Part shown: in pieces, positions 1-64,000 of the stretch
Position numbering within the stretch: the stretch's first letter is position 1
Layout of the letters: every line of letters begins with the position of its first letter
From: a virus
Lineage: Duplodnaviria > Caudoviricetes
Virus record (IMG/VR): IMGVR_UViG_3300046522_000316
Location: 250,290-314,289 of that record
DNA length: 64,000 bases
Reading direction: 5' to 3' (one strand)
The notes under the pieces: model-generated
The model's database searches: none
Seen by the model: only the letters and a program-made list of their open reading frames with translations
Told to the model about the DNA's origin: nothing
Program-made: the position numbers and the translations under genes

Positions 1-806
1 CCGTACCACGTGCGCAGGAATCCAACGTTAACCGGCGTGCGGTCAAAGTTGCCGCTGAAGTACGCGCCGTATTCTGCCACCAGTTGGTTTGCCGAACGGA
101 AGAACGCGCCGTATTGCCCATTTGCAGCGGTGTTCACATCGGGAATATCCGGCCCGTGGTCGGTGATCAGAATCACACCGTTACCGGCCTCACGATACGC
201 CACCATTGCCGCCACGCCTTGCGGTGTGAAACGCCCGGTTGCTGTCGTGTAATCAGACGACATATGCAGCACTGCGCAATACTGGTCGAGTTCCGCGAAC
301 GTCGGGTTCAGCGTGCCGCTGTAGTCCGCACGGTCTTTGAAAATCGGATTGTAGCCAGCGATTGCAAACAGATTCGCAAACGACGTGTAGAAGCCCGTAG
401 GCGCCCCGGACTTAATCGGGTAGGCCTCGGCTGCAACAGCATCGCCCAAGATCAGCACGTTGCGATTGCCCGCGTTAACTTTCGCTTTGTTGCTCACGAA
501 ATTCAGCGCGTTGTACAAATATTTAAACGCACCAGTCAGCCCGGCGAAACCGACGTTAGCGGCTGGCGCGTAGATGTTGTAAAACTTCGGAAAACCACCG
601 TCATATACAACGTTGCCGCGCCCGTCCTGCGTCACCGCAATAAATGGGTTTGCAGGATTGAGCGTATCGTAGGCAACGTATTCGGAAAGCGTCGGCATCA
701 ATCCGTTAACAGTGAACATAACGAAATCGACGCTCTGGCTCGCTTGCCAGTCAACGGTTTGGCGAGTGGTGTACGTGCCCGCCAAGTGATCGAGATTTAC
801 ATGCAT
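1..806 (-). CDS. 3'-truncated protein (>268 aa), possibly with a GATase1/ThuA-like alpha-beta domain; possible virion protein
   Basis: Not in ORF track (no stop inside window). Hand-translated from ATG at 806 (AAAGG SD): MHVNLDHLAGTYTTRQ...FIAVTQDGRGNVVYDGGFPKFYN...NVLILGDA...GNGVILITDHG, open to the window edge. Confidence 0.7.
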   Translation of the reverse strand, partial: MHVNLDHLAGTYTTRQTVDWQASQSVDFVMFTVNGLMPTLSEYVAYDTLNPANPFIAVTQDGRGNVVYDGGFPKFYNIYAPAANVGFAGLTGAFKYLYNALNFVSNKAKVNAGNRNVLILGDAVAAEAYPIKSGAPTGFYTSFANLFAIAGYNPIFKDRADYSGTLNPTFAELDQYCAVLHMSSDYTTATGRFTPQGVAAMVAYREAGNGVILITDHGPDIPDVNTAANGQYGAFFRSANQLVAEYGAYFSGNFDRTPVNVGFLRTWY

Positions 807-815
807 GGGAAACCT

Positions 816-1133
816 TTAGGAATTTGGTCGGTAGTCTTTATCCGGCCAATGTCCACATTCGACCATCGCGTCTGACCACTGATAATGGCAGAAGCTGGTG
901 ACGCACGAATCAAAAACCGAACAGAGTTCATCGAACGTTTCGATTTCATGCGAGCCATAACGCGTGTCGATGAACAGCGTGCCACCTTTCGTGGTGTACG
1001 CACTCATGTGAGACTTTGCGCCAGTATTGAGTTCGTAAGTAAAACGGGATTTTTCTTTGTCGTATCCGAGGGTGATTTCTACGCCGAGTTTAACCAGCTG
1101 TTCAACCAACGGATGGAGGGGTTTCGTCTTCAT
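816..1133 (-). CDS. hypothetical protein
   Basis: Tiled - strand ORF; no family recognised. Confidence 0.65.
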   Translation of the reverse strand: MKTKPLHPLVEQLVKLGVEITLGYDKEKSRFTYELNTGAKSHMSAYTTKGGTLFIDTRYGSHEIETFDELCSVFDSCVTSFCHYQWSDAMVECGHWPDKDYRPNS

Positions 1134-1578
1134 GTTCTTTACCTTTACAGTTATCGTCAGGCTCAGATATTTTTGGTCGTTGTGCTTCGAGGTCGCGGAT
1201 TTTATTCAGCTTTATGGCCCGCACTCGTTGCGATGTGGTCATCAGGATTTCTTCGACCACACGATTACCCGGCGAATGATATTGAGCGTGCTGTTTACCG
1301 TCACGGGTCAACGGCACACCGTATTCGCTGAAAACGCCTTTTTGAATTCCGTTCACATCGTGCATGCGCCAACGGATATTTTTGTGATTGATTTTTTCTT
1401 GCGTGATCGCCAACCGAAATGCGTCGAAGGCAATCTCGTTTGCGATGTGGATCGTTTCATGTGCGTCGGGCGCAAAGTAACGCGACGGGAGCGAAAGCGC
1501 CTCGCCATCCGAAAGTGCGTACACTGCGTATTCCGCTTCGTCTAACGATCCGGGCAGGTGCAAGTGGACTGTAATCAC
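1102..1578 (-). CDS. hypothetical protein
   Basis: Tiled - strand ORF; start uncertain. Confidence 0.55.
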   Translation of the reverse strand: MITVHLHLPGSLDEAEYAVYALSDGEALSLPSRYFAPDAHETIHIANEIAFDAFRLAITQEKINHKNIRWRMHDVNGIQKGVFSEYGVPLTRDGKQHAQYHSPGNRVVEEILMTTSQRVRAIKLNKIRDLEAQRPKISEPDDNCKGKEHEDETPPSVG

Positions 1579-1918
1579 GTTGGATAAACTCCACGTTCAG
1601 GAAATATTCCGCATCGTGTACGTCGTGAAACACCACGCGTTTACTCACAATGCCGTGTTGATAAAAGTCTACGGTGAATTTCCGGCGTTTGCCTTTCACG
1701 TGTTCGGAGACTCTGATATTTTTCTCTGAATCGCTGATAAAGATTTCGTGCAGGTACTCGCCACGACTCAAGCGATACAGCGAATAAGATGCTTCACGCG
1801 GTCGGTCATTGTGGTGAACAATCCGCGCCACTCGAAGGAATTCTGATTTTCGGAACAGGGGCCACAATCCCCGTTTTTTGTTTTGCTCTGTCGCCGCTGG
1901 ATGGTGCGTAGCATGCAC
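1457..1918 (-). CDS. hypothetical protein (boundaries uncertain)
   Basis: Fills gap between neighbours but overlaps both by >100 nt. Confidence 0.35.
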   Translation of the reverse strand: MHATHHPAATEQNKKRGLWPLFRKSEFLRVARIVHHNDRPREASYSLYRLSRGEYLHEIFISDSEKNIRVSEHVKGKRRKFTVDFYQHGIVSKRVVFHDVHDAEYFLNVEFIQRDYSPLAPARIVRRSGIRSVRTFGWRGAFAPVALLCARRT

Positions 1919-2142
1919 AGCAGATCCTCCTTCTTGGACTCGCTGTAACTTTTTGCAAGTCCTGTATTCAAATTACGCAAAACGAAGCTTTTACGATATT
2001 CAATCAGCACGTAATAAATCGGACGCTGATCCGAGCCGCGTGCCTTGAAAGAAAATTCGAGCGTTCCCTCGCCACGCGATTGCACTACTTTGTACTCAGG
2101 CAGTGCAGCGCGCAAATCCGATACAATTTTCGACCACAACAT
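1768..2142 (-). CDS. hypothetical protein
   Basis: Tiled - strand ORF with AGGA SD. Confidence 0.55.
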   Translation of the reverse strand: MLWSKIVSDLRAALPEYKVVQSRGEGTLEFSFKARGSDQRPIYYVLIEYRKSFVLRNLNTGLAKSYSESKKEDLLCMLRTIQRRQSKTKNGDCGPCSENQNSFEWRGLFTTMTDRVKHLIRCIA

Positions 2143-2170
2143 TTTTCAGAAATCCTTTTCTCAGTTTGGG

Positions 2171-2497
2171 TTAGAGGCTACGCGGAATGCCAGCCGATTC
2201 TTCGGCCTGTGCAATGATTTCCTGCGTCAGGCTACGGATGGCAGTTTTGCGAACGGTGAAACAGAAAACATCGTTCGCGCTGAATTCGCCGTTTGCCAGT
2301 TTGTCTTCCAGCACTTCGGCGCCCCGGCGAATTACTTCCACCAGCGGGTCAGGAATGTAGGTGCCTGCTGCGTCGAACATTTGCAGCGTATTTGCCAGCG
2401 CAATATCAGTGCTGTTCATGCCGCCGCCAGCGCGTGGCCCGGTGACGTTTACTTCTGCCACGTATTGGTCTTCGTAGCGAATGCTTTTATCGTTCAT
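2171..2497 (-). CDS. hypothetical protein
   Basis: Tiled - strand ORF. Confidence 0.65.
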   Translation of the reverse strand: MNDKSIRYEDQYVAEVNVTGPRAGGGMNSTDIALANTLQMFDAAGTYIPDPLVEVIRRGAEVLEDKLANGEFSANDVFCFTVRKTAIRSLTQEIIAQAEESAGIPRSL

Positions 2498-2504
2498 ACA
2501 GACC

Positions 2505-3317
2505 TCAATGAATGTGGTGATTAGGGACGTTCAGACGCACCACAGTACGCGTGCAATCGCGCAGCACTGGTAACGACTCATGCACGAACGTAACGTTGCC
2601 TGCGTAGGCCGTGTGGGCGTCTAGAATGACTTCCTGCATATGGCTGAAATCCAGATGCGAAACATCGCCACCGGGCAACACCAAACCTTCCCATTCGCCA
2701 AGCAACGCACGACTGGCCGAAATGTCAGAAGCCAAAATAATCGCTTCCGGTCTATCGTTCAAATCGAACTCCCAACTACTACCCGGAACATCCCATTGGT
2801 CGCTCGCCTTTTTCGTCGGGTTGCGAGTGTCGTAGTTTTTGCGTGGCGTTTTGTGCGGCTTGCCAAGATCGCCACGTTCTTTTTTGCGGGTTTCTTCCTC
2901 ACGCTTGCGGCGCTGATATTCCTCTTCGGAAATATAACCGTGCCCATCGCGACGACGACCAACATCGGAATGACTTCCACGTGGGGCATGACGACCACTA
3001 GGCATACCGCCGTGTGCAGAAATTGCGTTCCACGGTTTTTGTCCATCGTTCCACGCGCCCGCAGGATTCCAATAACCATCAACATGCAGGCCGGGGCGAC
3101 GATGCGTTGTGGTGGCCGCAACAAACTTCTGATCAACCATCAAATAAATCGGGCCGTCAGTATCCACGCCGACCAACATTTGATCGACGGTTTGTTGCCA
3201 GCGTTTCAGGTCTTCAGGCAGACCAGTTTCCAAACGAAATTCACGCATGTAAATTCGTTCTGCTGTGTACGCCGGAAAATCAACCGGGCCAACTTTCTGC
3301 ATAACCGACTGCAACAT
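2505..3317 (-). CDS. putative 2OG-Fe(II) oxygenase (DSBH fold) with low-complexity insertion
   Basis: HxD motif (RRPGLHVDG), distal His (FVHESLP), terminal Arg strand (RTVVRL). Confidence 0.65.
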   Translation of the reverse strand: MLQSVMQKVGPVDFPAYTAERIYMREFRLETGLPEDLKRWQQTVDQMLVGVDTDGPIYLMVDQKFVAATTTHRRPGLHVDGYWNPAGAWNDGQKPWNAISAHGGMPSGRHAPRGSHSDVGRRRDGHGYISEEEYQRRKREEETRKKERGDLGKPHKTPRKNYDTRNPTKKASDQWDVPGSSWEFDLNDRPEAIILASDISASRALLGEWEGLVLPGGDVSHLDFSHMQEVILDAHTAYAGNVTFVHESLPVLRDCTRTVVRLNVPNHHIH

Positions 3318-3640
3318 TATTTCTTCCTCGACTGCTTACGCATTTTCTTTTTCACTTTACGCGCTGCACGTTTGATGGCCGCAAACGGTTGACCGTGGCC
3401 GCTGGTACGCACGCCGTCAGAACGCCCGCCTGAATAGCTCAGGCCACCGAACGGCAAATGGGTACGTGGTTCCGTGTCTTCGGTGCGTGGTGGCGTCGGG
3501 TGCATTGCAGCAGCCGTTGCCATTGCCATAGCCAGCATACGCAAATGACCACTACGCCCGCCGCTGGTTGTGGTGCGGATAATTTCGATGCCGTCCGGAT
3601 ACTTTTGGACAGGCACGTCGCCTTGAATTTCATTTTGCAT
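3317..3640 (-). CDS. hypothetical protein, basic C-terminus
   Basis: Tiled - strand ORF, stop/start coupled. Confidence 0.55.
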   Translation of the reverse strand: MQNEIQGDVPVQKYPDGIEIIRTTTSGGRSGHLRMLAMAMATAAAMHPTPPRTEDTEPRTHLPFGGLSYSGGRSDGVRTSGHGQPFAAIKRAARKVKKKMRKQSRKK

Positions 3641-4057
3641 TTAGCGAATTCCGACAGAAGTTTGAGAAACAATCACGGTGTAGGTGCGCGTAGACTGATC
3701 CGCCATCAGGGCCTTGGCTTGTTCGTTCGCAATTACTTCGTCGCGGTAATGAATTGCACGACTGCCGACTTTCGTGGTGCCTACAGAATCCAGCGCAATC
3801 ACCGCCACATATTCCATGGAACGGTTTTCGCGGATCATGTAGAGAAATTCGGTGCCCGGTTGAAGTTCGCCGCGTTCAACAGCTTCGAAGCCGGGACTAG
3901 CTGGCGCAGCCGTCCACACCTTCGCAAAAGCTTCTGCGGTTTCTTTGTTGGGAAAGCTCAACGCCTCCTGATCAAGTGTTACCATAAGCACTTTGCCATC
4001 GGGGCAAATCATGCCGACAAAACCACCAGATTTTTTATTGCGAATTACGAATCCCAT
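3641..4057 (-). CDS. hypothetical protein
   Basis: Tiled - strand ORF, coupled to upstream gene. Confidence 0.65.
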   Translation of the reverse strand: MGFVIRNKKSGGFVGMICPDGKVLMVTLDQEALSFPNKETAEAFAKVWTAAPASPGFEAVERGELQPGTEFLYMIRENRSMEYVAVIALDSVGTTKVGSRAIHYRDEVIANEQAKALMADQSTRTYTVIVSQTSVGIR

Positions 4058-4701
4058 TATTTCCGTTTCCCTTCTGCGTCAAACATTACGACTGCAACCA
4101 CGCCGTAGCGCGTCGATTGCGGGCCGCGTAAAGAATCGCGAACCTCTTCGGCCAGTTTCCGGCCCGTGGTCAGCATTGCTTTTTGAATGTCGGTGCTGGT
4201 GCGAATATCGGGGCCAACCAACGCCGTGATGTAACGGTTCGTGTGGTTGTCGCTGATCGCGTAAACGTTAATGTCTTCCGTCGGCGGCACGTCCACATTA
4301 ATTGGCGTGATGTGCTTCCAGAAAATGTATTCCAGCGCGTCGGTTGAGGCCACACGAATATAGCCATTGCGCGGCAAAGATTCTTGCAGGATTGGCGAAT
4401 GCACTTGATCGACAAACACCGCGTGATAACCGAGGACAGTTGCGCGATTCTCCAGCCACGAAAGCAGCGTGCGGAAAAACCCCTGATTACGCAATCTTTC
4501 TGCAACGTCAATCGACGCCACGGATATTGCAGGAATGAACATACGGCCTTCAGGCTCCAGACGACGCCCGGCGCGCAGGTAAATTCGGAACTGCGAACAT
4601 TTAAATTCTTCCGAACGTGGAATTTGTGAATCGACTTGCGCAGCTAGCCAATCCGCGATTGCGTCCATGGCGGGGCCAGCATTATCTTTTTTCGCTTTCA
4701 T
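4057..4701 (-). CDS. GNAT-family acetyltransferase-like protein with extra C-terminal domain
   Basis: SVASIDVAERLRNQGFFRTLL resembles the GNAT beta4/acetyl-CoA motif A; RNGY at domain end. Confidence 0.65.
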   Translation of the reverse strand: MKAKKDNAGPAMDAIADWLAAQVDSQIPRSEEFKCSQFRIYLRAGRRLEPEGRMFIPAISVASIDVAERLRNQGFFRTLLSWLENRATVLGYHAVFVDQVHSPILQESLPRNGYIRVASTDALEYIFWKHITPINVDVPPTEDINVYAISDNHTNRYITALVGPDIRTSTDIQKAMLTTGRKLAEEVRDSLRGPQSTRYGVVAVVMFDAEGKRK

Positions 4702-5258
4702 AACTTACCTGCCTTTTTCGCGGCCAAGAATTGTTTTCGGAATGCCTGTTTACGGCGCGTCTGGATAATTCGAATTGCTCGCCAGCGATCAATAAAAAGC
4801 TCGCCGGTCTTTTCGCGGATTTCCCGCGATGCTCGTTGTATTTCCACTTCGCCAAAAGTATTGTCCGGCACATAAATAAAATGCCGTTCGAAGAAATCCA
4901 AGGAACCCGGATAACCCTGCTCGCCCTGAATAACCCGGTTGCCGAAGTTCTCCAGTTCACGCAGTCGTTTCAGCATGGCAGTAGCAACGCCCTTACGGCG
5001 CTTTGTAGGCGTCACGTAGAACTGCACATAGCAGCGCTTAGGTTCGAACAGAATGCAGCCCACAGGCCAGCTTAGTTTCGGCCCGCCCCATGCAACGATG
5101 ATCATCACTTCCCGGCGCCAATCTTTGCCGGTGCGTGCGACACGTTCCCATGAATCTTGCAGATGGCCGCTTTCCTCGAACATGCGTTCCCTGCTCATGA
5201 TTCCGGCGATTTCTTTTAACGCAGTTTCACCAGTGTACGAATGACAAGCCAATTTCAT
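4698..5258 (-). CDS. GNAT-family acetyltransferase
   Basis: VGCILF...VQFYVTPTKRRKGVATAML (RxxGxA acetyl-CoA motif), followed by SLDFFERH. Confidence 0.8.
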   Translation of the reverse strand: MKLACHSYTGETALKEIAGIMSRERMFEESGHLQDSWERVARTGKDWRREVMIIVAWGGPKLSWPVGCILFEPKRCYVQFYVTPTKRRKGVATAMLKRLRELENFGNRVIQGEQGYPGSLDFFERHFIYVPDNTFGEVEIQRASREIREKTGELFIDRWRAIRIIQTRRKQAFRKQFLAAKKAGKL

Positions 5259-5434
5259 TTGCGGCCCTTACGCTGCGCACGCAACGCTGCACGTTTCTTT
5301 TTGGAAGGCACGCACACTTTGCGTGGGTCTTCTTTCCGGTCTTTCGGATTGCTACGCAGGATCGGCCCCAGTTGTGTACCGAGGCGAATGCTGCGCGCAA
5401 TCATGTCATCAACGAAATATCGGTCAGGCATCAT
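5255..5434 (-). CDS. small basic hypothetical protein (59 aa)
   Basis: Hand-translated MMPDRYFVDDMIARSIRLG...KKKRAALRAQRKGRK; ATGA overlaps at both ends. Confidence 0.55.
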   Translation of the reverse strand: MMPDRYFVDDMIARSIRLGTQLGPILRSNPKDRKEDPRKVCVPSKKKRAALRAQRKGRK

Positions 5435-5673
5435 TTCTTCTTAGCCCGTGCTTGTTTGCGCGCTTTCTTTTCGAGTTTACGCTTGGCTTTCTTTTTCTTC
5501 GCCGCTGCAATTTCGTGCGGCCAGATCGGTTCCGGGGCGCGACTCAAATAACCAGAATGAGGTTTGCCCGGCGTGAGAAACAGCGTACCGGTATTTCCAG
5601 TCAGCCGGTCGAACACAGTCGGGTTTTCGTTGCGGTCACTCATTAGCGCATTGCGCAATCCTTGATCCATCAT
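5431..5673 (-). CDS. Lys-rich hypothetical protein
   Basis: Start reassigned to ATGA overlap at 5673 (MMDQGLRN...). Confidence 0.55.
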   Translation of the reverse strand: MMDQGLRNALMSDRNENPTVFDRLTGNTGTLFLTPGKPHSGYLSRAPEPIWPHEIAAAKKKKAKRKLEKKARKQARAKKK

Positions 5674-6401
5674 TGCTGTGCCCTCGCTGGCGATTCGTTC
5701 GATACAGGAATCGGGTGCGTAATCATGTACACGTATGGCATGCGGTATTGTTTGCCGTGCGTGCGGATCGAAACTTGATTCGGTAAAAGGCTGCTGACAA
5801 AACCCTGACGAATATTCATACCGAAAACACTTTTGCACGAACGCCCGTTAATGATGATCGCCAGTTCTACGGGATCGCCAATATGCAGTTCGTTGTCGAT
5901 TTCTGTCGAGTAGTGCGGTTGCCGACTGAGAATCGAAAACATCAATTTCAGGAACGTGGCGTTCGGACTGAAATAAATATCGTTCTGTACGTCGTGCCAC
6001 ATGCACAGCGAACGGTGTTCTTCCATTGGCCGGGTAAGCGACGTTTTACCGTCGAACACATCCTGAAGCCCGGCGCTAATTCCTTCAGGGCCACCGAGGC
6101 GTTCGAGCCTGTCGGTCGCTACAAGCGCGTACAGGCGTTTTCCCTGTACGAACAGCGTTTGATATTCGGGTTGCTCGCCCACTTGCGACAGGCGCGTTTG
6201 TGGACGGCAGGAAAGGATAACGAGCGAGTAAGGAACACCCTCAAGCAGTTCACGGCGCACGCGGTATTCGCTTTGTGGATATGCGCCGAAAAACTCCGGT
6301 GCCGCCATATCCTCATAGCTGACAATTTCCTCGACGCTTTGACCGCGATGGAGTTCGGAGTAACGGAAGCCAACACGATGCAGCAATTTAGGTTTGTACA
6401 T
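5670..6401 (-). CDS. hypothetical protein
   Basis: AAGGA SD; tiled ORF. Confidence 0.7.
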   Translation of the reverse strand: MYKPKLLHRVGFRYSELHRGQSVEEIVSYEDMAAPEFFGAYPQSEYRVRRELLEGVPYSLVILSCRPQTRLSQVGEQPEYQTLFVQGKRLYALVATDRLERLGGPEGISAGLQDVFDGKTSLTRPMEEHRSLCMWHDVQNDIYFSPNATFLKLMFSILSRQPHYSTEIDNELHIGDPVELAIIINGRSCKSVFGMNIRQGFVSSLLPNQVSIRTHGKQYRMPYVYMITHPIPVSNESPARAQQ

Positions 6402-6435
6402 TTTTGTATTCCTTGTTCAAGGGCCGGGGTTTTAT

Positions 6436-6822
6436 TTATTCGTCGTCAAGAAAACTTAGATCGTCGTCCGAATCTTTTTGTTGCGGTGGTTCTTTCCCCT
6501 CGACGAATTTGCCGAGGATTACATGGTTGCGTACACCCTTCCACTTGTGACCGTTGGGCGTAGTGATTACATCGTTCGGGCCGAAGCCTGTCAGATTCCA
6601 CCACGCGCCAAAGAAATAGCGGAAACGGAAAACGTAAGGCTTGCCGTCAGCGATCCCGACTTTCTTTTTGAAGAACTGGAAATCAATTGCACGACCGAAG
6701 CCGTAAATAATTTCCAGCAGAATGCCAGACAGGAACCACAGCAGCGCGCCGGTTACGATTGCACCACAAAGCAGCAGCCACCAATGTTGAATAAAATGAT
6801 TCGACAAATAGTCATTCAGCAT
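6436..6822 (-). CDS. membrane protein
   Basis: Hydrophobic segment WWLLLCGAIVTGALLWFLSGILL. Confidence 0.65.
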   Translation of the reverse strand: MLNDYLSNHFIQHWWLLLCGAIVTGALLWFLSGILLEIIYGFGRAIDFQFFKKKVGIADGKPYVFRFRYFFGAWWNLTGFGPNDVITTPNGHKWKGVRNHVILGKFVEGKEPPQQKDSDDDLSFLDDE

Positions 6823-7162
6823 TTTGTTCTGGCCTCACTTTGTATTCGGTCAGTTTGACGATGGCACTGCCACGCGGGCCGCTGCGTTGGTTGTTCAATT
6901 CCTGCTGAATAATTGCAGCAGCATCAAACGACGGATCGGAATGCTTGATGTAGCCCATGAAACGCTCGACGGCTACAGGCGGAACCGAACCGTGATAATC
7001 CACCGCATTGACCGCACGATAAATTTCGTCAACGGTGCGATTCAAATGCAGGTTCCACAACGTGAGCCTGCGTTCCGCCAGATAAAGGCGCCACATGAAA
7101 ATCGCACATGCCACGGCCATCAGCACAAGGCACGTATACGGACTGTACATTACTGTTTCCAT
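6812..7162 (-). CDS. membrane-anchored hypothetical protein
   Basis: N-terminal hydrophobic helix. Confidence 0.6.
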   Translation of the reverse strand: METVMYSPYTCLVLMAVACAIFMWRLYLAERRLTLWNLHLNRTVDEIYRAVNAVDYHGSVPPVAVERFMGYIKHSDPSFDAAAIIQQELNNQRSGPRGSAIVKLTEYKVRPEQNAE

Positions 7163-7216
7163 CTTTCATTGTCCCTAAAGTAAATGGGCCACTCGAAAAG
7201 AATGACCCTTGCGGAA

Positions 7217-8179
7217 TTAGCTCAAAGCTTCGTCGTTATTTTTTGTCAGACGACGTTTTGCTGCAATGGATACGACCGGCATACCAGCACCGCCCATCAG
7301 AACGTGACGCATATTGCAGTTGGTGGTTACAGTCAGGCCCAACGTGTCACGCAAATATGCAATCAGGTACTCAACCTTACGATCTTGGCGCACCATGTTT
7401 TCCAAATTGCGTTCGACGAAATCACGGGTCACGCCCATGATGCTTACAGCGTCGTCATCATCGGACTGATCCAGACGAATATGGCAACCTGTTTCATTAC
7501 GGACGAATCTTTCGAATTCCAGAACCGTGGTTTCGTAGCAAGGTTCGAAAGAATCCGGCTGTTCTTTTTCCTGTTCGAGCTTGCGATATTTCACCCGGTC
7601 GTAATCCGGGGCGCAGGCGTATTCGTGTTCGTCGAAACAAACCTTTACACCCTGCTCAGGAATGCAACGCGCTGTAAATGCCAGCATATCCAGAAGGTCG
7701 TTTTCCTCTTCTGTTTCATCCGCCAAATTAATCATGGCGCCAGCGAACCACAACAGACTGCCACGCAGGACAATCGTTTTCTTCGAACTGGATTTGCGCA
7801 GGATTTGGATTTTGAAGCCGGTCGCTTCGAACACCAGACTTTCGATTACGACGATTTGCTGAATCGAATGATCGTCAACTTTCAATTCCGCCAAACTGCG
7901 CTGGTCGCTACGGCTGATTTTCTCAGCAGCCGTTTTTGCAAAATCCGGAATGTCGCGTTTCTCTTCCAGCCACAAACCAACTTGGCGCAGGCGTTCGATT
8001 TGCTGCAACCAAATGCCTTGTGCGTCTTCGTCGCAGTTGTCCATATCGACGCCTTTAGCATCGTACAGCGCGCCGTCGTTGGTTGTGTTTCGTATCGCTT
8101 CCGCAAAATGCGAAGGCCCCAAGGATTCGATCACGTTACCTACTACGTTCTCGGCCAGTTCCATAGTCTTACGTCCCAT
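7217..8179 (-). CDS. hypothetical protein, first gene after a sigma70 promoter
   Basis: Start at 8179 (MGRKT) after GAGGAAG SD and the family-A leader. Confidence 0.7.
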   Translation of the reverse strand: MGRKTMELAENVVGNVIESLGPSHFAEAIRNTTNDGALYDAKGVDMDNCDEDAQGIWLQQIERLRQVGLWLEEKRDIPDFAKTAAEKISRSDQRSLAELKVDDHSIQQIVVIESLVFEATGFKIQILRKSSSKKTIVLRGSLLWFAGAMINLADETEEENDLLDMLAFTARCIPEQGVKVCFDEHEYACAPDYDRVKYRKLEQEKEQPDSFEPCYETTVLEFERFVRNETGCHIRLDQSDDDDAVSIMGVTRDFVERNLENMVRQDRKVEYLIAYLRDTLGLTVTTNCNMRHVLMGGAGMPVVSIAAKRRLTKNNDEALS

Positions 8180-8268
8180 GCTCAAACTTCCTCTAATGCG
8201 TGAGTGCTTTTGTTTCGGGCACACAATGGGCCAGCCGCCACATTACCATTCGTCGGCCCACGGGTCAA
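8180..8268 (-). promoter_or_regulatory. sigma70-type promoter plus family-A leader
   Basis: TTGACC(8268-8263)-17 bp-TAATGT(8245-8240) with extended TG; leader CACTCACGCATTAGAGGAAG. Confidence 0.7.
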
Positions 8269-8281
8269 GGTCAGGCAGGCC

Positions 8282-8578
8282 CTAGAGCGCGTAGCACTGC
8301 CGAACGGCGGGCACCGGGCCATCGGTGGTTACACGGACGGTTGCGCCCTTCTTGTCGTAGTACCGGGTAACGCTGTTGCCTGCCTTCGCCAGTTCAATCA
8401 ACGCAAGGCGCAAACCGTTTGCCCAAATGCTTAACGACCAACCGCATTCGATTTCAACAACCGAGGAAATATAACCGCGCTGCTTTGCCAAATTCTGCGC
8501 GTTACGAATCTGGTTGAAAATAATGTCTACGTCTTGTTTCGTCTGCCGTGACTTTGGCGGCATCTTCACTTTTGCCAT
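8282..8578 (-). CDS. hypothetical protein
   Basis: GAGGAAG SD; tiled ORF. Confidence 0.65.
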   Translation of the reverse strand: MAKVKMPPKSRQTKQDVDIIFNQIRNAQNLAKQRGYISSVVEIECGWSLSIWANGLRLALIELAKAGNSVTRYYDKKGATVRVTTDGPVPAVRQCYAL

Positions 8579-8981
8579 CTTTCACTTCCTCCTGCGCTTC
8601 CAGCTTGCGCATGAACAGAATTAAATCGGCGGGGATATTGTCCGCAGCGTGGAATGGGTAATCTTTAAAAGCCTCCCCCAGCCAACTCATGCTAACACAT
8701 TGACCGTCACCAATTACTTCAATTACGGAACCGACGATGCGATCACGACTTTGAATCAGGATCGCAATATCTCCGCTACTGCCCATAACCAAACTCGGGC
8801 GATTTACATCACGGTCGCGAAGGTACTGCAAAACCTGCAATGCCTCGGCAACCGTTTTGCGATTTGCGGCCCGGCCTTCACCATCACACCAACCCGGTTC
8901 CGAGGTCAGAAATAATTCCAGACGCTCGAACTGGTATTCACTTAGCGAAAAAGTCCGGGGTCTTGAGAGTTTCGATTTCAT
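8502..8981 (-). CDS. hypothetical protein
   Basis: Tiled - strand ORF. Confidence 0.6.
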   Translation of the reverse strand: MKSKLSRPRTFSLSEYQFERLELFLTSEPGWCDGEGRAANRKTVAEALQVLQYLRDRDVNRPSLVMGSSGDIAILIQSRDRIVGSVIEVIGDGQCVSMSWLGEAFKDYPFHAADNIPADLILFMRKLEAQEEVKDGKSEDAAKVTADETRRRHYFQPDS

Positions 8982-9249
8982 CTTGCAGTTCCCGAATGTA
9001 GGCGTTCTTTTCCGTCAGCAGGTTCTGCAATTGCAAAGCGTGCTGGCGCTGGCGGGCGTAACGTTCTTTCCACACACGCACCATGCGCACATAGCGATTG
9101 TTCAGCGCGTCCCAAATAACGTCTTCGAGGAATTGTTCGGATTTGATCGCGTACTGCGTTAGGAATTTCAGCGAGATTTTGCGGCCTTTGTAAACGCGGC
9201 CAGTGGTCAGCGGTTTGTTGGCGTCCGGGTGGTTGTTGTAATCGGTCAT
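8938..9249 (-). CDS. hypothetical protein
   Basis: Tiled - strand ORF, ATGA overlap. Confidence 0.6.
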   Translation of the reverse strand: MTDYNNHPDANKPLTTGRVYKGRKISLKFLTQYAIKSEQFLEDVIWDALNNRYVRMVRVWKERYARQRQHALQLQNLLTEKNAYIRELQDEIETLKTPDFFAK

Positions 9250-10013
9250 ACTGTTCGACTCATGATATCGTGGAAAGCCACGTTGAGAAATTCGCGGTGT
9301 TCGTCCTGTTTGTGTTCTACCAGTTTCGGATAGTCCGCTTGGTACAGGACGTTTTTGCGAAATTCAGCGTAGGAATTTTCTTCGTCGGTTGGCTGCTCTG
9401 CCATGGCCCAATCAAACAGACGCAGAATGTCCGGCTGCATAGAATGCTCAGCCAGTTGCAATTTGCGGTACTGGTCGATATTCACACGCGGCAACAAATT
9501 ACTGCGACCGGTCGAATAATCCAACAGCTGCAAACCAACGAACAAATAACGGAATGTTTGGCGACGACGTTTCGCTTCGTCTTCGTGCTTCACGCTGCTC
9601 ATGCTGCCGACAGTAGACCGGAACATTTCACGCGGATCGAAACAGGCTTCGCTTACACGGCGGAAAGTGTCGCGGGTAAGCTCGTTGCCGAAATAAACGA
9701 ACGGCGAATAAACAGCTTCGTGCCCGACCAGCACAGACTTTTGCAACTTGCGCAGAAACTTCGCAACGCTGAAAACACGCACGTCGCATTCTTTGCCTTT
9801 GAACATGATTTTCTGCGTGAACGATTCACGCGGGTAGCGGTAGATATCGTATTGAACATCGTGCGCCACCACAGTGAAATCGTGGTCGGAATTTTCGGTG
9901 TCGGTGCCCCACGCTTTGCTGCCAGTTTCAGCAACAAAAACCAGACGCAAACCGAGGTCACGCAACGTACTTAAAAGTTCGAAGCGTTCATCAGAAGTTA
10001 ACATGCGTTCCAT
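9246..10013 (-). CDS. DNA polymerase beta-superfamily nucleotidyltransferase (RlaP/YcgL, T4 NrdC.11-like)
   Basis: VFVAETGSKAWGTDTENSDHDF matches the GS...SDxD NTase signature. Confidence 0.8.
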   Translation of the reverse strand: MERMLTSDERFELLSTLRDLGLRLVFVAETGSKAWGTDTENSDHDFTVVAHDVQYDIYRYPRESFTQKIMFKGKECDVRVFSVAKFLRKLQKSVLVGHEAVYSPFVYFGNELTRDTFRRVSEACFDPREMFRSTVGSMSSVKHEDEAKRRRQTFRYLFVGLQLLDYSTGRSNLLPRVNIDQYRKLQLAEHSMQPDILRLFDWAMAEQPTDEENSYAEFRKNVLYQADYPKLVEHKQDEHREFLNVAFHDIMSRTV

Positions 10014-10520
10014 TTAATCCTCTTTCGGCTTCGCGGCGGTCAGCGTGAGTTTCGGATACGCCTCATGCAAAGCGATGTATGCCGTTTCGTGTTGCTCTTT
10101 GTTGACGCGGGCACCAAAGCGATTTTTGATGCTGGTCAGATTCCCGGCGTCGTCTTTGATGAAAATGGATTCAGCCGGTTCCTGATAAGCTTTCGGCAAA
10201 TTGTCGCAAATCACTTTCAGGCATACCCAACCGTTTACCTTGAATGCACTTTTCGCCAGATGCGCGATGTACTGGTCGATTTGTGCCTGCGTGATAATTA
10301 CAGCCGGTGCAGATTTCGCAGCCTGCTCCGCAATCACTTTCAGACAGGCCGGAACCGGATACAGCAGAACAAAAGTATTCATCACAATTACCTCTTCAAA
10401 CTTTCGATATGGTTCATCGACGACGACCCAGCCGAACCACCGTTTGGAAATGGTGGCCGTGCCTCCCGCCGCGTTGTTACGTTGCATTTCACGCACGGCA
10501 CTACTGTAGGAGAAAAACAT
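10014..10520 (-). CDS. hypothetical protein
   Basis: Tiled - strand ORF; start may be internal. Confidence 0.5.
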   Translation of the reverse strand: MFFSYSSAVREMQRNNAAGGTATISKRWFGWVVVDEPYRKFEEVIVMNTFVLLYPVPACLKVIAEQAAKSAPAVIITQAQIDQYIAHLAKSAFKVNGWVCLKVICDNLPKAYQEPAESIFIKDDAGNLTSIKNRFGARVNKEQHETAYIALHEAYPKLTLTAAKPKED

Positions 10521-11333
10521 TTATTCACCGTCGAGGTTGAAGAACTCCAACATCTGCTCCAAAGAACCGTGGAATTTCTGTTTCTCTCCACCGCCCAGCA
10601 GAACGTAGTAGGCCATCATCTGATCGTGCGGTTCGCCCATCGGCCACAGGTCGATCACACCGTGAATATTTACAGCTTTTGCCACACCGTCAACGTTGAT
10701 CACCGCGCACTGAACTTTTGCCAGTTTGCGAAGCATCGGATGGTCTTTATGGATGCCGAAAAGATTGCTGGCGCTGAACGAATAAACGCTGTCGTAATCG
10801 CCGTAGTATTTCGAGGAAGAATCCACAACGAACAGATGCGCCACACGACCATCAGCGTTGAGGGTAGGCCCGCGATAACGCAGCAGCATTCCCTCTTCGA
10901 AATCCGCCGATTCACCAGTCGCCAAATCGAAGCCAACAATTTCGTGACCAACGATGCACAATTGATTATGTGCTTTGGAAACCATCTGGCCGCAACTGTG
11001 CGAAAAGTTTTGTAGCACGTTGCGAATCATTTCCGCGTCGTCAGTTGGCACCGATTCGAAATTCAGCATCGACGCCATCAGCACCAGTTCATCGGCCTGA
11101 CCACGGGTGTGAATGTTGAGCGATTCAGAGTGGCCCCAGCATTTCACCGGAACGCCAGAAGAACAGAAACCGGCACCTACCACTGTCACGTCATCAAAGA
11201 CAGTTTCGAACGTCATGGAAATGCAGGTCTGCATATGTTCCGCAACGTCCGCGTGGGTCAGATGCTCATGGTGCATCAAACCGATTTCGAATTGCATGTC
11301 ACCTTTCGTGACTTGAAAGATTTCATATTTCAT
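10521..11333 (-). CDS. two-domain hypothetical protein
   Basis: Start reassigned to MKYEIF (AAGGA SD); N-domain has H...GAGF...CWGHSESL motif. Confidence 0.65.
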   Translation of the reverse strand: MKYEIFQVTKGDMQFEIGLMHHEHLTHADVAEHMQTCISMTFETVFDDVTVVGAGFCSSGVPVKCWGHSESLNIHTRGQADELVLMASMLNFESVPTDDAEMIRNVLQNFSHSCGQMVSKAHNQLCIVGHEIVGFDLATGESADFEEGMLLRYRGPTLNADGRVAHLFVVDSSSKYYGDYDSVYSFSASNLFGIHKDHPMLRKLAKVQCAVINVDGVAKAVNIHGVIDLWPMGEPHDQMMAYYVLLGGGEKQKFHGSLEQMLEFFNLDGE

Positions 11334-11575
11334 TTTCCTTTTCTCCGGAAAACCCAGTCGCCTACGCGCCGGTTGTAAAGGGGCAAGGCGCTGACAAGCA
11401 CCCATAGCATTTGCCAAAACATCAGGTACGAAAGCATGCCGTCTTTGCCTAACGTACCGGCCCGCCAATCACAGATAAGCCAGTACGTGCCGACCGCCCC
11501 ATAGATTGCTGCCAGCACGATCAACCACCACGCTTTACGCGGAATGCTTTTGAGATAATTCAGCAGACGTTTCAT
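11330..11575 (-). CDS. membrane protein
   Basis: Start reassigned to MKRLL; two hydrophobic helices. Confidence 0.6.
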   Translation of the reverse strand: MKRLLNYLKSIPRKAWWLIVLAAIYGAVGTYWLICDWRAGTLGKDGMLSYLMFWQMLWVLVSALPLYNRRVGDWVFRRKGK

Positions 11576-11784
11576 AGTCTTTGAATCCAGTCGAAAACTT
11601 CGGAACCCCAACCGGCGTAAATCATGCACACGCATGTTGTGAAAACCGACATTGCGAAAATGTTCCCGTGTGGGATCGCACGACGGGGAAGCCACATAGA
11701 CCAGATGATCAGATAGTTCAACGCAAACGGAAGAACAAAAGTCCAAAGCAGGGTGTACAGTTGAATCAGAAAATTCGGATTCAT
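11572..11784 (-). CDS. membrane protein
   Basis: Two hydrophobic segments; coupled. Confidence 0.55.
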   Translation of the reverse strand: MNPNFLIQLYTLLWTFVLPFALNYLIIWSMWLPRRAIPHGNIFAMSVFTTCVCMIYAGWGSEVFDWIQRL

Positions 11785-12515
11785 TACCCAACCACCTTAA
11801 CTGCCGCCAGATCAAACCGCACAGCAGTCGCATATTGTGGCAAGTCTTCTGCAACCTGCACCACACAAATACGCGACTCCTTGAAAGAGTGGCGCCAGCC
11901 GTCTTGGCTGATCATCAGTCCTACCTGACCTTCCAGTTTGCCCAACAATTTGATGGCGAGAAATTCGCACGGATTAACTACGTTCACAAATCGAATTTGG
12001 GACGGGGCCTGCTCCAACTGAATCACGTAGGCCTGAAAGAATTTGAAACCGTATTTGAAAATCATACGGTCTTTGATGTAATCGGGGAACAATTCAGCCC
12101 AGCGCTGGTGCAGTTCTGATTCGACTTTGCCGCCGAGGTCTTTAACTTTTTCTTGTGCTGCTTCGAAGTCTTTTACGAAGCCAACCACCAAGTTACCAGA
12201 ACGGCCCGGATCGAGGGATTCTTCCAGCGAATGGCGCAACGCCGTTTCGAAATTCTCGCGCATGATTTTCTGAACCATGTCAGCACCGGCTGGCGTGTAG
12301 AAATCGTGTTCGATATCGCCGCCGTGAATGTACTGCGTAGCCATGTGAACGTTTTCGTTACCGTCAATATCTGTACCGAAAAAACGAACAACACCGAAGT
12401 CGCCTTCCTCGCCATCGACGTAAACATAATCGTCGTTGTTTGTGGTCAGGGTATCGGCCCATTTTGCAACAGCTTCATCCAGCGCGCTACCGTAATGCAA
12501 ACGAACATTTGACAT
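11784..12515 (-). CDS. hypothetical protein
   Basis: AAGGA SD; tiled ORF. Confidence 0.65.
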   Translation of the reverse strand: MSNVRLHYGSALDEAVAKWADTLTTNNDDYVYVDGEEGDFGVVRFFGTDIDGNENVHMATQYIHGGDIEHDFYTPAGADMVQKIMRENFETALRHSLEESLDPGRSGNLVVGFVKDFEAAQEKVKDLGGKVESELHQRWAELFPDYIKDRMIFKYGFKFFQAYVIQLEQAPSQIRFVNVVNPCEFLAIKLLGKLEGQVGLMISQDGWRHSFKESRICVVQVAEDLPQYATAVRFDLAAVKVVG

Positions 12516-12525
12516 GGTTTGTTCC

Positions 12526-12876
12526 TTAGTGCCAAGTGGACACGGCGAAGTATTGGAGTTTGTCGCGCAGCTGTTTCAAATCTGCGTCACTCAGGCCGCG
12601 TTTCTCGGCATGTTGCAGAAGTTCTTCTTTGACGGTTTCGACCAGTTTCACACGGGCCTGAAATTCGGGGTTTTGTTTGCATTCGGTGACTAGACCGACC
12701 TGCGAAAAATTGGTGCAGTATTCGTACTTCGCACCGCACGCGAAAGCAATCGACTCGCGCCACTCACCGCTGCAATGCTGATCGAACTTGCGGTATTCTT
12801 TTACTTCTTTATTTCCGCAGGTTGGGCAGCAGGAAACTTCGGAGATTTTCCGGATACCTATGTTGTACTTAGTCAT
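12526..12876 (-). CDS. Zn-ribbon-like hypothetical protein
   Basis: CCPTCG, HC, FACG motifs. Confidence 0.65.
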   Translation of the reverse strand: MTKYNIGIRKISEVSCCPTCGNKEVKEYRKFDQHCSGEWRESIAFACGAKYEYCTNFSQVGLVTECKQNPEFQARVKLVETVKEELLQHAEKRGLSDADLKQLRDKLQYFAVSTWH

Positions 12877-13139
12877 GTGCTTTTCCTTGTACCTTTACGA
12901 AGTGGTTTCCGTTCCGGTTCCCACCGCTCTGTGATTTGTTCGCAGCACCGGGCAATTTGGCCATCGGTGACGCCGGGGTTTTGCTCGCGCAGTTCCGTCC
13001 TGATAAATTTACCGGACGATTTAGGATACTGCCGCGTGAGGTTCACGATGCCTCGAATGATATCGAAATCATCGTACAAATATTCTGGCTGGAAATCTTC
13101 TTGAACAACCTTTGGTTTTTTCATCTTACACTTCCTCAA
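12873..13139 (-). CDS. hypothetical protein
   Basis: Tiled ORF, GAGGAAG SD. Confidence 0.6.
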   Translation of the reverse strand: MRKCKMKKPKVVQEDFQPEYLYDDFDIIRGIVNLTRQYPKSSGKFIRTELREQNPGVTDGQIARCCEQITERWEPERKPLRKGTRKST

Positions 13140-13164
13140 AAGGGGAATCCCGAAGGACTCCCCC
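13138..13164 (-). terminator. intrinsic terminator closing the LemA-like operon
   Basis: GGGGAGTCC-TTCG-GGATTCCCC-TTTT on - strand (UUCG tetraloop). Confidence 0.75.
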
Positions 13165-13171
13165 GACCAGA

Positions 13172-13777
13172 TTATTGCGCTGGCTTTTTGCTCATGTCGT
13201 ACAGGCCTTGGTCTTTGCCGGTTTCGAACGAAGTTGCGGTACGCTCGTTCATCAGCGGCGCGTATTTGTCCGGGCCATCACCGCAACCGATTTCCAGTTC
13301 AGCACTGCCCATGATCGCGATCACTTGTTTGTTCGGGAACGTGCGGCGATACATACACGCTGCCGTTTTGCGATCCGTCATCAACTTTTCTTCGTGCGTG
13401 AATTTGTCACGACCTTGGTCGATCAGATTCACGATTTTCTCGGCCAGCGCTTGCGAAGCCGGGATATTGTTTTCACGCAGGAAAAGCACAGTCGCTTTCA
13501 TACCTTCGGCACCGGAACGCAACTTGATTTGTTCGTTCACGGTTTTACGAATGTCTTCGACGTTCATGTCTTTGACGCCGATGGCTTCTTGCACCTTCTG
13601 GCTCAGGTTCGACAGAACGGCCTGACGCGATTTGTTCGCGCCGACGATCCCGGCTTCCTGACGCACGACCGTGTTATTGATGCTGACTACCCAAAGCACC
13701 AGTGCAATAACGAGGCCGATGGCGACCATAGCGCCGACCGAGATAAAACCGCCTTGTTTCGATTTCATTATTTCCAT
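13172..13777 (-). CDS. LemA-like membrane-anchored helical protein with prepilin-like N-terminus
   Basis: Single N-terminal TM, then SINNTVVRQEAGI...LSN..Q; R..F...Q/E..L.D.K...Y...FP pattern of LemA-like proteins; N-terminus MKSKQGGFISV. Confidence 0.6.
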   Translation of the reverse strand: MEIMKSKQGGFISVGAMVAIGLVIALVLWVVSINNTVVRQEAGIVGANKSRQAVLSNLSQKVQEAIGVKDMNVEDIRKTVNEQIKLRSGAEGMKATVLFLRENNIPASQALAEKIVNLIDQGRDKFTHEEKLMTDRKTAACMYRRTFPNKQVIAIMGSAELEIGCGDGPDKYAPLMNERTATSFETGKDQGLYDMSKKPAQ

Positions 13778-13783
13778 TTTCCT

Positions 13784-13888
13784 TTAGTGGGTACAGCTTT
13801 TGAGTGCGAACAACGCAACGCCGATAATCGCCGCAACGATCAGCAGTTCGATCAGCGTGAAGCCTTTAGATTTCTTTGGAGATTTCAT
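13784..13888 (-). CDS. 34-aa type IV prepilin-like micro-peptide
   Basis: Below ORF-track cutoff; hand-translated MKSPKKSKGFTLIELLIVAAIIGVALFALKSCTH*; complete class III signal (basic leader, G|F, E+5); GGA upstream; fits the 122-nt gap between two genes. Confidence 0.8.
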   Translation of the reverse strand: MKSPKKSKGFTLIELLIVAAIIGVALFALKSCTH

Positions 13889-13899
13889 AACGGTTCCAG

Positions 13900-14970
13900 T
13901 TAGATAAAACCGAACTTCCGATGGCGCCGACCGTAGGCGTTACGTCTGTCCAGTATATAGTTTACAGTTAATGACGGGATCACCAGAATTGCCAGCAGCG
14001 ACAACGCAACCAACCAGTATGGCGGATCGTATTCGTCTTTCAGGAAGTCGTAACGTCCGAGGTCTTCGCGTTGGAAATACTGAAACGCACTATCCAGCGA
14101 TTCGATATATTTCGCCGTGTCGTAACGATCCAGTTTCACCGCGTTGACATGCATCAGGTTGGAAAAGTTGTAGCCTTGCGGATCGGTCAAGTTATCAGCC
14201 GACCGGGTAAACGAATTCGCGTTGATAACCCGGCCTTCTTTATCCAGCCGCATGACCACCACAGCATCGTTTTTCTTGCCGCCTTTCCACTTGCTTTTCA
14301 GCGCGTAATAAAAACCTTTGAAGTCGGTTTCTTCACGCAGTGCAATGACCATCACGTTAACGCCGTGCATCGGCCCCCAGCGCTTTTGTGCCACGTTCAA
14401 CTGGCGCGACAATTCGCGTTGGTCAACTTGCGGCGTGTTGGAGAATCCACGCTGCACTTTGAAGCCTGCGTAAACGTGCGGATATTCCGGCAACCAACCT
14501 TTGTACTCTTCAGCGGCTTCGCGGTCGATCATCACCGTTTGTTCGCTCACGTTCTGGAAATTCAGAAAGCGTTTGCTGGCGGTGTACGGATCGCCTATTT
14601 TCGTGTTGGTGTAAATCTCCGGCGCACGAATGGATTGGTGCGTGTATTCGCTGAATTTGTCACCGTCGATATCCGACACAACATCCCAGCGCCAGCGTGG
14701 AATTTCGCGGGTGCAGGTTTTCGTGTTGCCTTGGGAATCTTTTCCGCAATCGTAGCTTTCAGTTTCTGGATCATAAACACGTTTTTTCTCCGCGACAGAA
14801 CCGCTCAACAATTGCAGGTCGGAAGCCTGCCAATACATCGGCCCGTAGTAAACTGCACACGACACGATCACACCGACAAGAAAGCACAGGCCAGATGCCG
14901 CCCAATCGTGTTCCCTGTGTTGCCAATAGGCCGCAACCAAAAGGGCTGCGAAGAGATACGCAAAAATCAT
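13900..14970 (-). CDS. multi-pass membrane protein with periplasmic TPM-like domain
   Basis: Two N-terminal TMs and one C-terminal TM; YALKSKWKGGKKNDAVVVM resembles the TPM W..G...N motif. Confidence 0.6.
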   Translation of the reverse strand: MIFAYLFAALLVAAYWQHREHDWAASGLCFLVGVIVSCAVYYGPMYWQASDLQLLSGSVAEKKRVYDPETESYDCGKDSQGNTKTCTREIPRWRWDVVSDIDGDKFSEYTHQSIRAPEIYTNTKIGDPYTASKRFLNFQNVSEQTVMIDREAAEEYKGWLPEYPHVYAGFKVQRGFSNTPQVDQRELSRQLNVAQKRWGPMHGVNVMVIALREETDFKGFYYALKSKWKGGKKNDAVVVMRLDKEGRVINANSFTRSADNLTDPQGYNFSNLMHVNAVKLDRYDTAKYIESLDSAFQYFQREDLGRYDFLKDEYDPPYWLVALSLLAILVIPSLTVNYILDRRNAYGRRHRKFGFI

Positions 14971-15245
14971 TGGTAAATCTCCAAATTCCTTTTGACTTCA
15001 GGCCACGCCATGATGCCCTTGGAAATATCCTGATCATCGACAGGAACCAGATTGTATTTAAACCCGCCTGCCGCATCGCCGTAGCCGCAAATCAGATTGT
15101 CCGCGTAGTCGTGCGACCAGTACGGGGCAAACCCGGCGTCGTAGAGCGCGTAAGCAATGCAGATTTCGTCCTCGAAAGTGACCAGACGTTTTTCGCCGTT
15201 GGGCATACGGTTCGGATCGAACGGCATGTATTTATCCATTTGCAT
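14967..15245 (-). CDS. hypothetical protein
   Basis: Start reassigned to MQMDKY. Confidence 0.55.
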   Translation of the reverse strand: MQMDKYMPFDPNRMPNGEKRLVTFEDEICIAYALYDAGFAPYWSHDYADNLICGYGDAAGGFKYNLVPVDDQDISKGIMAWPEVKRNLEIYQ

Positions 15246-15780
15246 TCGGCGCCCCCGTGTAACGGAAGTTTTCGTTAATCCAGCGCATCGTTTTGTAAAT
15301 ATCTTTGCGCCCAAGAAACTCGATGTAAAACCATTTGCCTTGCGGATCGTGCGCACCACCCTGAAAGAACGGCGACGACAAACGACGGATTTGATAACCC
15401 GGCGAATCCATGTAGAGCGAAAGCAAATCGCCCATTAGGAAATCGTGCAGTTCTGCCGGTGCGTGGTGGTCACGAACTTCGAAACCGATATCGTAACGCT
15501 GACACATGGTCGGGAAGAAACGCGGCACACCTTCGATCAGGCGTTGGCTCATGAGGTAGTTGGTTCGCATGTGAGCATGAAAACCAATCACCGGCAGATT
15601 GTCATCGACGATTTTGTACGTGCCGATAACACGATCCAAATCATGATCGAAAATTTCGCCGTTATCCTGATAGGAAAGCACGTCAGTGAAATGCTCTCCG
15701 AATCCGAGGCCGCGCAGCAAAGAAGTACAGCGGTCGCGCAGCGTTTCGCCCACGATAAATTCGCTCGCATCAAACGTCAT
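15232..15780 (-). CDS. hypothetical protein
   Basis: Start reassigned to MTFDAS (GGAGG SD). Confidence 0.6.
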   Translation of the reverse strand: MTFDASEFIVGETLRDRCTSLLRGLGFGEHFTDVLSYQDNGEIFDHDLDRVIGTYKIVDDNLPVIGFHAHMRTNYLMSQRLIEGVPRFFPTMCQRYDIGFEVRDHHAPAELHDFLMGDLLSLYMDSPGYQIRRLSSPFFQGGAHDPQGKWFYIEFLGRKDIYKTMRWINENFRYTGAPNANG

Positions 15781-15985
15781 GACGGTACGCCTCCGGCAAA
15801 TCATCCCACGCGATTACATCGACCGGTTGCCAGTAGCCGAAAACGTCTTCGACCCAGTTCCCACCATCGACACAAACGCCTTTGTTAAATCGCACAATTT
15901 CTGCGATCTTTTTACCGCGAACGGTTGCGATGTAATCCCCGGTTTTACTCGGGGAATACTCAGTCTTCCAATTGGCGACCGACAT
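15770..15985 (-). CDS. small phage protein (DUF551-like)
   Basis: W....P...G.Y....V.AW..LP pattern. Confidence 0.55.
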   Translation of the reverse strand: MSVANWKTEYSPSKTGDYIATVRGKKIAEIVRFNKGVCVDGGNWVEDVFGYWQPVDVIAWDDLPEAYRHDV

Positions 15986-16227
15986 TAGTTATGCTCCACG
16001 TCACCGGCCCAGCCATACACGCGGAAGCACTCGGTCATGAATTTGTTGTAATACCAGTTGTAGCCGTCTTCACTCAGACGTTCACGCACTGCACGCGGCA
16101 GTTCTTCGTCGGTGAAATCCACGTAGGCTTCTTTATCCTCAACTGCGGCCTTCGTGATCTTTTCGATAGCCGCGTCGTACTCCGGCATTTCTTCACGGAT
16201 TTTATCTTTCAAATCTTGCAGGTTCAT
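15985..16227 (-). CDS. hypothetical protein
   Basis: Coupled tiled ORF. Confidence 0.6.
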   Translation of the reverse strand: MNLQDLKDKIREEMPEYDAAIEKITKAAVEDKEAYVDFTDEELPRAVRERLSEDGYNWYYNKFMTECFRVYGWAGDVEHN

Positions 16228-17033
16228 ACGTCACCCATTTTCTCGAAGCGCGTCTGCATCGGTTCGAAAACGATACCTTGCTGGCGCAGGCTTTCTTCAA
16301 CTTCGTCCAGCATTTTGCGCCGGGTTGCAATTTCGTGTGTGGTGTATTCGTCACCAGTCTGATAACTGCGCGGAAGTTTCACTTTATATTCTGGTTCGTC
16401 GCGGGCCGTAACCATCGCTTTGTAAATGGCTTCGACAGCATTTTTGCCGTGAGCTTCTGCGTTTTCTTCGCCTTCCTCACGCTTACCGTCGAAATTTACT
16501 TCCGGCTCGGTATCGAAGAAACGACCCAGTGCCGTCATACCGGCTTTGATCATTTTTTCCGTGGTCTGGTATTTGAACGGCACAGCGTATTCACGTTCAA
16601 CCATTCCGGCAGTCAGATCGGTCAGCTGCGACAGTTGCGTTTGCAGTTCGTAAAACTTTTCCTGCACACCGTCAGCCGTGCGGGTAATCAGAGCCTTTGC
16701 CGCTACCTGAACAGCCTTTTCGAAATCGTCAAAATGGGCAGCACTCAGTTTCTGCGTTGCCAAACGATTCGCGAAATACGACATGATTTTGTTGAAGCTT
16801 TCGTAAACCACACGTTCGCTGTTCAGGAAGATCGAAACTTTCATGCGTTCCGAATCCCACAGCGGATCGTCAACTACTCGCGACAGGGTTTCACGTGGTA
16901 CAGCATCCAGCAGCACGAAGTTAAACCAGCTACCTTTACCGCCCTCGTCGTTCTCGCCTTTCATGAAACTAACGATTTCGAATTCACCGGCCTCGAAAGC
17001 TTTGTCGATTGGCGATTGATTTTTCTCAGCCAT
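16224..17033 (-). CDS. hypothetical protein
   Basis: Coupled tiled ORF. Confidence 0.65.
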   Translation of the reverse strand: MAEKNQSPIDKAFEAGEFEIVSFMKGENDEGGKGSWFNFVLLDAVPRETLSRVVDDPLWDSERMKVSIFLNSERVVYESFNKIMSYFANRLATQKLSAAHFDDFEKAVQVAAKALITRTADGVQEKFYELQTQLSQLTDLTAGMVEREYAVPFKYQTTEKMIKAGMTALGRFFDTEPEVNFDGKREEGEENAEAHGKNAVEAIYKAMVTARDEPEYKVKLPRSYQTGDEYTTHEIATRRKMLDEVEESLRQQGIVFEPMQTRFEKMGDV

Positions 17034-17551
17034 TATTTTTCTGCCTTGTAATGCCGATGTTCGGAACGGCCACCGTGGTCAACGATACCGATTCGGAAAT
17101 TGCTGTATTCGATTTCCGTGAGAATCACGCGGGCATGTGCCGCTGCCTGTTCCGCGTCGTCACACAAACCTTTTCGAACCACGCTGTCATGGCCCCACGT
17201 CCGGCACATATTGCCGATGTATGCGCGCAGCATTCCGTTGAATTCGTCGATTGCCGTTGCGCGTTCGTTTTCGTCCGCTGGCAACACGATTTCCATCTTG
17301 GCGAATTTCAGACGCGGGCTAAAATCTTTGCACGCTTGCCAGCCGTTCCACTGCATAGCGGTATCAGGATCATCCCCGCCCATGGGGTTCAGCTTTTCGG
17401 GAGGAAGCAAGCTTTCAAATTCTGCGCGGGATTTTTGCAGAAGTTTTCCACGATAACGGGCGCAAGTTGCAGCCCATTCATCAGCAGCTTTTTTCTGTGC
17501 CGCTTGGTACTCTTCGGGAGTGCCCAAAATATCTTCGAGGCTGCTTTTCAT
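17033..17551 (-). CDS. hypothetical protein
   Basis: Coupled tiled ORF. Confidence 0.6.
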   Translation of the reverse strand: MKSSLEDILGTPEEYQAAQKKAADEWAATCARYRGKLLQKSRAEFESLLPPEKLNPMGGDDPDTAMQWNGWQACKDFSPRLKFAKMEIVLPADENERATAIDEFNGMLRAYIGNMCRTWGHDSVVRKGLCDDAEQAAAHARVILTEIEYSNFRIGIVDHGGRSEHRHYKAEK

Positions 17552-17766
17552 GTTCTACGCCTTCTTGTCCAGCGGGAAAATTTACAGGTAAGAAAACAGA
17601 TCACGATCAAGACAATCAGGAACCCGACAAACGAAATAACCGGGCTATCGAAAAATACAATCTTGAAGCGACCGCTATACCAATCAATTACTGGCATGAG
17701 GCACGTTCCAAAACTTAACGTAATGGAATCGCCGTGCCTTGCCCAAAGCCAACGCAGAAAGTTCAC
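17548..17766 (-). CDS. small membrane protein
   Basis: TM VISFVGFLIVLIVICFL. Confidence 0.6.
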   Translation of the reverse strand: MNFLRWLWARHGDSITLSFGTCLMPVIDWYSGRFKIVFFDSPVISFVGFLIVLIVICFLTCKFSRWTRRRRT

Positions 17767-18038
17767 TTGAACATTTTCTCTGCCGGAACGTTGTAAGTTT
17801 CCTGCGCCATCACCGAATAAAACAGGCGGGCCAGATCGGTATGCGCTACCGGCGTTTTGTTCATCATGCGGCTGCGAATTGCGCTCGCCATTTCAGGACT
17901 GACAAAACCGTTTTCGTCGAACAGCTTTGGCGCCACCATTGGCGTTTCGTTCACGCGCACGTTGTTCTGTTTCAACTGGCCGTTCGACAGGAACAGAGTG
18001 GACAGCGTTTTGGCAGCTTGCAGATTTTTGTCGTTCAT
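17763..18038 (-). CDS. hypothetical protein
   Basis: GGAG SD; coupled. Confidence 0.6.
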   Translation of the reverse strand: MNDKNLQAAKTLSTLFLSNGQLKQNNVRVNETPMVAPKLFDENGFVSPEMASAIRSRMMNKTPVAHTDLARLFYSVMAQETYNVPAEKMFK

Positions 18039-18039
18039 T

Positions 18040-18612
18040 TTATTGCTCCCGTTGGGCGATGCGCTGTTGCACGTAGTTGATAAGTTCGTTCGTGGTTTGC
18101 CACGTCATGTCTTCGTCAGGAATTTCGATGCTGAAATGATCCTCGACACACAACGTCAGATCGAACATTGCAATTTCGTCAGCTTCCATTTCGCTGAATG
18201 GAGTGCGGACGTTGATGTGTTCTGCGCGATAACCAAAACTACCGGCCACCATTTCGAGAATCGTGGCTTTCAATTCTGGTGCCATTTCACTCGGCATAAT
18301 TTCCTCTACTTCGTCAAAGGGCACGGTATCAGGCAGCGGGTAATTCTTGGCTGCGTCGTCAAGCGCAGCGCGCAACGTAGGCTTTGGTTCAGTTCGTTCA
18401 AACCGCCACATTAAATTGAATTCTTTGGCCGGTGTACGCTGGAACATATTCGGGTTGATCGACAGGCCGCTATTCGACAGGGCCGTGCGACGTTCCAGAT
18501 AATCGAGGCGATCAGTATCCCCGAAAAGTTCGCGCAATTTTGCAGCGAGTTTGTAATCGGATGCGCACACCAATTCGTATGCGCGTTGGCGTTCCTGTTT
18601 GGTCAGGCTCAT
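18040..18612 (-). CDS. protein with C-terminal acyl carrier protein-like domain lacking the Ppant serine
   Basis: aa ~112-187: EADEIAMFDLTLCVEDHFSIEIPDEDMTWQTTNELINYV aligns to AcpP [26 protein letters not shown]...TTV..AIDYI with Ser->Glu146. Confidence 0.75.
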   Translation of the reverse strand: MSLTKQERQRAYELVCASDYKLAAKLRELFGDTDRLDYLERRTALSNSGLSINPNMFQRTPAKEFNLMWRFERTEPKPTLRAALDDAAKNYPLPDTVPFDEVEEIMPSEMAPELKATILEMVAGSFGYRAEHINVRTPFSEMEADEIAMFDLTLCVEDHFSIEIPDEDMTWQTTNELINYVQQRIAQREQ

Positions 18613-18614
18613 GA

Positions 18615-18884
18615 TTAATTCACCAGCTTACGAATGAGAAACGACGTGCGAGCGTAACCGATTACTTTTGAATTCTTCGGTAGCTCAATTAGCTTTCCGT
18701 AGGCCTTGCGGGTTTTGTGCCCTTGGCCTTTTCCGTACCAGTACCCGGCCATCAAATGCAGACCGGGCTGGCGGGCGTTTGCACCACGCTTGATATCTTG
18801 CTGCGTGATGTTGATCGCTACCCAATGGCGGCGACCGCTACCGGTTGTTTTCGCCGGAATTTTCACTAACGACAGGTTCTTCAT
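18615..18884 (-). CDS. basic hypothetical protein
   Basis: Start reassigned to MKNLSL. Confidence 0.55.
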   Translation of the reverse strand: MKNLSLVKIPAKTTGSGRRHWVAINITQQDIKRGANARQPGLHLMAGYWYGKGQGHKTRKAYGKLIELPKNSKVIGYARTSFLIRKLVN

Positions 18885-19077
18885 TTTCGTTTTCTTCCAG
18901 ATTGCAGTCAGGGCACGGATCACAAACACTATCGACTTGACCATCACCCCACGGCACCAAACCACCGATCATTCCGTGGTCGCCGCAGGTCATGCATTTA
19001 ATTGAGGCCAATCGTTCAAGCTGTTCAGGCGTCAACGGAACCGCTGGTGCAAATGGAATATCGTTCTCGCCTTCCAT
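18838..19077 (-). CDS. small Zn-finger-like protein
   Basis: CMTCGDHG...CDPCPDC. Confidence 0.55.
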   Translation of the reverse strand: MEGENDIPFAPAVPLTPEQLERLASIKCMTCGDHGMIGGLVPWGDGQVDSVCDPCPDCNLEENENEEPVVSENSGENNR

Positions 19078-19094
19078 CGACTACCTCACACGTT

Positions 19095-19181
19095 TTAAAT
19101 TCCGCGAAGAAACCACGCGATTGCTAAAGCACAACCGACGACAGTAAACGCGCCGGGCCATGTCGTGATTACTTCTACCAT
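19095..19181 (-). CDS. 28-aa membrane peptide
   Basis: Hand-translated MVEVITTWPGAFTVVGCALAIAWFLRGI*; CAGGA SD; start overlaps upstream stop. Confidence 0.5.
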   Translation of the reverse strand: MVEVITTWPGAFTVVGCALAIAWFLRGI

Positions 19182-19444
19182 TGTTGCAATTCCTGTTCAT
19201 GGCGCCACATTTCTTTTTGACGCACGATTTCTTCCATCTGTGCGCGCAGCGGTGCTTCCTCTTCGTGCTGCTTCACACGGTCGGCGCACGTTTCGGTTTT
19301 GACGCAGTGCCCGCCAGTCCACGAACAGCCATAGCCGTTCTGGCTGGTGCCGTAAATGTGGGCATTGATTTGTGTACGCAACGGGCAATCAGAATTCCCG
19401 TGGCCCGGATGATTTGCGTGATTACCTTTTTCAGGATGAATCAT
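19175..19444 (-). CDS. Cys/His-rich hypothetical protein
   Basis: CPL...CSWTGGHC...C; coupled. Confidence 0.6.
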   Translation of the reverse strand: MIHPEKGNHANHPGHGNSDCPLRTQINAHIYGTSQNGYGCSWTGGHCVKTETCADRVKQHEEEAPLRAQMEEIVRQKEMWRHEQELQQW

Positions 19445-19908
19445 TAGTCGCCCCTTGGTGGATTACGTGGCACGCGTTTGTTTGCCAACGCACAATGAAT
19501 ACGTGTCGAATTCGCGCCGGTAGTTTTGCAAATATCGGTGTGGCCCAAACCCAATTTATCAGCCAGCCGAATCACGGCACCCAACACAAATTCAGCAGAC
19601 ACTGCGTCGGTTGGTTCATCGTGCTGGCGTGGATACGGGCGCTCTTCCAGTGGCTCAGGTTGGCGCACCACAATGAACGAACGCAAACCAATTTCGCACA
19701 GCACGTCGTAGGCTTCTGCGAGCGTGTAGCTAAGGCGCCGCCCTTTTTCGTCAACCAACGTGCGCGTCTGCCCGCCGATGAAAAACGTGATGATGAAATT
19801 GTCTTTGAAAGTCGCTTCAAACAATCGGCAAACTTCCGGTGTTTCGGTGTACGGCGCCAGAACCTTTTTGGCCCGGTTCAACGTGAGTGAATCCCCGCGT
19901 GTAGTCAC
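19444..19908 (-). CDS. hypothetical protein, possible C-terminal HTH
   Basis: LGLGHTDICKTTGANSTRIHCALANK. Confidence 0.55.
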   Translation of the reverse strand: MTTRGDSLTLNRAKKVLAPYTETPEVCRLFEATFKDNFIITFFIGGQTRTLVDEKGRRLSYTLAEAYDVLCEIGLRSFIVVRQPEPLEERPYPRQHDEPTDAVSAEFVLGAVIRLADKLGLGHTDICKTTGANSTRIHCALANKRVPRNPPRGD

Positions 19909-20360
19909 TTGCGCCTCCGCTCTTCTTTTGTCTTCGTCACGATTTTCATCATGTCGGAGAACTCGAAATTTTCGTCATTTTGGCAGCGGTAGACAATCAG
20001 TTTAAATCCGACTGTGCCCTGTTCCCACGCCGATGGATCGTTGAGGTGTTCCAGCGTCTTTGCGTCGAACGCACCCATGCGGAAAGTGTTTGAGAAATGG
20101 CCGTCTGCCGTATTTAACCAAACCGCTTTTTCATTCGGTTTAAGTTCTTCTTTTACCCACGCTTCGATTGCCTTCACCACGCCTTCATAACTCAGGTCGT
20201 AGTCGATGCCGGTGTGGCCCTTCGGCGGCACGGCACCCGGTGGATTCAGATGCGGATACCAGTAGTCGATACTCGGCGTCATAATGTTGAGGCCTGTGTG
20301 TTCGTACTCGTATGCGTAAATCGGCATACGTGACAATACAGCATCCCAATCAATTTTCAT
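19905..20360 (-). CDS. hypothetical protein
   Basis: GGAGG SD; coupled. Confidence 0.65.
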   Translation of the reverse strand: MKIDWDAVLSRMPIYAYEYEHTGLNIMTPSIDYWYPHLNPPGAVPPKGHTGIDYDLSYEGVVKAIEAWVKEELKPNEKAVWLNTADGHFSNTFRMGAFDAKTLEHLNDPSAWEQGTVGFKLIVYRCQNDENFEFSDMMKIVTKTKEERRRK

Positions 20361-20722
20361 TGTCCCTCCTGCAAATTGTTCCGTCGCACAAATCCGAAGC
20401 TCAACACGTAGCGCGTGCCCGCAACAACAGGCGTCACGCTGTGCAGATGCAGATCAGGCCGGAAGAAAGTGAAAAAACGATTACTGAAAATTGCACCAGC
20501 GTGTTCCGGTACACCACCATCCTTTGCGTTCCACAAATAAACGTTCAGCCGGTAATGCTTGTGGTCTGGCACAGGATCGCGATGCTTTGGAATTCCAGAT
20601 CCCACCGGATAACGCAGCAGGTACAAATCCCATTTGAAGCGACTGAAAAACTTCCAACGATTTAGGAGTTTCAGTTTTTCATAACCGGTTCCCTGTCGGC
20701 CCGGTTCCCAATTGAATCGCAT
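20357..20722 (-). CDS. 2OG-Fe(II) oxygenase (prolyl-4-hydroxylase-like)
   Basis: LLRYPVGSGIPKHRDP (HxD), LHSVTPV (His), GTRYVLSFG (2OG-binding Arg). Confidence 0.8.
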   Translation of the reverse strand: MRFNWEPGRQGTGYEKLKLLNRWKFFSRFKWDLYLLRYPVGSGIPKHRDPVPDHKHYRLNVYLWNAKDGGVPEHAGAIFSNRFFTFFRPDLHLHSVTPVVAGTRYVLSFGFVRRNNLQEGQ

Positions 20723-20725
20723 GGC

Positions 20726-21004
20726 CTACACCTTTTCGATTGCTGCAAAGCCACGATGTTGCAAGTAACTGCTAGCCCATGACAGGACGGCCCGCGATTC
20801 TGCGTCAGGATTGACCCGCACAACTTCGAAGGTTTTGTCGGCATTAACCCGGATGGAAAATTCAGCATCCGTTCTAGGAATTACCGCGTCAATTACACAC
20901 GCGTCGTCTTGCGGTTCGATGTTGCAGAAAATCACATCGTAAACACCAAGCAATTCATCTTGCATTTGAGTGCATACGACTTCTGTGTTGATACCGATGT
21001 TCAT
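20726..21004 (-). CDS. hypothetical protein
   Basis: GAGG SD. Confidence 0.55.
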   Translation of the reverse strand: MNIGINTEVVCTQMQDELLGVYDVIFCNIEPQDDACVIDAVIPRTDAEFSIRVNADKTFEVVRVNPDAESRAVLSWASSYLQHRGFAAIEKV

Positions 21005-21065
21005 AAAAACCGACCTCGGAATTAATGGCGCACGTTTTTGAACAGAACGTGCAAACTGTTAGGCC

Positions 21066-21494
21066 TTACTGTGCAGCGCCGCCTTTCAGTTCCAGCAGGC
21101 GAGCTTCCAGAGCTTCGACCGACAGGTCTTCCAGTGCCGCGTCTTTCTTCTTGGCGAGAGTGTCGGAGATTTTCGCGATTTCGGTTTCGCGTGCTTTCTG
21201 TTCGGTCTTCGCTTTGTTTTCAGCAACGCGGGTGTCGATGATGCTTTTCACCACGTCGAAACGCAGCTGAATCACCGGATCTTTTTTCGCGCCGGAAACG
21301 AAGCTTTTGTTTTTGCCTTTTTCCAGCTGTTCGTCGAGGTCGATTGCCAGCGAATCGAGGCTCGCTTTGTTGGAGCCGCGTGCGGTCAACGGCAGATCCC
21401 ACAGGTCTTCGACCGACAGCTTACCGATTGGAGTGTCGAAGCGCAGTTTCTGGCGGGTAGCTTGTTCGAAAACGTTTGCGATTTCAGTAGTCAT
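21066..21494 (-). CDS. conserved-type phage coiled-coil protein (KLRF...G.LSVEDLWDL family)
   Basis: Motif KLRFDTPIGKLSVEDLWDLPL; heptad-rich C-terminus. Confidence 0.7.
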   Translation of the reverse strand: MTTEIANVFEQATRQKLRFDTPIGKLSVEDLWDLPLTARGSNKASLDSLAIDLDEQLEKGKNKSFVSGAKKDPVIQLRFDVVKSIIDTRVAENKAKTEQKARETEIAKISDTLAKKKDAALEDLSVEALEARLLELKGGAAQ

Positions 21495-21526
21495 TTTTCA
21501 GTTCTCTTTTTTCAGGTTTTACGGGA

Positions 21527-23545
21527 TTAGAATTTTACGTTCAGGATGCGATTGATTGCGCCCTTCACACGGACTTGCAGTTCAGCACGATCATTGACCG
21601 AGAAGCCAAGGCCGCTCAATTGGTCAGCGCTCGCAGGCACTTTCATTTGCGCGGAAACCGCTTCGAAAGCTTTGCGATGTTTGCTCAGTTCATCGCGCAG
21701 GTATTCGTTGTAGAAACCACGGGTGCCCTCTTCGTTCACGCAGCCTTTGAGCATAAAGAAAACATGCTCATGGCCCACGGCTTGATCGTTCCAGAAGTTT
21801 GGCGACTTCGTGATCAAATCAACCGGTGTCCATTCTTCGGTTTTGACGCCCCAGTTTTCAACCGAGGAACCTACGCCGCCGAGAATGCCTTCGCCTTCGA
21901 TGCTGATATTGCCCGCCGCATCGACGTTGATATAACCAACGGTAACGCGACGATCATTGCCCAGCGCCATTGGATGCGCGAAGCTATAGATTTTGCCCAG
22001 CACTTCAATTTCAACGTCGAAGCCGACATTATTGGTGGAACGCTGCGACCAGTTGTGAACCTTAATTTCGTAGCGGCCACGGTTGATATCGCCTTTGGCA
22101 GTCCAGAAAATGTTTTCCACTGGATCAACACTGTTCTTGGCGGAACCGGCGTTCATGTCCACATCGAGCGTGGCACCGAAAACTTTACGGGTACGGAAGT
22201 CGCAAACGTCACGACCATTGTTTACGCTCAGGTCGAGGTCATCGCCGTTCTGCCACGAAAGCGAAACGCGAATATCGCCGTCGATTTTACCGCCTGCTTT
22301 TTTCACACGTTCGCGAATCGACGACGAAGTAACTTCACCGATGTACGACCACGAAAATGGGTTGTCCCATTTCAGCAGTGGTTTCGCATCCGGATTAACC
22401 GGGGCGATCAGGGAAACGAAACTGGCGGTGTGTTCGCTCTTCACCAGCACTTCGAGGGTATCGGCTTTCGGCAAAACTTTCTTGATGAAATCTTTGATCG
22501 AAATGTCTTCAACATCGTTCAGCACTGGAACGTTTTTCTTGGTCGGTTTGATGCTGCCAAACGCGCCGCCCAGCAGTTGCTTTTTCACCGTGCCGTCAAC
22601 GAACAAAACGTCGTTAACCGAAATGTCTTCACGCACCGCATAACGACGCGCCAGCGAATCACCGAGGCCCAGTTTCTCGACCAGCTTTTCAGCTTCGTCG
22701 ATCATTTTCTGAGTGACCAACGCTTTCGAACGTTTGTAGTTCGGGCCAGCGGTTTTGAATTCGAAAGCCTTCACGGCGTTTTCGAGTTCCATGCCTTTGG
22801 TGATATCCGACAGCAGCGTGCCCACAACGTCGTTGAGAATGCGGGTGTGTGGCGTCGAATTCTTCCACAGGAAAATTTCACGACCGCGTTCGGTTTTCAG
22901 CTTGGCGTAATCCGCTTTCAGCTTGCGCAGCGCTACAACTTTCTTGCGCTTTTCGTCGCCTTTGTACAGCGAGTCGGTGTCGATCAGATCCATCACGATA
23001 TCAATCGCGAAATCCGAGATTTCATTGATCGAACGTTCCAGCAGATTTTTGTCTGCGTTGGATTCACCGATGTAGTCAGTTGGGTTTTTATCCCAACGGA
23101 AAAGCGCAGGCACCAGACCGTGGAAGTGGTGCCACACTTCGCCCGTTTCTTGGCTGGTGGTTTTCGCACAACCGTATTGCGGCATTTCCGCAATGAAACG
23201 GTTTTTGATTTTCAGCGAACGCACCTTCGCCGCCATTGCATCGGCCACCGCTTGATGCGTTGGATCATCGACCTGCACATCCCACACGGTCAGCAGCTTA
23301 CCTTTCTCGGCGTACACGACAGCACCGAGGTTGCGCACGAAGTTGTGGCAGGTATTGCACTCGTATTCGCGACGTTCACGGAACATCGGGTTGGTGCCTT
23401 CAGGGAACGACGCAAGGTAATGCGCCCACAATTCGTCACCGTGGATATCAACGAGGAAAACGCTGTTCTTTTTCCCTTCGTCTTTTTGCAGCATCGAATT
23501 GTAGTTTGCAGTTACAGCCTGACCGAATTTCGAAAAATCACTCAT
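21527..23545 (-). CDS. 672-aa protein with N-terminal Cys/His cluster and YfaP/DUF2135-like C-terminal beta domain
   Basis: ECNTCHNF and WHHFH motifs; DIRVSLSW.NGDDLDL...LDVDMN...PVENIFW...GRYEIKVHNW. Confidence 0.75.
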   Translation of the reverse strand: MSDFSKFGQAVTANYNSMLQKDEGKKNSVFLVDIHGDELWAHYLASFPEGTNPMFRERREYECNTCHNFVRNLGAVVYAEKGKLLTVWDVQVDDPTHQAVADAMAAKVRSLKIKNRFIAEMPQYGCAKTTSQETGEVWHHFHGLVPALFRWDKNPTDYIGESNADKNLLERSINEISDFAIDIVMDLIDTDSLYKGDEKRKKVVALRKLKADYAKLKTERGREIFLWKNSTPHTRILNDVVGTLLSDITKGMELENAVKAFEFKTAGPNYKRSKALVTQKMIDEAEKLVEKLGLGDSLARRYAVREDISVNDVLFVDGTVKKQLLGGAFGSIKPTKKNVPVLNDVEDISIKDFIKKVLPKADTLEVLVKSEHTASFVSLIAPVNPDAKPLLKWDNPFSWSYIGEVTSSSIRERVKKAGGKIDGDIRVSLSWQNGDDLDLSVNNGRDVCDFRTRKVFGATLDVDMNAGSAKNSVDPVENIFWTAKGDINRGRYEIKVHNWSQRSTNNVGFDVEIEVLGKIYSFAHPMALGNDRRVTVGYINVDAAGNISIEGEGILGGVGSSVENWGVKTEEWTPVDLITKSPNFWNDQAVGHEHVFFMLKGCVNEEGTRGFYNEYLRDELSKHRKAFEAVSAQMKVPASADQLSGLGFSVNDRAELQVRVKGAINRILNVKF

Positions 23546-23597
23546 GTACTTACACTTCCTTCATGTTGGTATATTTTTAGGATCGCTTGGCACGCAA

Positions 23598-23843
23598 TTA
23601 CATTTCGCGTTTGCTTTTGTCTTTGCGTAATTCGCCAACGAATCCGAGGTCTTTTTTGCAGCCCAAACAAATGCCGTGACAGGCCATGTTTTCGCGGTAG
23701 GCTTTGTGCGGGCACCGCCACTGCTTGAGCTTGTCGAGGAACGCCAGCAAGACGACCACGGCAATCAGCACCAGTAGGAGGGTCATTCCCACTGCCATTT
23801 CTGCCAGCGTCTTGGAAATCCAAAACCAGAAATAGTCGAACAT
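23598..23843 (-). CDS. small membrane protein with Cys/His motif
   Basis: TM followed by CPH...CLGC. Confidence 0.6.
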   Translation of the reverse strand: MFDYFWFWISKTLAEMAVGMTLLLVLIAVVVLLAFLDKLKQWRCPHKAYRENMACHGICLGCKKDLGFVGELRKDKSKREM

Positions 23844-23844
23844 T

Positions 23845-24255
23845 TTATCCCCGCTTTTTGCCGATGAAAGATTGCTCTTTACGGAACGCCTCGCTCCAGA
23901 TATCGGCGTGGTCGTTGTTGATATCGACGTAGGGATTATCCTTACCGCCGAAACCTTCCTGCGCCATCATCTTGCCCATTTGCGCCGGGCTGTATTCTTC
24001 GAACTCATGTTCGCGAACATACAGGATGGAAATGCGGGCGCCGCCTTTGTCGATATTCACTTCTTCCATGATCGGATCGGTCATTTGACGAAGCGAAGGG
24101 CCATACGACCAGACGCACATAGAGCCTTCGTAAACCGACTGCCATTCGTGTTTTTGGTACGCTTGGATTTTTACGGTTACATCAAAACGGCGTTTGCACT
24201 TTACGAATTTCAACGGCATTACATATTCCTCATTTTTTCCATCAAAGCATCCCAC
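23845..24255 (-). CDS. hypothetical protein
   Basis: Tiled ORF; start may be MPLKF. Confidence 0.55.
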   Translation of the reverse strand: MGCFDGKNEEYVMPLKFVKCKRRFDVTVKIQAYQKHEWQSVYEGSMCVWSYGPSLRQMTDPIMEEVNIDKGGARISILYVREHEFEEYSPAQMGKMMAQEGFGGKDNPYVDINNDHADIWSEAFRKEQSFIGKKRG

Positions 24256-24431
24256 ACGTCACGCGGGCGGTCATTGCGGGTGAACGGTACGCAGCGGTCG
24301 GCGTCGAGGCCAAAGCTCGCTACGGTATCGGCTGGCACATCCTCAACAGCGTGAGTAATTGCCTCGGCCATGTTTACGCCGGTTTTCGGTTCGTACCGAT
24401 CATCGACGATTTCATAAGAACGATTTTCCAT
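24219..24431 (-). CDS. hypothetical protein
   Basis: GAGGA SD. Confidence 0.55.
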   Translation of the reverse strand: MENRSYEIVDDRYEPKTGVNMAEAITHAVEDVPADTVASFGLDADRCVPFTRNDRPRDVWDALMEKMRNM

Positions 24432-24468
24432 TTTGTATTTCCTCGCCTTCCTCAGTGCAGCAATTCGC

Positions 24469-25149
24469 TCACGGATTCAGATGCAGTTGGTATTTCTCGA
24501 CCATGTGAGCCAAACCCGGATGGGCACAACCCATGGAACCTTTCATCATGTTGATCATTTGCCCAACGAACCACGCACGGGTTTCGTATTGCTTGTGAGG
24601 CTTTTTGCCGTCGCCTGCAATCGTGAATTCGTTTTCCTTGTACCCGGCAGCTTCAAGCAACGGCAGAAGCTCGGCGCCGTAGTGCTTGATATTTACATTA
24701 TCTGCCAACTCGATGTATTCCTTCAGCAGAAGCATCAAGCGGCAGGCAACCCAGTCGTTCGGCTGAATGTTGGAACCGCCGTGCGTCGCTGCCCAGTCCG
24801 TCAGAATCTTTTTGATTTCTGCCACGTAACTGTTCATCTTTTCCTGATTGTCCAACGTCTGCAAACGGCGGCTTTCTTCTGCCTGTTTGTATTCGTCGGA
24901 TTGGCGGTAAGCTTCGGCGTTATCGTCCGAAACTTTTTTGTACACCAGATAAGCCAGTTCAGGGTCATCGGTATAAACCAGATTCAGCGTGACGCCGTTG
25001 CACACCAGCACGCCTTTGACTTGCTGCCCGGCGTCCTTTTTTTGTTTGAGGATTACCAGCGCTTCTTTGATGCTTTCGCGAATGCTGTACCCGCCAATGC
25101 CTTCGAAGTGGTAAACAGCACCTTCACGCTTTACGATATCGACAGCCAT
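24469..25149 (-). CDS. hypothetical protein
   Basis: AAGGA SD; coupled. Confidence 0.7.
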   Translation of the reverse strand: MAVDIVKREGAVYHFEGIGGYSIRESIKEALVILKQKKDAGQQVKGVLVCNGVTLNLVYTDDPELAYLVYKKVSDDNAEAYRQSDEYKQAEESRRLQTLDNQEKMNSYVAEIKKILTDWAATHGGSNIQPNDWVACRLMLLLKEYIELADNVNIKHYGAELLPLLEAAGYKENEFTIAGDGKKPHKQYETRAWFVGQMINMMKGSMGCAHPGLAHMVEKYQLHLNP

Positions 25150-25397
25150 TATTTCGGTTCCTTCTGCAATGTGTTGTAGGCCTGATCGCGCAAATGTTCC
25201 AGCTGCGAAGCGACCAAAGATTCTTCACGATTGAGCAAATAATTCTGCCCGGTTTCTTGCATGCGGCGGTGCGCTAATTCTCGCATCGCTTCCAGCACGC
25301 CGAGAGCGTATGTGTAATCTGCGCGGGCTTGCTTGTAGTCGGTGAACGTTGTACACGAATAACTTACGTTGGCTGGGGTTTGATCGGGCGTTGGCAT
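25149..25397 (-). CDS. hypothetical protein
   Basis: Start reassigned to MPTPDQ (GGAGG SD). Confidence 0.55.
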   Translation of the reverse strand: MPTPDQTPANVSYSCTTFTDYKQARADYTYALGVLEAMRELAHRRMQETGQNYLLNREESLVASQLEHLRDQAYNTLQKEPK

Positions 25398-25909
25398 ACG
25401 TCTTCCTCCTGTGCCAGTTCCACGATTTCGATATTCTGCAACCAACCGAAACCGACAAGGCCGTGGTGATGATGGAAAATCTTCAGTGCGAAATTCTGCA
25501 CTTCGTCCGGTCGCAAATAAATGGGCAACCAGTGGCCCCACTCAACGCAAACGTCTTCTTTCCGTTCGCGCAGCCAGTCTTTGTATTCACAGTTATCGAG
25601 GTTCGGCTGCTGCCATGGATGCGCGACCACAAAATTGTGGAATTTCACATGCGGATCGGATGGACTGAAACCGCCACCACTTTCGCAATTAATCAGCCAC
25701 GCATATTCCCACCATACGCGACTGTCATGCTTGAACTTTTTCCACGCAGGATCGAACACCGTCATGGCCGACAAATAATCGTCAGCCTGTTGTGCCAGCA
25801 TGACAACTTCGTCGAATTCCATGTGGCCGTAAACCTGACGCAGGTTGCGCAATTTCATTTCGCACAACCGGGTAACGAATCCGCTTTTCGGTTTTTGTTC
25901 TTCAGACAT
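25364..25909 (-). CDS. hypothetical protein
   Basis: AAGGA SD; tiled. Confidence 0.65.
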   Translation of the reverse strand: MSEEQKPKSGFVTRLCEMKLRNLRQVYGHMEFDEVVMLAQQADDYLSAMTVFDPAWKKFKHDSRVWWEYAWLINCESGGGFSPSDPHVKFHNFVVAHPWQQPNLDNCEYKDWLRERKEDVCVEWGHWLPIYLRPDEVQNFALKIFHHHHGLVGFGWLQNIEIVELAQEEDVCQRPIKPQPT

Positions 25910-26795
25910 TTACAGATTCCTTGTGCAAGGCCCTTGCGAGAATATCCGGGTCATACGTCGAACCCGAATCAATGCATTTCACCCGGCACCCTTTGACCAG
26001 TTCGTAAGCCGCTTCATTCACCAGCAGAACGTCACCGTGATTGAGGGCGATTGTGTGCAGTGATTCGCCGTTGATATCCAACACCGCGCTAGGCATGTGC
26101 AGCAAGGCCCTTGAGAGCGCCGTAGAGGCCCAATCGCCGTGTGACTTAACGTTGATTACCAGTGCATGCGAAAACCCTTTACGCCAGCCCACACGACGCG
26201 GATGCAGCGCGGCTTCCAGCATCCGGCGACCGTTGGCAACTTCCACCAGCGGTTCAGCCTGCTTTGCACTAGGTTTGCGTTTACCCGGTTTCGATTCATC
26301 ACCGATTTTGCAAACGTCGATGTAGTTCACGCGGAAAACCATCGTGTAACCGAGTTCCTGCATTTCCTCAACACAGGCCTGATTAAACGCCGGGTTGTCG
26401 TTGGGCCAGATGGTTGCAACGTTCCGGAACTTCGCAGGGGAAAGTCGCAACAGCTTTTCATTCGTTTCGACGAAAAGCTGTTTCAGCCGCATACAGATGT
26501 TTTCGATAATTGCGGGCCACTGATCAGGCTCCACATTCGTGACCGGCAACCGGGAAATAAAACAGGCGTCGGCACCGATTTGAATTTTGTAACCACGCTC
26601 GCCCATCAGTTCACGCAGAGCGCGCTGATTCGGATTGGTCAGCGGAGTGAAACCGTAGTCCGTTGCCAACGCGTTTACGGTGCGGCGTGGAATGCGCACC
26701 TTTGGATTATCCGAACCACCAACACGACCAATCAAATCGTCAGCGAATTTGTGGAACTGCTTGCTGAATTCCACACGCGGTTTAGGATGCTGCAT
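25902..26795 (-). CDS. hypothetical protein
   Basis: Tiled ORF. Confidence 0.65.
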   Translation of the reverse strand: MQHPKPRVEFSKQFHKFADDLIGRVGGSDNPKVRIPRRTVNALATDYGFTPLTNPNQRALRELMGERGYKIQIGADACFISRLPVTNVEPDQWPAIIENICMRLKQLFVETNEKLLRLSPAKFRNVATIWPNDNPAFNQACVEEMQELGYTMVFRVNYIDVCKIGDESKPGKRKPSAKQAEPLVEVANGRRMLEAALHPRRVGWRKGFSHALVINVKSHGDWASTALSRALLHMPSAVLDINGESLHTIALNHGDVLLVNEAAYELVKGCRVKCIDSGSTYDPDILARALHKESVNV

Positions 26796-27126
26796 TTTGC
26801 GGTTCCTGTGCAGGCGAATGTGCGCCGATCATTTCCAGAATTTCGTTGATGTGGTCAGCGCCCTTTTCTTTCATGCGTGGGCCGTAGGCTTCCATAAATT
26901 CGTTATGCCGTTGCGTTACACGACGCACCGAATCATTCACATTTGCCGGACTGGCCCCAGTTTGTTCAGCGGCCACTTTCTGCGTGAGTCCTTCGACCAA
27001 AACCAGATACGCGCCCTTCGTGGATTTTACCGACAGGTCTGTGCGCATCCATTTTGCATGCACCAGAAATTCAGCTTCGGTTAGGGTTGGGTATTCTTTC
27101 CGTGGTACACATCCGCCGTAATACAT
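26782..27126 (-). CDS. TrfB/KorA-like HTH transcriptional regulator
   Basis: LTEAEF...GAYLVLVEGLTQKVAAEQTGASPANVNDSVRR matches the KorA-type HTH pattern. Confidence 0.65.
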   Translation of the reverse strand: MYYGGCVPRKEYPTLTEAEFLVHAKWMRTDLSVKSTKGAYLVLVEGLTQKVAAEQTGASPANVNDSVRRVTQRHNEFMEAYGPRMKEKGADHINEILEMIGAHSPAQEPQNAAS

Positions 27127-27449
27127 TATCTCGCCTTCCTCGTTTTTGGTTTTCTATATTTTTTGCCAGCAGCACGACACAAAATTTTATGCAGCGTGTC
27201 GTCTTTTTTCACTAGGCCCGCCGCGCAAAGCACGTGGGCATTTTCCTTGAGGTCTTCACGGAAATTTTCAATTGCATCGTTGCGGCGTTGTTCACGTTTA
27301 TGCTGGATTTCTTCCAAAGTATTTTCGGTAGATTCCAAAACCTTGTCGGCCCATGTATCAGAGCGGCGGGTGCTGTAACTTTCACTGTACCCGCCCATGC
27401 CCATAGAGGACGCGACACGCCACATCATCCCGCCGAACGATCCGCCCAT
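27126..27449 (-). CDS. hypothetical protein
   Basis: Coupled tiled ORF. Confidence 0.6.
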   Translation of the reverse strand: MGGSFGGMMWRVASSMGMGGYSESYSTRRSDTWADKVLESTENTLEEIQHKREQRRNDAIENFREDLKENAHVLCAAGLVKKDDTLHKILCRAAGKKYRKPKTRKAR

Positions 27450-27451
27450 TT

Positions 27452-27877
27452 TTAAAGCATCCCCTCTTCCGGAATTTGTACCGGATAAACTTCACAGTGA
27501 TCGGATGGCGCGGCCAGTGCAATAACAGGCCACTTGCCGGAACTATCCGGGTTGCGTTGGCGGTGTGCGTCCAACCATTTCAACGCCGCATGTTCCATGT
27601 GGTGTGCGTTGGTACGGATGATTCCAACACGCCGCATTTCGTTCCCGGTCGGGGTCATCGTGTAGACGTTGAATATTCCGACACACGCGGCGCCGTCGTA
27701 CTGGTTCTGCTGCCAACCCAAACCCGGATCAACAAACGCCACATCCTGCGCATCGTACTGCTGCCGAAAATAATGCAGAAACTCTTCCAGCTTTTCACCG
27801 CCGTTTCTAAATCCTTTGCGGACTGGCAGGCGGTGATAGTCGTAGGTACGGCTAAACGAATCAATGACAGTAGGCAT
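27452..27877 (-). CDS. hypothetical protein
   Basis: GAGG SD. Confidence 0.6.
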   Translation of the reverse strand: MPTVIDSFSRTYDYHRLPVRKGFRNGGEKLEEFLHYFRQQYDAQDVAFVDPGLGWQQNQYDGAACVGIFNVYTMTPTGNEMRRVGIIRTNAHHMEHAALKWLDAHRQRNPDSSGKWPVIALAAPSDHCEVYPVQIPEEGML

Positions 27878-27918
27878 AGTTGGCCCTCATATTATTTACA
27901 GTATCTGAGTTCACTGCA

Positions 27919-27942
27919 AAGGGCACCATTCTAGATGCCCTT
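27919..27942 (-). promoter_or_regulatory. family-C intergenic hairpin (TAGAAT in loop)
   Basis: AAGGGCATC-TAGAAT-GGTGCCCTT. Confidence 0.55.
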
Positions 27943-27952
27943 CACCAGTTGA

Positions 27953-28384
27953 TCAGTAGGTGATTTCGTTGAGGTCTTTGCCTTCGAGTTCCCATTCGTT
28001 CACGCGGTCTTCACCGTACTCGCGAATCAGGTCGTTGCGTCGGCGCCCGTACAGAATTGTTTTGTATTCTTCGCGGGTTAAAACCAGTTCTTTATCCGTC
28101 TCGCTCAGCAGCTGGTCAATCGACGATCCCCACGTTAGCATGCTGTTGACATTCGTCGCAGGTTCACCGATGTGGCGGATGATGGATTCACCAATCGCGT
28201 GAATTGACACTTCGCCCAAAACTTCACGAAATTCATAAACCGTGTTCGGTTTGAAAAAGTCGTGATTCTGAAACGAAGCACCGACCAGCAAACCGTCAGC
28301 GTCGTTACACCCTCGGAAAATAAATCGACCTATCGCCCTCATGTTGTCACGGCCTCCGAATGAAACCAGCGCTGGTGAATCCAC
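27953..28384 (-). CDS. hypothetical protein
   Basis: Tiled ORF; start may be MRAIG. Confidence 0.6.
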   Translation of the reverse strand: MDSPALVSFGGRDNMRAIGRFIFRGCNDADGLLVGASFQNHDFFKPNTVYEFREVLGEVSIHAIGESIIRHIGEPATNVNSMLTWGSSIDQLLSETDKELVLTREEYKTILYGRRRNDLIREYGEDRVNEWELEGKDLNEITY

Positions 28385-28614
28385 GTAGCGCTAACAATTG
28401 AAAACGCAGCAGCCGTGCCGTTGATAAAGCAGTACCACCACGTACCCTGCATAAAGATCGTGGCGTAGGTGCCAGCCGCTACAAACTCAAACGTACCCTG
28501 CACATACGAAGTGGCGAACATGCTCCACCACTTGTTGTGCTGAATGTTTTTGAACTGAAAACCTTTCAGGAAAATCGCGATGAACGTCACACAAAAAGCT
28601 GTCACGTAAATCAT
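28339..28614 (-). CDS. small multi-pass membrane protein
   Basis: Three hydrophobic segments; ATGA overlap. Confidence 0.65.
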   Translation of the reverse strand: MIYVTAFCVTFIAIFLKGFQFKNIQHNKWWSMFATSYVQGTFEFVAAGTYATIFMQGTWWYCFINGTAAAFSIVSATWIHQRWFHSEAVTT

Positions 28615-28805
28615 GCGCGCTTTGCCTCTTTCTTGAATTTCTTCAAGTGGCGGCGGAAACGTTTTTCGACCGACTGTTGCATCAGTTCGAAATCGGTATA
28701 CACCTGCGCGTTGCGGGCCAGATCGCGACTACTGCTGATTACGTCGCGGCGACCTTGCAAGGCTTCCCCTCGAAAGCTCGACAAATTGCATTGAATAATA
28801 TCCAT
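28611..28805 (-). CDS. hypothetical protein
   Basis: GAAGGA SD. Confidence 0.5.
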   Translation of the reverse strand: MDIIQCNLSSFRGEALQGRRDVISSSRDLARNAQVYTDFELMQQSVEKRFRRHLKKFKKEAKRA

Positions 28806-28834
28806 CCTTCACTTCCTCGACTTCCGTCTACGTT

Positions 28835-29023
28835 TTACTTTTGATGTGGCCCAGCGTCGTCGAATTCCCAATTTTTCAACAGCCATTCCAATTCGGGATC
28901 GTCACGCTGGTAGCCCTGCGCTTCCATCATTTCCAGAAAGCGCGCCTGATTGTAATTGCAGAGTTCGTAACACGTGTCAGCCGCAATCTGCATTTCACGC
29001 TTCATTTGCAGGCGCCTCGACAA
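28835..29023 (-). CDS. hypothetical protein
   Basis: Tiled ORF. Confidence 0.5.
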   Translation of the reverse strand: MSRRLQMKREMQIAADTCYELCNYNQARFLEMMEAQGYQRDDPELEWLLKNWEFDDAGPHQK

Positions 29024-29672
29024 TCGTAAAGTCGTACCAGCCGCACAAGTGTTTCACGGCGCCGGATACGTCTTCGTACATATGAGGCTCTTCGATAATC
29101 GACAGGCCTGTTTGTTTACCGAATTCACCGAGGATATATTCGAACCATGCGCGCAATTTTGCAGCACGTGGCAAATCAGGTTCCGAGGTCTGGCCGAAAT
29201 AACCTTCGCCAGTTTCCATCGTGTGCATTTCCCGGCGAATCTCGCGCAGTTCATGCGTAACGCGTGCCATGGAAACCGGCCCCGGTGCAGTGCCGCGCAG
29301 ACTGCCGTTCGATTCATTCATCCAGTCCAGCACCGTGCGCCCTTCTACGCATTTGCTGCTGATTTCGAACATGTGGTCGAGGCCACCAGACGTTTGCCCG
29401 CCCAACGCCGCGCAAGGGTATTGATTGTGCCACACGCTGCCTTTCGAATCGGTCAGGATATAACCGTCGTATGCCGGTTCCGCATCTTTTTGGTCGTACT
29501 CGCCACGCACCATGTGATGCTCGGCAACAGTCAGTTCGCGAAATTGCACAGCAGGAAAATCGCTCGGTTGCATTTCTGCGAACTTGAGCAACTTCGTGTA
29601 GAACGGATACATGAAACCGTCTTCAATGTCGGCCCACAATACCCAAATCTTTTCACCGATTTGATGGCGCAT
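28995..29672 (-). CDS. hypothetical protein
   Basis: Tiled ORF. Confidence 0.65.
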   Translation of the reverse strand: MRHQIGEKIWVLWADIEDGFMYPFYTKLLKFAEMQPSDFPAVQFRELTVAEHHMVRGEYDQKDAEPAYDGYILTDSKGSVWHNQYPCAALGGQTSGGLDHMFEISSKCVEGRTVLDWMNESNGSLRGTAPGPVSMARVTHELREIRREMHTMETGEGYFGQTSEPDLPRAAKLRAWFEYILGEFGKQTGLSIIEEPHMYEDVSGAVKHLCGWYDFTIVEAPANEA

Positions 29673-30113
29673 TTATTTCTTCCCCTTGCGAATTGTGAAC
29701 GAGCGCGGCGCGTTCAGTTTGTCCCACTTCCGTTTTTCGAAATGCGTGAATTGTTTCGCTTCCATCCGGCGCAAATAAGCGTCGGCTGCTTCACGCGTTA
29801 AGAACGTGCAGTGCATGTTGTAGGTGTTCGGGATAATGCCGCAATCACGCAGCGACATTTGACCTTCAAACCCACTGACCTTTCCGTCACGCACCGAACG
29901 ATATGTGAACATCTGCACAGGGCCAACGGACAGCCCTACAACGTGCGGCATTGCCTTAACCAGAACTTCGGCCACGTATGCCTTTGCAACGTCTGGTGCA
30001 GGCGCATAGGCCACGTACAAACGAAAGCCCGGCAGAACTTGCGAAGGCAAAGCCCGCTGGCACATTTCGCTCACGTTGTCCGGGCGCTTGTGAAATCCGA
30101 CGACGATGCCCAT
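29673..30113 (-). CDS. hypothetical phage protein (SLRD.GI..N.YN.H motif)
   Basis: Coupled tiled ORF. Confidence 0.65.
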   Translation of the reverse strand: MGIVVGFHKRPDNVSEMCQRALPSQVLPGFRLYVAYAPAPDVAKAYVAEVLVKAMPHVVGLSVGPVQMFTYRSVRDGKVSGFEGQMSLRDCGIIPNTYNMHCTFLTREAADAYLRRMEAKQFTHFEKRKWDKLNAPRSFTIRKGKK

Positions 30114-30823
30114 TACTGAATCCCCTGTTTGCCGTAGCGTGGGTCACGTTCGATTTCAGCGGCGAACCACGCTAGCTTTTCGTCGAAACGATCCGCGATC
30201 TTTTTCACGCATTCCAGAAGGCGGGAATAATCGTCGCCGGTTGGCCGGGCCGATTGATCTTCAGCTTCGTTAAAATCGAAACCGAGTTCGTGGTAAGAAA
30301 ATGCCATGGCAAAATCGTTGCGGTAATGCACGTGCAAATTCGTGTCGAGGAAAATCACCTTCGTGACTTCCCACAACGAATGCAGACGGAAAGTGTCACG
30401 TTCGGAAATCAGGTGGCCGTATGAGCCGCGTTGCTCGAACAAAATAACCTGCGCCATTCGTGCAAACATTTGCGAGTCTGCACGCTCTTCAGGAAAGCGA
30501 CCGGGCCACACAATGCGATAGCAGCGGATCAACTGTTCGCCACGGTCGATGGCTTCCACGATGCGCCCTACGTCGCGTTGCGTGTGGTCATCCTCATAAC
30601 TGCGGGCGAACAAATCGAGGAACGTTTTCAGTTCTTCGGCAGTGCCTTCGATGAACGCAGAACCGAAAAGCTGGCCGTGTGGATAGCCAGTGAAATTCGG
30701 CGCTTTAAGCAGCAGGTTCTTTTTAATGTCGTACATGTGCGCGATGTTCGAACTTAACCAGCTGACAACTTCGCCGTCTTTCTTGTAGCCACCACACGAA
30801 AGATCCACAATTATTTTAGGCAT
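30113..30823 (-). CDS. hypothetical protein
   Basis: Coupled tiled ORF. Confidence 0.65.
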   Translation of the reverse strand: MPKIIVDLSCGGYKKDGEVVSWLSSNIAHMYDIKKNLLLKAPNFTGYPHGQLFGSAFIEGTAEELKTFLDLFARSYEDDHTQRDVGRIVEAIDRGEQLIRCYRIVWPGRFPEERADSQMFARMAQVILFEQRGSYGHLISERDTFRLHSLWEVTKVIFLDTNLHVHYRNDFAMAFSYHELGFDFNEAEDQSARPTGDDYSRLLECVKKIADRFDEKLAWFAAEIERDPRYGKQGIQ

Positions 30824-31142
30824 CGCCTTGTTCCCATTCGAGGGTTTCGGTTCCTGAAATGCCGCTGCGTGTCAGCGAATCAATCAGGATCATTACCAGC
30901 AAACCAGCTTGATGCAATTGCACCTTTTCCGACAACTGATCGCGATGCTGGAAATCGTGAATGATGCGGATGTGAATATCGTCCAACTGATCGACGCATT
31001 TATTCAGCGTCAGAAAAATCGGCTGTTCATCAACCGGGAACATCAGCGGGTGATTGGACGGTGCGAATTTCTGCACCAACGAAAATTGTTCAGCAGTCCA
31101 CGAACCAATATCGCGACCGACTTTTGCACACGACAGCATCAT
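30816..31142 (-). CDS. hypothetical protein
   Basis: Coupled tiled ORF. Confidence 0.55.
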   Translation of the reverse strand: MMLSCAKVGRDIGSWTAEQFSLVQKFAPSNHPLMFPVDEQPIFLTLNKCVDQLDDIHIRIIHDFQHRDQLSEKVQLHQAGLLVMILIDSLTRSGISGTETLEWEQGDA

Positions 31143-31636
31143 GTCGAAGGTTCCTTGTTCTGTACTTTGATTGCCGGGTTAGTGGCGGGCGTCACGGTGC
31201 GTGTACGCGTTGTGGTATTTACCGGGGGATCAATGTCGTAATATTTCTTCACGTACATTGCGCCCACGGCCATGATTGCATCCCGCATCAATTTCACATG
31301 CGCAAACATGTACGCGCCCCCGGTTGGCAATTCGACTTCAGCTTCGAATTCGGGCGTGCTGCATTTCAGTGTTTTTCCATCGCTGGAAACGTCGATGCTC
31401 ATGCGCAAATATGCAGCGACCATCATTGCATCACCGCCGTGATCATACGGATTGAATTTGACGGGGCAAATGCCGTCGTAGCCAGTCGCGTCGATCAGGG
31501 GCCGGTATACGCCCCGCACACCATTGTCGCCCATAGGTTCGAACACATCGCCCCGCAACGGCTCATAACCCACCAGACGCGCAAACTGCGCAGTGATTTG
31601 ATTGGTTTCTTGAATCTTGATTACGAACTCGTTCAC
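31139..31636 (-). CDS. hypothetical protein
   Basis: GGAG SD. Confidence 0.6.
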   Translation of the reverse strand: MNEFVIKIQETNQITAQFARLVGYEPLRGDVFEPMGDNGVRGVYRPLIDATGYDGICPVKFNPYDHGGDAMMVAAYLRMSIDVSSDGKTLKCSTPEFEAEVELPTGGAYMFAHVKLMRDAIMAVGAMYVKKYYDIDPPVNTTTRTRTVTPATNPAIKVQNKEPST

Positions 31637-31796
31637 GTTGCATGCTCCAACATTTTGCTAGGCCGGAAATTCCGACGCAGATAAAAAACAGGGCAGCACC
31701 CGCCAACTGCATTTGATGCGAAAACGACGGGGCGCCGATTGAAAAACCTAACAAGCAAATTGCTAGGTTACGAAACAATAAATGAAGCAGCAGCAT
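31563..31796 (-). CDS. possible small membrane protein
   Basis: Two hydrophobic segments; fills gap. Confidence 0.4.
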   Translation of the reverse strand: MLLLHLLFRNLAICLLGFSIGAPSFSHQMQLAGAALFFICVGISGLAKCWSMQRERVRNQDSRNQSNHCAVCASGGL

Positions 31797-32051
31797 TCAG
31801 GACTTCGCCACCAAATAATGCTCACAGGTTTTCGGGTTGTACTCGGTGCGCATTGCATTATCTAGCGCCTCTTCCAAGCTTTGCCCGGTGGCGTTCAACC
31901 ATGCGCCCCGTGGATCGTGCCAAACAACGCGGTGTTCTTTGTAAACGCCGCCCCGGTCAAAATCCACATGCACGCTGGCCCAACGTTCGCGAACCGCCAG
32001 CCATTCCATGCGCCGGAGATTTTCCACATCGGTTTTGAATTGATCAGCCAT
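31797..32051 (-). CDS. hypothetical protein
   Basis: Start reassigned to MADQFK (AGGA SD). Confidence 0.6.
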   Translation of the reverse strand: MADQFKTDVENLRRMEWLAVRERWASVHVDFDRGGVYKEHRVVWHDPRGAWLNATGQSLEEALDNAMRTEYNPKTCEHYLVAKS

Positions 32052-32802
32052 TTTGTTTTTCCTGTTGTGCTTTACGGCGACGGTCGAATTCCGGAATGGA
32101 GATTTTGCTGCCACGTGCCGAGTGCAATGCCGCCAGACGATCCGACAGCACTTTGTGATCGTGTTCGACCAGTGCAAAGATTTCGTCGTCTTCTGCGCCC
32201 CACACGGTGCGTTTGTCGCGTTCCTCGCGCTTGGTCTTACCTTCGCGCAGCGTTTGGGCAACCTGCGTCACTGGCGACGTTACAGAGGCTTTCTGAATCG
32301 GCGGCAAGTTGAGCCAGTCAGGGCACGAACAGGCTACGCGATACATCTGCTTGCCTCTAGTGGTCAGGTACGGCATTTGCTCACGGGTGAAACCGGAATG
32401 ACGTTTTTCAGTCACGCCGATAAAAATCGCCAGCAAGTCAATTCCGAAATCGAAATCCTGTTCCTGCGTTTTGGTGAACTGTGCGCGGGCCTGTGTGTAG
32501 GTAGCCGGGCATTTACCATCAAACTGACGCTCGGCGTCCAGCGCTTTTTGCACGGCGTCCACATTTGCATAGCTGGCAACTTCTGCAAACGCGACGTAAT
32601 GAGGAACGTCAGATTTGCGTTTCGGTTTACGCACAAGACACACCACAACTTTATGCGTGTGTTGGTTAATGGTCGCAACCAGTTCGCCAGTTTCCTTGTG
32701 GTGAACAGCGACGTATTTTTCGCCGTTCTCTTTCAAGCTGTCGGCGGTGGAAAAGGTCAGCTTGTGATTCGGGAACAATGCGCGGGCGTCAGTCTGTTTC
32801 AT
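32044..32802 (-). CDS. hypothetical protein
   Basis: AAGGA SD, after family-C hairpin. Confidence 0.7.
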   Translation of the reverse strand: MKQTDARALFPNHKLTFSTADSLKENGEKYVAVHHKETGELVATINQHTHKVVVCLVRKPKRKSDVPHYVAFAEVASYANVDAVQKALDAERQFDGKCPATYTQARAQFTKTQEQDFDFGIDLLAIFIGVTEKRHSGFTREQMPYLTTRGKQMYRVACSCPDWLNLPPIQKASVTSPVTQVAQTLREGKTKREERDKRTVWGAEDDEIFALVEHDHKVLSDRLAALHSARGSKISIPEFDRRRKAQQEKQNG

Positions 32803-32848
32803 GATTTAATTCCTTTACGGTTAGGATTGTGACTGCTGATTTATCTGC

Positions 32849-32874
32849 AATGCGCACCAATCTAGATGCGCATT
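32849..32874 (-). promoter_or_regulatory. family-C intergenic hairpin (TAGATT in loop)
   Basis: AATGCGCATC-TAGATT-GGTGCGCATT. Confidence 0.55.
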
Positions 32875-32878
32875 AAAG

Positions 32879-33283
32879 TTAATCGTCAGAGTTAGGGTGA
32901 AAGTGATTCCACTCGGCTTGTTCCTGCGAGCGTTCCCACTGTGCCATTGCTTCGGCGCTGCATTCGTGACAGTCAGCGTACTCAATGTCATGTTTGCAAT
33001 ATTCCGTCTGGTCACATTCTGCATCAATGCGCCGTTCGTATTCTTCGTCGCAGGCTTCACAGCCGTCGCCGTAAATAACACCGTGGCCGCATTTCGCTGG
33101 CGGGCTGCAAATTTCACAGCCGTTAATTTCCTCGCCATGCTGGCAGTTATTGCAGTGATCGCAGCCGGTGCATTTATTGCTTTCGCAATTCTTGTACAGG
33201 GCTGTCGAAATGCACGCGTCGATTTCTTCTTCGAGCGTACAGATGTTGCACAGGCCACACGGGTTTTCGTTCGTGCATTCCAT
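32879..33283 (-). CDS. Cys-rich multi-Zn-finger-like acidic protein (134 aa)
   Basis: Start reassigned to MECTNE (GGAGGT SD); 19 Cys; three CxH-x(6-7)-CxxC units. Confidence 0.7.
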   Translation of the reverse strand: MECTNENPCGLCNICTLEEEIDACISTALYKNCESNKCTGCDHCNNCQHGEEINGCEICSPPAKCGHGVIYGDGCEACDEEYERRIDAECDQTEYCKHDIEYADCHECSAEAMAQWERSQEQAEWNHFHPNSDD

Positions 33284-33304
33284 TACATAAACCTCCGAAT
33301 TAAA

Positions 33305-33326
33305 GGGGCACCGTTTCAGATGCCCC
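33305..33326 (-). promoter_or_regulatory. family-C intergenic hairpin
   Basis: GGGGCATC-TGAAAC-GGTGCCCC. Confidence 0.5.
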
Positions 33327-33333
33327 CGGTTAA

Positions 33334-33915
33334 TTATTCGCTGACCTTTACCATTTTCAGAAGAACAGGCGCCAGCGGAACAATGGTGAAGTCCGTCGCG
33401 AATTTCTCCGCGAATGTTTGGCCGACCTGAAACGCGCCGTGCAACATATTCGGCGCCCATACCTGAAGCTGACATTTCTTTTCGTCAGCGGTGCCCGGCT
33501 CGAACGTGACGGCGAAATTGAAATCGCGACCTTCCGGCGTCGGTGCGTCGGAATATTCGATACCGTCCTCTTCCTTTTCTTCGACCGTGGGCACGGTGCC
33601 TTCTACTTCGTCGCACCAGTGCTGGATATCGTTCCATGCAGTCACCAGCAGCAGATAAACCGGATCGACGAATTCAGCAGGCACCACGCTTGCCACGGCT
33701 TCGCGCTCGTTCATGGTGTAGAACCGGGAGTGGTCAACGATGCAGTAGTGCGTCGGTTCACCACGGGCCGCACATTCGGCGCGCTTGATATCCATCGCGG
33801 CGCTAGCAGCGTCAGAGGCCGCTTTGTCGAACGAATTTTCGCGTGCTGCCATTGCTTCGCGAATCCATTTTGCGAATTGTACTTTGTCCATTTTCATACT
33901 TTCCTTTCTGTCCAT
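33334..33915 (-). CDS. hypothetical protein
   Basis: GAGGAAG SD. Confidence 0.65.
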   Translation of the reverse strand: MDRKESMKMDKVQFAKWIREAMAARENSFDKAASDAASAAMDIKRAECAARGEPTHYCIVDHSRFYTMNEREAVASVVPAEFVDPVYLLLVTAWNDIQHWCDEVEGTVPTVEEKEEDGIEYSDAPTPEGRDFNFAVTFEPGTADEKKCQLQVWAPNMLHGAFQVGQTFAEKFATDFTIVPLAPVLLKMVKVSE

Positions 33916-33930
33916 CTTTCACTTCCTCAG

Positions 33931-34146
33931 TTAAAAACGAGTGCCTACCAGTTTTGCAATAAGCGCTGGCGGGCTAATGGTTACGGTCAGCTTGCAGTAA
34001 CCGCAATCGACTTTCCACGTCGGCGGCATTGTGTGCTGCTCGCGAAAATCGCTTTCGTCACCTTGGCACGTCGCCCCGCATTTGGGGCAGGTGAAAATTA
34101 ATGGCGGTGCAGATAAAACTTTCATTGCTACCTCACTTGTCCCCAA
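33931..34146 (-). CDS. Zn-ribbon protein
   Basis: CPKCG...CGYC. Confidence 0.6.
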   Translation of the reverse strand: MGTSEVAMKVLSAPPLIFTCPKCGATCQGDESDFREQHTMPPTWKVDCGYCKLTVTISPPALIAKLVGTRF

Positions 34147-34295
34147 CGGTTACGAACCCTGTCGTGCCGTTTCGGTTCGCGTTTCAGTTTTTCAATTTGT
34201 TCCTGCTTGCGTTGTTCCCGCAAGTATTCTGCAAATTGACGGTCGGCCCAGTCGCGCTGTTGCTGGCGCATGTTGTCGTGCCAGAACATAATTAA
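34101..34295 (-). CDS. hypothetical protein
   Basis: Hydrophobic small ORF; frame uncertain. Confidence 0.3.
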
Positions 34296-35527
34296 ATCCC
34301 CGATGTGATAATTGCAAAGTCACTCGGATTCAAATCGGTGTGCTGTGCAAATTTAACCAGTTCGGTAAAACCGAATCGGCCCGCCAGTTCGTCGATGATT
34401 TCGATCCGGCGTTTCATGCCCGACAATTCGTGAACTGCGGAAGCGTCGAAGTCGCACTTGCCTTCGTTTACGATGTGGTTAAAAAGGGCAACCAGACCGG
34501 GCGTAGAAACATCCGCCAACAAATCCACGATTTCGTCTTCGTCTTCCGCGTCGATAGTTTCGCCGTCGATTTCCTCTTCCTCTTCTTCGAGGTCGTCAGG
34601 GTCACGGAACGAAGAACAGACGTTGTAGCAACTGCGGCGGCACGGGTGAACCGATTCAATCATTTCGCGAAACACACGCAGCACGTCAGATTGCGCATGC
34701 GCCACGACGTTTTCACTTTCGTATAAATCGAAAACCCGATCCGTGATTTTCAATTCGAACGCTCGCTGCAAACTGAACAATTGCTGCGTCGTGTCTTTGC
34801 CGTTGTACAGGTGCTGCATATAGCGCAGCGATTGTTTCACGCAGGCCACATAACGCACGATTACAGATACCAGCCATTCGTCTAGGCTCTTCGGCATTGC
34901 AGCGCCAGACAAACGCGCCATATCGCACAGGGCCAGAATGTGCGACTCGGAACCGACGTTGTGATCAATCACCAGCATTTCACCAACGTACAAACGGAAG
35001 CCGTTAAAGCCTTCGCTGATTTCCACCACAGCACGGGCGAACGTGGTCGCGTTGGGCACGTTGCACAGGTGAATTGCACCGTCGCTGTGAATCTGCATCA
35101 CGAAACCGGCAGTGGCTTTTGTAGGCGCCAATTTCTTTTCGAGGTCGCCCATGATCAGCGACAGATTGTGCGGACGGCTGTTTTGGAATTTGACAGGCTC
35201 GCCAATTTCCTTTGCCATTTTCACCACGACCTTTTTCGGCTGCGCTACACGCGGCGCAGAATCCATCGGTTCGTGATTGGCGATATACGTTTCAATATCA
35301 CGAACCGTTCTCCAACCACTCGATACGCCGCCCGGAATTTCGATTTCGAATTCCTCTTCAAGATCCATGAGGATTTCGCCAAGATCCATTCCGTTGATTT
35401 TCAGGGAATGTCTGATCGTGTCTTCCGAATCAATCGGGTGCCCGATTTTCATGCCCATGTGATCAGTAATGACGCGGCGAATGCGGTTCATTTGATCAGC
35501 GGAAACTTTCTTGCTCGGCTTAGCCAT
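34292..35527 (-). CDS. 411-aa multidomain protein with N-terminal ACP-like domain lacking the Ppant serine
   Basis: Start MAKPSKK after family-B leader; LKINGMDLGEILMDLEEEFEIEIP...WRTVRDIETYI aligns to AcpP with Ser->Gly46; acidic tract near C-terminus. Confidence 0.75.
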   Translation of the reverse strand: MAKPSKKVSADQMNRIRRVITDHMGMKIGHPIDSEDTIRHSLKINGMDLGEILMDLEEEFEIEIPGGVSSGWRTVRDIETYIANHEPMDSAPRVAQPKKVVVKMAKEIGEPVKFQNSRPHNLSLIMGDLEKKLAPTKATAGFVMQIHSDGAIHLCNVPNATTFARAVVEISEGFNGFRLYVGEMLVIDHNVGSESHILALCDMARLSGAAMPKSLDEWLVSVIVRYVACVKQSLRYMQHLYNGKDTTQQLFSLQRAFELKITDRVFDLYESENVVAHAQSDVLRVFREMIESVHPCRRSCYNVCSSFRDPDDLEEEEEEIDGETIDAEDEDEIVDLLADVSTPGLVALFNHIVNEGKCDFDASAVHELSGMKRRIEIIDELAGRFGFTELVKFAQHTDLNPSDFAIITSGI

Positions 35528-35535
35528 GGTGCGAA

Positions 35536-35592
35536 TTCCTTGATAAAGGTCAGTTTGATTTACTACTGACAAAACCCACACATGGCGGGCTT
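35536..35592 (-). repeat. family-B leader: hairpin + GTCAGTAGT + CTTTATCAAGGAA
   Basis: AAGCCCGC-CATGT-GTGGGTTTTGTCAGTAGTAAATCAAACTGACCTTTATCAAGGAA. Confidence 0.75.
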
Positions 35593-35608
35593 GTCTTTGT
35601 GGTGGGGA

Positions 35609-35890
35609 TTAGCGGGAATGCAGCGTGTCGAGGTCGTCGTCGGAATCGTGAAAATCTTCGTCGTCTTCCTCTTCCTCTTCCTGCTCTTCGTCCTGTTCAT
35701 CGTCGTCAGGATTATCAGGCACCATATTTTCGTACTGCGCTTCACGTTCCGCGTTGATCCGATCTTTATCGGCTTGCGGTAGTGCGTCCCATGCTGCTTT
35801 TTCCTGCGCGATTTCTACACGGGCTTTTTCGACCAGCCGCGTTTCCTCTTCGAGGAACAAATCGCCCAGCGTTACACGTTTGTCGCTCAT
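35609..35890 (-). CDS. small protein with highly acidic C-terminus
   Basis: PDNPDDDEQDEEQEEEEEDDEDFHDSDDDLD; GAGGA SD. Confidence 0.7.
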   Translation of the reverse strand: MSDKRVTLGDLFLEEETRLVEKARVEIAQEKAAWDALPQADKDRINAEREAQYENMVPDNPDDDEQDEEQEEEEEDDEDFHDSDDDLDTLHSR

Positions 35891-35919
35891 TTCGTTTTCC
35901 TCATGCGGGTTTCATTACA

Positions 35920-35943
35920 ATGGGCACTCCCTCGAATGCCCAT
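35920..35943 (-). promoter_or_regulatory. family-C intergenic hairpin
   Basis: ATGGGCATTC-GAGG-GAGTGCCCAT. Confidence 0.45.
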
Positions 35944-35948
35944 CAGAA

Positions 35949-36413
35949 TTAATCCTCTCGGAAATTACCGCGCACATCGCACGGCATGTACAGGGTGCGT
36001 TTCTCGCCTTTGTCGTCCGTCACCTTTTTAGCGCGGAGAACTTTGTACGGGTCGAGGCCGTACACGAAATTGTCAACGCGGCAGTGAATACGCGCCCATG
36101 CAGAACCCGGCGAATATTCTTCCCACGCCACAATTGCATCACGCAGCGATGCAAAGTCGTCGCTGTATTTGCAACTTTCCTCGCCGTCGCTTTCGTACTT
36201 GCCGGTAACGACGCCGTAAGGAAAAGCAGCGTCTGCAAATTGCGCCAGCGTTTCGGCAGGCAACGCATTGTGACGGCTCGCCAAGTCGATCAACTTTTTG
36301 AGGTATTCGGTTTCCGTTACCAAACCATCCTGCAATTGCGTGTGCAGTTGGTTTGCTTCGGCGCCAGTGGCGATATTGAATTGCAGAACGGCCAACAGGT
36401 TCAGGTTGAACAT
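35949..36413 (-). CDS. hypothetical protein, first gene after sigma70 promoter
   Basis: Start reassigned to MFNLNL after family-A leader. Confidence 0.7.
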   Translation of the reverse strand: MFNLNLLAVLQFNIATGAEANQLHTQLQDGLVTETEYLKKLIDLASRHNALPAETLAQFADAAFPYGVVTGKYESDGEESCKYSDDFASLRDAIVAWEEYSPGSAWARIHCRVDNFVYGLDPYKVLRAKKVTDDKGEKRTLYMPCDVRGNFRED

Positions 36414-36503
36414 TTTAACTTCCTCTATTGCGTGAGTGTGTGAATCGTGGGCGCAACTTGCCCGACTGGATTTCATTGTACCTATGCACCGACGAACGGT
36501 CAA
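36414..36503 (-). promoter_or_regulatory. sigma70-type promoter plus family-A leader
   Basis: TTGACC(36503-36498)-17 bp-TACAAT(36480-36475); CACACTCACGCAATAGAGGAAG. Confidence 0.8.
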
Positions 36504-36504
36504 C

Positions 36505-36532
36505 AAACGAAAACAGCCCCTACAGGGGCCGC
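36505..36532 (-). terminator. intrinsic terminator
   Basis: GCGGCCCC-TGTA-GGGGCTGT-TTTCGTTT. Confidence 0.65.
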
Positions 36533-36921
36533 TTGCACTCGCTACAGCATCGTTTGAGCTTCAGGCCGTTACGACCTTGTGCCCATTGCAGAAACAGCCC
36601 TTCACGTTCGCCAAGGCCCGTTAGCACGTTGCCTATGTCGTGGGTTGCACTGGCGGCAATGGAAAGCGCTTTCGCTTCGCTGGCAGTCACCGGGTCAGGG
36701 CGCAACACCATGTCGGTTTTCGAACGGGCCTTTGCATCGTCGCGCAATCGTTCCATTGTCGCGGCTGCTGATTTGTACCCGTAACGTTTCAGGTCAGCAA
36801 TGCAGCGCGCCAACTGGTAAGCCGAAACTTCGTGAATCACGGCGTAATCGTGATTCGTCGAGAAATAATATTTCACGGTTTCATTCCTTCGGGATTTTGA
36901 AAGCCAGATGGTCACTGCCAA
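36520..36921 (-). CDS. hypothetical protein
   Basis: Tiled ORF; C-terminal CxxC. Confidence 0.55.
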   Translation of the reverse strand: MAVTIWLSKSRRNETVKYYFSTNHDYAVIHEVSAYQLARCIADLKRYGYKSAAATMERLRDDAKARSKTDMVLRPDPVTASEAKALSIAASATHDIGNVLTGLGEREGLFLQWAQGRNGLKLKRCCSECKRPL

Positions 36922-37564
36922 TCCACGTGCCGTTCGTGGCCGACAGATATTCTATCGTGTTGAATTTGCCGTCGATCAACTGGCGCGGATTTACCACCAC
37001 GACATAATCTAGGCCGGGCATGTAATAGTTTACAGTTTTGAACATGCGCTGAAGGTCGAAGCCGAGAACGGATTCCATGACGGGCGATTCTGGATAAAGA
37101 AACATCACCCGGTAAAAACCATCCTGCCCCAAAATGCCGGGCAGCGTAGCAATCGAACAATCCAGCGTTTCATTTACTTGCAGGTCTACGCCATCCTTTA
37201 AAACGTCGAGGCGCATAATTGTACGACCGTTGCGCAACGCGGTTGCCAATTGATCAAGCCACGGCTCGTTTTGCGTCACGGTGTTGTGCGTGCCCGTGCG
37301 ATAGTGGAATGACAAATCAGGACTGCGCAGCGTCACGCAGTAATCGTTATGTTCCATCCATGCACAGAAAATGTGGTGGTGTGCTTTGGCCCAAATTGGC
37401 GCAGTGTCGATTCCGTAAACCTGCGCGATACGCAGATGCGCACGGAAACCAAAAAGTGCCGCGATCAAATACATCAGCGACGGCAGCACGTATTTAACGA
37501 AAACGAAAAGCAGGGCAGCAGTGCCCAAAACTTTTAGAATCGTGGACATAATCTCGGTGGTCAT
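36881..37564 (-). CDS. membrane-anchored hypothetical protein
   Basis: N-terminal TM; GAGGAAG SD. Confidence 0.65.
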   Translation of the reverse strand: MTTEIMSTILKVLGTAALLFVFVKYVLPSLMYLIAALFGFRAHLRIAQVYGIDTAPIWAKAHHHIFCAWMEHNDYCVTLRSPDLSFHYRTGTHNTVTQNEPWLDQLATALRNGRTIMRLDVLKDGVDLQVNETLDCSIATLPGILGQDGFYRVMFLYPESPVMESVLGFDLQRMFKTVNYYMPGLDYVVVVNPRQLIDGKFNTIEYLSATNGTWIGSDHLAFKIPKE

Positions 37565-37602
37565 CTTCTACTTCCTCAGTTGTGAATCGGATTTCATCCC
37601 GT

Positions 37603-37628
37603 TGCACACTCTAGCATCAGAATGTGCA
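37603..37628 (-). promoter_or_regulatory. family-C intergenic hairpin
   Basis: TGCACATTCTG-ATGC-TAGAGTGTGCA; two G.U pairs possible only on - strand. Confidence 0.45.
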
Positions 37629-37635
37629 GCAGTGA

Positions 37636-38103
37636 TTAGTCCAGCGGGATCGCTACGATATAGTAAGCAGGCGCGTGTGCGTCTGGCCCCATATCCGGGT
37701 TGTATTTGCGGTTGTAGGCAACGCTCCACGCATCACGTTCTTCTGCCGTGTCGAATTCCAGCAGGTCGTCACGTTTGTTGCCCCAGCCACGTTCGTATTC
37801 CCGCGTTTCCGCGTAGAATTTTCCGGGGCTGCGAGTTTTTACAACGCGGCGTGTGTCGGAAGGTTCCAGAATCGAAAAGTCCGGGGCCGCAATGGTCGCC
37901 ACTACAGAAGCATCGAGCTTTTCTTTGTCGAGCATGGATTGAGTTTTGAACTCGTTCCATTCTTGTTCGTTGACCTCACGCCCGCCGAGGCCAATTTCCT
38001 TGGCTGCGTCATCCGGCCAAAGAACTGATTTTCTTTTGGTGGTGTCATTGACGACCATCACCATACCTTTGAACGGGCCTTTTTTGATCGTATTAAAAGT
38101 CAT
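37636..38103 (-). CDS. hypothetical protein
   Basis: GGAG SD. Confidence 0.65.
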   Translation of the reverse strand: MTFNTIKKGPFKGMVMVVNDTTKRKSVLWPDDAAKEIGLGGREVNEQEWNEFKTQSMLDKEKLDASVVATIAAPDFSILEPSDTRRVVKTRSPGKFYAETREYERGWGNKRDDLLEFDTAEERDAWSVAYNRKYNPDMGPDAHAPAYYIVAIPLD

Positions 38104-38305
38104 GGCGTTTCTCCTTCGGTTTTAATTTCCGTGCGTGCTGCATATAAGCCACGCGGTCAATTTTGTATTCGTAAGCGGCCATCAGAAAACCGTTACGCCT
38201 AGCGTTTAAGAAATGACGCTGCGAATAACGCGCCCAGTCAACCGCGCTTTGATAATCTTGCGCCGCGATAAAAACCGGGTCAGCCTCATAATCAGTTTTG
38301 TACAT
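38093..38305 (-). CDS. hypothetical protein
   Basis: Tiled ORF. Confidence 0.55.
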   Translation of the reverse strand: MYKTDYEADPVFIAAQDYQSAVDWARYSQRHFLNARRNGFLMAAYEYKIDRVAYMQHARKLKPKEKRHDF

Positions 38306-38552
38306 GACTCAGAGCCTTCCGCTTGAACGGGGTTTCCGCGTCCTGCGAGTTGAACCATTCCAGCAGAGCGGAACGGCGATAACGCCCCACAATGACTACA
38401 GAGCCAAAGCGGGAATCAATACGGCCTGTTTGCGTCTGACTGGCGGCGTCAGGAACAGGAAACAATTTAGCGCGGTCACGCAAAGCGCTTTCGGTTACTT
38501 GCGTGTGACCGGCCAAATCTTTAAGTGACCACAAAGGTTCGCGTGCTTTCAT
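38292..38552 (-). CDS. excisionase/AlpA-like winged HTH protein
   Basis: WSLKDLAGHTQVTESALRDR...FPVP...RYRRSALLEWF. Confidence 0.55.
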   Translation of the reverse strand: MKAREPLWSLKDLAGHTQVTESALRDRAKLFPVPDAASQTQTGRIDSRFGSVVIVGRYRRSALLEWFNSQDAETPFKRKALSHVQN

Positions 38553-38938
38553 ATATCTGCGTCCATAGCTGCTTTACGTTTTGCCGCCGCTTGCTGTGCG
38601 TTCCACTTCTTGCCAGCAGCGCGGGTAAATGTTTTGCGGAAGCTCCAGCGGAAAATGCCGCTCCAGCTTGATTCGTTGTTGCTTGTGCTTTCGACGCCAG
38701 AATTAAGCAGGCCCCACACAAACAAATCCACGAACAACGCACGCACGAAACGCTTGAACACGCGCCACATGGAAACGCCGCATTTGTAGAACACGACAGT
38801 CTCATACAGGCCGTGACTCAAACCGCGCAGCAACGGGCGAGCCGCAATAAAAGTCATGACTGGCAAAATCACAAAGCCCGTCATAAAGCAGGCCGCGATG
38901 TACCAGTGTGGGAACCAACCCATAAATGTTTGCATCAT
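38549..38938 (-). CDS. membrane protein
   Basis: TM WYIAACFMTGFVILPVMTFI. Confidence 0.6.
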   Translation of the reverse strand: MMQTFMGWFPHWYIAACFMTGFVILPVMTFIAARPLLRGLSHGLYETVVFYKCGVSMWRVFKRFVRALFVDLFVWGLLNSGVESTSNNESSWSGIFRWSFRKTFTRAAGKKWNAQQAAAKRKAAMDADI

Positions 38939-39168
38939 GTCTTAATCCCCACGGTGTGTTTAGTTTCCGCAAAAACCGGGCGCGGTCGTGCGGACGTTGG
39001 ATTCGGGTACGCAGTCACACGTGCCCAGTAAACCTCCCCGAAATAATCACGCGCTTCAGGATCGTCCTGAAACACGAAATCATATTCGAGGGTGAAACCG
39101 TCTTCGTCGAAATGCAGAGCGACGTAAGTTGTGTCGCCGTCCCGACCGACTGAAAAATTATTGAACAT
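38935..39168 (-). CDS. hypothetical protein
   Basis: Coupled tiled ORF. Confidence 0.55.
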   Translation of the reverse strand: MFNNFSVGRDGDTTYVALHFDEDGFTLEYDFVFQDDPEARDYFGEVYWARVTAYPNPTSARPRPVFAETKHTVGIKT

Positions 39169-39171
39169 GAT

Positions 39172-39444
39172 TTATTCCACCTTGAGTTCAGGATGCAGCA
39201 GACCTTCGGCTTTCAGTACCTGCTGAAAATCATAGGCGCCCATGCCAACGTGTTTGCGGGAACCGTGAACGGCGGTCAGGATAAAATAATCATCGTCGTC
39301 CACGGTGAACGTGCAGATCAAAACGTTTTTGCCGCTGATCACAGTTTCCACACTAAACAACCGCACGTTCGAAAACTGGTTAACGTGCGCCACGTGATGT
39401 TCAGCAGAGAAAAAGCTTTTTATGGTTGCGATTGAATTGTGCAT
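39172..39444 (-). CDS. hypothetical protein
   Basis: AGGGA SD. Confidence 0.6.
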   Translation of the reverse strand: MHNSIATIKSFFSAEHHVAHVNQFSNVRLFSVETVISGKNVLICTFTVDDDDYFILTAVHGSRKHVGMGAYDFQQVLKAEGLLHPELKVE

Positions 39445-39477
39445 TTTAAAATCCCTGTAGGGTCAGTTTCGTCACGC

Positions 39478-39505
39478 CTGCGCACCCATGCTATCCGGTG
39501 CGCAG
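39478..39505 (-). promoter_or_regulatory. family-C intergenic hairpin (TAGCAT in loop)
   Basis: CTGCGCACC-GGATAGCATG-GGTGCGCAG. Confidence 0.5.
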
Positions 39506-39520
39506 AATTAACTAGCTGTT

Positions 39521-39694
39521 TTATTCCACGTGGCTGCACGCCGAATTTTCTTCGCCGTGGAACACCGTGTCAATCTGCGCATACACGCGGCCATTGTAAA
39601 AAGCGACGTGGTAATCAATCTGCGCGTCGTCTTCAAAAATGGTCTGATCGGCGTATGTGATTTGCCGGTCGTTAGAACTCACAAATGCAAACAT
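39521..39694 (-). CDS. small hypothetical protein
   Basis: Start reassigned to MFAFVS (AGGGG SD). Confidence 0.5.
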   Translation of the reverse strand: MFAFVSSNDRQITYADQTIFEDDAQIDYHVAFYNGRVYAQIDTVFHGEENSACSHVE

Positions 39695-39704
39695 GTCATT
39701 CCCC

Positions 39705-40307
39705 TTAATTAGCCAGTTCCAGATCGTCGAGGTTCCACCATTGGCACCCGACCAAATCTTCTTGCAGCCACACGCGGCCTTCAGAAAGCACGTCGCGAAC
39801 AACTGCGGTTTTATTATCCACGCGACCTTCCGGGCATTCGTGGTGCTTCACAGTGGAGCGCAGACGCACAACCGAATTTTTTGCGATCACGGTGCGCGCT
39901 TCCTGTTCCAGCAATTTAAAACCGTAGTGGTCAGAGTTGCCTTTCTGGAACACTTCCAACAACTGGCCGTACATTTCCATTTTCTGGCCCGGCTTCAAAA
40001 GGATGCGAATTCCTTTTGGCTGCTTCGACGATGTAATCATCGCGCCGATATTATTCAGCCAGAATTTTTCGTGGCCCAATCGGTCGCAACGTGCCTCGGA
40101 TTCTACCGGGCATTCGTTGTAGGCCTGCGCGTAGTAGGCAGCACAGCCCGGCGCGACTTCCGGGTACAGATTGCCGTGATTGCGGGTTTCTTTCGACACG
40201 CAGAATTTCAGGCCGGTCAGATTATCAACCTGTTCTAGGGTCAGAGCGATTACGTCTTGCTCAAGGTCGATAATGTCGAAAGCTGGGAAAGAGGCGACGA
40301 TTTTCAT
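39705..40307 (-). CDS. hypothetical protein with C-terminal SH3-like beta domain
   Basis: AAGGA SD; VVRLR...AVVRDV...VWL...WWNLDDLEL. Confidence 0.65.
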   Translation of the reverse strand: MKIVASFPAFDIIDLEQDVIALTLEQVDNLTGLKFCVSKETRNHGNLYPEVAPGCAAYYAQAYNECPVESEARCDRLGHEKFWLNNIGAMITSSKQPKGIRILLKPGQKMEMYGQLLEVFQKGNSDHYGFKLLEQEARTVIAKNSVVRLRSTVKHHECPEGRVDNKTAVVRDVLSEGRVWLQEDLVGCQWWNLDDLELAN

Positions 40308-40348
40308 TTTTGAATTCCTTTACTGTTAGGAGAATGTTTTGCAGCGGT

Positions 40349-40492
40349 TTAGATTTTGGTAGCGCCACGCGGTTTAGGTGCGTTGCGTTTGGCGCGGCGT
40401 TCGAAGTAAACGAAGGTGCCCATGATCGCCAGTACACCAGCCAAGACAGCGATTTCTTTTACGTGGCCGATTGCGGTAGTAGCGTATTCCAT
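40349..40492 (-). CDS. 47-aa membrane peptide
   Basis: Hand-translated MEYATTAIGHVKEIAVLAGVLAIMGTFVYFERRAKRNAPKPRGATKI*; AAGGA SD. Confidence 0.6.
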   Translation of the reverse strand: MEYATTAIGHVKEIAVLAGVLAIMGTFVYFERRAKRNAPKPRGATKI

Positions 40493-40503
40493 TTCGGTGT
40501 TCC

Positions 40504-40731
40504 TTAAACGTTGACGTTAACAGAGTTGATTGTGACTTCGATGTGCGGCTGTTCATCGCGGGCATAAAAAGTGCTGACCACCATGCCCGGCGTTGAACCG
40601 TCTTTGCACTTTTCAATTGCTGCCTCTTCGGATTCAGCAACAACGGTGCGCGTAATGTTTTTCGACAGCTTGGTTTCCATCAGAGTGTTGAACATGGTCA
40701 CGTTGATGATGCATTTGTAAGCGCGTTTCAT
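40504..40731 (-). CDS. hypothetical protein
   Basis: GAGG SD. Confidence 0.55.
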   Translation of the reverse strand: MKRAYKCIINVTMFNTLMETKLSKNITRTVVAESEEAAIEKCKDGSTPGMVVSTFYARDEQPHIEVTINSVNVNV

Positions 40732-40740
40732 TTTTGGGCC

Positions 40741-40881
40741 TCAGATGGATTTGCGAAAGCGGCGAGCGGCTTCGGTGATTTGTTTTTCGCGGGCTTCTTG
40801 TTCCATGCGAATTTGCAAATCCCAATTCCATGTCGCGGTTTTGGTTGCCGGTTTGCGTTTGGTGCTAGTTGCGTAGGCCAT
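40741..40881 (-). CDS. 46-aa early peptide
   Basis: Hand-translated MAYATSTKRKPATKTATWNWDLQIRMEQEAREKQITEAARRFRKSI*; follows family-A leader. Confidence 0.65.
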   Translation of the reverse strand: MAYATSTKRKPATKTATWNWDLQIRMEQEAREKQITEAARRFRKSI

Positions 40882-40974
40882 GATTCAAACTTCCCTAATT
40901 GCGTGAGTGGCTTTTCTGCGGGCAGCAGAAGCCCGATTGAGGCCAAAGGTATCAAAGGCCCATATAGGCGTCAA
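40882..40974 (-). promoter_or_regulatory. sigma70-type promoter plus family-A leader
   Basis: TTGACG(40974-40969)-17 bp-TACCTT(40951-40946) with TG; CACTCACGCAATTAGGGAAG. Confidence 0.7.
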
Positions 40975-41040
40975 CAAGTTTCTGCACAGCCCCACAGAAC
41001 GCCCCACAGCCACGCGCACGCGTATAGAGGAAGAACCGAA

Positions 41041-41087
41041 CGCCAGAAACGACAAAGGCCCCGCCAGCGTGAACTGGGGAGCCTTGA
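41041..41087 (-). terminator. probable intrinsic terminator
   Basis: AAGGCTCCCC...GCGGGGCCTTTGTCGTTTCTGG. Confidence 0.5.
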
Positions 41088-41094
41088 GGTTGTG

Positions 41095-41400
41095 CTACGG
41101 GTCTACTGTCACTTCGCGGGATGCAAACCATTGCCCGGTCTTCTTGCTTTGGTAAATCTCCTTATAGCTGCCTTCGTACACCGTTCCGTAATCGCCACGT
41201 TTCGCACGGTCTAGGTTTCGATCCTCTTCAACCTGTCGGCGCAATGACTGGTTTTCGTTTTCCAGTTGCGCGTTACGGCAAATCGACGCGAGCAACTTTC
41301 TACGCGCCGAAACCAAACTGCCCAAAAGTCGCAGGATCAAAATCAGCAACAGGATAAAACCCAGCGTCACCACAAACGTCAGAACCAAATCGGGTTCCAT
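41095..41400 (-). CDS. membrane-anchored coiled-coil protein
   Basis: N-terminal TM LVLTFVVTLGFILLLILIL. Confidence 0.65.
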   Translation of the reverse strand: MEPDLVLTFVVTLGFILLLILILRLLGSLVSARRKLLASICRNAQLENENQSLRRQVEEDRNLDRAKRGDYGTVYEGSYKEIYQSKKTGQWFASREVTVDP

Positions 41401-41410
41401 ACACGCCCCC

Positions 41411-41806
41411 TTACGAATGGCAGTCGATTTTTATTTTCGTGCCTGTATCCCGTGCGGCGGTTTCCAAACTCGGGCGCATGTAGTCTGCGTTTTTCGCACA
41501 CATCGGGGCCGCGCTTTCTTTGCCGTAGAAATCTGCCAGCGGGAAAGTACCGCATTCGCCAGCAGACATTTTTGTAGGCGGTGCGCAAACTTCGAACTTG
41601 AGAGCGGCCAGCGATGCAAACTGGCTCACAGGCAAACCAGATTTGCACTCGAACGTACCGGCGCGCTTTTCAAGCTTTGCCCGTTCGGTCATTCCGTCGC
41701 GGTTGAAGCTGCACATATAGGATGCTTGCGCCGAGTAGAAATCCGCGACTCGAATTTCCTTGCACGGCTGCCCTGCCAAACACAATTTTAACATCAGCGA
41801 AAACAT
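41411..41806 (-). CDS. protein of two tandem four-Cys repeats
   Basis: C...C....ADFY...A..MC..N...M...C occurs twice; AAGGA SD. Confidence 0.65.
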   Translation of the reverse strand: MFSLMLKLCLAGQPCKEIRVADFYSAQASYMCSFNRDGMTERAKLEKRAGTFECKSGLPVSQFASLAALKFEVCAPPTKMSAGECGTFPLADFYGKESAAPMCAKNADYMRPSLETAARDTGTKIKIDCHS

Positions 41807-41815
41807 GGCGAGTCC

Positions 41816-42334
41816 TTATTTCTTGATTTCGATTTTGGTGCCCATTTCGTCAGACGCCCATTTCAGCGCGTCTTTAACGTAGCGGGTCAATTCAGGCACC
41901 GATTCACAATCGTGATAGCCACGGTCGTTTTGAATGTAGAACGCTTGACGGCCTTTCGGGCGGAAAAACCACTGGTGCGAAAGTGGCACGTCGTAAACTT
42001 CTGGTTCATAGCAACGCGCAAACTGGAATTCCAATTTGTGCCCGCCGACGCAATGCAGAATCAGCGTCCAGTTGTAGGCGGTGCGGCCCATTGAACCGTC
42101 TTCGATCTTGCCGACCGTGAAACGCCCGCCATTACGTTTAACGTAGTCACACAGGCGGCGCATGATTTTATCCTGCCGAAGTTTCTCGACTTGGATAAGG
42201 CGCTGCAATTCTTCCGGCGATACGTTTCGCTCTTTTGCCGCTTTCAGATATTGCAGCGTATCGCGGGTAGTTGCGAACAGGTCTTGCAGCGACTGGAAAT
42301 TTAATTCGTGCGCTTCATTCCATGCAGTGGTCAT
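41816..42334 (-). CDS. hypothetical protein
   Basis: Tiled ORF, AGGA SD. Confidence 0.65.
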   Translation of the reverse strand: MTTAWNEAHELNFQSLQDLFATTRDTLQYLKAAKERNVSPEELQRLIQVEKLRQDKIMRRLCDYVKRNGGRFTVGKIEDGSMGRTAYNWTLILHCVGGHKLEFQFARCYEPEVYDVPLSHQWFFRPKGRQAFYIQNDRGYHDCESVPELTRYVKDALKWASDEMGTKIEIKK

Positions 42335-42337
42335 TTA

Positions 42338-42610
42338 TTATGTCCTGTTGATGGCGTCGAACAATTTAATGGACGCTGATTCTGTGCCGAAGTCCGGGCC
42401 GGGCGGGTACGCCTCTATATAACGTGCCCAGTCCTCTTTCGTGTTGATGTACAGGCGCAGTTTTGTAGCGTCCGGCCCGAACGACAGTGCTGAACTTTGA
42501 TCAACGCCGTAATAACGCTGCACCACGTATTTCGATTCAGCGGTGCGTTCAAGCGTGGCGTTGAATTTCGACAGATCGTTTTCCAGTTCCTCTTTAATTG
42601 TCGGCGTCAT
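42338..42610 (-). CDS. hypothetical protein
   Basis: Start reassigned to MTPTIK. Confidence 0.55.
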   Translation of the reverse strand: MTPTIKEELENDLSKFNATLERTAESKYVVQRYYGVDQSSALSFGPDATKLRLYINTKEDWARYIEAYPPGPDFGTESASIKLFDAINRT

Positions 42611-43073
42611 CCTTTTCGTCCTCCGGTTCAACGTAGCGCACAAGGTCGCATTTGTAATAATCGCCGTCAGCGCGCTTTTCAGAACGGCGGTGATCTTTGT
42701 AGCCGTTGGAATAAAGCCAGCCTTCGTCGATCAGCGACTTTTTCAATTTCGGATCGTCGTTGTAAGCAAGGCGCGGCTGTTCCTTGATCCACACTTGTTT
42801 CGTTTCTTTCAGCCTGCCGAGTAATTCGAAGCTGTCTTCAATAAGAAGCTCAGCGCGAATTTCTGCACGGTTGCCCAACGCGGCCATTAGCCCGCCACCG
42901 GAAATTATCACAGTGGCGAACGAGCGGTTGTTATTGCCGTCGCGCAAATTTATGTGCAGATCGAATTCGGTGTCGCAGTCGTGATCTTTACGACGCACAT
43001 CGTATTCGGTTTCACGGCGGTTGACGTTTACGCGGATCGGGTAAGTTTTCCCGGCTTTCATTTCCGTCCTCAC
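42594..43073 (-). CDS. hypothetical protein
   Basis: Tiled ORF. Confidence 0.6.
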   Translation of the reverse strand: MRTEMKAGKTYPIRVNVNRRETEYDVRRKDHDCDTEFDLHINLRDGNNNRSFATVIISGGGLMAALGNRAEIRAELLIEDSFELLGRLKETKQVWIKEQPRLAYNDDPKLKKSLIDEGWLYSNGYKDHRRSEKRADGDYYKCDLVRYVEPEDEKDDADN

Positions 43074-43705
43074 AGATAAGCGAACGTTTCCAATTCTGGC
43101 GGACGTTCTTCGTTCTTCAATTTACGCATGGCCCAAAGCGCGGTGCGCTTGCGGCCTTCGTCGTGCAGCAGGTTCAGCGGGAAAATATCTTTCGGTGGAG
43201 AATAAAAACGGCGCAGTGCATCCATCGGGTTCCGCGATTTAGGCGGAGTGTAGATTACCTGCACTTCGTGGCTCGCCATAATAAAGCGAATGACAAAGCC
43301 GTGCGTCATCATCGACAAAGTAAATTCGTCGTAAGTATCGCCGTCACAAGGGAAGCCCTCAAAATTCGGATAATCGAACTTTGGTTTCACTTCCACATTT
43401 ACAGTATCGGGATTCGATTTTGGCACGTCTTGCAATTCGTTGGCTTCGGCAATTGCCTTGGCCCGTGCCTCTTCACGTTCTGCACGCGTGAAAGGAATGT
43501 CGCGTACAGGAACAACAGGTTTTGCGTTACTCCAAAATCCGCCCGGTTCTTTTTCGACCGAAAAGGCGTCATCTGGCAATTGCAGGTCGGCGCTGGCTTC
43601 TAGCTTTCCGCTGGCGCGTGCCCCGAAGGTCATGCGATACAGAACCACAAGGCACAGAACGATGCCTAGCACGCATACAGCCAGTACATACTCTATATAG
43701 TCCAT
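43070..43705 (-). CDS. membrane-anchored hypothetical protein
   Basis: Start reassigned to MDYIEY (AAGGAGG SD); N-terminal TM. Confidence 0.65.
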   Translation of the reverse strand: MDYIEYVLAVCVLGIVLCLVVLYRMTFGARASGKLEASADLQLPDDAFSVEKEPGGFWSNAKPVVPVRDIPFTRAEREEARAKAIAEANELQDVPKSNPDTVNVEVKPKFDYPNFEGFPCDGDTYDEFTLSMMTHGFVIRFIMASHEVQVIYTPPKSRNPMDALRRFYSPPKDIFPLNLLHDEGRKRTALWAMRKLKNEERPPELETFAYL

Positions 43706-43747
43706 GCTAAATACCCTCCTTAGCATTTTGTGAGAAAACAGAAGTCG

Positions 43748-43785
43748 AAAAATAACCCCCTTTGCATTTACGCGCCGGGGGTGTT
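43748..43785 (-). terminator. probable intrinsic terminator after the KTSC gene
   Basis: ACCCCC...GGGGGT-TATTTTT. Confidence 0.5.
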
Positions 43786-43806
43786 TCGGTACAGCGCCCA
43801 TTTTTA

Positions 43807-45309
43807 TTACAGGGCGCGGAATTCATCGGCAGTAATTTTGCCGGTGAAAGTTGGTTGACCATCAAAGGACATGATCAGGCTGTACGGCAGTGCGCCTTTG
43901 TTCTCGGTCACGGCCACCAGTTGATCGTCACGGGTAACGATGCGAATCACGTTAACCATTTTTTCCTTGCTGCCTTTGATTACACGCACGCCCACGGTTT
44001 TGACTTGATCGCGGGTAGGCTTTTCCGAAACAACTTGCTTGGCAGCTTTTGGCGCCTTTTCAGCTTTTTCGAAATTCAGTTTTGCAGCCTTGCCGTTTAC
44101 AGTCTTGCGGGTGTTTTCAGCAGGCTTTGCAGCCGGGGCCGATGCTGCGGTTTTGCCAGCCTTCGACGGAACTTCGTGCAGGTCAGCAACGCGGAACTTG
44201 CCTTTGACCAAAACAATCGACAGCAAAGGAACACGCTTGCCGCTGGTGGTCACTACAACGCGTTCCTGCGTTTCTTTCACACGAACGATGCTCTGTACGG
44301 TTTCGTGTTTACGACCGTCCATGAAACCCTCGGCGCGCAATGCAGTAGTGCTGATTTCAGCAGCAGGCGCAGCGGCTTTCGGTGCAGCAGTTTTTGCAGC
44401 AGGTTTAACCGCAACGGTTTTCACCGGGGCTTTTTCGCTGGCGGCGTGTGCAGCTTGCGAAGCGGCCATTTTGTGGTTTTTAACCATTTTGCCTTTCTTG
44501 TCGTGGGCGATGTGCGACGAGAAATGTTTCCATGGTTGCGGCGATTGTTCGAATGCGCGAACTTCGCTCAGTGCAACGCCTTCGTATGCCCACACGGCGG
44601 CGTCTTTCAGAGTCACGAACAGGGTTTTCGTGTTGCGGTCGTACTCGGCACCGGTCAACTGAGTGCTGGTTTTGATGTTCAGGACGCGAATCGGGAACAC
44701 ACGGCCACCGGCAGCGGCTGGGGTTTCTTCTGGCAAATCTTCCTGTTCAACGGCAGCAGGTTTTTTGCCAGTGGCTTTCGGTGCAGCAGCGGCTTTTACA
44801 GGCGCCGAAGTTTCAGCCGGGGCGGTGTATTTTTCCACCATATCCAGTTTCACACGCAGCGCGCCGCGATTGTTGAATTCCAGATCGGCAACGGCGATTT
44901 TGCTGCCCTTGTCGGTTACGACGGTGCGCACGTCGTTGATTTTGGAAATGCGCAGAACGTTTTCCTTGGCGCGACCGATCATCACTACGCCCGCTTCACG
45001 AATGGCGCCCGATTTCAGTTCTTCGGCAACCGGCGCAGCGGCTTTCGGTGCAGCAGTTGCTTTCGGTGCAGCGGCAGCTTTTGCAGCGGCAGGCTTAACA
45101 GAAGCAGCAGCCGGTTTCGAAGCGTCGGCCTGTTTAGCGGCAAACTCTTTGCGCCAGTTTTTCAGGTCACGCAGTTTTACGCCGGGGGAAACTTCGGTGC
45201 CGATGCCGGGTACTTCCACGCCAGCTTTTTTGGCAGCGGAGATTTGCGCGGTCAGAGCGTCAACAGCAGCAACCAGCAGAGCAGTGGTGTTCAGAGTAGT
45301 GTTAGTCAT
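43807..45309 (-). CDS. 500-aa Ala/Lys-rich protein: three ~60-aa beta repeats plus central KTSC domain; putative nucleic-acid-binding protein
   Basis: STQLTGAEYDRNTKTLFVTLKDAAVWAYEGV...F..S....KHFSSHI matches the KTSC pattern; KPAA/PKAAA linkers; repeats at aa ~96-156, 318-376, 430-490. Confidence 0.8.
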   Translation of the reverse strand: MTNTTLNTTALLVAAVDALTAQISAAKKAGVEVPGIGTEVSPGVKLRDLKNWRKEFAAKQADASKPAAASVKPAAAKAAAAPKATAAPKAAAPVAEELKSGAIREAGVVMIGRAKENVLRISKINDVRTVVTDKGSKIAVADLEFNNRGALRVKLDMVEKYTAPAETSAPVKAAAAPKATGKKPAAVEQEDLPEETPAAAGGRVFPIRVLNIKTSTQLTGAEYDRNTKTLFVTLKDAAVWAYEGVALSEVRAFEQSPQPWKHFSSHIAHDKKGKMVKNHKMAASQAAHAASEKAPVKTVAVKPAAKTAAPKAAAPAAEISTTALRAEGFMDGRKHETVQSIVRVKETQERVVVTTSGKRVPLLSIVLVKGKFRVADLHEVPSKAGKTAASAPAAKPAENTRKTVNGKAAKLNFEKAEKAPKAAKQVVSEKPTRDQVKTVGVRVIKGSKEKMVNVIRIVTRDDQLVAVTENKGALPYSLIMSFDGQPTFTGKITADEFRAL

Positions 45310-45401
45310 TTCGAAACTTCCTAAATAGTGTGAGTGTGATACTGCGTCGGCGTGATTGCCGATTGGATTTCAGAATGCCATTACAGGCGCTTAGGTGTCA
45401 A
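45310..45401 (-). promoter_or_regulatory. sigma70-type promoter plus family-A leader
   Basis: TTGACA(45401-45396)-18 bp-CATTCT(45377-45372) with TG; CACACTCACACTATTTAGGAAG. Confidence 0.65.
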
Positions 45402-45676
45402 CTGCTTTTGCGGTGGCTTTCGTTTAGCACCGGGTAGTTCTGGCCGTGGCCGAAAAACTTTCCTGCGGCGTCGAGCCGTGTTTCCGGGGTTACGTGCCAA
45501 ACCTGCATAGGGTTTTGCAGCCGGGTACGTTTCCCGCCCGGAATCTTTTCCAGCGCTTCTTTAACCGTGGAACCGAAACCCCAATCCCCGAAGTCCACGA
45601 CGATAAAGTGGGTCAGTGCAGGATTCAGATTTTCCGGTTTCGCGATTTCGCTGGCCGCGTCTAATTTGCGAGCCAT
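45398..45676 (-). CDS. hypothetical protein, paralog of 50069..50344
   Basis: MARKL...LTHFI...G.WG.G.T..EA...QVW..TPE.R; AAGGAGG SD. Confidence 0.7.
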   Translation of the reverse strand: MARKLDAASEIAKPENLNPALTHFIVVDFGDWGFGSTVKEALEKIPGGKRTRLQNPMQVWHVTPETRLDAAGKFFGHGQNYPVLNESHRKSS

Positions 45677-45719
45677 AAGTTTTTACCTCCTTTCGGTTTT
45701 GGGGTTTCAGTACAACCAG

Positions 45720-45745
45720 CATGCGCACCATTCTAGATGCGCATG
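45720..45745 (-). promoter_or_regulatory. family-C intergenic hairpin (TAGAAT in loop)
   Basis: CATGCGCATC-TAGAAT-GGTGCGCATG. Confidence 0.55.
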
Positions 45746-45759
45746 AGGGTTTATCTGAA

Positions 45760-46197
45760 TCAGGAAAGCGGGTGCGGCTTCCGCATGTGCGGTGGTGGCA
45801 CAGGATCAATATGCGCCTCTACGTCACGATCTAAAACCGTCGCCAGAAGTTCAGCGGCAGAATTTGCAGCGTGACGATAAACGCCGTCGCCTTTTTCCCA
45901 CGTCGCGAAATATGTCGAGCCTTCTAAGCACTCGGCCAGCACTTCGCCCTGTTCTTCGGTTTCGATATAAACCGCCAGCAGTGCGCCGGGGCTGTCGCTG
46001 AACATCGGGTAGAACTTCGCAATTGCGTCATTCAGGCGCTGCGCGTCTAACTGCTGTTCGCGGTCTTCGTCTTCGAAGAGTTCAACCACGTCGTCATCGT
46101 GCAGGCCCCACAAATGTTCTAGGCGGTGCAGAATTACGGCGCGTTGCTGTTTTGTCAGAATGATTTTCTGCGGAAACGGCATTTCACTTACTCCCAT
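45760..46197 (-). CDS. hypothetical protein
   Basis: Tiled ORF. Confidence 0.6.
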   Translation of the reverse strand: MGVSEMPFPQKIILTKQQRAVILHRLEHLWGLHDDDVVELFEDEDREQQLDAQRLNDAIAKFYPMFSDSPGALLAVYIETEEQGEVLAECLEGSTYFATWEKGDGVYRHAANSAAELLATVLDRDVEAHIDPVPPPHMRKPHPLS

Positions 46198-46465
46198 CGA
46201 GTGGTGGTATCGGGGGCACGTTCCAGTCGAGTATCAAAGGCGCCCACAAAATGACAAGGTACAGCCACACGCAAAAGCCAACGAAAAACTTCCAGCGCCA
46301 CGGCATACGTTTCATGCCGTAATAAAGATTGGCGCTCTTTTCATCCGACGCGTGAGTCTGACACACGTAGTAGGTCATGAAAGCGGAAAACACGAAACCC
46401 AAAATTAAATACAGGGCAACGGCAACCGCCAGAACATAACCTAAAGCCAAAAACATTTCGTTCAC
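46184..46465 (-). CDS. membrane protein
   Basis: Two TM helices; GGAGG SD. Confidence 0.65.
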   Translation of the reverse strand: MNEMFLALGYVLAVAVALYLILGFVFSAFMTYYVCQTHASDEKSANLYYGMKRMPWRWKFFVGFCVWLYLVILWAPLILDWNVPPIPPLDGSK

Positions 46466-46812
46466 TCGGCCTCCTTTGGCAGACCGGCGAATATTCCGGG
46501 GCCAGATGTATGTGGTTCCAAACGCAGACCATGCAGACGCGCATAATCCAGTTCACGCGGCGAATATGTACGCTCTTCGGAATCCTGCCCAAAGGCAACC
46601 GATTTGCGAACGGTGATTCCGCCGTCACTGTTCACACGAAACGCCTGCTTACCGAAAACGGGAAAACCGATCAGGGCGCGTTGTGTTTTTGCGTCGAGGC
46701 GGATTTCTTTGTTTTCCAAATCCTGCACAGCGATGGTTTCGAAGAACGAAAGAACGCCTGCGTGATTAGGAACGGCCCAGCTTTCGATTTCGGTGAATTG
46801 CATCCGGCTCAT
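46462..46812 (-). CDS. hypothetical early protein
   Basis: Start MSRMQF after family-A leader. Confidence 0.65.
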   Translation of the reverse strand: MSRMQFTEIESWAVPNHAGVLSFFETIAVQDLENKEIRLDAKTQRALIGFPVFGKQAFRVNSDGGITVRKSVAFGQDSEERTYSPRELDYARLHGLRLEPHTSGPGIFAGLPKEAE

Positions 46813-46901
46813 TGTCAAACTTCCTTAATTGCGTGAGTGTCTAAATCGCAGGCACAGTTTGCCCGCCACCAAAGAATCTCAAAACCGGGTTCCGGTGTCA
46901 A
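46813..46901 (-). promoter_or_regulatory. sigma70-type promoter plus family-A leader
   Basis: TTGACA(46901-46896)-17 bp-GATTCT(46878-46873) with TG; ACACTCACGCAATTAAGGAAG. Confidence 0.6.
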
Positions 46902-47089
46902 CTGGTTTCGTTTTCGGTTTCCGGTTTTGGTTTTGGGTTCAGCTTTTGTTCTAGCTCGCGTTGTGCGCGCTCATAAGGGTTATCCCCGTGGCACTGGCGC
47001 CAAAGCTCTACGCATACGCCTACAACCAGAATCGCACCACAGGCGTATTGCACAAGCTCTAGGATCATTGCCCAAAAGTCGAGGGTCAT
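46898..47089 (-). CDS. small membrane protein
   Basis: TM ILELVQYACGAILVVGVCV; AGGAG SD. Confidence 0.6.
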   Translation of the reverse strand: MTLDFWAMILELVQYACGAILVVGVCVELWRQCHGDNPYERAQRELEQKLNPKPKPETENETS

Positions 47090-47112
47090 GGTTTCCGTCT
47101 CCTATAGAAAGT

Positions 47113-47145
47113 GAAAAGCCGGGAACTGGCCCCGGCTTCGTTTTT
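47113..47145 (-). terminator. intrinsic terminator (possibly bidirectional)
   Basis: GAAGCCGGG...CCCGGC-TTTT with T-runs on both strands. Confidence 0.6.
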
Positions 47146-47146
47146 G

Positions 47147-47599
47147 TCACTGCGCCGTTTTCGACGCTTCCTGTTCTGCTTTCGTTTTGAACTTGCGCAC
47201 ACCGATTTTGCAAAGCTGGCGAATCTTGGAACTGTTATCGACGGTAGGCGACGGTTCGAAATCGTTGGTCACGGTGAAAAGCCATTTGTCAGAAATGCAA
47301 ACCTGATTAAACAGCGGATCAGTTTCCAGCAGCCCGACAAAAAGATCGTCGTTTGCATCCATGATCGTTTTTCCGAAACCACGGCGACCGGTCGAAGGCG
47401 ACACGATATAAAAACGATCCAGCAATTCCACGATCAGCGAACCGTCACCCTCGACAGTTGTGAACAGGTGATTAAATTCTGAATCGCCCCACGAAGTTTC
47501 GCCGGGTTCTTCGCCGTCCGGTTGTGGAATCTTGCAAACCAGTTCGTGGAACGTGAAACCGGCTGGAATTACAAAGTGCGTTAATTTCTGTCCCATCAT
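47147..47599 (-). CDS. hypothetical protein
   Basis: GAGGA SD. Confidence 0.65.
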   Translation of the reverse strand: MMGQKLTHFVIPAGFTFHELVCKIPQPDGEEPGETSWGDSEFNHLFTTVEGDGSLIVELLDRFYIVSPSTGRRGFGKTIMDANDDLFVGLLETDPLFNQVCISDKWLFTVTNDFEPSPTVDNSSKIRQLCKIGVRKFKTKAEQEASKTAQ

Positions 47600-47824
47600 T
47601 TATTCCTCGGGGTTTTTTGGTTCGTTGGGTTTATCCAGCGCTTTCAAAACAGCGACCGCCAGAATGGCCGCTGCTAATTGCGCGTCGAATGCTTTCCGCT
47701 GGCTGTCATAGTAGCGCTTGACTGACAGGGCCTTGGAAACTTCGCACCACGCGAAAATAATCATGCCCAGCAGAATCGCGCCCATGATAATGCGCAGCCA
47801 CCAAATCGGTTCTATTTCGCTCAC
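47600..47824 (-). CDS. small membrane protein
   Basis: Two hydrophobic helices. Confidence 0.6.
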   Translation of the reverse strand: MSEIEPIWWLRIIMGAILLGMIIFAWCEVSKALSVKRYYDSQRKAFDAQLAAAILAVAVLKALDKPNEPKNPEE

Positions 47825-48375
47825 GCTGTTTGTTCCTGACTGGCGATGAATTCTGAGTGCGTGGTGGTGAAACGCAGGTACTCACACGGCACGGCAGTAT
47901 CGGCGCCGAAGTGGTTTGCAGTCTTCAACATGTAGTCTTCCTTCAGCATGGCGAAGAATGCGATGGCGCCCACCACATCATAATTGCGCAGCGCCACACG
48001 TTCGAAAAACAAATCGACGTAAGGCGCGCCGCTGCCACCTTTTGCAAAAACGTAATTCGGTTCCTGCGTGCTGGTGTTGTAAGTCTCACACCACGAATAA
48101 TTCGTGACGTAGGCAATGCGCAGACGGTAGCCGCGTGGGATCGAATGAGAACGCCCGTTGCAGTCGATATATTTCTCGACCGCCATCGGAATCGGTGCAT
48201 CCCATTCGTCTTCGGGCGAAAGATAACGACGCTCGCTTTTCACCGGCTCGGTGATTTGATGCAGCAGGTCGATATTCAGTTGGTCGATTACGGCGCGCAC
48301 ATCGTGGTCGGCGTCGTTCACGTCGATAATTGCTTGGGCCAACAATTTGGTAATCGCTTTCTTTGCAGGGGTCAT
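47821..48375 (-). CDS. hypothetical protein
   Basis: ATGA-coupled ORF. Confidence 0.65.
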   Translation of the reverse strand: MTPAKKAITKLLAQAIIDVNDADHDVRAVIDQLNIDLLHQITEPVKSERRYLSPEDEWDAPIPMAVEKYIDCNGRSHSIPRGYRLRIAYVTNYSWCETYNTSTQEPNYVFAKGGSGAPYVDLFFERVALRNYDVVGAIAFFAMLKEDYMLKTANHFGADTAVPCEYLRFTTTHSEFIASQEQTA

Positions 48376-48866
48376 GGTTTCGTTCCTTCTACGACGGTGA
48401 AATTAGAACGGTTGCCGCGTGCAAAGGCGTCACGCAATTCTGCGCGGTCAATGTCACGCATAATCAGCAGACCGTTTCCTGTTGAGGTGATACGTTGTTC
48501 GAGTTCGGAATATTCAGCGTCCATAATAAATTCGAGCGCTTTCCAAATATCCTGCATCTGGAATTTCAGACGCTGCTTCGTATGTTCTTCGTCGTGCTGT
48601 TCCGTCGTCTTGTTGTACAGGACGATAATCGGCAGGTGGTCGTAATCGAATTCGACGCCAGCTTCTACCAATTTCACGGCGAACATATACGGGCGCATTT
48701 TCAAATCTGCGAATGCGGCGGAACTACGCACGTCCACATTAATTTTGCTGGTGTCAGGTTTCAGGAACGCCCGGAATTTTTCTGACAGGTCTGGATACTG
48801 ACCAATGAGCGACCACACGTCGCCCTGCTCGGGAACCTCAGAAGACAGCACGGTTAAATAAAGCAT
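48372..48866 (-). CDS. hypothetical protein
   Basis: Follows family-B leader. Confidence 0.7.
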   Translation of the reverse strand: MLYLTVLSSEVPEQGDVWSLIGQYPDLSEKFRAFLKPDTSKINVDVRSSAAFADLKMRPYMFAVKLVEAGVEFDYDHLPIIVLYNKTTEQHDEEHTKQRLKFQMQDIWKALEFIMDAEYSELEQRITSTGNGLLIMRDIDRAELRDAFARGNRSNFTVVEGTKP

Positions 48867-48874
48867 GGTTTCAT

Positions 48875-48925
48875 TTCCTTGATAAAGGTCACTACTGACA
48901 AAACCCGCACATGGCGGGCTTGTCG
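48875..48925 (-). repeat. family-B leader
   Basis: AAGCCCGC-CATGT-GCGGGTTTTGTCAGTAGTGACCTTTATCAAGGAA. Confidence 0.75.
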
Positions 48926-48930
48926 TTTTG

Positions 48931-49299
48931 TTACCGGCGCACGCTGCGTTGGCGCGGGTATTTATTTTTCGTTTTCTTCGCCCGCGTGAAAAGCAGCGCC
49001 ATGTTTTCCGGCTGCGACTTTATGTAGCTGTCGTGCCACAGGGCATTGCGCAGCGTGCGCAGATCGCACGGGCCTATATCATCCTTGCCCGGTGTAACGA
49101 GCATGCAGCCATTGCCTTCGTGAGGAATCACGATGGTGGCGCGGGTGAAAATGAACTGGCAAATATCAATCGCCAGATGATCCGCCTCCTGCCGGGTTTT
49201 CAATTCGAACACGGTGTCGAGTGGCCCCGGCACAATGTGCGGGTTAGGTGCGAACAGCGCTTGAATTTGTGGCAGTTGCGAAAGCATGGAATTTTGCAT
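48931..49299 (-). CDS. hypothetical protein
   Basis: GAGGA SD. Confidence 0.55.
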   Translation of the reverse strand: MQNSMLSQLPQIQALFAPNPHIVPGPLDTVFELKTRQEADHLAIDICQFIFTRATIVIPHEGNGCMLVTPGKDDIGPCDLRTLRNALWHDSYIKSQPENMALLFTRAKKTKNKYPRQRSVRR

Positions 49300-49314
49300 G
49301 GTCTGATCCTCAGA

Positions 49315-49518
49315 TTAAATTTTAATTCGTTTCACTTTCACGCACGGGCATTTCGTGCAGTGGATTGTAAAGTTGCGGTGGTGAATCACGCCCGCGTGCG
49401 ACAGGTCAACGTCGATAATGCGACCGTACTGATCCGAACGCCATTTCACGTCCTCAATTCCCACCACGCGGAAATTGTGGTTGCACAGGCCAAGAAGCCA
49501 ACGCAGAATTTTAATCAA
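49315..49518 (-). CDS. small Cys/His protein
   Basis: GLCNHNF...HCTKC. Confidence 0.6.
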   Translation of the reverse strand: MIKILRWLLGLCNHNFRVVGIEDVKWRSDQYGRIIDVDLSHAGVIHHRNFTIHCTKCPCVKVKRIKI

Positions 49519-49994
49519 TTGGCTTTCTCCACGACCGCAACGCGATTGTGTTCACGGCGTGCGTTGCCGTTAGGGCGGCGTGAGTCTTTATCAGCAGCCA
49601 TCCAAACAAATGCAGGCGTGATACGCACAACATAATGCGCGTACAGCGTCGAGCCGCTGCAATCACCGTAGGCCACCAAATCACCGAGGCCGATTTCCAC
49701 GCCGCGCACGTCACGCGGTGCTTTCTCTTTCGCAACACCTTTCTTTTTGGCCGGGGCCTTTGCAGGTTTCGCAATCGGCTTTTCCTGCACAACTTCCCGC
49801 GTGTCCTTCAACCGGCAAATCGCCGCCAGTTCTTCGACCGTCGAAATCGACATATCCGCCACGGAAAGGAAAGCCATAAATTCGGGCGCGTTTCCAGAAA
49901 TGTCGAACAGTGCGTGCCCGCTGCCGTAGCAACGAATTTTCATGTTGCCGGGTTTCAGGCGGCGGTTCACTTTGGCGATGTTGTTCGGGGTCAT
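49515..49994 (-). CDS. hypothetical protein with C-terminal SH3/YopX-like domain
   Basis: DVRGVEIGLGDLVAY; follows family-B leader. Confidence 0.65.
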   Translation of the reverse strand: MTPNNIAKVNRRLKPGNMKIRCYGSGHALFDISGNAPEFMAFLSVADMSISTVEELAAICRLKDTREVVQEKPIAKPAKAPAKKKGVAKEKAPRDVRGVEIGLGDLVAYGDCSGSTLYAHYVVRITPAFVWMAADKDSRRPNGNARREHNRVAVVEKAN

Positions 49995-50001
49995 GATTTT
50001 G

Positions 50002-50060
50002 TTCCTTGATAAAGGTCGATTTGTTTTACTACTGACAAAGCCCGCACATGGCGGGCTAAG
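50002..50060 (-). repeat. family-B leader
   Basis: TAGCCCGC-CATGT-GCGGGCTTTGTCAGTAGTAAAACAAATCGACCTTTATCAAGGAA. Confidence 0.75.
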
Positions 50061-50068
50061 TGTTCAGG

Positions 50069-50344
50069 TCAATTAATTCGCACGGCGGGTTTCTGGCCCA
50101 TCTTGCAAACCAGCGAACCGTTTTCGTTGATGCGCGATTCTGGCGTACACATCCAGATTTGCACATTCTTGGAACGGGTAGGCCCGCAACGTCTTTCGTC
50201 CGACGCTGCAATTGCTTCGTCGAGTGTGGCGCCCTTGCCCCAGTAGCCGGAATCGCACGCGAAAATAAAATGCGTCAGCGACTGGTCAACGGTGGCCGGA
50301 TCAATGCGCAGTTCGAATTTACCCATTTTCAATTTACGAGCCAT
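50069..50344 (-). CDS. hypothetical protein, paralog of 45398..45676
   Basis: Start MARKLK (AAGGA SD); shared motif set. Confidence 0.7.
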   Translation of the reverse strand: MARKLKMGKFELRIDPATVDQSLTHFIFACDSGYWGKGATLDEAIAASDERRCGPTRSKNVQIWMCTPESRINENGSLVCKMGQKPAVRIN

Positions 50345-50345
50345 T

Positions 50346-50606
50346 TTAATTTCCTTGTCCGTGGTCACGATTCAGAACCGCTTCGATACGAATTCTGAGT
50401 GGGTCTTGCATTGGTTTCGAACGGGTGTAGCACTGCGCAATTGTTTCGCGCAGCAATTCCCGCAACTCTTCAACTTCGGTCAACGCTTTGGCCGGGGCGC
50501 CGCGTGGATCTAATCGACCGCACGCCAAGCATTCACCGTAGTACGGATCGGCGTCCGTCACATCACTGCACGCCGGGCAATATTCGTCATCGTGTTCGTT
50601 GCACAT
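50346..50606 (-). CDS. Zn-ribbon/coiled-coil protein
   Basis: CPAC...CLACG. Confidence 0.6.
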   Translation of the reverse strand: MCNEHDDEYCPACSDVTDADPYYGECLACGRLDPRGAPAKALTEVEELRELLRETIAQCYTRSKPMQDPLRIRIEAVLNRDHGQGN

Positions 50607-50609
50607 TGT

Positions 50610-51095
50610 TCAGTCCTCAAAACCGTTCGCTTTGTCGTCAGCGAAAAACGCATGAGGGAATTTGCTGCGATCAAAATTCCCGCCTGCCGGATGCGTGTCG
50701 AGATAAAATTGTGCGCGGCGTTCTGCGGTCATGCCACGACGAATAGATTCTTCCAGATCCCACAATTCTTGCATTTCGTGTTTGTGGATATATTCACCAC
50801 TTGGCTTGCGGCTCAACTCTTCGCGGCGGGCCTGCAATTTGCGGATCAGTTCGAAACCTGCCTGTTCTGGCTTGGGTTCCATTTTTGCAACCAGTTCACG
50901 ACCTTCAGCAACCCACTGATCGAAACCCAAATGGTTCAAGGCGCAAACCACGACGCTGTGAGTTTCGTACAGGCCTTTCGGTTGGTTGTCGTAGGAGAAA
51001 TAATAGTAGCCTTCACCTTTGTGCAAATTCAGGTGGTCGCAGCCGATGGCTTTCATAATGGCGGCGGTGGTAATACGTTTGGTGGTCGTGGTCAT
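50610..51095 (-). CDS. hypothetical protein
   Basis: Follows family-B leader. Confidence 0.7.
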   Translation of the reverse strand: MTTTTKRITTAAIMKAIGCDHLNLHKGEGYYYFSYDNQPKGLYETHSVVVCALNHLGFDQWVAEGRELVAKMEPKPEQAGFELIRKLQARREELSRKPSGEYIHKHEMQELWDLEESIRRGMTAERRAQFYLDTHPAGGNFDRSKFPHAFFADDKANGFED

Positions 51096-51102
51096 TTTTG
51101 CA

Positions 51103-51159
51103 TTCCTTGATAAAGGGCGATTTGTTTTACTACCGACAAACCCCGCACTTGGCGGGGTA
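51103..51159 (-). repeat. family-B leader (compensatory stem variant)
   Basis: TACCCCGC-CAAGT-GCGGGGTTTGTCGGTAGTAAAACAAATCGCCCTTTATCAAGGAA. Confidence 0.75.
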
Positions 51160-51164
51160 GTTGG

Positions 51165-51449
51165 TTAATGCGTTGTCAGGACTTCGCGAATCTCGCCGCC
51201 GTACAGGCCGGACGTTGGTATGCGTTCAATGTCCAGCGGCCAACCCGGACGCCTACGGTTTGAATATTCCGTGTCGGCGTCCATTTCTACGGTGATCGTC
51301 GCCGGGCAATTACTCCAGTAAAGAATTTCCTTCACGGTGCCCGTGCCTTTCGTGCCTTCGCGACTGACGACACGAACACGCGTCCCGGTTTTTATTTCTA
51401 TGTCGTTCTCACTCCAGTAGAAAACTGGAATTGCGTTAGGGCTTGCCAT
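51165..51449 (-). CDS. small SH3/KOW-like protein
   Basis: Start MASPNA; IKTGTRVRVVSREGTKGTGTVKEI. Confidence 0.6.
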   Translation of the reverse strand: MASPNAIPVFYWSENDIEIKTGTRVRVVSREGTKGTGTVKEILYWSNCPATITVEMDADTEYSNRRRPGWPLDIERIPTSGLYGGEIREVLTTH

Positions 51450-51459
51450 GGCGTTCCCC

Positions 51460-51792
51460 TTACAGGTCGTCGCGGTTGATTGTGAATCCCGCACCGTGGC
51501 GGTTAATGATGGTTAAAAGTCTTCCGCCTTCGGGTTCTTTCGGAAGCGGCGCGTCAGGATCATAGGTCGTAAGGTAATCGACAATATCCTGCGGCGTCTT
51601 CCAACCGTGGCCCGCAACGTAACCAACCTTTAGATGGAAATCACGTTCCAGCGACAGGCCCAAAATGTCCAAGTCCACGCGATTCTGAATCAGGTGAACT
51701 AGCGGCGTGTCGAGTTTCACCAGCACCGGATTAGTTGCGGTGGCAGTGGCTACGATTCGAAGCACTTCAGCGGCGATTACTTGCATATCCAT
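51460..51792 (-). CDS. stand-alone ACP-like protein lacking the Ppant serine
   Basis: LDTPLVHLIQNRVDLDILGLSLERDF...GWKTPQDIVDYL aligns to the ACP fold with Ser->Arg38. Confidence 0.65.
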   Translation of the reverse strand: MDMQVIAAEVLRIVATATATNPVLVKLDTPLVHLIQNRVDLDILGLSLERDFHLKVGYVAGHGWKTPQDIVDYLTTYDPDAPLPKEPEGGRLLTIINRHGAGFTINRDDL

Positions 51793-51803
51793 TTGTGCAG
51801 CCC

Positions 51804-52181
51804 TCAGAAATTAATCATACGGTTGGAGCCGGTGCGGCCCATCTTCAAAATCGCACCGTCTTTATAGTAGACCGCGATATTCGTTTCCAGACCTTCGCGG
51901 CTGTAGCAATAGAAGTCGATCACGGCGCGACCGTCTTCAGTCAATGGAACACCAGCACGGAAACCAGCCCACGAAATAAAATCGTTCAGGTCGGTGTCTT
52001 GCCAGTCTTCCGTTTTTGCAACCAGCGCAATGTTCAACGACTGTTCAATTGTGCCGTCTTGCAAATTGATACGCGTGCCGCCTTCCATTCGAGTCAGGCC
52101 CCGAACTTCGCGTTTGGTGAAGTCGCGAATCCGTTTGCATTCGTCGGCGGTCGGTTTCCATACGTTGTGTTTAGCGGCCAT
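51804..52181 (-). CDS. hypothetical early protein
   Basis: Start reassigned to MAAKHN after family-A leader. Confidence 0.7.
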   Translation of the reverse strand: MAAKHNVWKPTADECKRIRDFTKREVRGLTRMEGGTRINLQDGTIEQSLNIALVAKTEDWQDTDLNDFISWAGFRAGVPLTEDGRAVIDFYCYSREGLETNIAVYYKDGAILKMGRTGSNRMINF

Positions 52182-52273
52182 TTCAAACTTCCCTAATTGC
52201 GTGAGTGTAAGATTAGCGGACACAGAAAGTCCGTTGAGGCCCCAAAGGTATCAAAACCCCTATTGAGCGTCAA
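52182..52273 (-). promoter_or_regulatory. sigma70-type promoter plus family-A leader
   Basis: TTGACG(52273-52268)-17 bp-TACCTT(52250-52245) with TG; ACACTCACGCAATTAGGGAAG. Confidence 0.7.
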
Positions 52274-52310
52274 ACAGTTTCTGAAACGGCCCGGAAACCA
52301 AACCGGGGGC

Positions 52311-52345
52311 CAGAAACGACAAAGCCCGCACAGGGCGGGCTAAGT
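52311..52345 (-). terminator. probable intrinsic terminator (family-B type hairpin)
   Basis: AGCCCGC-CCTGT-GCGGGCTTTGTCGTTTCTG. Confidence 0.6.
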
Positions 52346-52390
52346 GGTTGCTATATAGAGAACGTGGCGCTACGGGCGCGGGGCGGGCAT

Positions 52391-52900
52391 CTAGGCTGCT
52401 TCGTTTAGCACAAGCTGCATCGCCTGACGATCCGGGTAGTACGTGGCGACGTGGCGCATGATCGAAAGCGGACGGCCCCACAGTTCCAGATTGCGGCCCC
52501 GGTCGAAATACACGGTGCAAAGTTTTTCACCGGGCAACGGGCCTTTGACGAAACGCAAACCGTCAGCGATTCGCATATGGGCCAATGCCTGTTCTTTTTT
52601 CGCCTGATAGAAATCCGTCGTCGTGTCGGTATCGGTCAGCGTTTGCAACCCGGCAATAAATCCGTGCGTGCTTGTGTTTCGTTTTGCGGCGTCAACCACA
52701 ATGTCATTCATTGGCGTGTGGTCGAAATACGCCAGCGCCTTATTTAGGAAGTCGAGCAATTCATCACGGTCGGCAACGTGCTGCTGATTTTCAAGCAATT
52801 GCAGTTGCTGCTTTGAAATGCACACGTATGCGGCAAGGTCAGCTTGACCAATGGCGAGGCGTTTGCGCCAGACTTGAATTTTGCGGCCTGTTAGTTTCAT
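52391..52900 (-). CDS. XRE/Cro-like HTH protein
   Basis: IQVWRKRLAIGQADLAAYVCISKQQLQLLEN. Confidence 0.7.
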   Translation of the reverse strand: MKLTGRKIQVWRKRLAIGQADLAAYVCISKQQLQLLENQQHVADRDELLDFLNKALAYFDHTPMNDIVVDAAKRNTSTHGFIAGLQTLTDTDTTTDFYQAKKEQALAHMRIADGLRFVKGPLPGEKLCTVYFDRGRNLELWGRPLSIMRHVATYYPDRQAMQLVLNEAA

Positions 52901-52926
52901 GCGGGAAGTCCATTTTATTCGGGCAT

Positions 52927-52955
52927 AAAAAAGCCCCGCACAAGGCGAGGCTTTT
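52927..52955 (-). terminator. intrinsic terminator
   Basis: AAAGCCTCGC-CTTGT-GCGGGGC-TTTTTT. Confidence 0.75.
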
Positions 52956-52968
52956 CCGTTACGGGGTT

Positions 52969-53403
52969 TTACTGCTGGTGATTGGCGAACAGTTCCTGCA
53001 TAAGCGCAGCAGCCTTCACCGGATCAGCATCAGCAGGAATTTCCACGCTGACCAATTGTTTCTTTGCTTTGTTGCGGGTAGTCGTGTTGTAAAACAGATT
53101 GCGGGCATTGTCGTTGATCGACTGCGGTTCACCCGGCCCGGCCAAACGAGTCAGTACCCAAATCTCACATTCGTATTCGCACGCAACCCAGTCGCCGTAC
53201 TTCTTGTGGAAACCGGAACCCGTCAGTTGATCGCAGATTTGTTCCGCGAACTGTGTACGGGTCAGCTTGGAAAATTTCATCGCGCTGAACATTGCACGCG
53301 TGTCGAAGAAAACCGTTGTCTTGTTGGCGATCTTTGCAGCATCCACCATCGAGAGAACTTGGGTTTCAACTTTTGCAATGTCAGCAGGATCGTACTTAGC
53401 CAT
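52969..53403 (-). CDS. hypothetical protein
   Basis: AAGGA SD. Confidence 0.7.
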   Translation of the reverse strand: MAKYDPADIAKVETQVLSMVDAAKIANKTTVFFDTRAMFSAMKFSKLTRTQFAEQICDQLTGSGFHKKYGDWVACEYECEIWVLTRLAGPGEPQSINDNARNLFYNTTTRNKAKKQLVSVEIPADADPVKAAALMQELFANHQQ

Positions 53404-53508
53404 CGTTTTGTTTCCTTTGCCAACCTATAGGAATGCACCGGGCGCCATGCCGGTCAGCAGTAGCCAGCGCCTAGTGTTTGTTGCTCTGTATTATTTACAG
53501 TTTTTCGA

Positions 53509-53883
53509 TCACAGGAAAATGCCTGTGCGAATCAGGTGAACAAACCCGCCCGGATCGAAGCTGAAAGATTTCTGATTGATGCGGTATTTATTCAGCAGAT
53601 TGAAAAACCGGTTCTGCTGGTACTGGTCGGTTTCGTCCAGATGTTTGGCGTCGTCGCAGGTCGCCGCTTGCAGATAGGCAACGTCTTTGTCTGCGCGTTC
53701 CGTGTCCGGGCTTTTCGTCAGGTGATTGACGTAAACGTCGTCGAGTCGAATGAGCGCGTGCAACAACGGCAACGGCACATCGGAAATCGACGGAATGTAG
53801 AAGAAAGCAATTTCTTCAGGAATTTGTTCGTAACAGAGCAAAATGCTGTCACGTTTGTGTTCGCTCAATTGCTGTTCGCTCAT
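53509..53883 (-). CDS. hypothetical protein
   Basis: GGAG SD. Confidence 0.65.
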   Translation of the reverse strand: MSEQQLSEHKRDSILLCYEQIPEEIAFFYIPSISDVPLPLLHALIRLDDVYVNHLTKSPDTERADKDVAYLQAATCDDAKHLDETDQYQQNRFFNLLNKYRINQKSFSFDPGGFVHLIRTGIFL

Positions 53884-53896
53884 AGCGTCACTCCAT

Positions 53897-54100
53897 TCAT
53901 TGTTTTACATAGACGGTAATATCGTCGTCTTGCATAACGTATTCGTCACGGGCTTGGCGGCAAACGTCCAGATCATTATCGGTTTCAATGATCACTTCGT
54001 TAACGTCACCGTCCGGCATTCTACGAAGCACGGCGGCAGAGAAACCACTGATCATCATTGCGCCCAATTTCAAACCCATCGAGGCCAGTGAATCGCTCAT
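53897..54100 (-). CDS. small early protein
   Basis: Follows family-A leader. Confidence 0.65.
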   Translation of the reverse strand: MSDSLASMGLKLGAMMISGFSAAVLRRMPDGDVNEVIIETDNDLDVCRQARDEYVMQDDDITVYVKQ

Positions 54101-54189
54101 GGAAAACTTCCCTTATTTCGTGAGTGTAGTTACGTCGGGCACAGGGGTGCCACGCTGCGCAGTATGCACTTCTAGAGCGCTGGCGTCAA
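54101..54189 (-). promoter_or_regulatory. sigma70-type promoter plus family-A leader
   Basis: TTGACG(54189-54184)-17 bp-CATACT(54166-54161) with TG; ACACTCACGAAATAAGGGAAG. Confidence 0.75.
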
Positions 54190-54546
54190 GGCTAGGCCGT
54201 CCAGCCACATGCGCTTGACCGGGCTGTAATAGCGGCGCGAAACCGGGAAGTTAAACCCGCCCTTCAACGACACGAAATAATCGGAGGATGCAGGGGCGCG
54301 ACCTACTTCAATGATCGAATTCAAACGAACCAAAGTACCGCGATGGACTGGAATAAAATCCTCTTTGAAACGTTCGTCCGCAATCAACTGACGCAGCGAT
54401 TCAGTCCAGATCGGACGATCCTTGTTGTTGCGCAAAATAACTTCGACGTATTTGTCGGAAGCGTGAAACGCAACAATGTCTTCGCGGTTGAATTCGATCA
54501 CACGCAAACCGAGGCGTGTATTAAATTCGAAGGTCGTGCCCTGCAT
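54172..54546 (-). CDS. stand-alone LytTR DNA-binding domain protein (AlgR C-terminal-like)
   Basis: TRLG...DIVAFHASDKYV...ESLRQL...FIPVHRGTLV...LKGG...VSRR are LytTR hallmarks; no receiver domain. Confidence 0.85.
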   Translation of the reverse strand: MQGTTFEFNTRLGLRVIEFNREDIVAFHASDKYVEVILRNNKDRPIWTESLRQLIADERFKEDFIPVHRGTLVRLNSIIEVGRAPASSDYFVSLKGGFNFPVSRRYYSPVKRMWLDGLALTPAL

Positions 54547-54555
54547 GGAATTTCC

Positions 54556-55164
54556 TTATGTGTTGAGCAAAGCCAGCAAATCTTTCAGTTCGTCTTTCGA
54601 ACGTTGAGCAACACTGTCCTGAACTTTTTTGCTGCTGGATTTGAAATAGATCGCAACCGAAGAGCCGCGATAGTTTTGGACTTTCTCGATGAACTCTTTG
54701 TCAGTCCCTTTGAAGTTCGGGCCGAGTGCCTTGATGATCAGGCTGGTGTTTGGCCCGTACTGAATCGAAACGCTCAGCACACATTCGCGCACCGCAACAT
54801 GGCGGTCGTAAATGTCGATGTAGCTGGCCTTCAGTTTCGCGGCCTGCGGTTCGTAGTGCGTCGATGCGATGTACAGAAATTGATTGGTCGCAAATTCGAG
54901 CGGTTTTTCTGCTGCGATTTTGTTGTAGACCTCGGTAAACGCTTTGGTGCCCGGTTCCAGTTTGCCGAACGCTGCACGATAAGGCGCACCGAATTGCGAA
55001 GCGAGATATTTCGCCATGGAACCATTTTTCGAAGCCAGTTGGTGCTTGCCGTAGCTCACACCGCCAGCGTCACCGGCACCGGTACTCACGGTTTTTACGC
55101 CACGGCCACCGGATTCATATTTACCAGCGATATCGCCGGTAATCTCACGTCGTGCATTAGTCAT
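54556..55164 (-). CDS. lysozyme-like peptidoglycan hydrolase (VgrG3 C-terminal-like), putative endolysin
   Basis: GKYESGGRGVKTVSTGAGDAGGVSYGKHQLAS...SVSIQYGP. Confidence 0.75.
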   Translation of the reverse strand: MTNARREITGDIAGKYESGGRGVKTVSTGAGDAGGVSYGKHQLASKNGSMAKYLASQFGAPYRAAFGKLEPGTKAFTEVYNKIAAEKPLEFATNQFLYIASTHYEPQAAKLKASYIDIYDRHVAVRECVLSVSIQYGPNTSLIIKALGPNFKGTDKEFIEKVQNYRGSSVAIYFKSSSKKVQDSVAQRSKDELKDLLALLNT

Positions 55165-55213
55165 AGTGACTTTTCCTTTCGGTTGGTTTCTATGACTAAA
55201 TTACGACGATCAA

Positions 55214-55741
55214 TTATTTAGGTTCTGGATGCACAACACTTCCAGTTGGAACCATCAGGCCGTTGAAGTTTGTCCACTCGGAACTGCTTTCGCAGCGTGG
55301 GCACTTGTGCTTGAATTTGCGGTCGCCCAAAACTTCCAACAACAAATCCTGTGCCGGTTCGTCAGTCAGAAACTTTTTGCAATTCGGACATTGCAAATCC
55401 AGTGGGCCGCGACTTGTTCCGTCACGTCCCGCCATGCCGACGCAACCCATAGCGCCCTGCATTCCCGGTGGCCCTTGAAAGATTTTCAACCAACGCGCAA
55501 GCAGCGGCATGTAACGAACAATGCCCTGATAATCGCGATGATTTCCAACGTAACGTTGGGCACAACTTTCTGCAACGCTGCGTGGATCAAGTTCGTTGTC
55601 GTAGCAATCCAGTTTTTCGGATTCTTCTTCGAAAATCGTGTCAGAAATATTGTGCCACGTAGGCCACAACATCGGACGCGCTTGCGGGATATAACTCCCT
55701 TCTTTGTAAAGCACTCGACTGAACATCAGAGACGGCCCCAC
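55214..55741 (-). CDS. Zn-ribbon-containing hypothetical protein
   Basis: CPNC...CPRC. Confidence 0.6.
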   Translation of the reverse strand: MGPSLMFSRVLYKEGSYIPQARPMLWPTWHNISDTIFEEESEKLDCYDNELDPRSVAESCAQRYVGNHRDYQGIVRYMPLLARWLKIFQGPPGMQGAMGCVGMAGRDGTSRGPLDLQCPNCKKFLTDEPAQDLLLEVLGDRKFKHKCPRCESSSEWTNFNGLMVPTGSVVHPEPK

Positions 55742-55941
55742 GTTTGATAATCGGCTTCGGTCATGTGCGAATCATCGTCACGCAATTTCTTTTCGTATGC
55801 GCGCAAATCTTCAACATGGTTTTCACACGCGGCTTTGCTCATTCCACCGAGTCCGCTTTTGCGAAAGCAGGCTGCAACTTTTTGCCCGGCTTCTTTGCAC
55901 CACGTGCAGTTGTAAGGTTCGTTTATTTTGAGTTTTTTCAT
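55726..55941 (-). CDS. small Cys-containing protein
   Basis: CTWC...C...ACENH. Confidence 0.6.
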   Translation of the reverse strand: MKKLKINEPYNCTWCKEAGQKVAACFRKSGLGGMSKAACENHVEDLRAYEKKLRDDDSHMTEADYQTWGRL

Positions 55942-56243
55942 TTGGCGTCGGTGGCGTCAAACACATGCCAAATCAAACCGCCGTTTTCGGTGCTGACGGT
56001 GCCGATGAATTTGCCCGGTTCGGTTTGCGGTTCGCCTTCGTAGGTGCTGCGATCTTTCGGAACTTTGTGACCGGTGCCGTAAATGTCGATAACTTTCGTG
56101 ACGGTCGATTCAGTGCCGTAGTCGATCAGCGCATACAGCACAACTTCGCCGCGCTGTTCGATCACAGAAAGAATTTGTGCAGGTGCCGGAATTTCCAACA
56201 CTTGGCGGTCGGTTACGCTCAGCACATATTTACCGATGATCAT
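55938..56243 (-). CDS. conserved-type small phage beta protein
   Basis: P..AQILSV...YGTGH...IGTV...LIWHVF. Confidence 0.7.
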   Translation of the reverse strand: MIIGKYVLSVTDRQVLEIPAPAQILSVIEQRGEVVLYALIDYGTESTVTKVIDIYGTGHKVPKDRSTYEGEPQTEPGKFIGTVSTENGGLIWHVFDATDAK

Positions 56244-56668
56244 TCGCGAATCTCCAGAGTATTTACATTGCGGCGCATGTGAAGCAACGATTCATCAACC
56301 GTGAACGGCGAGGTCTGTGCAATAAGGCCCCGTGTGGTGCCAGCCGATGGAACCCACTGTTCAGGCGGCGCGTTAAGGCTTTTGCACACGGCATCAGAAA
56401 TTTGCTGCGCATGTTCCGCGTCATTTGCGAAGAACGTATAAAACGCAGCGTAACTCGGCTTGGATTTGTGAACCGTTTGATCGGGCCACACCATGCGGCG
56501 GCGCCCGTCCGTTCCGATTTGCCGGTGAATAATTCCGTGCTGCTGCCAAACCAACGTTTCCGGATCGGCCACCACTGCCAGCCAGAAACTTTCGGTGAAT
56601 TTGAATTTAACGCGCTGTGAAGCTCGACGGTAGGTCGTAGTCAAACGTCCCTTCAGATTTGCTCGCAT
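56240..56668 (-). CDS. hypothetical protein
   Basis: Tiled ORF. Confidence 0.55.
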   Translation of the reverse strand: MRANLKGRLTTTYRRASQRVKFKFTESFWLAVVADPETLVWQQHGIIHRQIGTDGRRRMVWPDQTVHKSKPSYAAFYTFFANDAEHAQQISDAVCKSLNAPPEQWVPSAGTTRGLIAQTSPFTVDESLLHMRRNVNTLEIRE

Positions 56669-56987
56669 CTACTTTCATCCCCATTGAAAAACTATTCGGA
56701 TGTTGCTGCTGTTCGATAGCCTCACGCAGGCGTTTCACCACCGCAGGATGTGCCACGATTTTTTGGCCGAACATCATCATTTGATCCGATGGCACTTTGT
56801 ACGGAATGTGGTTGAAACGTTGTTCAGGTTTCCAGCGCTTGCGGTGCGACCATTTCCGTTCTTCGAGGCGGTATTTAAGTTTCACCATGCTCGGGTCTTC
56901 AATGATTTGGAAGCCTTGGCATCCCATTAAAGAACCGAGGCCCTCGATACCGGGGAACAAGTTCCCGTTTCGATCCGGATACGACAT
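56607..56987 (-). CDS. hypothetical protein
   Basis: GGAG SD. Confidence 0.55.
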   Translation of the reverse strand: MSYPDRNGNLFPGIEGLGSLMGCQGFQIIEDPSMVKLKYRLEERKWSHRKRWKPEQRFNHIPYKVPSDQMMMFGQKIVAHPAVVKRLREAIEQQQHPNSFSMGMKVDASKSEGTFDYDLPSSFTAR

Positions 56988-57327
56988 TGTTCACTTCTCC
57001 AAAAAGGCCAGCCAATTTTCGCGATGCAATCTGCTGGCCTTCAGAAGCCAACAATTCTTTGTAGGTGAAATCGCGCAGGCGGTGCCAGTGTTCGAAATAT
57101 TCACGGCGGCTGCTGGTCTGGCGCAGAAGTGCAACGCGTTTCAACGGTTCGTGCATGCCGAACGCAGCGTACAGCACCCGGTCGATAAACGGATCGTCGC
57201 GCTCAGATTTGCGCCCGTGGATTTGATCGAAGGTTACTTCCTGCAAGACGCGACAGAAATCCCGGTAGTCACCGCCACCGAAATTCGCAAACAACATAAA
57301 AGCTTCGACTCGCATACGATTCTCCAA
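56899..57327 (-). CDS. hypothetical protein
   Basis: Tiled ORF. Confidence 0.55.
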   Translation of the reverse strand: MENRMRVEAFMLFANFGGGDYRDFCRVLQEVTFDQIHGRKSERDDPFIDRVLYAAFGMHEPLKRVALLRQTSSRREYFEHWHRLRDFTYKELLASEGQQIASRKLAGLFGEVNNVVSGSKRELVPRYRGPRFFNGMPRLPNH

Positions 57328-57351
57328 AGGGCCGTCCTTGGCCCGCTCGAA

Positions 57352-58326
57352 TTATTTAGAGATTTCTTCCATAAACACGATGCGTTTCTTCGGCATTTTC
57401 ACACCGCCACATTCCGACCCGTCGGCGCCATCATTGTAGTAAGGCAGGCGCCGTTGGATAGAGCCAGTAAACAGTTTCCACGCTACGGAATCATGCACGC
57501 AAATATCACGCGGCGTGGATTTTTCGTCTTCGAGGTCTACGCCAGCATGCGTGCGCAGGTCGCTCAAGATATTGTAGAGTGTATTGGAATCGAAATTCAG
57601 AAAGTCTTCACCCAAACGAATCGGATGCAGATGCGAGCGGTCGAATTCTTCACGTGGGTTCATGTACGACAGGAAAGTTTTCCCCGCGTCGAGAATCCAC
57701 GGGGCAGCGATCTTGGATTCACCTTCGCCCAAAACCACATCGAATTCACCGTCGAAGCCGAGGCCACGATTACGCTTTTCGAGTTTCAGCGCAGACTCAA
57801 ATTCTTTACGGGAAAACTTGTTGCGTTCATCGTAGAAAAACCAACGATGGCGGTTTTCGGTTTTCCACTCTTCAAACATTGCGCCCAACAGGTTTTCCAG
57901 AATCTCAGAGCTAGGCAGCAGGATATGCATTTCGCAGCCGCTACGGTGGCGATCAACACGCTTACCGACCAGCTGCACAAGCTGTGCAAAAAGCACGTAG
58001 GAGTAATCACGCAGGTACGAAATTTCCGGAGTGAAAATAATGTGCCCGGTGAAGTTATGATTCTTCAGCAATTCCGTCGTGTGTTCCATATCGGAATCCG
58101 CACCGAATACGCCGACGTTCGCAGGCACTTCGCCTTTGAAGCAATTGCGCACGCGCTGTTCCGCGCTGTCGCACGTGGCACCGACCACGATCACATTGAT
58201 ATGATCCGTCAGGCCTTTGCTGCCGTTTGTATTTTTGGTTGTGGTCAGGCCGTAACCAAACATGATCGAACGGGAAACCCGGTCAAACATATCGGAGTCA
58301 TCTACTACGCTATGATGGAATTTCAT
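57352..58326 (-). CDS. hypothetical protein (324 aa)
   Basis: AAGGA SD; long tiled ORF. Confidence 0.7.
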   Translation of the reverse strand: MKFHHSVVDDSDMFDRVSRSIMFGYGLTTTKNTNGSKGLTDHINVIVVGATCDSAEQRVRNCFKGEVPANVGVFGADSDMEHTTELLKNHNFTGHIIFTPEISYLRDYSYVLFAQLVQLVGKRVDRHRSGCEMHILLPSSEILENLLGAMFEEWKTENRHRWFFYDERNKFSRKEFESALKLEKRNRGLGFDGEFDVVLGEGESKIAAPWILDAGKTFLSYMNPREEFDRSHLHPIRLGEDFLNFDSNTLYNILSDLRTHAGVDLEDEKSTPRDICVHDSVAWKLFTGSIQRRLPYYNDGADGSECGGVKMPKKRIVFMEEISK

Positions 58327-58407
58327 TTGATAATATCCTTCGCGCTTTCCGCGCGTAAGTAAAGGGCAGCACTATGTGCGCCGCCCAGTTGGTGCTGCAT
58401 TGCTTAT

Positions 58408-58737
58408 TTACAGTTTGTCGCTGTTTTCATCCATCAGCGTGTCGATGGCCGATGGTTGAATGCCGATGGTTGCGTGGTTGAACACTTTGCGAATTTCCGC
58501 AATGCGTGCCAGCAGGAAATTTTCCAGCCCGTCGTCACCGAGATACATATCGTCGTTGCAGGTATCCCACAGGTTGAAGCCGCAGAACTGCACGCCGAAT
58601 TCCCCGGCTGCGTAGCTGAAAGACAGCAACGGAACCAGATGCTCCAGACGTTCTGGCAAACCTTCGTAAACGAGGTGGTCATTGATCTTGTCCACGATGC
58701 GGACAATTTGATCGGGTGTACTAGCGTCGAATTCCAT
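58408..58737 (-). CDS. acidic hypothetical protein
   Basis: GAGG SD. Confidence 0.6.
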   Translation of the reverse strand: MEFDASTPDQIVRIVDKINDHLVYEGLPERLEHLVPLLSFSYAAGEFGVQFCGFNLWDTCNDDMYLGDDGLENFLLARIAEIRKVFNHATIGIQPSAIDTLMDENSDKL

Positions 58738-58743
58738 ACCGCC

Positions 58744-59172
58744 TCACTTTATATTTTTCAGTTTTTGCTCAGTGCGTTTTACATACTTGAGCAAATCTTT
58801 TTTGTTGAATAGCGAAAGAGTTGCAATGCACGGTTTAGGCAGGTACTGACCACGCTTGATCAGTGCAATGTTGTAGCGCGCCTGTGCGTCTTCTGCCATT
58901 TCCAAAACGTCGCGGTAGATCATGCGATTGCGGGGCCAGACGATGCGCATGTACACGAACGGCTTTTCACTGCCGAGCGTGCCGCACCATTCTGATTTCC
59001 CCTTGCAACGCCCGCATTTGAAAATGGAAACGTCTACGTTTTTCTGGATTACTTCCCAGCGGCGTTTCTGGAAAAAACCCATGCCTTTCAGGCCATGATT
59101 ACACACCGGACATTCTTCGATGCCGTAGGCGGTAATCGGTGCAACGAACCACGATTTGATCAGGGCAATCAT
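58744..59172 (-). CDS. Zn-ribbon protein
   Basis: CPVC...CGRC. Confidence 0.6.
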   Translation of the reverse strand: MIALIKSWFVAPITAYGIEECPVCNHGLKGMGFFQKRRWEVIQKNVDVSIFKCGRCKGKSEWCGTLGSEKPFVYMRIVWPRNRMIYRDVLEMAEDAQARYNIALIKRGQYLPKPCIATLSLFNKKDLLKYVKRTEQKLKNIK

Positions 59173-59489
59173 GGAATCTTGATCCCGAGCAGATTTGCGG
59201 TGCGGATGATATCGGAGTACGTGCCGCCCGTTGGCAACGCATCCAATTCAGCGCGGATTTTTGCAGTTGGTTCCAACAGCTTTTCCATTTCCGCCAGAAT
59301 GTCGCTCAACGTTTCGGTCTTCGGAGCTTCGGACGGAGTGAAACGAATTGCTTTGTCAGGATTGCGCAAACATTCCAGACGGTGACGCAGACGATCCAGT
59401 TGCCCGCACGCCTTCAGCAGCGCAGCACGCGCCGTGCAATAACGAACTTGTTCCTGATCGGTGCAGCGGGTAATTTTGTGGTCGGTCAT
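59169..59489 (-). CDS. hypothetical protein
   Basis: ATGA-coupled. Confidence 0.6.
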   Translation of the reverse strand: MTDHKITRCTDQEQVRYCTARAALLKACGQLDRLRHRLECLRNPDKAIRFTPSEAPKTETLSDILAEMEKLLEPTAKIRAELDALPTGGTYSDIIRTANLLGIKIP

Positions 59490-60073
59490 CCGTAAAGTCC
59501 TTCGCGCATGAGTCGTTGTTTAATTGGATTGATATCGGTGCCGTAGCGGTCGATACGGGCCAGCACTTTTTTCATGTCGGGTTTATTGCGCAGATTGTAA
59601 ATCGGGATATCAAATTCCCAAGCAATCATAATCGCAACCCCGGTGCCGCCTGTACGTCCGCGCAAGTAACCGGATGGGCTGACGCAACCGTCTGGCGTCC
59701 AGCACACTAAAAATTCGGATGGATCGGAATCTTCTACGCAGGTAGACAGGCCGACCACTTGAAAAGCATTGCGACGAAACATTTTCATGTGTTGCTTATT
59801 CTGGATCACAATTGGATAAACTTTCTGTGCCAGATATTCGCCCCACATCGTTTGTTCTTCGGTGTACTGCCAGATGCCAGTTTGATGCCCACGAAACCCG
59901 CGATCAGGCAGATAAATTTCCGTGTGCTTGGCACCGTTTTCAAAGGCTTCGTCGGAGCCTTTCGCGGCCCCGGAGCGCATAATAGAATTCGGCTTTGTCT
60001 CAGCAAACAACGTCTCGACCATGCAGACGCTTTCAGGTGTTTTCTGACTGCCGACGCCCGTCCACTTTTTCAA
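59486..60073 (-). CDS. DprA/Smf-like SLOG-fold protein
   Basis: WTGVGSQKTP...RSGAAKGSDEAFENG...IYLP...FLVCWTPDG...GGTGVAI.IA...IPIYNL. Confidence 0.75.
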   Translation of the reverse strand: MKKWTGVGSQKTPESVCMVETLFAETKPNSIMRSGAAKGSDEAFENGAKHTEIYLPDRGFRGHQTGIWQYTEEQTMWGEYLAQKVYPIVIQNKQHMKMFRRNAFQVVGLSTCVEDSDPSEFLVCWTPDGCVSPSGYLRGRTGGTGVAIMIAWEFDIPIYNLRNKPDMKKVLARIDRYGTDINPIKQRLMREGLYG

Positions 60074-60384
60074 ACGTTCGGGTACATCATGCCAATGGCG
60101 TCACAGATCGAACTTTGTTTGCGTTCGTCTTTGAACCATTTGATCCGTTCAAGCAAATCGTTTTTCTGCTTGATTGCCTGCTTCACCAATTCGATCAGGT
60201 GCGGCGCGCTGTAGTGCTTCAGGAACTCAGGCTGGCCCAAATTTTTGGTGGGCGGCAGGCCGATCAAACGTTCGATGGTCATGTCGCCTACGGGCGAGTA
60301 TTGCAATTCAGCCAGAGTGCAAGTGTGCGCCAGAATTTCACCCTGAACGTGTGCGAAAACACGCAGCAGTTTTTCACGATCCAT
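60070..60384 (-). CDS. hypothetical protein
   Basis: Tiled ORF. Confidence 0.55.
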   Translation of the reverse strand: MDREKLLRVFAHVQGEILAHTCTLAELQYSPVGDMTIERLIGLPPTKNLGQPEFLKHYSAPHLIELVKQAIKQKNDLLERIKWFKDERKQSSICDAIGMMYPNV

Positions 60385-60388
60385 TTGA

Positions 60389-60670
60389 TCACCATTGGTT
60401 GATTTGAATGGGCGTCAAATTCATGCGGGCGGCATGCTTGATAACGCCGTGCAGAAAGTCACCGGAATAATCCGAGGAAACAGCTTGGTGCAAATAATGA
60501 TTTCCAGAAAGATGCGCGTAGGAAATTGCTTCCCGCATTACGCCCCACGGTAGGAAAGGAAGAACTAAACGCACGGCACGCACTTGCATGATCGTGGTCA
60601 GGTAGGCTGCATTCAGCCCGGCCCGTTCTGCATGCTGATCGTCTGCAAACAAAACGATGTATTCATTCAT
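60389..60670 (-). CDS. hypothetical protein
   Basis: ATGA-coupled. Confidence 0.55.
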   Translation of the reverse strand: MNEYIVLFADDQHAERAGLNAAYLTTIMQVRAVRLVLPFLPWGVMREAISYAHLSGNHYLHQAVSSDYSGDFLHGVIKHAARMNLTPIQINQW

Positions 60671-61155
60671 GGGAATATTTGCAAAGACGCTTGCTCAGGA
60701 TGGAACCAATCGCCAATCGGACGGCCTTCGGAATTGAAATACCCGTCAGCCATCAGGTAGGCCATGATTTCCCAATTCGATTTTACGACTTCCAGATTAT
60801 CAGGATTGTGGCCGGTGGAAATGCCGCCCGAATTCATCACGAAATTGTTGTTGCGGACGCTGTGTTCGATACCCACCAGCTTCCAGCGGAAACACAGGTT
60901 GTACAGCGGCGTGCCGTCGCAATCGCGAGTGAAGTTCTGCACGAACAAACGCAGGCCTGCCATCGAACCGCTTTTGATTTCGACCAAAGTTAACAGCTGC
61001 AATTCGTGCTGTTTTTCCATATTGCGTTCTTTGCGCGTGGTGCCGTCTTCCTCGACGATGTGGTGGCCGGTCACAAGCGAACCGCGTTCATCGTTGAACA
61101 CCACGCCTTCCGGGCGAACCAGCATGCCGCCAACTTCTACCGTTTCATTTGACAT
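60667..61155 (-). CDS. hypothetical phage protein (RDCDGTPLY motif)
   Basis: Tiled ORF. Confidence 0.65.
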   Translation of the reverse strand: MSNETVEVGGMLVRPEGVVFNDERGSLVTGHHIVEEDGTTRKERNMEKQHELQLLTLVEIKSGSMAGLRLFVQNFTRDCDGTPLYNLCFRWKLVGIEHSVRNNNFVMNSGGISTGHNPDNLEVVKSNWEIMAYLMADGYFNSEGRPIGDWFHPEQASLQIFP

Positions 61156-61471
61156 GGGATGGTTTCTCGATTTCGTAGATTACGAAGTCCTCGTTTCCGT
61201 GTTCGATATGTTCGAGATTTCCACGGTCGTTGGTTTTGAATTCGCCCATTGGCAGAAAGCGACGTTTGAATTCGTCGTGCCACACACCGTATTCGGTTTT
61301 CTTTCCGTCGCGGTAGTGTGTCGGGCCGCATGCGCTGCAAAGCAGTTTCCCTTCGCGTTCTGGTGCATACGACCAGTCGAAAAGTTTACGCATGAAACTC
61401 AGTTTAAAACCTTGTGCAGCACATGCCGTATTTTCGCAGCAGCCGCAATGTTCGCACTGAAACAAACTCAT
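61145..61471 (-). CDS. Cys-rich phage protein
   Basis: FQCEHCGCCENTA...LLCSACGP; AGGAG SD. Confidence 0.7.
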   Translation of the reverse strand: MSLFQCEHCGCCENTACAAQGFKLSFMRKLFDWSYAPEREGKLLCSACGPTHYRDGKKTEYGVWHDEFKRRFLPMGEFKTNDRGNLEHIEHGNEDFVIYEIEKPSHVK

Positions 61472-61516
61472 AAATTTCTCCCTAAAAGAAAAGGGCCTTC
61501 CTTGGCCCGATTTCGT

Positions 61517-61852
61517 TTACGCGTTGACAGGGGCCGCAGGTGCGTCCGGCTCTTCTTCCTCTTCCTCTTCTTCCTCTTCTTCCTCTTCCTCTTCCTCTTC
61601 TTCCTCTTCGTCAGGCAGACCGAAAGCGTATTGGAAAGCGCCGCTGGAAAACGCGAGTTCTTCACCGAAGCCGACGAACGCGTCTACGTTACCGGCGTGA
61701 TGGCACAATTTCTGGCCGACGAAATAAATGCACTCGACCTGATCGGCAACCTGTTCGCTTTCGGTTTCGCGGTAGAAAACAGCGGTCACGGTCATGGCGA
61801 TAGGGCTGTTTTTCGGTGCAGTCAGGGCGCCAACATATGGAACTTGGGACAT
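61517..61852 (-). CDS. 111-aa protein with 20-residue poly-Glu tract
   Basis: Start reassigned to MSQVPY (GGAG SD); GAA/GAG x20 at 61550-61609. Confidence 0.65.
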   Translation of the reverse strand: MSQVPYVGALTAPKNSPIAMTVTAVFYRETESEQVADQVECIYFVGQKLCHHAGNVDAFVGFGEELAFSSGAFQYAFGLPDEEEEEEEEEEEEEEEEEEEEPDAPAAPVNA

Positions 61853-61865
61853 GGTAAAACTCCAG

Positions 61866-62654
61866 TTATTTGCGTTTCTTTTTCTTTCCAGCTTTTTGCT
61901 TTTTGCGTACAGCGGCTGCTGCTTGTGCAGAAAGCATTTGCACGCTGTAGAACGGTTCACGTCCTTCAGCGACCAAATCTTCGTTGAGCATTTCAACAAT
62001 GGCTTCTTTGGAGAAATCCATTTCCATTTCTTCGATTTCTTTTTTCCACGCTTCGTCTTCCGCTGCACACAAAGCATCAACGGCGTCGAGGGCCATTGCG
62101 CTTTCCAGTGTGGTCGGGAGGCCGTTTGCGTCGAGTTCCAGTTTCGACGAAGGGATCGAAATATTCGCTTTGATTTCGATTGGTTCCGGGCGAGCCGCGA
62201 TCACCAGAGAATCAGCCAATTGCTTCAGGCCTGCAAGTTGGCCCGGCGTGTGTTGCTGCGTGAAAAACACACGCGCTTTTTCGTCGTGAGTCATCGGCTG
62301 CATATAACCTGCGCCGTATGTAGAATTCACATTCGGTTCATCGCCCGGAATAAATTCCAAGGTGTTGCCGATACGACCACGGGACGAATCCATCCAGCTA
62401 AGGTCGCCGCCGATATCGAATGTTTCCGAAGTTTGGTGCGAGCTTTCGCCGCTGATATACGAATCGTCAAAAGGGATAAACGTCGGAGTGCGTCCACGTT
62501 CGCGAGACGGGCGGTGGATTTCTTGGCCGGGGATATGGGACTGTGCAGCAGCGACTTCGATACGCACAGTTTTATCCGTTGGATAATTCAGAGCATTTCC
62601 GCCCGCGTCGATTGCTTCTTGCTCGGTAACTTCGTTCATTTCGATTCCTGCCAT
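61866..62654 (-). CDS. acidic protein with basic C-terminal tail
   Basis: AGGGA SD. Confidence 0.65.
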   Translation of the reverse strand: MAGIEMNEVTEQEAIDAGGNALNYPTDKTVRIEVAAAQSHIPGQEIHRPSRERGRTPTFIPFDDSYISGESSHQTSETFDIGGDLSWMDSSRGRIGNTLEFIPGDEPNVNSTYGAGYMQPMTHDEKARVFFTQQHTPGQLAGLKQLADSLVIAARPEPIEIKANISIPSSKLELDANGLPTTLESAMALDAVDALCAAEDEAWKKEIEEMEMDFSKEAIVEMLNEDLVAEGREPFYSVQMLSAQAAAAVRKKQKAGKKKKRK

Positions 62655-62992
62655 TTTTTCGTATTCCCTTGAAGCTTCACGATGTAGGTGTAACCTACGC
62701 CATTTGCCTCACGTTCGTAGCGCACGGCACGAACCGGGACGCGACACGGTTGATTATCCAGCACCACGAAAAATTCCTGACTGAAATCGTAGGCCCGTTG
62801 GTGCGTGAAAAACTCCACGACCAACATCAGGTTTTCTTCGCGATCAGAACGGGTGCTGTGATGGAGATATTCGCACTGCTGGAAACCGCGCTCGGTGCAA
62901 AGCTTCACGTCAGAAATCGTGTCGCCTTTTTCACTATCCTTGCGCATGCACAACAGTGCGAGGTGGAAATTCTTTTCGTGCCCTTTGGTCAT
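62636..62992 (-). CDS. hypothetical protein
   Basis: Start reassigned to MTKGHE (ATGA overlap). Confidence 0.55.
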   Translation of the reverse strand: MTKGHEKNFHLALLCMRKDSEKGDTISDVKLCTERGFQQCEYLHHSTRSDREENLMLVVEFFTHQRAYDFSQEFFVVLDNQPCRVPVRAVRYEREANGVGYTYIVKLQGNTKKWQESK

Positions 62993-63546
62993 TGAGTAAT
63001 TGCCCGATAAGCTGCACGCCATCCGAGTTTCGCCTTCACGTAAGCAATCGACTGCCGACGCTCGAATTCTTCATAAACTTCGTCCATGTGAATCGGACGC
63101 ATGTTCGTGTGTTCGAGCGAGCAATTGAAGTACCGACGATCACGCACAAGGCCTGCATGCAGGTGTCCGTGTAAGTTACGCTTGCCGCGCAAATGCTCAG
63201 GGTGCAGCGGGGCGTGTGTCATGATGATGCCGTGTTTATAACCGTACATGCTATGAACACTATTTACAGTTTTCAAACCTGCAATAAATCCAGCGCTCAC
63301 TTTCTCGGTGCAGTGGTTGCCGAGAATCACGACCTTACGACCGGGCAACGAATCTACCTTCAGCCAACCCGCTTCGCTGAATGCAACGTCACCCAAAATG
63401 TAGGTGGTATCGCGCTTGTTCGAACGCACGGTATCGGCCCAATTATCGCAGACGAATTCGTCATGCTGTGCAACGCTTTCGTAACCGCGATAGATGTGAA
63501 TACTTTCGTGGGCAATGTGCAAATCAGCGCAGAGGTATGCGGCCAT
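62989..63546 (-). CDS. calcineurin-like metallophosphoesterase
   Basis: DLH (ADLHIAH), GD (ILGDV), GNH (LGNHC), H (MTHAP), GHxH (HGHLH). Confidence 0.85.
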   Translation of the reverse strand: MAAYLCADLHIAHESIHIYRGYESVAQHDEFVCDNWADTVRSNKRDTTYILGDVAFSEAGWLKVDSLPGRKVVILGNHCTEKVSAGFIAGLKTVNSVHSMYGYKHGIIMTHAPLHPEHLRGKRNLHGHLHAGLVRDRRYFNCSLEHTNMRPIHMDEVYEEFERRQSIAYVKAKLGWRAAYRAITQ

Positions 63547-63896
63547 TATTCTGTCTCGACAAAGAAACTCAGGTAGGTGTCATAATCCGGAACTTCGAAC
63601 GATTCCAGACCAGTGTCGTTTTCGTCCGGATAAAACTCAGAGCCTTGTTGGAAAGTCACGCCGTTCCATACGCAGGTCAGCGTGCCTTCTTGTGCCATGT
63701 GGCGAATGATCGCGGACGGCTCAGGATCGTTGAGGCCCATCACGATTTCGAAACGCTTATTCTTGAAATCTTGCGTGGCACAGAAGATGTGACAGATCGG
63801 AGTTTCATTCCAGATTTGTACAGGCACCGGCAACTGCAAAATCCCGTTAGTCGCTTGGTACAGGCGCTCGCTTTCTGCGCGGGAAATCTTACTCAT
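63546..63896 (-). CDS. hypothetical protein
   Basis: Start MSKISR; coupled. Confidence 0.6.
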   Translation of the reverse strand: MSKISRAESERLYQATNGILQLPVPVQIWNETPICHIFCATQDFKNKRFEIVMGLNDPEPSAIIRHMAQEGTLTCVWNGVTFQQGSEFYPDENDTGLESFEVPDYDTYLSFFVETE

Positions 63897-64000
63897 TTTT
63901 GTCACCAGTTCTTGATCCGAGTTTGGGGAACGCTTGCAGAACCAAAGTGGTCAGCGTAGGTTCGATTCCTTGGTCGCGCAGTGTCTGCCGCGCTTCCGGA
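63889..64000 (-). CDS. 5'-truncated hypothetical protein
   Basis: Open frame ...PEARQTLRDQGIEPTLTTLVLQAFPKLGSRTGDKNE*. Confidence 0.45.
   Translation of the reverse strand, partial: PEARQTLRDQGIEPTLTTLVLQAFPKLGSRTGDKNE

Follow-up and report, generated by a model that had tools for sequence, protein, structure and literature searches.

A repeated hairpin, box and ribosome-site leader on predicted early operons of Lu11-like Pseudomonas phages

Why should seven promoters, spread over some 46 kb of a giant phage genome, place nearly the same leader in front of otherwise dissimilar genes? The question is raised by a stretch of 64,000 nucleotides (positions 250,290 to 314,289 of the IMG/VR record IMGVR_UViG_3300046522_000316; hereafter, the window), which is part of a giant Lu11-like Pseudomonas phage. 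A preliminary description placed the promoters between 8.2 and 54.1 kb and took the leader for a dedicated cis-element of early transcripts, acting as an antitermination site, a translational enhancer or a target of an RNA-binding protein. All seven promoter-leader cassettes are present at these places, on the minus strand of the window, and conservation strongly supports the notion of a dedicated element, so that the choice among mechanisms becomes the main issue.

Architecture of the leader cassettes

Each cassette consists, in this order, of TTGAC-N17-weak -10, a GC hairpin, a spacer, (A)CACTCAC-N8-GGAAGTT(T) and ATG. The hairpin begins 0-5 nt past the predicted transcription start (35-40 nt past TTGAC) and is separated by 8-11 nt from the box, which lies at a near-constant distance of 61-66 nt from TTGAC (62-66 nt in the window). 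At all seven sites, GGAAGTT starts exactly 8 nt past CACTCAC and GGAAGTT(T) is followed by ATG after 2-5 nt. Box (consensus CACUCACG) and ribosome site together form a single-stranded module of 23 nt, aCACUCACr..aU...GGAAGUUU, and its 3' half serves the first gene as ribosome-binding site. The -10 hexamers are weak, with a generic sigma70 scan flagging two of the seven cassettes, and the TGn extension, described earlier as usual, is seen in five.

The exact 12-mer CACTCACGCAAT occurs in four copies versus approximately 0.008 expected (128 kb, both strands), accompanied by two near-copies with one mismatch and one with two. In keeping with the earlier observation that CACTCAC is found in this context only behind such promoters, the word occurs eight times on the minus strand of the window, and seven of these occurrences belong to the cassettes. 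The only intergenic TTGAC-N16-18 promoters in the window are those of the seven cassettes, all of which carry the leader, and the cassettes are also the sole matches in the window to a covariance model of the leader at E ≤ 1. An Rfam covariance-model search of the whole window returned nothing at E ≤ 1.

Cassette 1 (8177..8268; 65.3 bits with the covariance model) has a -35 TTGACC at 8268-8263, a TGn-extended -10 TAATGT, the box CACTCACGCATT at 8206-8195, GGAAGTTT at 8191-8184 and ATG at 8179-8177; its gene (7217-8179, minus strand) encodes a 320-aa protein with a weak KH_1 match. Cassette 2 (36411..36503; 60.8 bits) combines TTGACC at 36503-36498 and TACAAT with a hairpin at 36463-36449, the box at 36438-36427, GGAAGTTA at 36423-36416 and ATG at 36413-36411, ahead of a minus-strand gene at 35949-36413; its spacer CCGTTCGTCGG is kept in five genomes. 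Cassette 3 (40879..40974; 74.3 bits), with TTGACG at 40974-40969, TGaTACCTT, the hairpin CGGGC/GCCCG at 40935-40919, the box at 40909-40898, GGAAGTTT at 40894-40887 and ATG at 40881-40879, precedes a gene for a basic protein of 46 aa (40741-40881, minus strand). In cassette 4 (45307..45401; 54.3 bits), TTGACA at 45401-45396 and TGgCATTCT are followed by the hairpin UCGGC/GCCGA at 45362-45347, the box variant CACTCACACTAT at 45336-45325, GGAAGTTT at 45321-45314 and ATG at 45309-45307, the start of a minus-strand gene for a 500-aa KTSC-domain protein (43807-45309).

The -35 of cassette 5 (46810..46901; 69.5 bits), TTGACA at 46901-46896, shares nucleotides with the stop codon of the gene upstream of it; TGaGATTCT, a hairpin of 7 bp including a G-U pair (46866-46848), the box (46839-46828), GGAAGTTT (46824-46817) and ATG (46812-46810) follow, and the 116-aa product (46462-46812, minus strand) is 75% identical to its counterpart in relative G001 and 71% to that in Lu11. 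Cassette 6 (52179..52273; 75.5 bits) carries TTGACG at 52273-52268, TGaTACCTT, the hairpin CGGAC/GUCCG at 52233-52217, the box at 52207-52196, GGAAGTTT at 52192-52185 and ATG at 52181-52179, and drives a minus-strand gene of phrog_19710 (51804-52181). Finally, the -35 of cassette 7 (54098..54189; 47.4 bits), TTGACG at 54189-54184, lies within the 3' end of a LytTR gene (54172-54546) and is followed by the -10 CATACT, the hairpin GGCAC/GUGCC at 54151-54138, the box CACTCACGAAAT at 54126-54115, GGAAGTTT at 54111-54104 and ATG at 54100-54098 of a gene for 67 aa (53897-54100, minus strand). The near-invariant box of the preliminary description is thus found at all seven sites, with CACTCACACTAT at site 4, and with GGAAGTTA as the ribosome site at site 2, as variants.

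The hairpin varies in sequence and retains pairing

Hairpin cells are paired in 80.7% of cases; shuffles give 73% (0/500), and sliding the hairpin gives 23-47%. One pair is GC in 28 leaders and CG in 13. A hairpin of -5 kcal/mol or better is found in 42 of 55 leaders versus 28% of shuffles; the 55 leaders contain 39 different 5' arms and have loops of 3-10 nt. The hairpin is hence real, its sequence free to vary, as described earlier, and its pairing kept across related phages. A hairpin had been claimed for every leader; this holds for most sites but not for site 1, where none is convincing in this genome (-1.5 kcal/mol), whereas the orthologues have strong ones.

Conservation among Lu11-like phages

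With the covariance model, we found nine leader copies in Lu11, 11 in HRDY3 and, in the IMG/VR relatives G002 and G001, 12 and about 11, respectively, most of them within the region syntenic with the window, and none in phage PaBG. All seven cassettes have a positional counterpart in G001, indicating that the set is old. Most proteins of the window share no more than 25-60% identity with those of G001, yet the 23-nt module is nearly invariant: its positions carry 1.5-2 bits compared to about 0.2 bit in the flanks, and the box is more conserved than the -10. Among 57 distinct leaders, part of which were gathered by patterns fixing CACTCAC and GGAAGTT, the CACTCAC-N8-GGAAGTT spacing shows zero indels, GGAAG is invariant and GGAG is never present; pattern-free covariance-model searches of four whole genomes gave the same picture.

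Could this constancy reflect the inheritance of a recombining unit, a duplicated promoter-ribosome-site cassette that aids gene shuffling and whose box has no further regulatory meaning? The PeSL (promoter-early stem-loop) cassettes of T4-type phages, which precede many small, poorly conserved early genes (PMC2839356, PMC4122927), are a precedent in that they, too, are repeated intergenic units with a sigma70-like early promoter, Shine-Dalgarno sequence (SD) and start codon. The surrounding region is rich in ORFans (Pfam matches in 12 of 120 proteins), and behind the conserved cassette 6, an unrelated 75-aa ORFan in G001 replaces the gene shared by the window and Lu11. A terminator lies directly before three of the seven cassettes, including terminator-like hairpins adjoining cassette 2 (36534-36511) and upstream of cassette 6 (52341-52323). 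However, the PeSL stem-loop is a terminator upstream of the promoter (PMC4122927), whereas here the hairpin lies within the transcript, downstream of the -10, and is joined by an extra invariant 23-nt module. Moreover, the cassette positions are stable between distant relatives: the one replacement aside, the six other cassettes are syntenic, and the strain-level indels observed fall at gene borders, away from the cassettes. With neutral flanks saturated and the module invariant, selection must act on the letters themselves, and we regard a purely recombinational origin of the pattern as very improbable.

Ribosome affinity does not account for the invariance of the module

The module might simply be the preferred strong start site of the phage, with the box as a standby site or enhancer for the 30S subunit and no dedicated factor. 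Consistent with this possibility, an ATG lies within 10 nt of GGAAGTTT in 44 of 55 leaders, and UARGGAAGU, as read from the sequence, can pair with eight of the nine terminal 16S rRNA bases. Furthermore, the site-2 gene uses the module as its SD in the window, whereas in relatives it has a separate SD about 35 nt further on. The predicted SD/anti-SD pairing of the leaders, however, is uniform at about -6.3 kcal/mol (-5.8 to -6.7), an average value compared to the mean of -5.95 kcal/mol for 118 other genes, and far from optimal: a single A-to-G change (GGAGGU) would give -13.3 kcal/mol, but A18 never varies. The 118 other genes make do with varied SDs, using AAGGAA or GAGGAA, and no gene outside the family has GGAAGTTT as its SD. 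Accessibility of the ribosome site is also ordinary (0.53 versus 0.50 in other genes, p=0.19). Pairing of the box with Pseudomonas 16S rRNA (-13.0 kcal/mol) is equalled by 91 of 300 shuffles, so that the box shows no special complementarity of the T7 epsilon type outside the anti-SD. Finally, the module is kept in 11 of 55 leaders that have no ATG within 10 nt and, therefore, is not merely a ribosome site. Ribosome affinity thus fails to account for the invariance of the module; the plain translational enhancer proposed earlier is unsupported, and a ribosome-only explanation appears improbable.

Antitermination and DNA-level alternatives

In the nut-like antitermination scenario, also raised by the preliminary description, the hairpin-plus-box RNA would load a factor on RNA polymerase, which would then pass intrinsic terminators in the early operons. 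Bearing on this scenario are four terminator-like hairpins on the minus strand in the cassette 6 transcript, between cassettes 6 and 5 (51096-51164, 49995-50068, 48867-48930 and 47090-47146, within 47090..51164), each followed 3' by genes lacking a sigma70-type promoter; likewise, sigma70-type promoters are missing from the roughly 28 kb that follow cassette 2. In the site-2 orthologues of four relatives, a GGGAAGU...ACUUCCC hairpin directly follows the box, and in three of the four, a U tract turns it into a leader terminator, which antitermination would have to overcome. Promoter-proximal hairpins and conserved boxes with terminators downstream are likewise typical of the early leaders with lambda nut sites and of rrn boxB-boxA, the hairpin-box order matches the latter, CnCUC...CAAUU is common to the box and to Pseudomonas rrn boxA (CGCTCTTTAACAA), and the constant promoter distance would fit. 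Nevertheless, the box, CACUCACG, departs from the boxA consensus (C/U)GCUCUUUA and lacks its UCUUUA core. Loops and stems vary among the leaders of one genome, unlike the conserved-loop boxB hairpin of an N-type reader. A NusG paralogue and a Q protein were searched for in G001, G002, Lu11 and HRDY3 and neither was found, the leader terminator is missing from the window's own site 2, and the scenario would not explain why the box is so rigidly linked to the ribosome site and ATG. We therefore consider antitermination of the lambda N/boxB kind unlikely; antitermination by another route keeps a modest probability.

A near-constant promoter-box distance is not needed for an RNA operator and suits a promoter-linked or DNA-level mechanism. 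Conceivably, a DNA-binding protein of the phage occupies the 23 bp at about +27 to +50 and thereby stops elongation from all early promoters; candidates encoded in the early region are a stand-alone LytTR protein (54172-54546) as well as KorA-like and Myb-like proteins. The LytTR protein, like the box, occurs in G001 and Lu11 and is missing from PaBG, and AAGTTT contains GTT, the core of LytTR sites of the AgrA/AlgR type. In G001 and G002, one inverted copy of the module lies immediately upstream of a -35, with no ATG after it; this orphan is absent in Lu11. Against such an operator, neither dyad symmetry nor a direct repeat is evident in the module, and the leader copies all point the same way with respect to transcription and are coupled to a ribosome site and an RNA hairpin. 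The downstream complement of GGGAAGU in the site-2 orthologues also argues for a role as RNA, and a DNA operator seems decidedly improbable.

A candidate RNA operator on early messages

A leader kept nearly letter for letter across relatives suggests that one factor may control all early messages. The reading that we favour, tentatively and at somewhat less than an even chance, is that the cassettes provide every early message with an RNA operator, recognized by a single factor, and with a protective 5' hairpin. In the mechanism that we infer, from transcription start to RNA-level action, factor and direction of effect, each cassette would be a single transcription-plus-leader unit of the early phage class, started by host RNA polymerase and sigma70 at TTGAC-N17-TAnnnT with a weak, often TG-extended -10. 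No RNA polymerase subunit genes are among the Pfam matches of the window, and a phage sigma factor has been described in the Lu11-like group (PMC7412058). The designation of the promoters as early would follow from their type and from the Lu11 record (JQ768459.1), which contains three predicted 'early promoter' features, TTGACA(N15-17)TATAAT-like, each directly 5' of one of the nine leaders in Lu11. The promoters are already annotated in Lu11, as hexamers only; the hairpin, box and fixed ribosome-binding site are unannotated, and we found no publication describing the leader.

The 5' GC hairpin most likely guards the transcript from 5'-end-dependent decay. The ompA 5' UTR and the T7 gene 10 leader have 5'-terminal stem-loop stabilizers with an enhancer and SD, and share with the leader an extreme 5' hairpin, an unpaired segment and a ribosome site. 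Unlike the T7 epsilon enhancer, the box lacks complementarity to 16S rRNA, and those leaders form no invariant multi-copy family.

The box and ribosome site would be read jointly by a single sequence-specific trans-acting factor of phage or host origin. With the SD inside its footprint, this factor would keep the 30S subunit from binding, or cleave the RNA at that place, and so switch all early messages together. Comparable class-wide control at the ribosome-binding site is proposed by analogy with the RegB endoribonuclease and RegA translational repressor of T4, which act on short single-stranded sequences in early mRNAs (PMC3014915). Their targets are short or degenerate (GGAG SD; A+U-rich start), whereas the present module is long, rigid, nearly invariant and contains GGAAG. 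In G001, G002, Lu11 and HRDY3, no member of the RegA, RegB, CsrA, NusG or Q families was found, the sole RegB match (E=0.04) being below the cut-off. For RsmA/CsrA, named earlier as a possible reader of the SD, the A-R-GGA letters fit A(N)GGA, but the site is single and outside any loop, unpaired or in a stem. The KTSC protein, the earlier candidate binder, is just the product of the first gene behind site 4. A specific RNA-binding factor, then, fits the invariance best of the three mechanisms originally considered, although none was found.

It further seems possible, at slightly lower confidence, that the TCAC box and GGAAGUUU are the operator of a novel RNA-binding regulator, of the phage or hijacked from the host. 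The operator would mark out an early regulon of Lu11-like jumbo phages that is controlled after transcription and, at the site-2 orthologues of some genomes, would also gate the leader terminator before the long delayed-early block. There, the GGGAAGU half is base-paired, so that half of the proposed operator would be hidden.

A rigid 23-nt leader on every early operon, outlasting promoter conservation, would provide a handle on how such phages time early expression with the host polymerase. It could serve as pull-down bait and be mutated in reporter constructs, for which isolated phages and hosts are at hand (Lu11/P. putida, or HRDY3), the cassette could act as a compact Pseudomonas expression unit, and the leader may be a marker for annotating the early operons of metagenomic jumbo phages.

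Genomic setting

All of the ~125 mostly small genes of the window lie on the minus strand, and 12 of 120 have a Pfam match. The 112-179 kb part of G001, a relative represented by the complete 314-kb IMG/VR contig 3300027269_000160, is syntenic with the window in inverted orientation, the proteins of the two being mostly 25-60% identical; the Pseudomonas phages HRDY3 and Lu11 (IMG record 2595698902_000001, identical to JQ768459.1) are distant relatives. Sequencing runs with DNA of the window come from rhizosphere, soil, plant and food metagenomes (contigs), and the only RNA run among them, a soil metatranscriptome, contains six pieces of 166-322 nt, none of which covers a leader. Near-identical metagenome strains from soil, plant and food lack exactly the small genes at 42335-42615, 46183-46469 and 51450-51802, these differences being whole-gene indels at gene borders. 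Two gaps left by the gene caller, at 32803-33333 and 33916-34127 (minus strand), hold cysteine-rich small ORFs with several CxxC pairs, which are probably zinc-ribbon-like genes missed by annotation.

Seven promoter-leader cassettes

The seven promoter-leader units that the preliminary description had named Family A (sites 1-7, at ~8.2, 36.4, 40.9, 45.3, 46.8, 52.2 and 54.1 kb) are all present, every one on the minus strand. In each cassette, TTGAC(N) is separated by 17 nt from a weak -10 of the TAnnnT type, which at five of the seven sites has TGn in front of it; a GC hairpin and 8-11 nt then lead to the box, (A)CACTCAC, followed by exactly 8 nt, the ribosome site GGAAGTT(T), 2-5 nt and ATG. 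The distance from TTGAC to the box is 62-66 nt in all seven, and the exact box 12-mer occurs four times against ~0.008 expected. Intergenic promoter-like sites of the form TTGAC-N16-18 are confined in the window to these cassettes, which are also exactly what a covariance model of the leader, built from 19 leaders, retrieves at E<=1. Moreover, only Family A carries GGAAGTTT at the Shine-Dalgarno (SD) position, other genes of the window having AAGGAA, GAGGAA, GGAG and similar sequences. Given that promoter sites and model matches are the same seven and that this SD is exclusive to the family, promoter and leader form here one inseparable unit.

Other repeated intergenic sequences occur in the window. 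Family B (minus strand; 48867-48930, 49995-50068, 51096-51164 and 52323-52341) consists of a GC hairpin (GCCCGC..GCGGGC) and TTTGTC, then a conserved stretch ending in CCTTTATCAAGGAA ahead of ATG, and lies inside operons fed by Family A promoters. The third family (minus strand; ~27.9, 32.8, 33.3, 35.9, 37.6, 39.5 and 45.7 kb) has hairpins of the GGGCA/GCGCA-TCTAGAATGG-TGCCC/TGCGC type without a U tract. Words of the CTGTAAATAA type are found at ~27.9, 53.5 and 58.4 kb. In a k-mer survey, AAACTGTAAATA/AAACTGTAAACA was present in ~21 copies in each of Lu11 and G001, and the Lu11 GenBank record has 16-nt features labelled 'putative middle/late promoter'. No Rfam family matched anywhere in the window.

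Distribution among related phages

Counted genome-wide, as the preliminary description had proposed, matches to the covariance model number 9-12 per relative genome searched (9 in Lu11, 11 in HRDY3, 12 in the IMG/VR relative G002 and ~11 in G001), next to the seven in the window. The more distant phage PaBG yielded no match at E<=1 and no comparable repeated leader in the k-mer survey. The six strongest copies of G001 are located at 122.8-170.2 kb, within the part syntenic with the window, and all seven cassettes have positional counterparts in that genome, with an orthologous first gene in six cases. The first gene of cassette 6 encodes a phrog_19710 protein in the window (51804-52181) and in Lu11; behind the G001 counterpart stands an unrelated 75-aa ORFan (G001:124340-124564), to which neither the window nor Lu11 has a homologue. 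Of the nine Lu11 leaders, three lie directly downstream of GenBank features labelled sigma70-like (early) promoters, the leader itself being unannotated. Since that record already marks three of them, the early promoters represent prior, predicted knowledge. Our literature search found nothing on HRDY3 and no publication naming both 'phage Lu11' and 'early promoter'; as far as searched, the leader module has not been described previously.

Conservation of the module

In a sequence-weighted set of 55 distinct leaders, in which positions 18-22 served as the alignment anchor, the 23-nt module of box and ribosome site, aCACTCACr..aT...GGAAGTTT, reaches 1.5-2 bits at T3, A5, C6, T11 and G15-T22, compared with ~0.2 bit in the spacer on its 5' side and in the codons on its 3' side. 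The anchor reads AAGTT in all 57 distinct rows of the model-derived alignment, and no leader has an indel between the box and GGAAGTT. The -10 carries only ~0.8 bit at A and T, and the TG ~1 bit. Near-invariant letters between flanks of ~0.2 bit, at a fixed spacing, point to strong purifying selection on the module rather than to leftover similarity, and a purely inherited cassette, akin to the promoter-early stem-loop (PeSL) cassettes of T4-type phages, appears very improbable. The cassette is thus a real, strongly selected, class-wide promoter-leader unit. A partial dyad in the module, with 7 of 12 pairs matching around AATT by visual count, was non-significant once the choice of centre was allowed for.

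The 5' hairpin

Folding energies of single leaders were no better than those of shuffles, and misalignment by MAFFT hid the hairpin from RNAalifold, so that structure-aware realignment to the model was needed. After this step, covariation across related phages, which the preliminary description had proposed to check, became apparent: 80.7% of cells are paired, a level attained by none of 500 column shuffles (73%); sliding the partner lowers the figure to 23-47%, and one pair is GC in 28 and CG in 13 leaders. In a perfect-stem scan independent of the model, 42 of the 55 leaders reached -5 kcal/mol or lower, versus 28% of shuffles; the 5' arms came in 39 versions, and the stem ended 5-11 nt before the box. 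The hairpin had been described for every leader; it is present at six of the seven window sites and absent from site 1, the orthologues of which have 11-13-bp stems. Counting from the T of TTGAC, the -10 ends at +28 and the hairpin begins after 35-40 nt, which puts it 0-5 nt from the expected start. Structures at the 5' end protect mRNAs against 5'-end-dependent decay, as in the ompA and T7 gene 10 leaders. With pairing kept, sequence free and a position at the very 5' end, the leader hairpin would, by analogy, fit the pattern of such protective structures; it is unlike a sequence-specific boxB-type protein site.

Ribosome binding, host sequences and antisense RNA

Pairing of the 20 nt before the start with the 16S 3' tail gives -5.8 to -6.7 kcal/mol for the family and averages -5.95 across 118 other genes, an unexceptional SD strength that led us to reject ribosome affinity as the cause of the invariance. 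In the same context GGAGGU is predicted to reach -13.3 kcal/mol, yet the A of the module is replaced in no leader. Openness of the ribosome-binding site was likewise rejected, since the start region is predicted to be unpaired with much the same probability in the family (0.53) as in other genes (0.50). So was base-pairing to 16S rRNA, in which neither the box alone nor the complete module did better than shuffles; 91 of 300 shuffled sequences paired with Pseudomonas 16S rRNA at least as well as the box. The plain translational enhancer put forward earlier thus gains no support, with SD strength, accessibility and 16S pairing all unremarkable, and an enhancer acting through the ribosome only is rather improbable.

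Among 185,579 prokaryote genomes, no exact copy of the module was found, and the nine matches to a degenerate pattern approximate chance expectation; host mimicry was rejected accordingly. A lone AGACACTCACGCAAT-ATGGGAAGTTTAAA in Pseudomonas sp. GD04091 (L158:971-992, minus strand), located ~130 nt ahead of a gene resembling LMW phosphatase/ArsC, has neither hairpin nor ATG and no TTGAC at the distance typical of the family; it is probably a chance occurrence, possibly a phage-derived relic. A trans-encoded antisense RNA was also dismissed, as a duplex scan of all G001 gave only the antisense strands of the leaders themselves and one orphan.

Site 2 and the inverted orphan

An ATG lies within 10 nt of the module in 44 of 55 leaders. 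The clearest exceptions are the site-2 orthologues in HRDY3, G001, G002 and contig 3300045988_165726, where a leader hairpin (excerpts L132:1541-1600 from HRDY3, L042:1840-1900 from G001, L149:1541-1600 from G002, and L080) separates the box from the true SD. There, GGGAAGU pairs with ACUUCCC as the upstream arm of the hairpin, a U tract follows in three of the four, and the real SD and ATG stand ~35 nt beyond the module. The window has lost these ~35 nt, which left the module to act as SD for the orthologous gene. Comparison of the two arrangements indicates that the module is kept even in leaders that have their ribosome site elsewhere, yet can itself take on that role.

From its sequence, the hairpin form of the site-2 leader looks like a leader terminator, and site 2 is the last sigma70 promoter ahead of ~28 kb without such promoters. 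This leader hairpin, together with terminator-like hairpins within operons, makes antitermination at a nut-like site, as suggested in the preliminary description, a serious rival. However, the box differs from boxA and the 5' hairpin from boxB, and searches of four relatives returned neither a Q nor a NusG paralogue, so that we regard antitermination as unlikely.

The spacer of promoter 2 (36475-36503, minus strand), TTGACCGTTCGTCGG, is kept in five diverged genomes (the window and those of L132, L042, L149 and L080), whereas the spacers of the other six promoters are not. It includes CCGTTCGTC, a word bound in P. aeruginosa by AlgR, of the LytTR family; a stand-alone LytTR protein is encoded in the window at 54172-54546. 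An inverted box with GGGAAGTT, at G001:268229-268255 (L048:8229-8255) and at ~115,100 in G002, immediately precedes the -35 of a promoter with TTGAC and TACCTT. This orphan module is followed by no ATG, its downstream gene encodes a 116-aa hypothetical protein, and it is absent from Lu11.

A possible operator of early messages

Tentatively, and without claiming an even chance for it, we favour a single-stranded RNA operator, composed of box and ribosome site and read by one sequence-specific factor on all early messages, with the 5' hairpin as a generic stabiliser. A DNA operator for one early DNA-binding protein, such as the LytTR protein (54172-54546), a KorA-like or a Myb-like protein, seems quite improbable.

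A site for an RNA-binding factor, one of the earlier proposals, is the best-fitting reading of the module data; a search for the RegA, RegB, NusG, Q and CsrA families gave no member in G001, G002, Lu11 and HRDY3. The first gene of cassette 1 (7217-8179, minus strand) has a marginal Pfam match to KH_1 (23.2 bits, cut-off 21.5). UCAY words are among those that KH domains can recognise, and UCAC forms the invariant core of the box. The protein had no match in PDB or Atlas, and its weak Pfam match, 24% identity in G001 and absence from Lu11 make it a poor universal factor. For the best-conserved leader gene (46462-46812), Atlas gave nothing usable.

Under the RNA-operator reading, box and ribosome site would be read together as one rigid 23-nt single-stranded unit, and the generic hairpin would stabilise the message. 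Because the conserved site includes the SD, the factor may compete with the 30S subunit, or the site may be cleaved. The proposed logic would be like that of the T4 regulators RegA and RegB, namely control of early messages at the ribosome site, with one sequence-specific factor handling every early message of these phages.

Follow-up and report, generated by a model that had tools for sequence, protein, structure and literature searches.

Type IV pili are major receptors for phages, and both type IV pili and the T2SS serve as colonisation factors; the known phage inhibitors of pili target PilB, PilC, PilZ or PilS. In a complete type IV pilin or pseudopilin, a full alpha1 helix (~53 residues) precedes a globular beta-sheet head. 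The leader of a class III signal peptide stays on the cytoplasmic side upon insertion, prepilin peptidase requires Gly-1, and Glu+5 together with the alpha1-N helix contacts both the assembly platform and the core of the filament.

Truncated PilA-like proteins (P-PilA), comprising the N-terminal ~60 residues, have been described in six virulent Pseudomonas phages (PMC12952977). Two hypotheses have been put forward for their action, namely incorporation into pili without the phage-binding sites or a block of assembly (PMC12952977; preprint 10.1101/2024.03.29.587342, March 2024; Cell Reports 2026). The concept of subunit mimicry is therefore not new, since it is already in print for the ~60-residue phage PilA (PMC12952977). 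The same work describes prophage-encoded FimU mimics, which are built into pili and block phage adsorption (PMC12952977). Two precedents concern very short membrane peptides: PfsE, an inner-membrane peptide of 30 residues, binds PilC and thereby blocks pili (PMC8764522), and in Caulobacter a 17-residue pilin helix alone cut the susceptibility to a pilus phage by 77% (PMC7196804). Our literature search found no functional study of phage pilin stubs, and neither the jumbo-phage comparative review nor the PaBG paper mentions pilins, LemA or TPM.

A headless prepilin encoded by a jumbo phage

The window, by which we mean the whole 64-kb stretch of DNA analysed, comes from a jumbo phage whose relatives are Pseudomonas phages HRDY3 (313 kb) and Lu11 (280 kb) and, at a greater distance, PaBG. 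The longest contig encoding the same mini-prepilin protein measures 314 kb, and the sequencing runs that contain window DNA come from soil, rhizosphere, plant and food metagenomes. An earlier note on this DNA had proposed an ORF with a prepilin-type class III signal, and the ORF is found at exactly the position given there (Table 1), with a product of 34 aa, MKSPKKSKGFTLIELLIVAAIIGVALFALKSCTH, as translated from the minus strand of the window. The product scores 37.9 bits against PF07963 (N_methyl), with an E value of 1.1e-9 and a curated Pfam threshold of 21.2, and 31 bits against TIGR02532, for which the NCBIfam cut-off is 16.3 and three relatives reach 26-31 bits. The motif is, as had been claimed, of the type recognised by prepilin peptidase, with Gly-1, Phe+1, Glu+5 and an apolar stretch. 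When defined strictly as G-[FM]-[TS]-[LI]-[IVL]-E followed by at least 12 apolar residues, it is found a single time in the six translated frames of the 64-kb window and in none of 100 shuffles. The N_methyl motif of the mini-prepilin is the only one in the window, and a complete relative (G001) likewise has a single one.

Table 1. Mini-prepilin ORF, its parts and its flanking features in the window
Feature	Position in window	Strand	Basis
Upstream neighbour, 356-aa TPM-like membrane protein, phrog_2087	13900..14970	minus	PHROG E 5e-68
Spacer, 11 nt, with GGAA Shine-Dalgarno-like element 5-6 nt before ATG	13889..13899	minus	Sequence
Mini-prepilin CDS, 34 codons + TAA	13784..13888	minus	ATG start, ORF list, profile scores, same-slot homologues
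Class III leader MKSPKKSKG, 9 residues, net charge +4, Gly-1 last	13862..13888	minus	Sequence
Predicted mature peptide, 25 residues	13787..13861	minus	Phe+1, Glu+5, Gly+14, apolar to +20, K-S-C-T-H end
Spacer, 15 nt, with AGGAAA ribosome-binding site of the LemA-family gene	13769..13783	minus	Directly after the mini-prepilin stop
Downstream neighbour, 198-aa LemA-family protein with N-terminal membrane anchor, phrog_1383	13172..13768	minus	tblastn, PHROG E 1.6e-43

The statement that the chain ends after KSCTH and is headless is also borne out, since the stop codon can be read directly from the sequence at mature position +25 and leaves no room for the alpha1-C helix or a globular head. Of the parts of a complete pilin, the mini-prepilin has only the signal and alpha1-N, and the equivalog models that we applied (GspG, GspH, ComGC, PilA and others) match its first ~20 positions only, far below their cut-offs. 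Moreover, no pilus or T2SS assembly genes adjoin the ORF, whose neighbours encode TPM-domain and LemA-family proteins. The mini-prepilin is therefore a member of the N_methyl domain family but not a complete pilin. The ORF had been described as hidden and missing from the track, yet the exact protein is present in the IMG and Logan gene calls, which place it on two further contigs, and IMG names the relative in the phage L009 (see below) [quoted passage not shown].

A lipobox has the form [LVI]-[ASTVI]-[GAS]-C. We considered the L-K-S-C tail of the mini-prepilin as a possible lipoprotein signal and rejected it, because Lys at -2 misfits the lipobox and L009 lacks any Cys.

The flanking genes

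The upstream 356-aa protein has two N-terminal helices and one C-terminal helix in the membrane. Its AlphaFold model is of moderate quality (mean pLDDT 66.6), and in Foldseek the soluble domain of the model matches the TPM-domain structures 2kw7, 8c7i (Psb32), 2kpt and 3ptj (AtTLP18.3) with probabilities of 0.89-1.0, the single-domain matches having a TM of about 0.49 by target. The downstream gene was taken to start at 13768, as called in L025. The model of its 198-aa product matches LemA-family clusters of the AlphaFold DB with a TM of 0.62 and gave no clear match in the PDB fold search; homologues in phrog_1383 are annotated as "virion structural protein" in Lu11, HRDY3 and PaBG. The TPM/LemA gene pair is found in hundreds of large phages, among them Ackermannviridae, ICP1, Erwinia jumbo phages and others. 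TPM/LemA membrane gene pairs are also common in bacteria, and in PaBG (L003) the pair lies directly upstream of the endolysin gene. A scan for promoters and terminators near the mini-prepilin, with a set that excludes jumbo-phage promoters, returned none above shuffles. In HRDY3, two annotated acyl carrier protein genes (L001:6844-7813) lie a few kb from the syntenic region.

Two further roles for the LemA-family protein were considered and rejected. A split pilin, with the LemA protein as the head, is at odds with the wide occurrence of the LemA family without the stub and with its own membrane anchor, while the LemA-like N-terminus is not a conserved prepilin signal, given that its G-G-F is not kept in relatives and no N_methyl match is obtained. 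We also observed that the mini-prepilin leader in one relative (L031:3009-3031) and the 5' end of the LemA gene in the window (13743-13765, minus strand) are identical at 22 of 23 nt, both segments encoding K-S-K-Q-G-G-F. This identity points to an exchange or duplication between adjacent gene starts, which may explain why the LemA-like protein of the window starts with MKSKQGGF where relatives have R-G-S or R-G-A.

Distribution and conservation of the mini-prepilin

A complete 312-kb IMG/VR phage (L009) carries a prepilin ORF in the 31-35-aa range in exactly the same slot, which is the single N_methyl match of that genome. A HMMER search of 1.84 billion representatives added three more short relatives (34, 35 and 31 aa), each located between TPM-like and LemA-like genes on jumbo-phage contigs, with one version present on 21 contigs. 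Five distinct versions of 31-35 aa are thus known from one slot, between the TPM-like and LemA-like genes of Lu11/HRDY3-like contigs. All five have Gly-1, Phe+1, Glu+5 and a basic leader, and the mature length is 25-26 residues throughout. The C-terminus follows A-L-[FL]-A-L-K-[SQ]-C in four of the five, with Cys+23 kept, while L009 ends in Y-K-A-T-H and has no Cys.

The core K-G-F-T-L-I-E-L-L-I-V differs between the window and L009 by six synonymous and no non-synonymous changes, and dN/dS between the window and the other versions lies at 0.07-0.33 (Nei-Gojobori), synonymous sites being close to saturation. The upstream TPM-like protein goes down to 38% identity over this divergence. Other samples yielded contigs with 95-97% identity to the window, which span the region undeleted and keep the mini-prepilin ORF intact, showing within it one synonymous change and the conservative Ala19Val as the sole protein change. 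In L009 and L032, the mini-prepilin starts within the stop codon of the upstream gene (TGATG), pointing to translational coupling. From these comparisons we conclude that the mini-prepilin is a conserved protein-coding gene under purifying selection in a fixed slot. Selection acts on pilin-specific residues, beyond hydrophobicity alone, because Gly-1, Phe+1 and Glu+5 are invariant and the mature length is fixed at 25-26. The mini-prepilins make up a small new family that is bound to a single slot in Lu11-like jumbo phages.

Conservation of the ORF in related phages, which the earlier note had named in advance as one of the points on which its claim could fall, holds for the set of relatives just described but does not extend to Lu11, HRDY3, PaBG and several metagenomic relatives. 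Whole-record searches detected no N_methyl motif in Lu11, HRDY3, PaBG and two complete IMG/VR relatives, and the mini-prepilin is also missing in the metagenomic relatives L005, L006, L008 and L011. The slot is a 31-nt gap in HRDY3 and is empty in PaBG. In Lu11 it is occupied by an unrelated, soluble-looking ORF (gp350, L002:2003-2188), 61 aa as annotated, and a Lu11-like metagenome fragment has an unrelated ORF in the same slot, as in Lu11 (L012:1268-1504). The occurrence of an unrelated ORF and of the mini-prepilin in one slot marks the TPM-LemA slot as a site of accessory-gene turnover. In a tree built from the two flanking proteins, L009 and the window phage, which both carry the gene, do not group as sisters, so that at least two changes are required, either the loss of an old gene twice or a transfer between related phages. 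The mini-prepilin is an accessory, dispensable gene.

When metagenome contigs are aligned to this region of the window, their depth spikes at 13804-13867 only, in the motif DNA. Many of the contigs in this spike are short and come from other organisms, matching 45-48 nt at 80% or more before they diverge. Since these short contigs look like the 5' ends of bacterial pilin genes, the motif DNA resembles captured host pilin DNA. An additional metagenomic protein of 118 aa (P0012) has two tandem prepilin motifs, one at its pilin-like N-terminus and a second near the C-terminus, where K-G-F-T-L-I-E-L-L-I-V is followed by L-K-S.

Pilin-like genes in other phages

A tblastn search for related ORFs in other phages, which had been suggested as a follow-up, retrieved 116 records with the motif among 50,697 phage records. 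The pilin-like products include those of Aeromonas phages Aeh1 (ORF040c, 28 aa), AsFcp_4 (unannotated ORF, 28 aa) and PX29 (gp038, 31 aa), Delftia phage PhiW-14 (gp119, 44 aa), Pseudomonas phage PaeM_G1 (orf026, 59 aa, which probably belongs to the P-PilA group), Vibrio phages F86 (VPHF86_0060, 61 aa) and KVP40 (KVP40.0030, 66 aa), Xanthomonas phage PhiXhv-15 ("type IV pilus subunit", 99 aa), Acinetobacter phage Acibel004 (gp97, 107 aa) and Synechococcus phage ACG-2014f ("pilin", 127 aa). The three shortest stubs, those of Aeh1, AsFcp_4 and PX29, have mature lengths of 25-26 residues and lie amid nucleotide-metabolism genes; the stubs of the Vibrio phages are likewise among nucleotide-metabolism genes, away from LemA. 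The prepilin motif is common to six PHROG families, one of which is labelled "pilin" under host takeover. The recurrence of the same truncation across unrelated lineages and gene contexts suggests a host-directed action that is independent of the neighbouring genes and aims at a target which these hosts have in common.

Synechococcus phage S-CAM7 (NC_031927.1, MT586120.1), which has been reported as a strong binder of host pili (2025 preprint), likewise encodes a pilin-like protein that begins with this motif; NC_031927.1 annotates the gene as "pilin".

Proposed action and alternative explanations

We propose that the carrier, a jumbo phage of the Lu11/HRDY3 type that presumably infects Pseudomonas in soil or the rhizosphere, would produce a "headless" prepilin that acts on the pilus machinery of its host. 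By analogy with pilin biology, the mini-prepilin would enter the inner membrane with its basic leader in the cytoplasm, and host PilD/XcpA would cut after Gly9 and N-methylate the Phe. No match to Peptidase_A24 was found in three complete relatives, including a mini-prepilin carrier, so any processing would rely on host PilD. What would remain is a 25-residue membrane helix of the same kind as the part of a pilin that touches the platform and packs the filament core. The mature helix could then act as a subunit mimic on host type IV pili and/or the T2SS pseudopilus, by competing for PilD, by occupying the platform (PilC/PilNO or the Gsp counterparts) or by entering the fibre as a defective subunit. 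By any of these routes the infected cell would be left without functional pili, and the benefit to the phage might be that pilus-dependent competitors are excluded, or that progeny are spared from loss on infected cells and debris.

We favour subunit mimicry, to which we give about an even chance, because the residues conserved are those needed for the handling of pilins and go beyond mere hydrophobicity. Several observations weigh on it. Many relatives do without the gene. The mini-prepilin shares an operon with a "virion structural" protein, which suggests middle or late expression and fits poorly with classical early superinfection exclusion. A 25-residue helix without alpha1-C and head makes stable incorporation into a fibre doubtful, and the mini-prepilin does not have Pro22, which the Aeromonas-phage stubs keep, a point that we count against mimicry. 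More tentatively, bare alpha1-N peptides of 25-26 mature residues might constitute a general, convergent phage weapon, that is, minimal pilin mimics matured by PilD which shut down type IV pili and/or the T2SS; if so, they would represent a new mechanism of receptor removal in lytic phages of Pseudomonas and Aeromonas.

An unlikely alternative is that the peptide is a small subunit which joins the TPM-domain and LemA-family proteins encoded on either side, the pilin sequence merely providing a helix and, mostly, a periplasmic Cys. In this phage group the peptide always lies between the TPM/LemA genes and is translationally coupled to them; all three products are predicted membrane proteins, four of the five versions keep Cys+23, and conserved cysteines, probably periplasmic, are present in both neighbours. 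However, L009 has no Cys, hundreds of phages and most close relatives have the TPM/LemA pair but lack the peptide, a generic helix needs no invariant Gly-1, Phe+1 and Glu+5, and the Aeromonas and Vibrio stubs lie amid nucleotide-metabolism genes instead of beside LemA. A complex prediction for the TPM-domain protein, the LemA-family protein and the mini-prepilin had a score of 0.00 with a partner pLDDT of <50 and speaks neither for nor against binding.

It is distinctly unlikely that the helix acts as a signal, being read by a sensor kinase (PilS; compare PleC) as a full pool of unassembled pilin, upon which pilin transcription would be turned off and the motility and surface behaviour of the cell would be reprogrammed instead of the machine being jammed. 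In favour of this reading, the 17-residue pilin helix signals via the first transmembrane helix of PleC and lowers both pilus-phage susceptibility and attachment (PMC7196804), intramembrane sensing of PilA by PilS is cited in PMC6058289, and the lytic Pseudomonas phage protein PIT4 targets PilS and abolishes twitching (PMC10714779). A transcriptional route would nonetheless be slow relative to a lytic cycle, and the recurrence of stubs in Aeromonas and Vibrio phages would demand similar sensors in those hosts.

We regard as very unlikely a holin-like or toxin-like peptide that depolarises or permeabilises the inner membrane, or times lysis. Such an action would suit a single-helix peptide of about 30 residues, and the TPM/LemA pair of PaBG adjoins an endolysin gene, but there is no adjacent endolysin in the window, no likeness to known holins or spanins was found in Pfam and PHROGs, and the conservation of prepilin-specific residues would be left unexplained. 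That the ORF is a functionless 5' fragment of a captured bacterial pilin gene which survived by chance is scarcely credible, for although its motif DNA resembles host pilin 5' ends, with matches of 45-48 nt at 80% or more in short bacterial contigs, and the gene is lost or missing in many relatives, it is under purifying selection with many synonymous changes, its frame is intact with a mature length of 25-26 in five diverged versions, and it is also intact in natural variants.

Returning to subunit mimicry, if a 25-residue helix matured by PilD does disable type IV pili or the T2SS, no smaller natural inhibitor of these machines would be known, its route would be distinct from that of the inhibitors of PilB, PilC, PilZ and PilS, and it could serve directly as a lead peptide in studies of how pili are assembled. 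Natural variation to guide experiments is available in the five versions, all of which keep Gly-1, Phe+1, Glu+5 and their mature length.

Comparison with known systems

Among phage-encoded pilin-like proteins that work through the host machinery, P-FimU (PMC12952977) protects from pilus-dependent phages by mimicry. However, P-FimU, which temperate phages encode, is a folded minor pilin of full length and replaces FimU in a working pilus, whereas the mini-prepilin is headless and is encoded by a lytic jumbo phage. PfsE of Pf4 (PMC8764522) is comparable as an inner-membrane peptide of 30 residues with a cytoplasmic N-terminus that suppresses type IV pili and excludes pilus-dependent phages. It differs in having no prepilin motif, in its YxWGW aromatic cluster and in its binding to PilC, and has no sequence relationship to the mini-prepilin. 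If the mini-prepilin works at all, its action would resemble that of PfsE or of the truncated P-PilA proteins. The Caulobacter peptide CIP, the first 17 mature residues of a Flp-type PilA (PMC7196804), is comparable in that a bare helix is active and lowers susceptibility to a pilus phage, but it represents a piece of a type IVc pilin of the host that was used in experiments, with no natural stand-alone gene, and its effect is mediated by PleC.

The best sequence match in the PDB is Geobacter PilA-N ("Geopilin domain 1", 61 mature residues), whose N-terminal 20 residues are nearly identical to those of the mini-prepilin and which is one of the shortest natural pilins whose structure has been solved; it differs in keeping the whole alpha1 helix. 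PilA-N assembles with a separately encoded PilA-C head. Nothing comparable to the PilA-C head was seen at the mini-prepilin locus.

Closer counterparts are other phage stubs. Like P-PilA, the mini-prepilin originates from a virulent Pseudomonas phage, combines a prepilin signal with an N-terminal helix, is headless and invites the same hypotheses. Unlike the ~60-residue P-PilA, it is about half as long, with 25 mature residues and alpha1-N only, and it is found in a Lu11-like jumbo lineage in another gene context. The similarity is confined to the first ~20 mature residues, and the shared PHROG matches (phrog_10597 and phrog_13280) cover the first 20 positions only. The stubs of the Aeromonas T4-like phages (Aeh1 ORF040c, PX29 gp038 and AsFcp_4) have the same architecture as the mini-prepilin, with 25-26 mature residues, and the GenBank notes for Aeh1 and PX29 read "similar to N-terminal part of ... 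pilin". In contrast to the mini-prepilin, they belong to unrelated phages of unrelated hosts, are located between nrdB and nrdD, keep Pro22 and lack the K-S-C tail. With mimicry already in print and equally short stubs annotated in Aeromonas phages, the mini-prepilin belongs to a known kind, and is one more well-supported example in the annotated and discussed class of phage pilin stubs.

What the first reader, a model, noticed from the sequence alone, without database searches (positions are those of the whole stretch)
18040..51792. Three dispersed acyl-carrier-protein mimics, all missing the phosphopantetheine serine
Seen: three unrelated genes (18040..18612 C-terminal domain, 34292..35527 N-terminal domain, 51460..51792 stand-alone) follow the ACP pattern, helix I, then L-x-x-[DN]-X-[LIMV]-[DA]...[LV]E[EDR][EDH]F-x-[IL]...W-x-T-x-x-[DE]-[IL]-x-x-Y. 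Registering on the LEEEF helix II motif, the DSL serine is Glu (ADEI), Gly (INGM) and Arg (QNRV). Established: ACP must be 4'-phosphopantetheinylated on that serine to carry acyl chains; unmodified apo-ACP inhibits lipid synthesis when overproduced; ACP also binds SpoT, MukB, Lpx/Fab/Pls enzymes and supplies acyl-homoserine-lactone synthases. Inference: three different substitutions at the same site argue for selection against modification. These would be non-loadable ACP decoys that block or redirect ACP partners (lipid/LPS synthesis, stringent response, quorum sensing, or ACP-dependent defence proteins), or docking modules that deliver the fused domains to those partners. I know of no described system of this kind, and I saw no PPTase or fatty-acid genes in the window that would suggest a biosynthetic role.
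Basis: partly seen in the sequence, partly recalled or inferred. Interest (0 to 1): 0.9.

Follow-up and report, generated by a model that had tools for sequence, protein, structure and literature searches.

The report
Serine-less acyl carrier protein look-alikes
A giant soil phage related to Pseudomonas phage Lu11 carries three protein modules with the shape of the bacterial acyl carrier protein but without the serine that holds its cofactor, so they cannot carry fatty acids and most likely work by binding other proteins, still unidentified.

Summary
All three genes encode ACP-fold modules, and the phosphopantetheine serine is Glu (p1, 18040-18612), Gly (p2, 34292-35527) and Arg (p3, 51460-51792).

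- **p1** passes Pfam PP-binding.
- **p2**'s family profile hits solved ACPs at E 7.5e-11.
- **p3** is recognised by a clade HMM built without it (E 5e-8) and by the ESM Atlas model.

The window is part of a ~314 kb Lu11/HRDY3-like jumbo phage from rhizosphere and soil.

For p1 the loss is not fixed: 6 of 10 metagenomic orthologs and HRDY3 keep Ser, while others have Glu, Asn or Asp (Lu11). p2's family never has Ser (11 of 11), yet the domain is under purifying selection (dN/dS 0.18) and keeps an invariant acidic helix II. p3 is a single-gene cassette that a close relative lacks. Thirty ordinary viral ACPs all keep Ser.

This fits a phage ACP lineage in which the serine is dispensable and was lost at least five times. 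It does not show selection against modification. The domains cannot be carriers and probably act as binding modules. Nothing shows that they target host ACP clients. This scan noted similar serine-less ACPs earlier on other phage DNA.

The parts
18040..18612 (-). p1 gene, 190 aa: a conserved N-terminal domain of unknown function followed by a C-terminal ACP-like domain
   Evidence: ORF. There are ten orthologs at 53-100% identity, all with PF00550. Synteny with a relative's contig is kept.
18058..18276 (-). p1 ACP-like domain (residues about 113-185). The Ser-position codon is GAA (Glu146) at 18175-18177.
   Evidence: PF00550 scores 33.7 bits, above its cut-off. The alignment to ACP 2ehs puts ADEI against ADSL. 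GAA is also present in an independent assembly, L043, while the Ser-bearing ortholog has AGC. dN/dS is 0.34.
18334..18612 (-). p1 N-terminal domain (residues 1-93), with the motif DRLDYL...TLRAALDDA
   Evidence: Mean pairwise identity among orthologs is 85% and dN/dS is 0.05. There is no Pfam or PHROG assignment.
34292..35527 (-). p2 gene, 411 aa (ATG at 35527): an ACP-like domain, a linker, an alpha/beta middle domain, an acidic tract and a helical C-terminal domain
   Evidence: ORF. The orthologs P0012-P0022 start at this Met.
35270..35503 (-). p2 ACP-like domain (residues 9-86). The Ser-position codon is GGA (Gly46) at 35390-35392.
   Evidence: phmmer against B. subtilis ACP gives E 6e-6. 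The family profile gives E 7.5e-11. All 11 orthologs hit PF00550 and none has Ser. dN/dS is 0.18.
34748..35191 (-). p2 middle domain (residues 113-260), helix / five strands / helices. It is also present in orthologs that lack the ACP-like domain.
   Evidence: pLDDT is 80-93. HRDY3 XDJ15348 and P0026 begin at this domain. Fold matches are weak only: PsiB Z 7.1, frataxin Z 5.8. dN/dS is 0.06.
34292..34546 (-). p2 C-terminal helical bundle (residues 328-411, stop codon included), lying after the acidic tract
   Evidence: pLDDT is 78-90. Death-domain-like matches reach only Z about 6, which is within the noise for helical bundles.
51460..51792 (-). p3 gene, 110 aa, a stand-alone ACP-like protein. 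The Ser-position codon is CGC (Arg38) at 51679-51681. It is a single-gene cassette.
   Evidence: ORF. A GAGGG ribosome-binding site lies 8 nt before the ATG. Fold and homology rest. A close relative (L049) lacks the cassette, and Lu11 has an unrelated 58-aa ORF in its place. Two other samples hold it at 99-100% identity.

Best explanation
The three modules descend from a lineage of phage acyl carrier proteins typical of Lu11-like jumbo phages. The lineage is marked by a Trp or Phe where ordinary ACPs have an aliphatic residue in the helix III-IV turn.

In this lineage the ACP fold is used as a protein-binding module that does not need the cofactor. The carrier serine is therefore dispensable, and it has been lost repeatedly:
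- the whole p2 family;
- at least two or three times in the p1 family;
- both Lu11 copies;
- p3.

Shown:
- ACP homology or fold for all three.
- No serine at the attachment site.
- Purifying selection on the serine-less domains of p2 and, more weakly, p1.
- No PPTase or acyl-chain enzymes nearby or in complete relatives.

Inferred:
- They act by docking. For p2 this would be through its invariant acidic helix II (E51, E57-E59, E61, E63), which would bind a basic surface as AcpP does.
- In p1 and p2 the module serves the fused domains as an adaptor or regulatory arm.
- p3 is a strain-specific accessory copy.

The partner, host or phage, is unknown.
For: **Homology and fold.**

**Serine column.** p1 family: E, E, S x6, E, N, plus Asp in the Lu11 ortholog and Ser in HRDY3. 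p2 family: G x8, T, D x2. Lu11_0371: Glu. p3: Arg.

**Baseline.** Thirty distinct IMG/VR viral ACPs (37 loci), fetched with patterns that do not include the serine, all keep DS[LI].

**Selection.** p2's ACP-like domain has mean pairwise identity 0.68, against 0.57-0.77 for its other domains, and dN/dS 0.18. p1's ACP domain has dN/dS 0.34 between two Glu-bearing orthologs. A serine-less ACP domain is still kept in the distant Lu11 ortholog with an intact LALEEEFEMEIPD helix.

**Shared aromatic residue.**

**No carrier context.** The Pfam sweep of 116 window ORFs finds no PPTase, FAS or PKS. HRDY3 and Lu11 have no PF01648.

**Precedent.** Plasmodium mACP works as a binding subunit without the cofactor (PMC8547962).
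Against: - No partner is identified, so binding is inferred only from conservation.
- AF2 gave low confidence for the ACP-like part of p2 (pLDDT 40-55) and for all of p1 (pLDDT 41).
- p1's ACP domain sits on a long branch (0.89) and evolves faster than its N-terminal domain (dN/dS 0.34 against 0.05). This could mean relaxed constraint after the loss.
- p3 has no homolog outside this phage, so selection on it cannot be measured.
- The rest of this phage's 314 kb genome could not be searched for a PPTase or a true ACP.
Confidence: 0.6

Rival explanations
1. The modules are selected decoys, permanent apo-ACP mimics. Early in infection they occupy host ACP client proteins (PPTase, PlsB, Lpx or Fab enzymes, SpoT, AHL synthases), or they deliver the fused domains to those proteins.
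For: p2 keeps every acidic helix II residue that AcpP uses to dock. The genes lie in a block of about 116 small, mostly unknown genes on one strand. In Lu11 the orthologous regions carry annotated sigma-70-like promoters, which fits early expression. From my own knowledge, not checked here: over-produced apo-ACP is toxic to E. coli.
Against: - Identity to solved bacterial ACPs is only 24-29%.
- p1 and p3 have lost part of the acidic helix.
- Most p1 orthologs keep the serine, so being unloadable is not the selected trait.
- A 98%-identical relative does without p3.
- No host partner was tested, and promoter scans here are not above chance.
Confidence: 0.2
2. They are decaying relics. The phage lineage once carried working ACP genes as metabolic accessories. 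After the carrier role became useless the serine drifted away, and the domains, at least p1's and p3, are on their way to loss with no function of their own.
For: - The p1 Glu lineage sits on a long branch and has a raised dN/dS of 0.34.
- p3 has the longest branch in the tree, no relatives, and is absent from a close relative.
- Serine states vary among close orthologs.
Against: - All frames are intact.
- dN/dS is well below 1.
- p2's serine-less domain is as conserved as the rest of the protein across 11 orthologs.
- Lu11, a distant relative, still keeps two serine-less ACP-like domains.
- p3 has a good ribosome-binding site and is identical in independent samples.
Confidence: 0.12
3. They are still carriers, modified at a non-canonical residue or carrying a different prosthetic group.
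For: None directly. One p2 ortholog has Thr at the site, and one has Ser one residue further on.
Against: No Ser or Thr lies at or beside the site in the three window proteins. No PPTase is found in the relatives' genomes, and no acyl- or peptidyl-transfer enzymes are in the window.
Confidence: 0.03

Closest known systems
Bacterial type II acyl carrier protein (AcpP; Pfam PF00550 PP-binding)
   Same: The same helical domain by sequence and model, with the helix II - EIP - helix III signature. p2 also keeps the acidic docking helix.
   Different: The D-S-L serine is Glu, Gly or Arg. Identity is only 24-29%. p1 and p2 are fused to unrelated domains. There is no PPTase or FAS context. A Trp replaces the aliphatic residue in the helix III-IV turn.
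Phage-encoded orphan acyl carrier proteins (PHROG 5934; for example the Eneladusvirus/Mimasvirus jumbo-phage ACP, detected in virions by LC-MS/MS, PMC7760394)
   Same: p1 and p2 hit PHROG 5934 (E 8.8e-8 and 2.5e-6). In the tree, p2's domain groups with the XbC2/Kaldavass and HRDY3 ACPs (support 97/94). The function of these phage ACPs is likewise unknown.
   Different: Those ACPs, and 30 of 30 other viral ACPs sampled, keep the serine. The window's three do not. p3 does not hit the PHROG at all.
Plasmodium mitochondrial ACP lacking the phosphopantetheine group (Falekun et al. 2021, PMC8547962)
   Same: An ACP that has lost the cofactor site, in a setting without FASII enzymes, and works purely as a protein-binding subunit.
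   Different: It is eukaryotic and organellar, with a known partner (Isd11-Nfs1). Here the setting is viral, there are several copies, two of them fused, and the partner is unknown.
Serine-less ACP look-alikes noted earlier by this scan in Ackermannviridae (Vi01-like) and other large phages (AI notes, unpublished)
   Same: A phage ACP fold with Glu or Asp at the serine site, a retained docking helix and no known partner.
   Different: Those are single stand-alone genes with the acidic residue fixed in every relative. Here there are three copies in one genome, two of them fusions, and in p1's family the serine is polymorphic among orthologs.

Membership tests
Acyl carrier protein / PP-binding (PF00550) | Sequence or fold homology to the ACP helical domain | tested here: met
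   p1 scores 33.7 bits, above the 20.8 cut-off. The p2 family profile gives E 7.5e-11 against solved ACPs, and 11 of 11 members hit PF00550. p3 is found by the leave-one-out clade HMM at E 5.4e-8, and the Atlas model has TM 0.78-0.84 to stand-alone ACP clusters.
Acyl carrier protein / PP-binding (PF00550) | Conserved serine of the D-S-L motif at the start of helix II (the phosphopantetheine attachment site) | tested here: not met
   Glu146 in p1, Gly46 in p2 and Arg38 in p3 by alignment. There is no neighbouring Ser.
Acyl carrier protein / PP-binding (PF00550) | Actual 4'-phosphopantetheinylation and acyl loading | not testable with these tools
   This needs a PPTase assay or intact-mass spectrometry.
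Acyl carrier protein / PP-binding (PF00550) | Genomic company of a PPTase or of FAS, PKS or NRPS enzymes | tested here: not met
   The Pfam sweep of 116 window ORFs finds none. PF01648 is absent from the whole HRDY3 and Lu11 genomes. The rest of this phage's own genome could not be searched.
Phage orphan ACP (PHROG 5934) | Match to the PHROG profile | tested here: met
   p1 E 8.8e-8 and p2 E 2.5e-6. p3 has no match.
Cofactor-less ACP acting as a binding subunit (Plasmodium mACP type) | Loss of the attachment serine with the domain kept under selection | tested here: met
   For p2: 11 of 11 orthologs lack Ser, domain identity is 0.68 and dN/dS is 0.18. For p1 the support is weaker, dN/dS 0.34. 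For p3 it cannot be measured.
Cofactor-less ACP acting as a binding subunit (Plasmodium mACP type) | A demonstrated protein partner | not testable with these tools
   No partner is known. No complex prediction was run because no candidate pair was well enough motivated.
   p2 keeps it fully: E51, E57-59, E61 and E63 are invariant. p1 and p3 keep it only in part.

The most novel reading that the evidence does not exclude
Lu11-like jumbo phages have turned the acyl carrier protein into a family of cofactor-free docking modules that act as permanent apo-ACP mimics. Alone (p3) or fused to effector domains (p1, p2), these bind host ACP client proteins early in infection. They thereby shut down or redirect lipid or envelope synthesis, or stress signalling.
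Probability: 0.2. Interest if true: 0.8.

Novelty: new variant of a known kind. Interest (0 to 1): 0.55.

Why it matters
Databases label such genes 'acyl carrier protein' and count them as metabolic accessories of phages. Here, and across the Lu11-like group, they cannot carry anything.

If they are binding modules, they are a handle on unknown host-takeover or assembly steps in jumbo phages. The natural series of orthologs with Ser, Glu, Asp, Asn and Gly at one site is a ready-made experiment on whether phage ACPs ever need the cofactor.

If the targets prove to be host ACP clients, this would be a new way for a virus to attack the hub of bacterial lipid metabolism.

Tried and rejected
- **AF2 of p1** from a 10-sequence alignment gave pLDDT 41 and was not usable for fold search.
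- **AF2 of p2** gave a confident C-terminal two-thirds but low confidence for the ACP-like part.
- **Fold searches of the p2 model.** Foldseek against PDB, AlphaFold DB clusters and the Atlas shape search gave no significant match for the non-ACP part. VIA-align gave only noise-level leads: PsiB Z 7.1, frataxin Z 5.8, death-domain-like bundles Z about 6. I do not build on them.
- **Search for p3 relatives.** The word-indexed search, the exhaustive HMMER search of 1.84 billion representatives, tblastn of phages and PDB found nothing real. The two HMMER hits are translated tandem repeats whose summed weak matches inflate the score.
- **The gene after p1** (17763-18038) is not a decayed copy of the HRDY3 stand-alone ACP.
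- **A viral-contig scan** with p3's neighbour found nothing.
- **Sigma-70 promoter and terminator scans** around the three genes are not above the shuffled expectation, so 'early operon' is not shown here.
- **The ACP-domain tree** (about 86 columns) does not resolve where p3 or Lu11_0371 belong.
- **Literature searches** for serine-less or mimic ACPs in phages returned nothing relevant. That is not proof that none exists.
- **Complex prediction was not used.** No specific pair was motivated. An ACP-like domain would probably be docked onto any ACP client by homology alone, which the tool's controls would not expose.


Full report
**Setting.** The window is part of a contig of about 314 kb. 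Its only relatives in GenBank are the jumbo Pseudomonas phages Lu11 (280 kb) and HRDY3 (314 kb), and they are distant: short stretches at 76-77% DNA identity. Near-identical DNA occurs in rhizosphere, soil and river metagenomes. A codon-usage gene call gives about 116 mostly small genes, 102 of them on the minus strand. A Pfam sweep of all of them names few families. It finds two PP-binding matches and no PPTase, ketosynthase, acyltransferase of lipid metabolism or other carrier-dependent enzyme.

- **p1** (18040-18612, minus strand, 190 aa) matches Pfam PP-binding above the curated cut-off: 33.7 against 20.8 bits, residues 117-181. It also matches PHROG 5934 'acyl carrier protein'. Against solved structures it aligns end to end with bacterial ACPs (best E 1.5e-7). 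In that alignment A-D-E-I lies on A-D-S-L. The codon is GAA, both here and in an independent assembly of a 94%-identical ortholog.
- **p2** (34292-35527, minus strand, 411 aa) falls just under the Pfam cut-off as a single sequence (18.6 bits), but it hits B. subtilis ACP at E 6e-6 over residues 9-85. A profile of the N-terminal 95 residues of its 11 orthologs hits solved ACPs at E 7.5e-11, and every member hits PF00550. Gly46 lies on the serine.
- **p3** (51460-51792, minus strand, 110 aa) has no Pfam, PHROG or PDB sequence match. Three lines of evidence still place it:
  - p2's domain finds it among the 909 six-frame ORFs of the window at E 1.8e-5.
  - A profile-profile comparison with the p2 family gives probability 86%, E 5e-6.
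  - An HMM of the phage-clade ACP-like domains built without p3 finds it at E 5.4e-8. The next ORF scores only 8.5 bits.

  The ESM Atlas's own model of p3 (pTM 0.69, pLDDT 0.78) has PP-binding families in all ten nearest structural rows. TM by target is 0.78-0.84 over residues 1-80 for the two stand-alone ACP rows. Arg38 lies on the serine.

None of the three has a Ser or Thr beside the site. There is no fourth copy in the window.

**How unusual is this?** I fetched viral ACPs from IMG/VR with peptide patterns taken from helices II and III, which do not include the serine. All 37 loci (30 distinct sequences) keep D-S-L or D-S-I. Loss of the serine is therefore not the normal state of phage ACPs.

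**What the relatives show.**
- **p1 family.** Six of the ten metagenomic orthologs have A-D-S-V, and so does the HRDY3 ortholog (M-D-S-L). The window's protein and its closest relative have Glu, P0008 has Glu and P0010 has Asn. The syntenic Lu11 ortholog has Asp, V-D-D-L. The serine is polymorphic within one orthologous family. A relative whose p1 keeps Ser (P0009) appears to carry a serine-less p2 (P0020) on the same 55.5 kb contig.
- **p2 family.** None of the 11 orthologs that have the domain has Ser: Gly x8, Thr, Asp x2. The more distant orthologs, HRDY3 XDJ15348 and P0026, lack the ACP-like domain altogether and begin at the middle domain. The domain was therefore added to an existing protein in one sub-lineage.
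- **Lu11.** It has a further ACP-like N-terminal domain with Glu at the site (Lu11_0371). HRDY3 has a stand-alone ACP with Ser.
- **p3.** It is a clean single-gene cassette. In a metagenomic relative whose upstream neighbour is 98% identical, the neighbour's stop codon is followed after 10 nt by the start of the downstream gene. Lu11 has an unrelated 58-aa ORF in this slot. p3 itself is present at 99-100% identity in contigs of two other studies, so it is not an assembly artefact.

**Common origin.** In the alignment of all the domains, p1's family, p2's family, p3, Lu11_0371 and HRDY3 XDJ15384 share a Trp two residues before the conserved Thr after helix III. HRDY3 XDJ15383 and the Mimasvirus ACPs have Phe there. 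The 30 ordinary viral ACPs have Ile, Leu, Val or Met. p2's domain groups with the HRDY3, XbC2 and Kaldavass ACPs (support 97/94). Deeper branches and the positions of p3 and Lu11_0371 are unresolved. So the fusion partners are unrelated, but the ACP-like modules belong to one jumbo-phage ACP lineage. By analogy with AcpP this aromatic position corresponds to Ile62, which lines the acyl pocket. That point is from my own knowledge and was not tested here.

**Are the serine-less domains maintained?**
- **p2: yes.** Mean pairwise identity of the domain among the 11 orthologs is 0.68, between those of the other domains (0.57-0.77). dN/dS against an 87%-identical ortholog is 0.18, with the whole protein at 0.24. 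The acidic residues of helix II and the following turn are invariant: E51, E57, E58, E59, E61, E63, plus F60, P65 and W72. In AcpP these exposed residues form the docking surface.
- **p1: yes, but more weakly.** dN/dS between the two Glu-bearing orthologs is 0.34 for the ACP domain against 0.05 for the N-terminal domain. The counts are small (9.5 non-synonymous and 6.5 synonymous differences). The Glu lineage also sits on a long branch (0.89). On the other hand the distant Lu11 ortholog still has an intact serine-less domain with a canonical L-A-L-E-E-E-F-E-M-E-I-P-D helix.
- **p3: not measurable.** No divergent copy exists.

**Reading.** The simplest account is that this phage ACP lineage works without the cofactor. 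The serine is free to change, and it has changed at least five times: p2's ancestor, the window's p1 lineage, P0008/P0010, the Lu11 ortholog and Lu11_0371. p3 is either a further event or shares p2's. Most replacements (Asp, Asn, Thr, Gly, Glu) are residues commonly found at helix N-termini. That is general knowledge, and it fits structural rather than functional constraint at the site. This differs from 'selection against modification', which would predict that close orthologs never keep Ser.

The domains cannot be carriers, and no carrier context exists in the window or in the complete HRDY3 and Lu11 genomes. A binding role is the best-supported function, strongest for p2. What they bind is open.

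The host-decoy idea remains possible: p2 keeps the docking helix, and the region looks like an early or accessory block. It has no direct support. The domains are only 24-29% identical to solved bacterial ACPs, p1 and p3 have lost part of the acidic surface, and a close relative does without p3.

**Fused domains.**
- p1's N-terminal 93 residues are very conserved (85% identity, dN/dS 0.05) and match nothing known.
- p2's middle domain and C-terminal bundle are confidently modelled, but they match known folds only at noise level.

**Known parallels.**
- A cofactor-less ACP that survives as a pure binding subunit is documented for Plasmodium mitochondria (PMC8547962).
- Phage ACPs are usually listed as rare accessory genes. 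In Eneladusvirus jumbo phages the (Ser-bearing) ACP was detected in virions by mass spectrometry (PMC7760394).
- I found no paper describing serine-less ACPs in phages.
- Earlier notes of this scan describe serine-less ACP look-alikes in Ackermannviridae and other large phages, and in what is probably a relative of this phage. I treat those as leads only.

**Verdict.** This is a new variant of a known kind: ACP-derived, cofactor-free modules, present in three copies in one jumbo phage, in a lineage where the serine is demonstrably dispensable. Function and partner are unknown. Interest is moderate.

Noticed in passing
window 51449-51803; L049 3418-3433; L044 2893-3069: p3 is a presence/absence polymorphism. 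A relative whose upstream gene is 98% identical lacks it entirely, and the downstream gene there is much more divergent, so a recombination junction lies here. Lu11 has an unrelated 58-aa ORF in the slot.
   Followed up: yes
L050 1480-1974 (Lu11, minus strand) and L045 1522-2247 (Lu11_0371): Both ACP-like domains of the published phage Lu11 also lack the serine (V-D-D-L and A-D-E-T). Lu11_0371 is annotated 'hypothetical protein'. I did not read the annotation of the other.
   Followed up: partly
window 18334-18612 and about 31800-32267 (minus strand): p1's N-terminal motif (DRLDYL ... TLRAALDDA) recurs in another ORF of the window (RRMEWL ... SLEEALDNAM). This may be a family of small phage domains of unknown function.
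   Followed up: no
window 34748-35191 and 34292-34546: p2's middle domain has a helix / five-strand / helix topology with weak likeness to PsiB (Z 7.1) and frataxin (Z 5.8). Its C-terminal bundle is weakly death-domain-like (Z about 6). All of these are within noise, so they are leads only.
   Followed up: partly
L043 6759-6863 (ortholog of window about 13784-13888): In a relative's contig the 34-aa ORF next to the 356-aa gene is called as a gene and hits Pfam N_methyl (PF07963, the prepilin-type N-terminal motif).
   Followed up: no
window 21527-23545; L042 721-2736: The 672-aa protein upstream of p1 is conserved in relatives, and its ortholog hits Pfam DUF8224.
   Followed up: no
P0028, P0029: The exhaustive HMMER search returned two 'hits' to p3 that are translations of tandem DNA repeats. 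Ten and eight weak repeats sum to E 1e-12 and 4e-5. These are false positives of a kind to watch for.
   Followed up: yes
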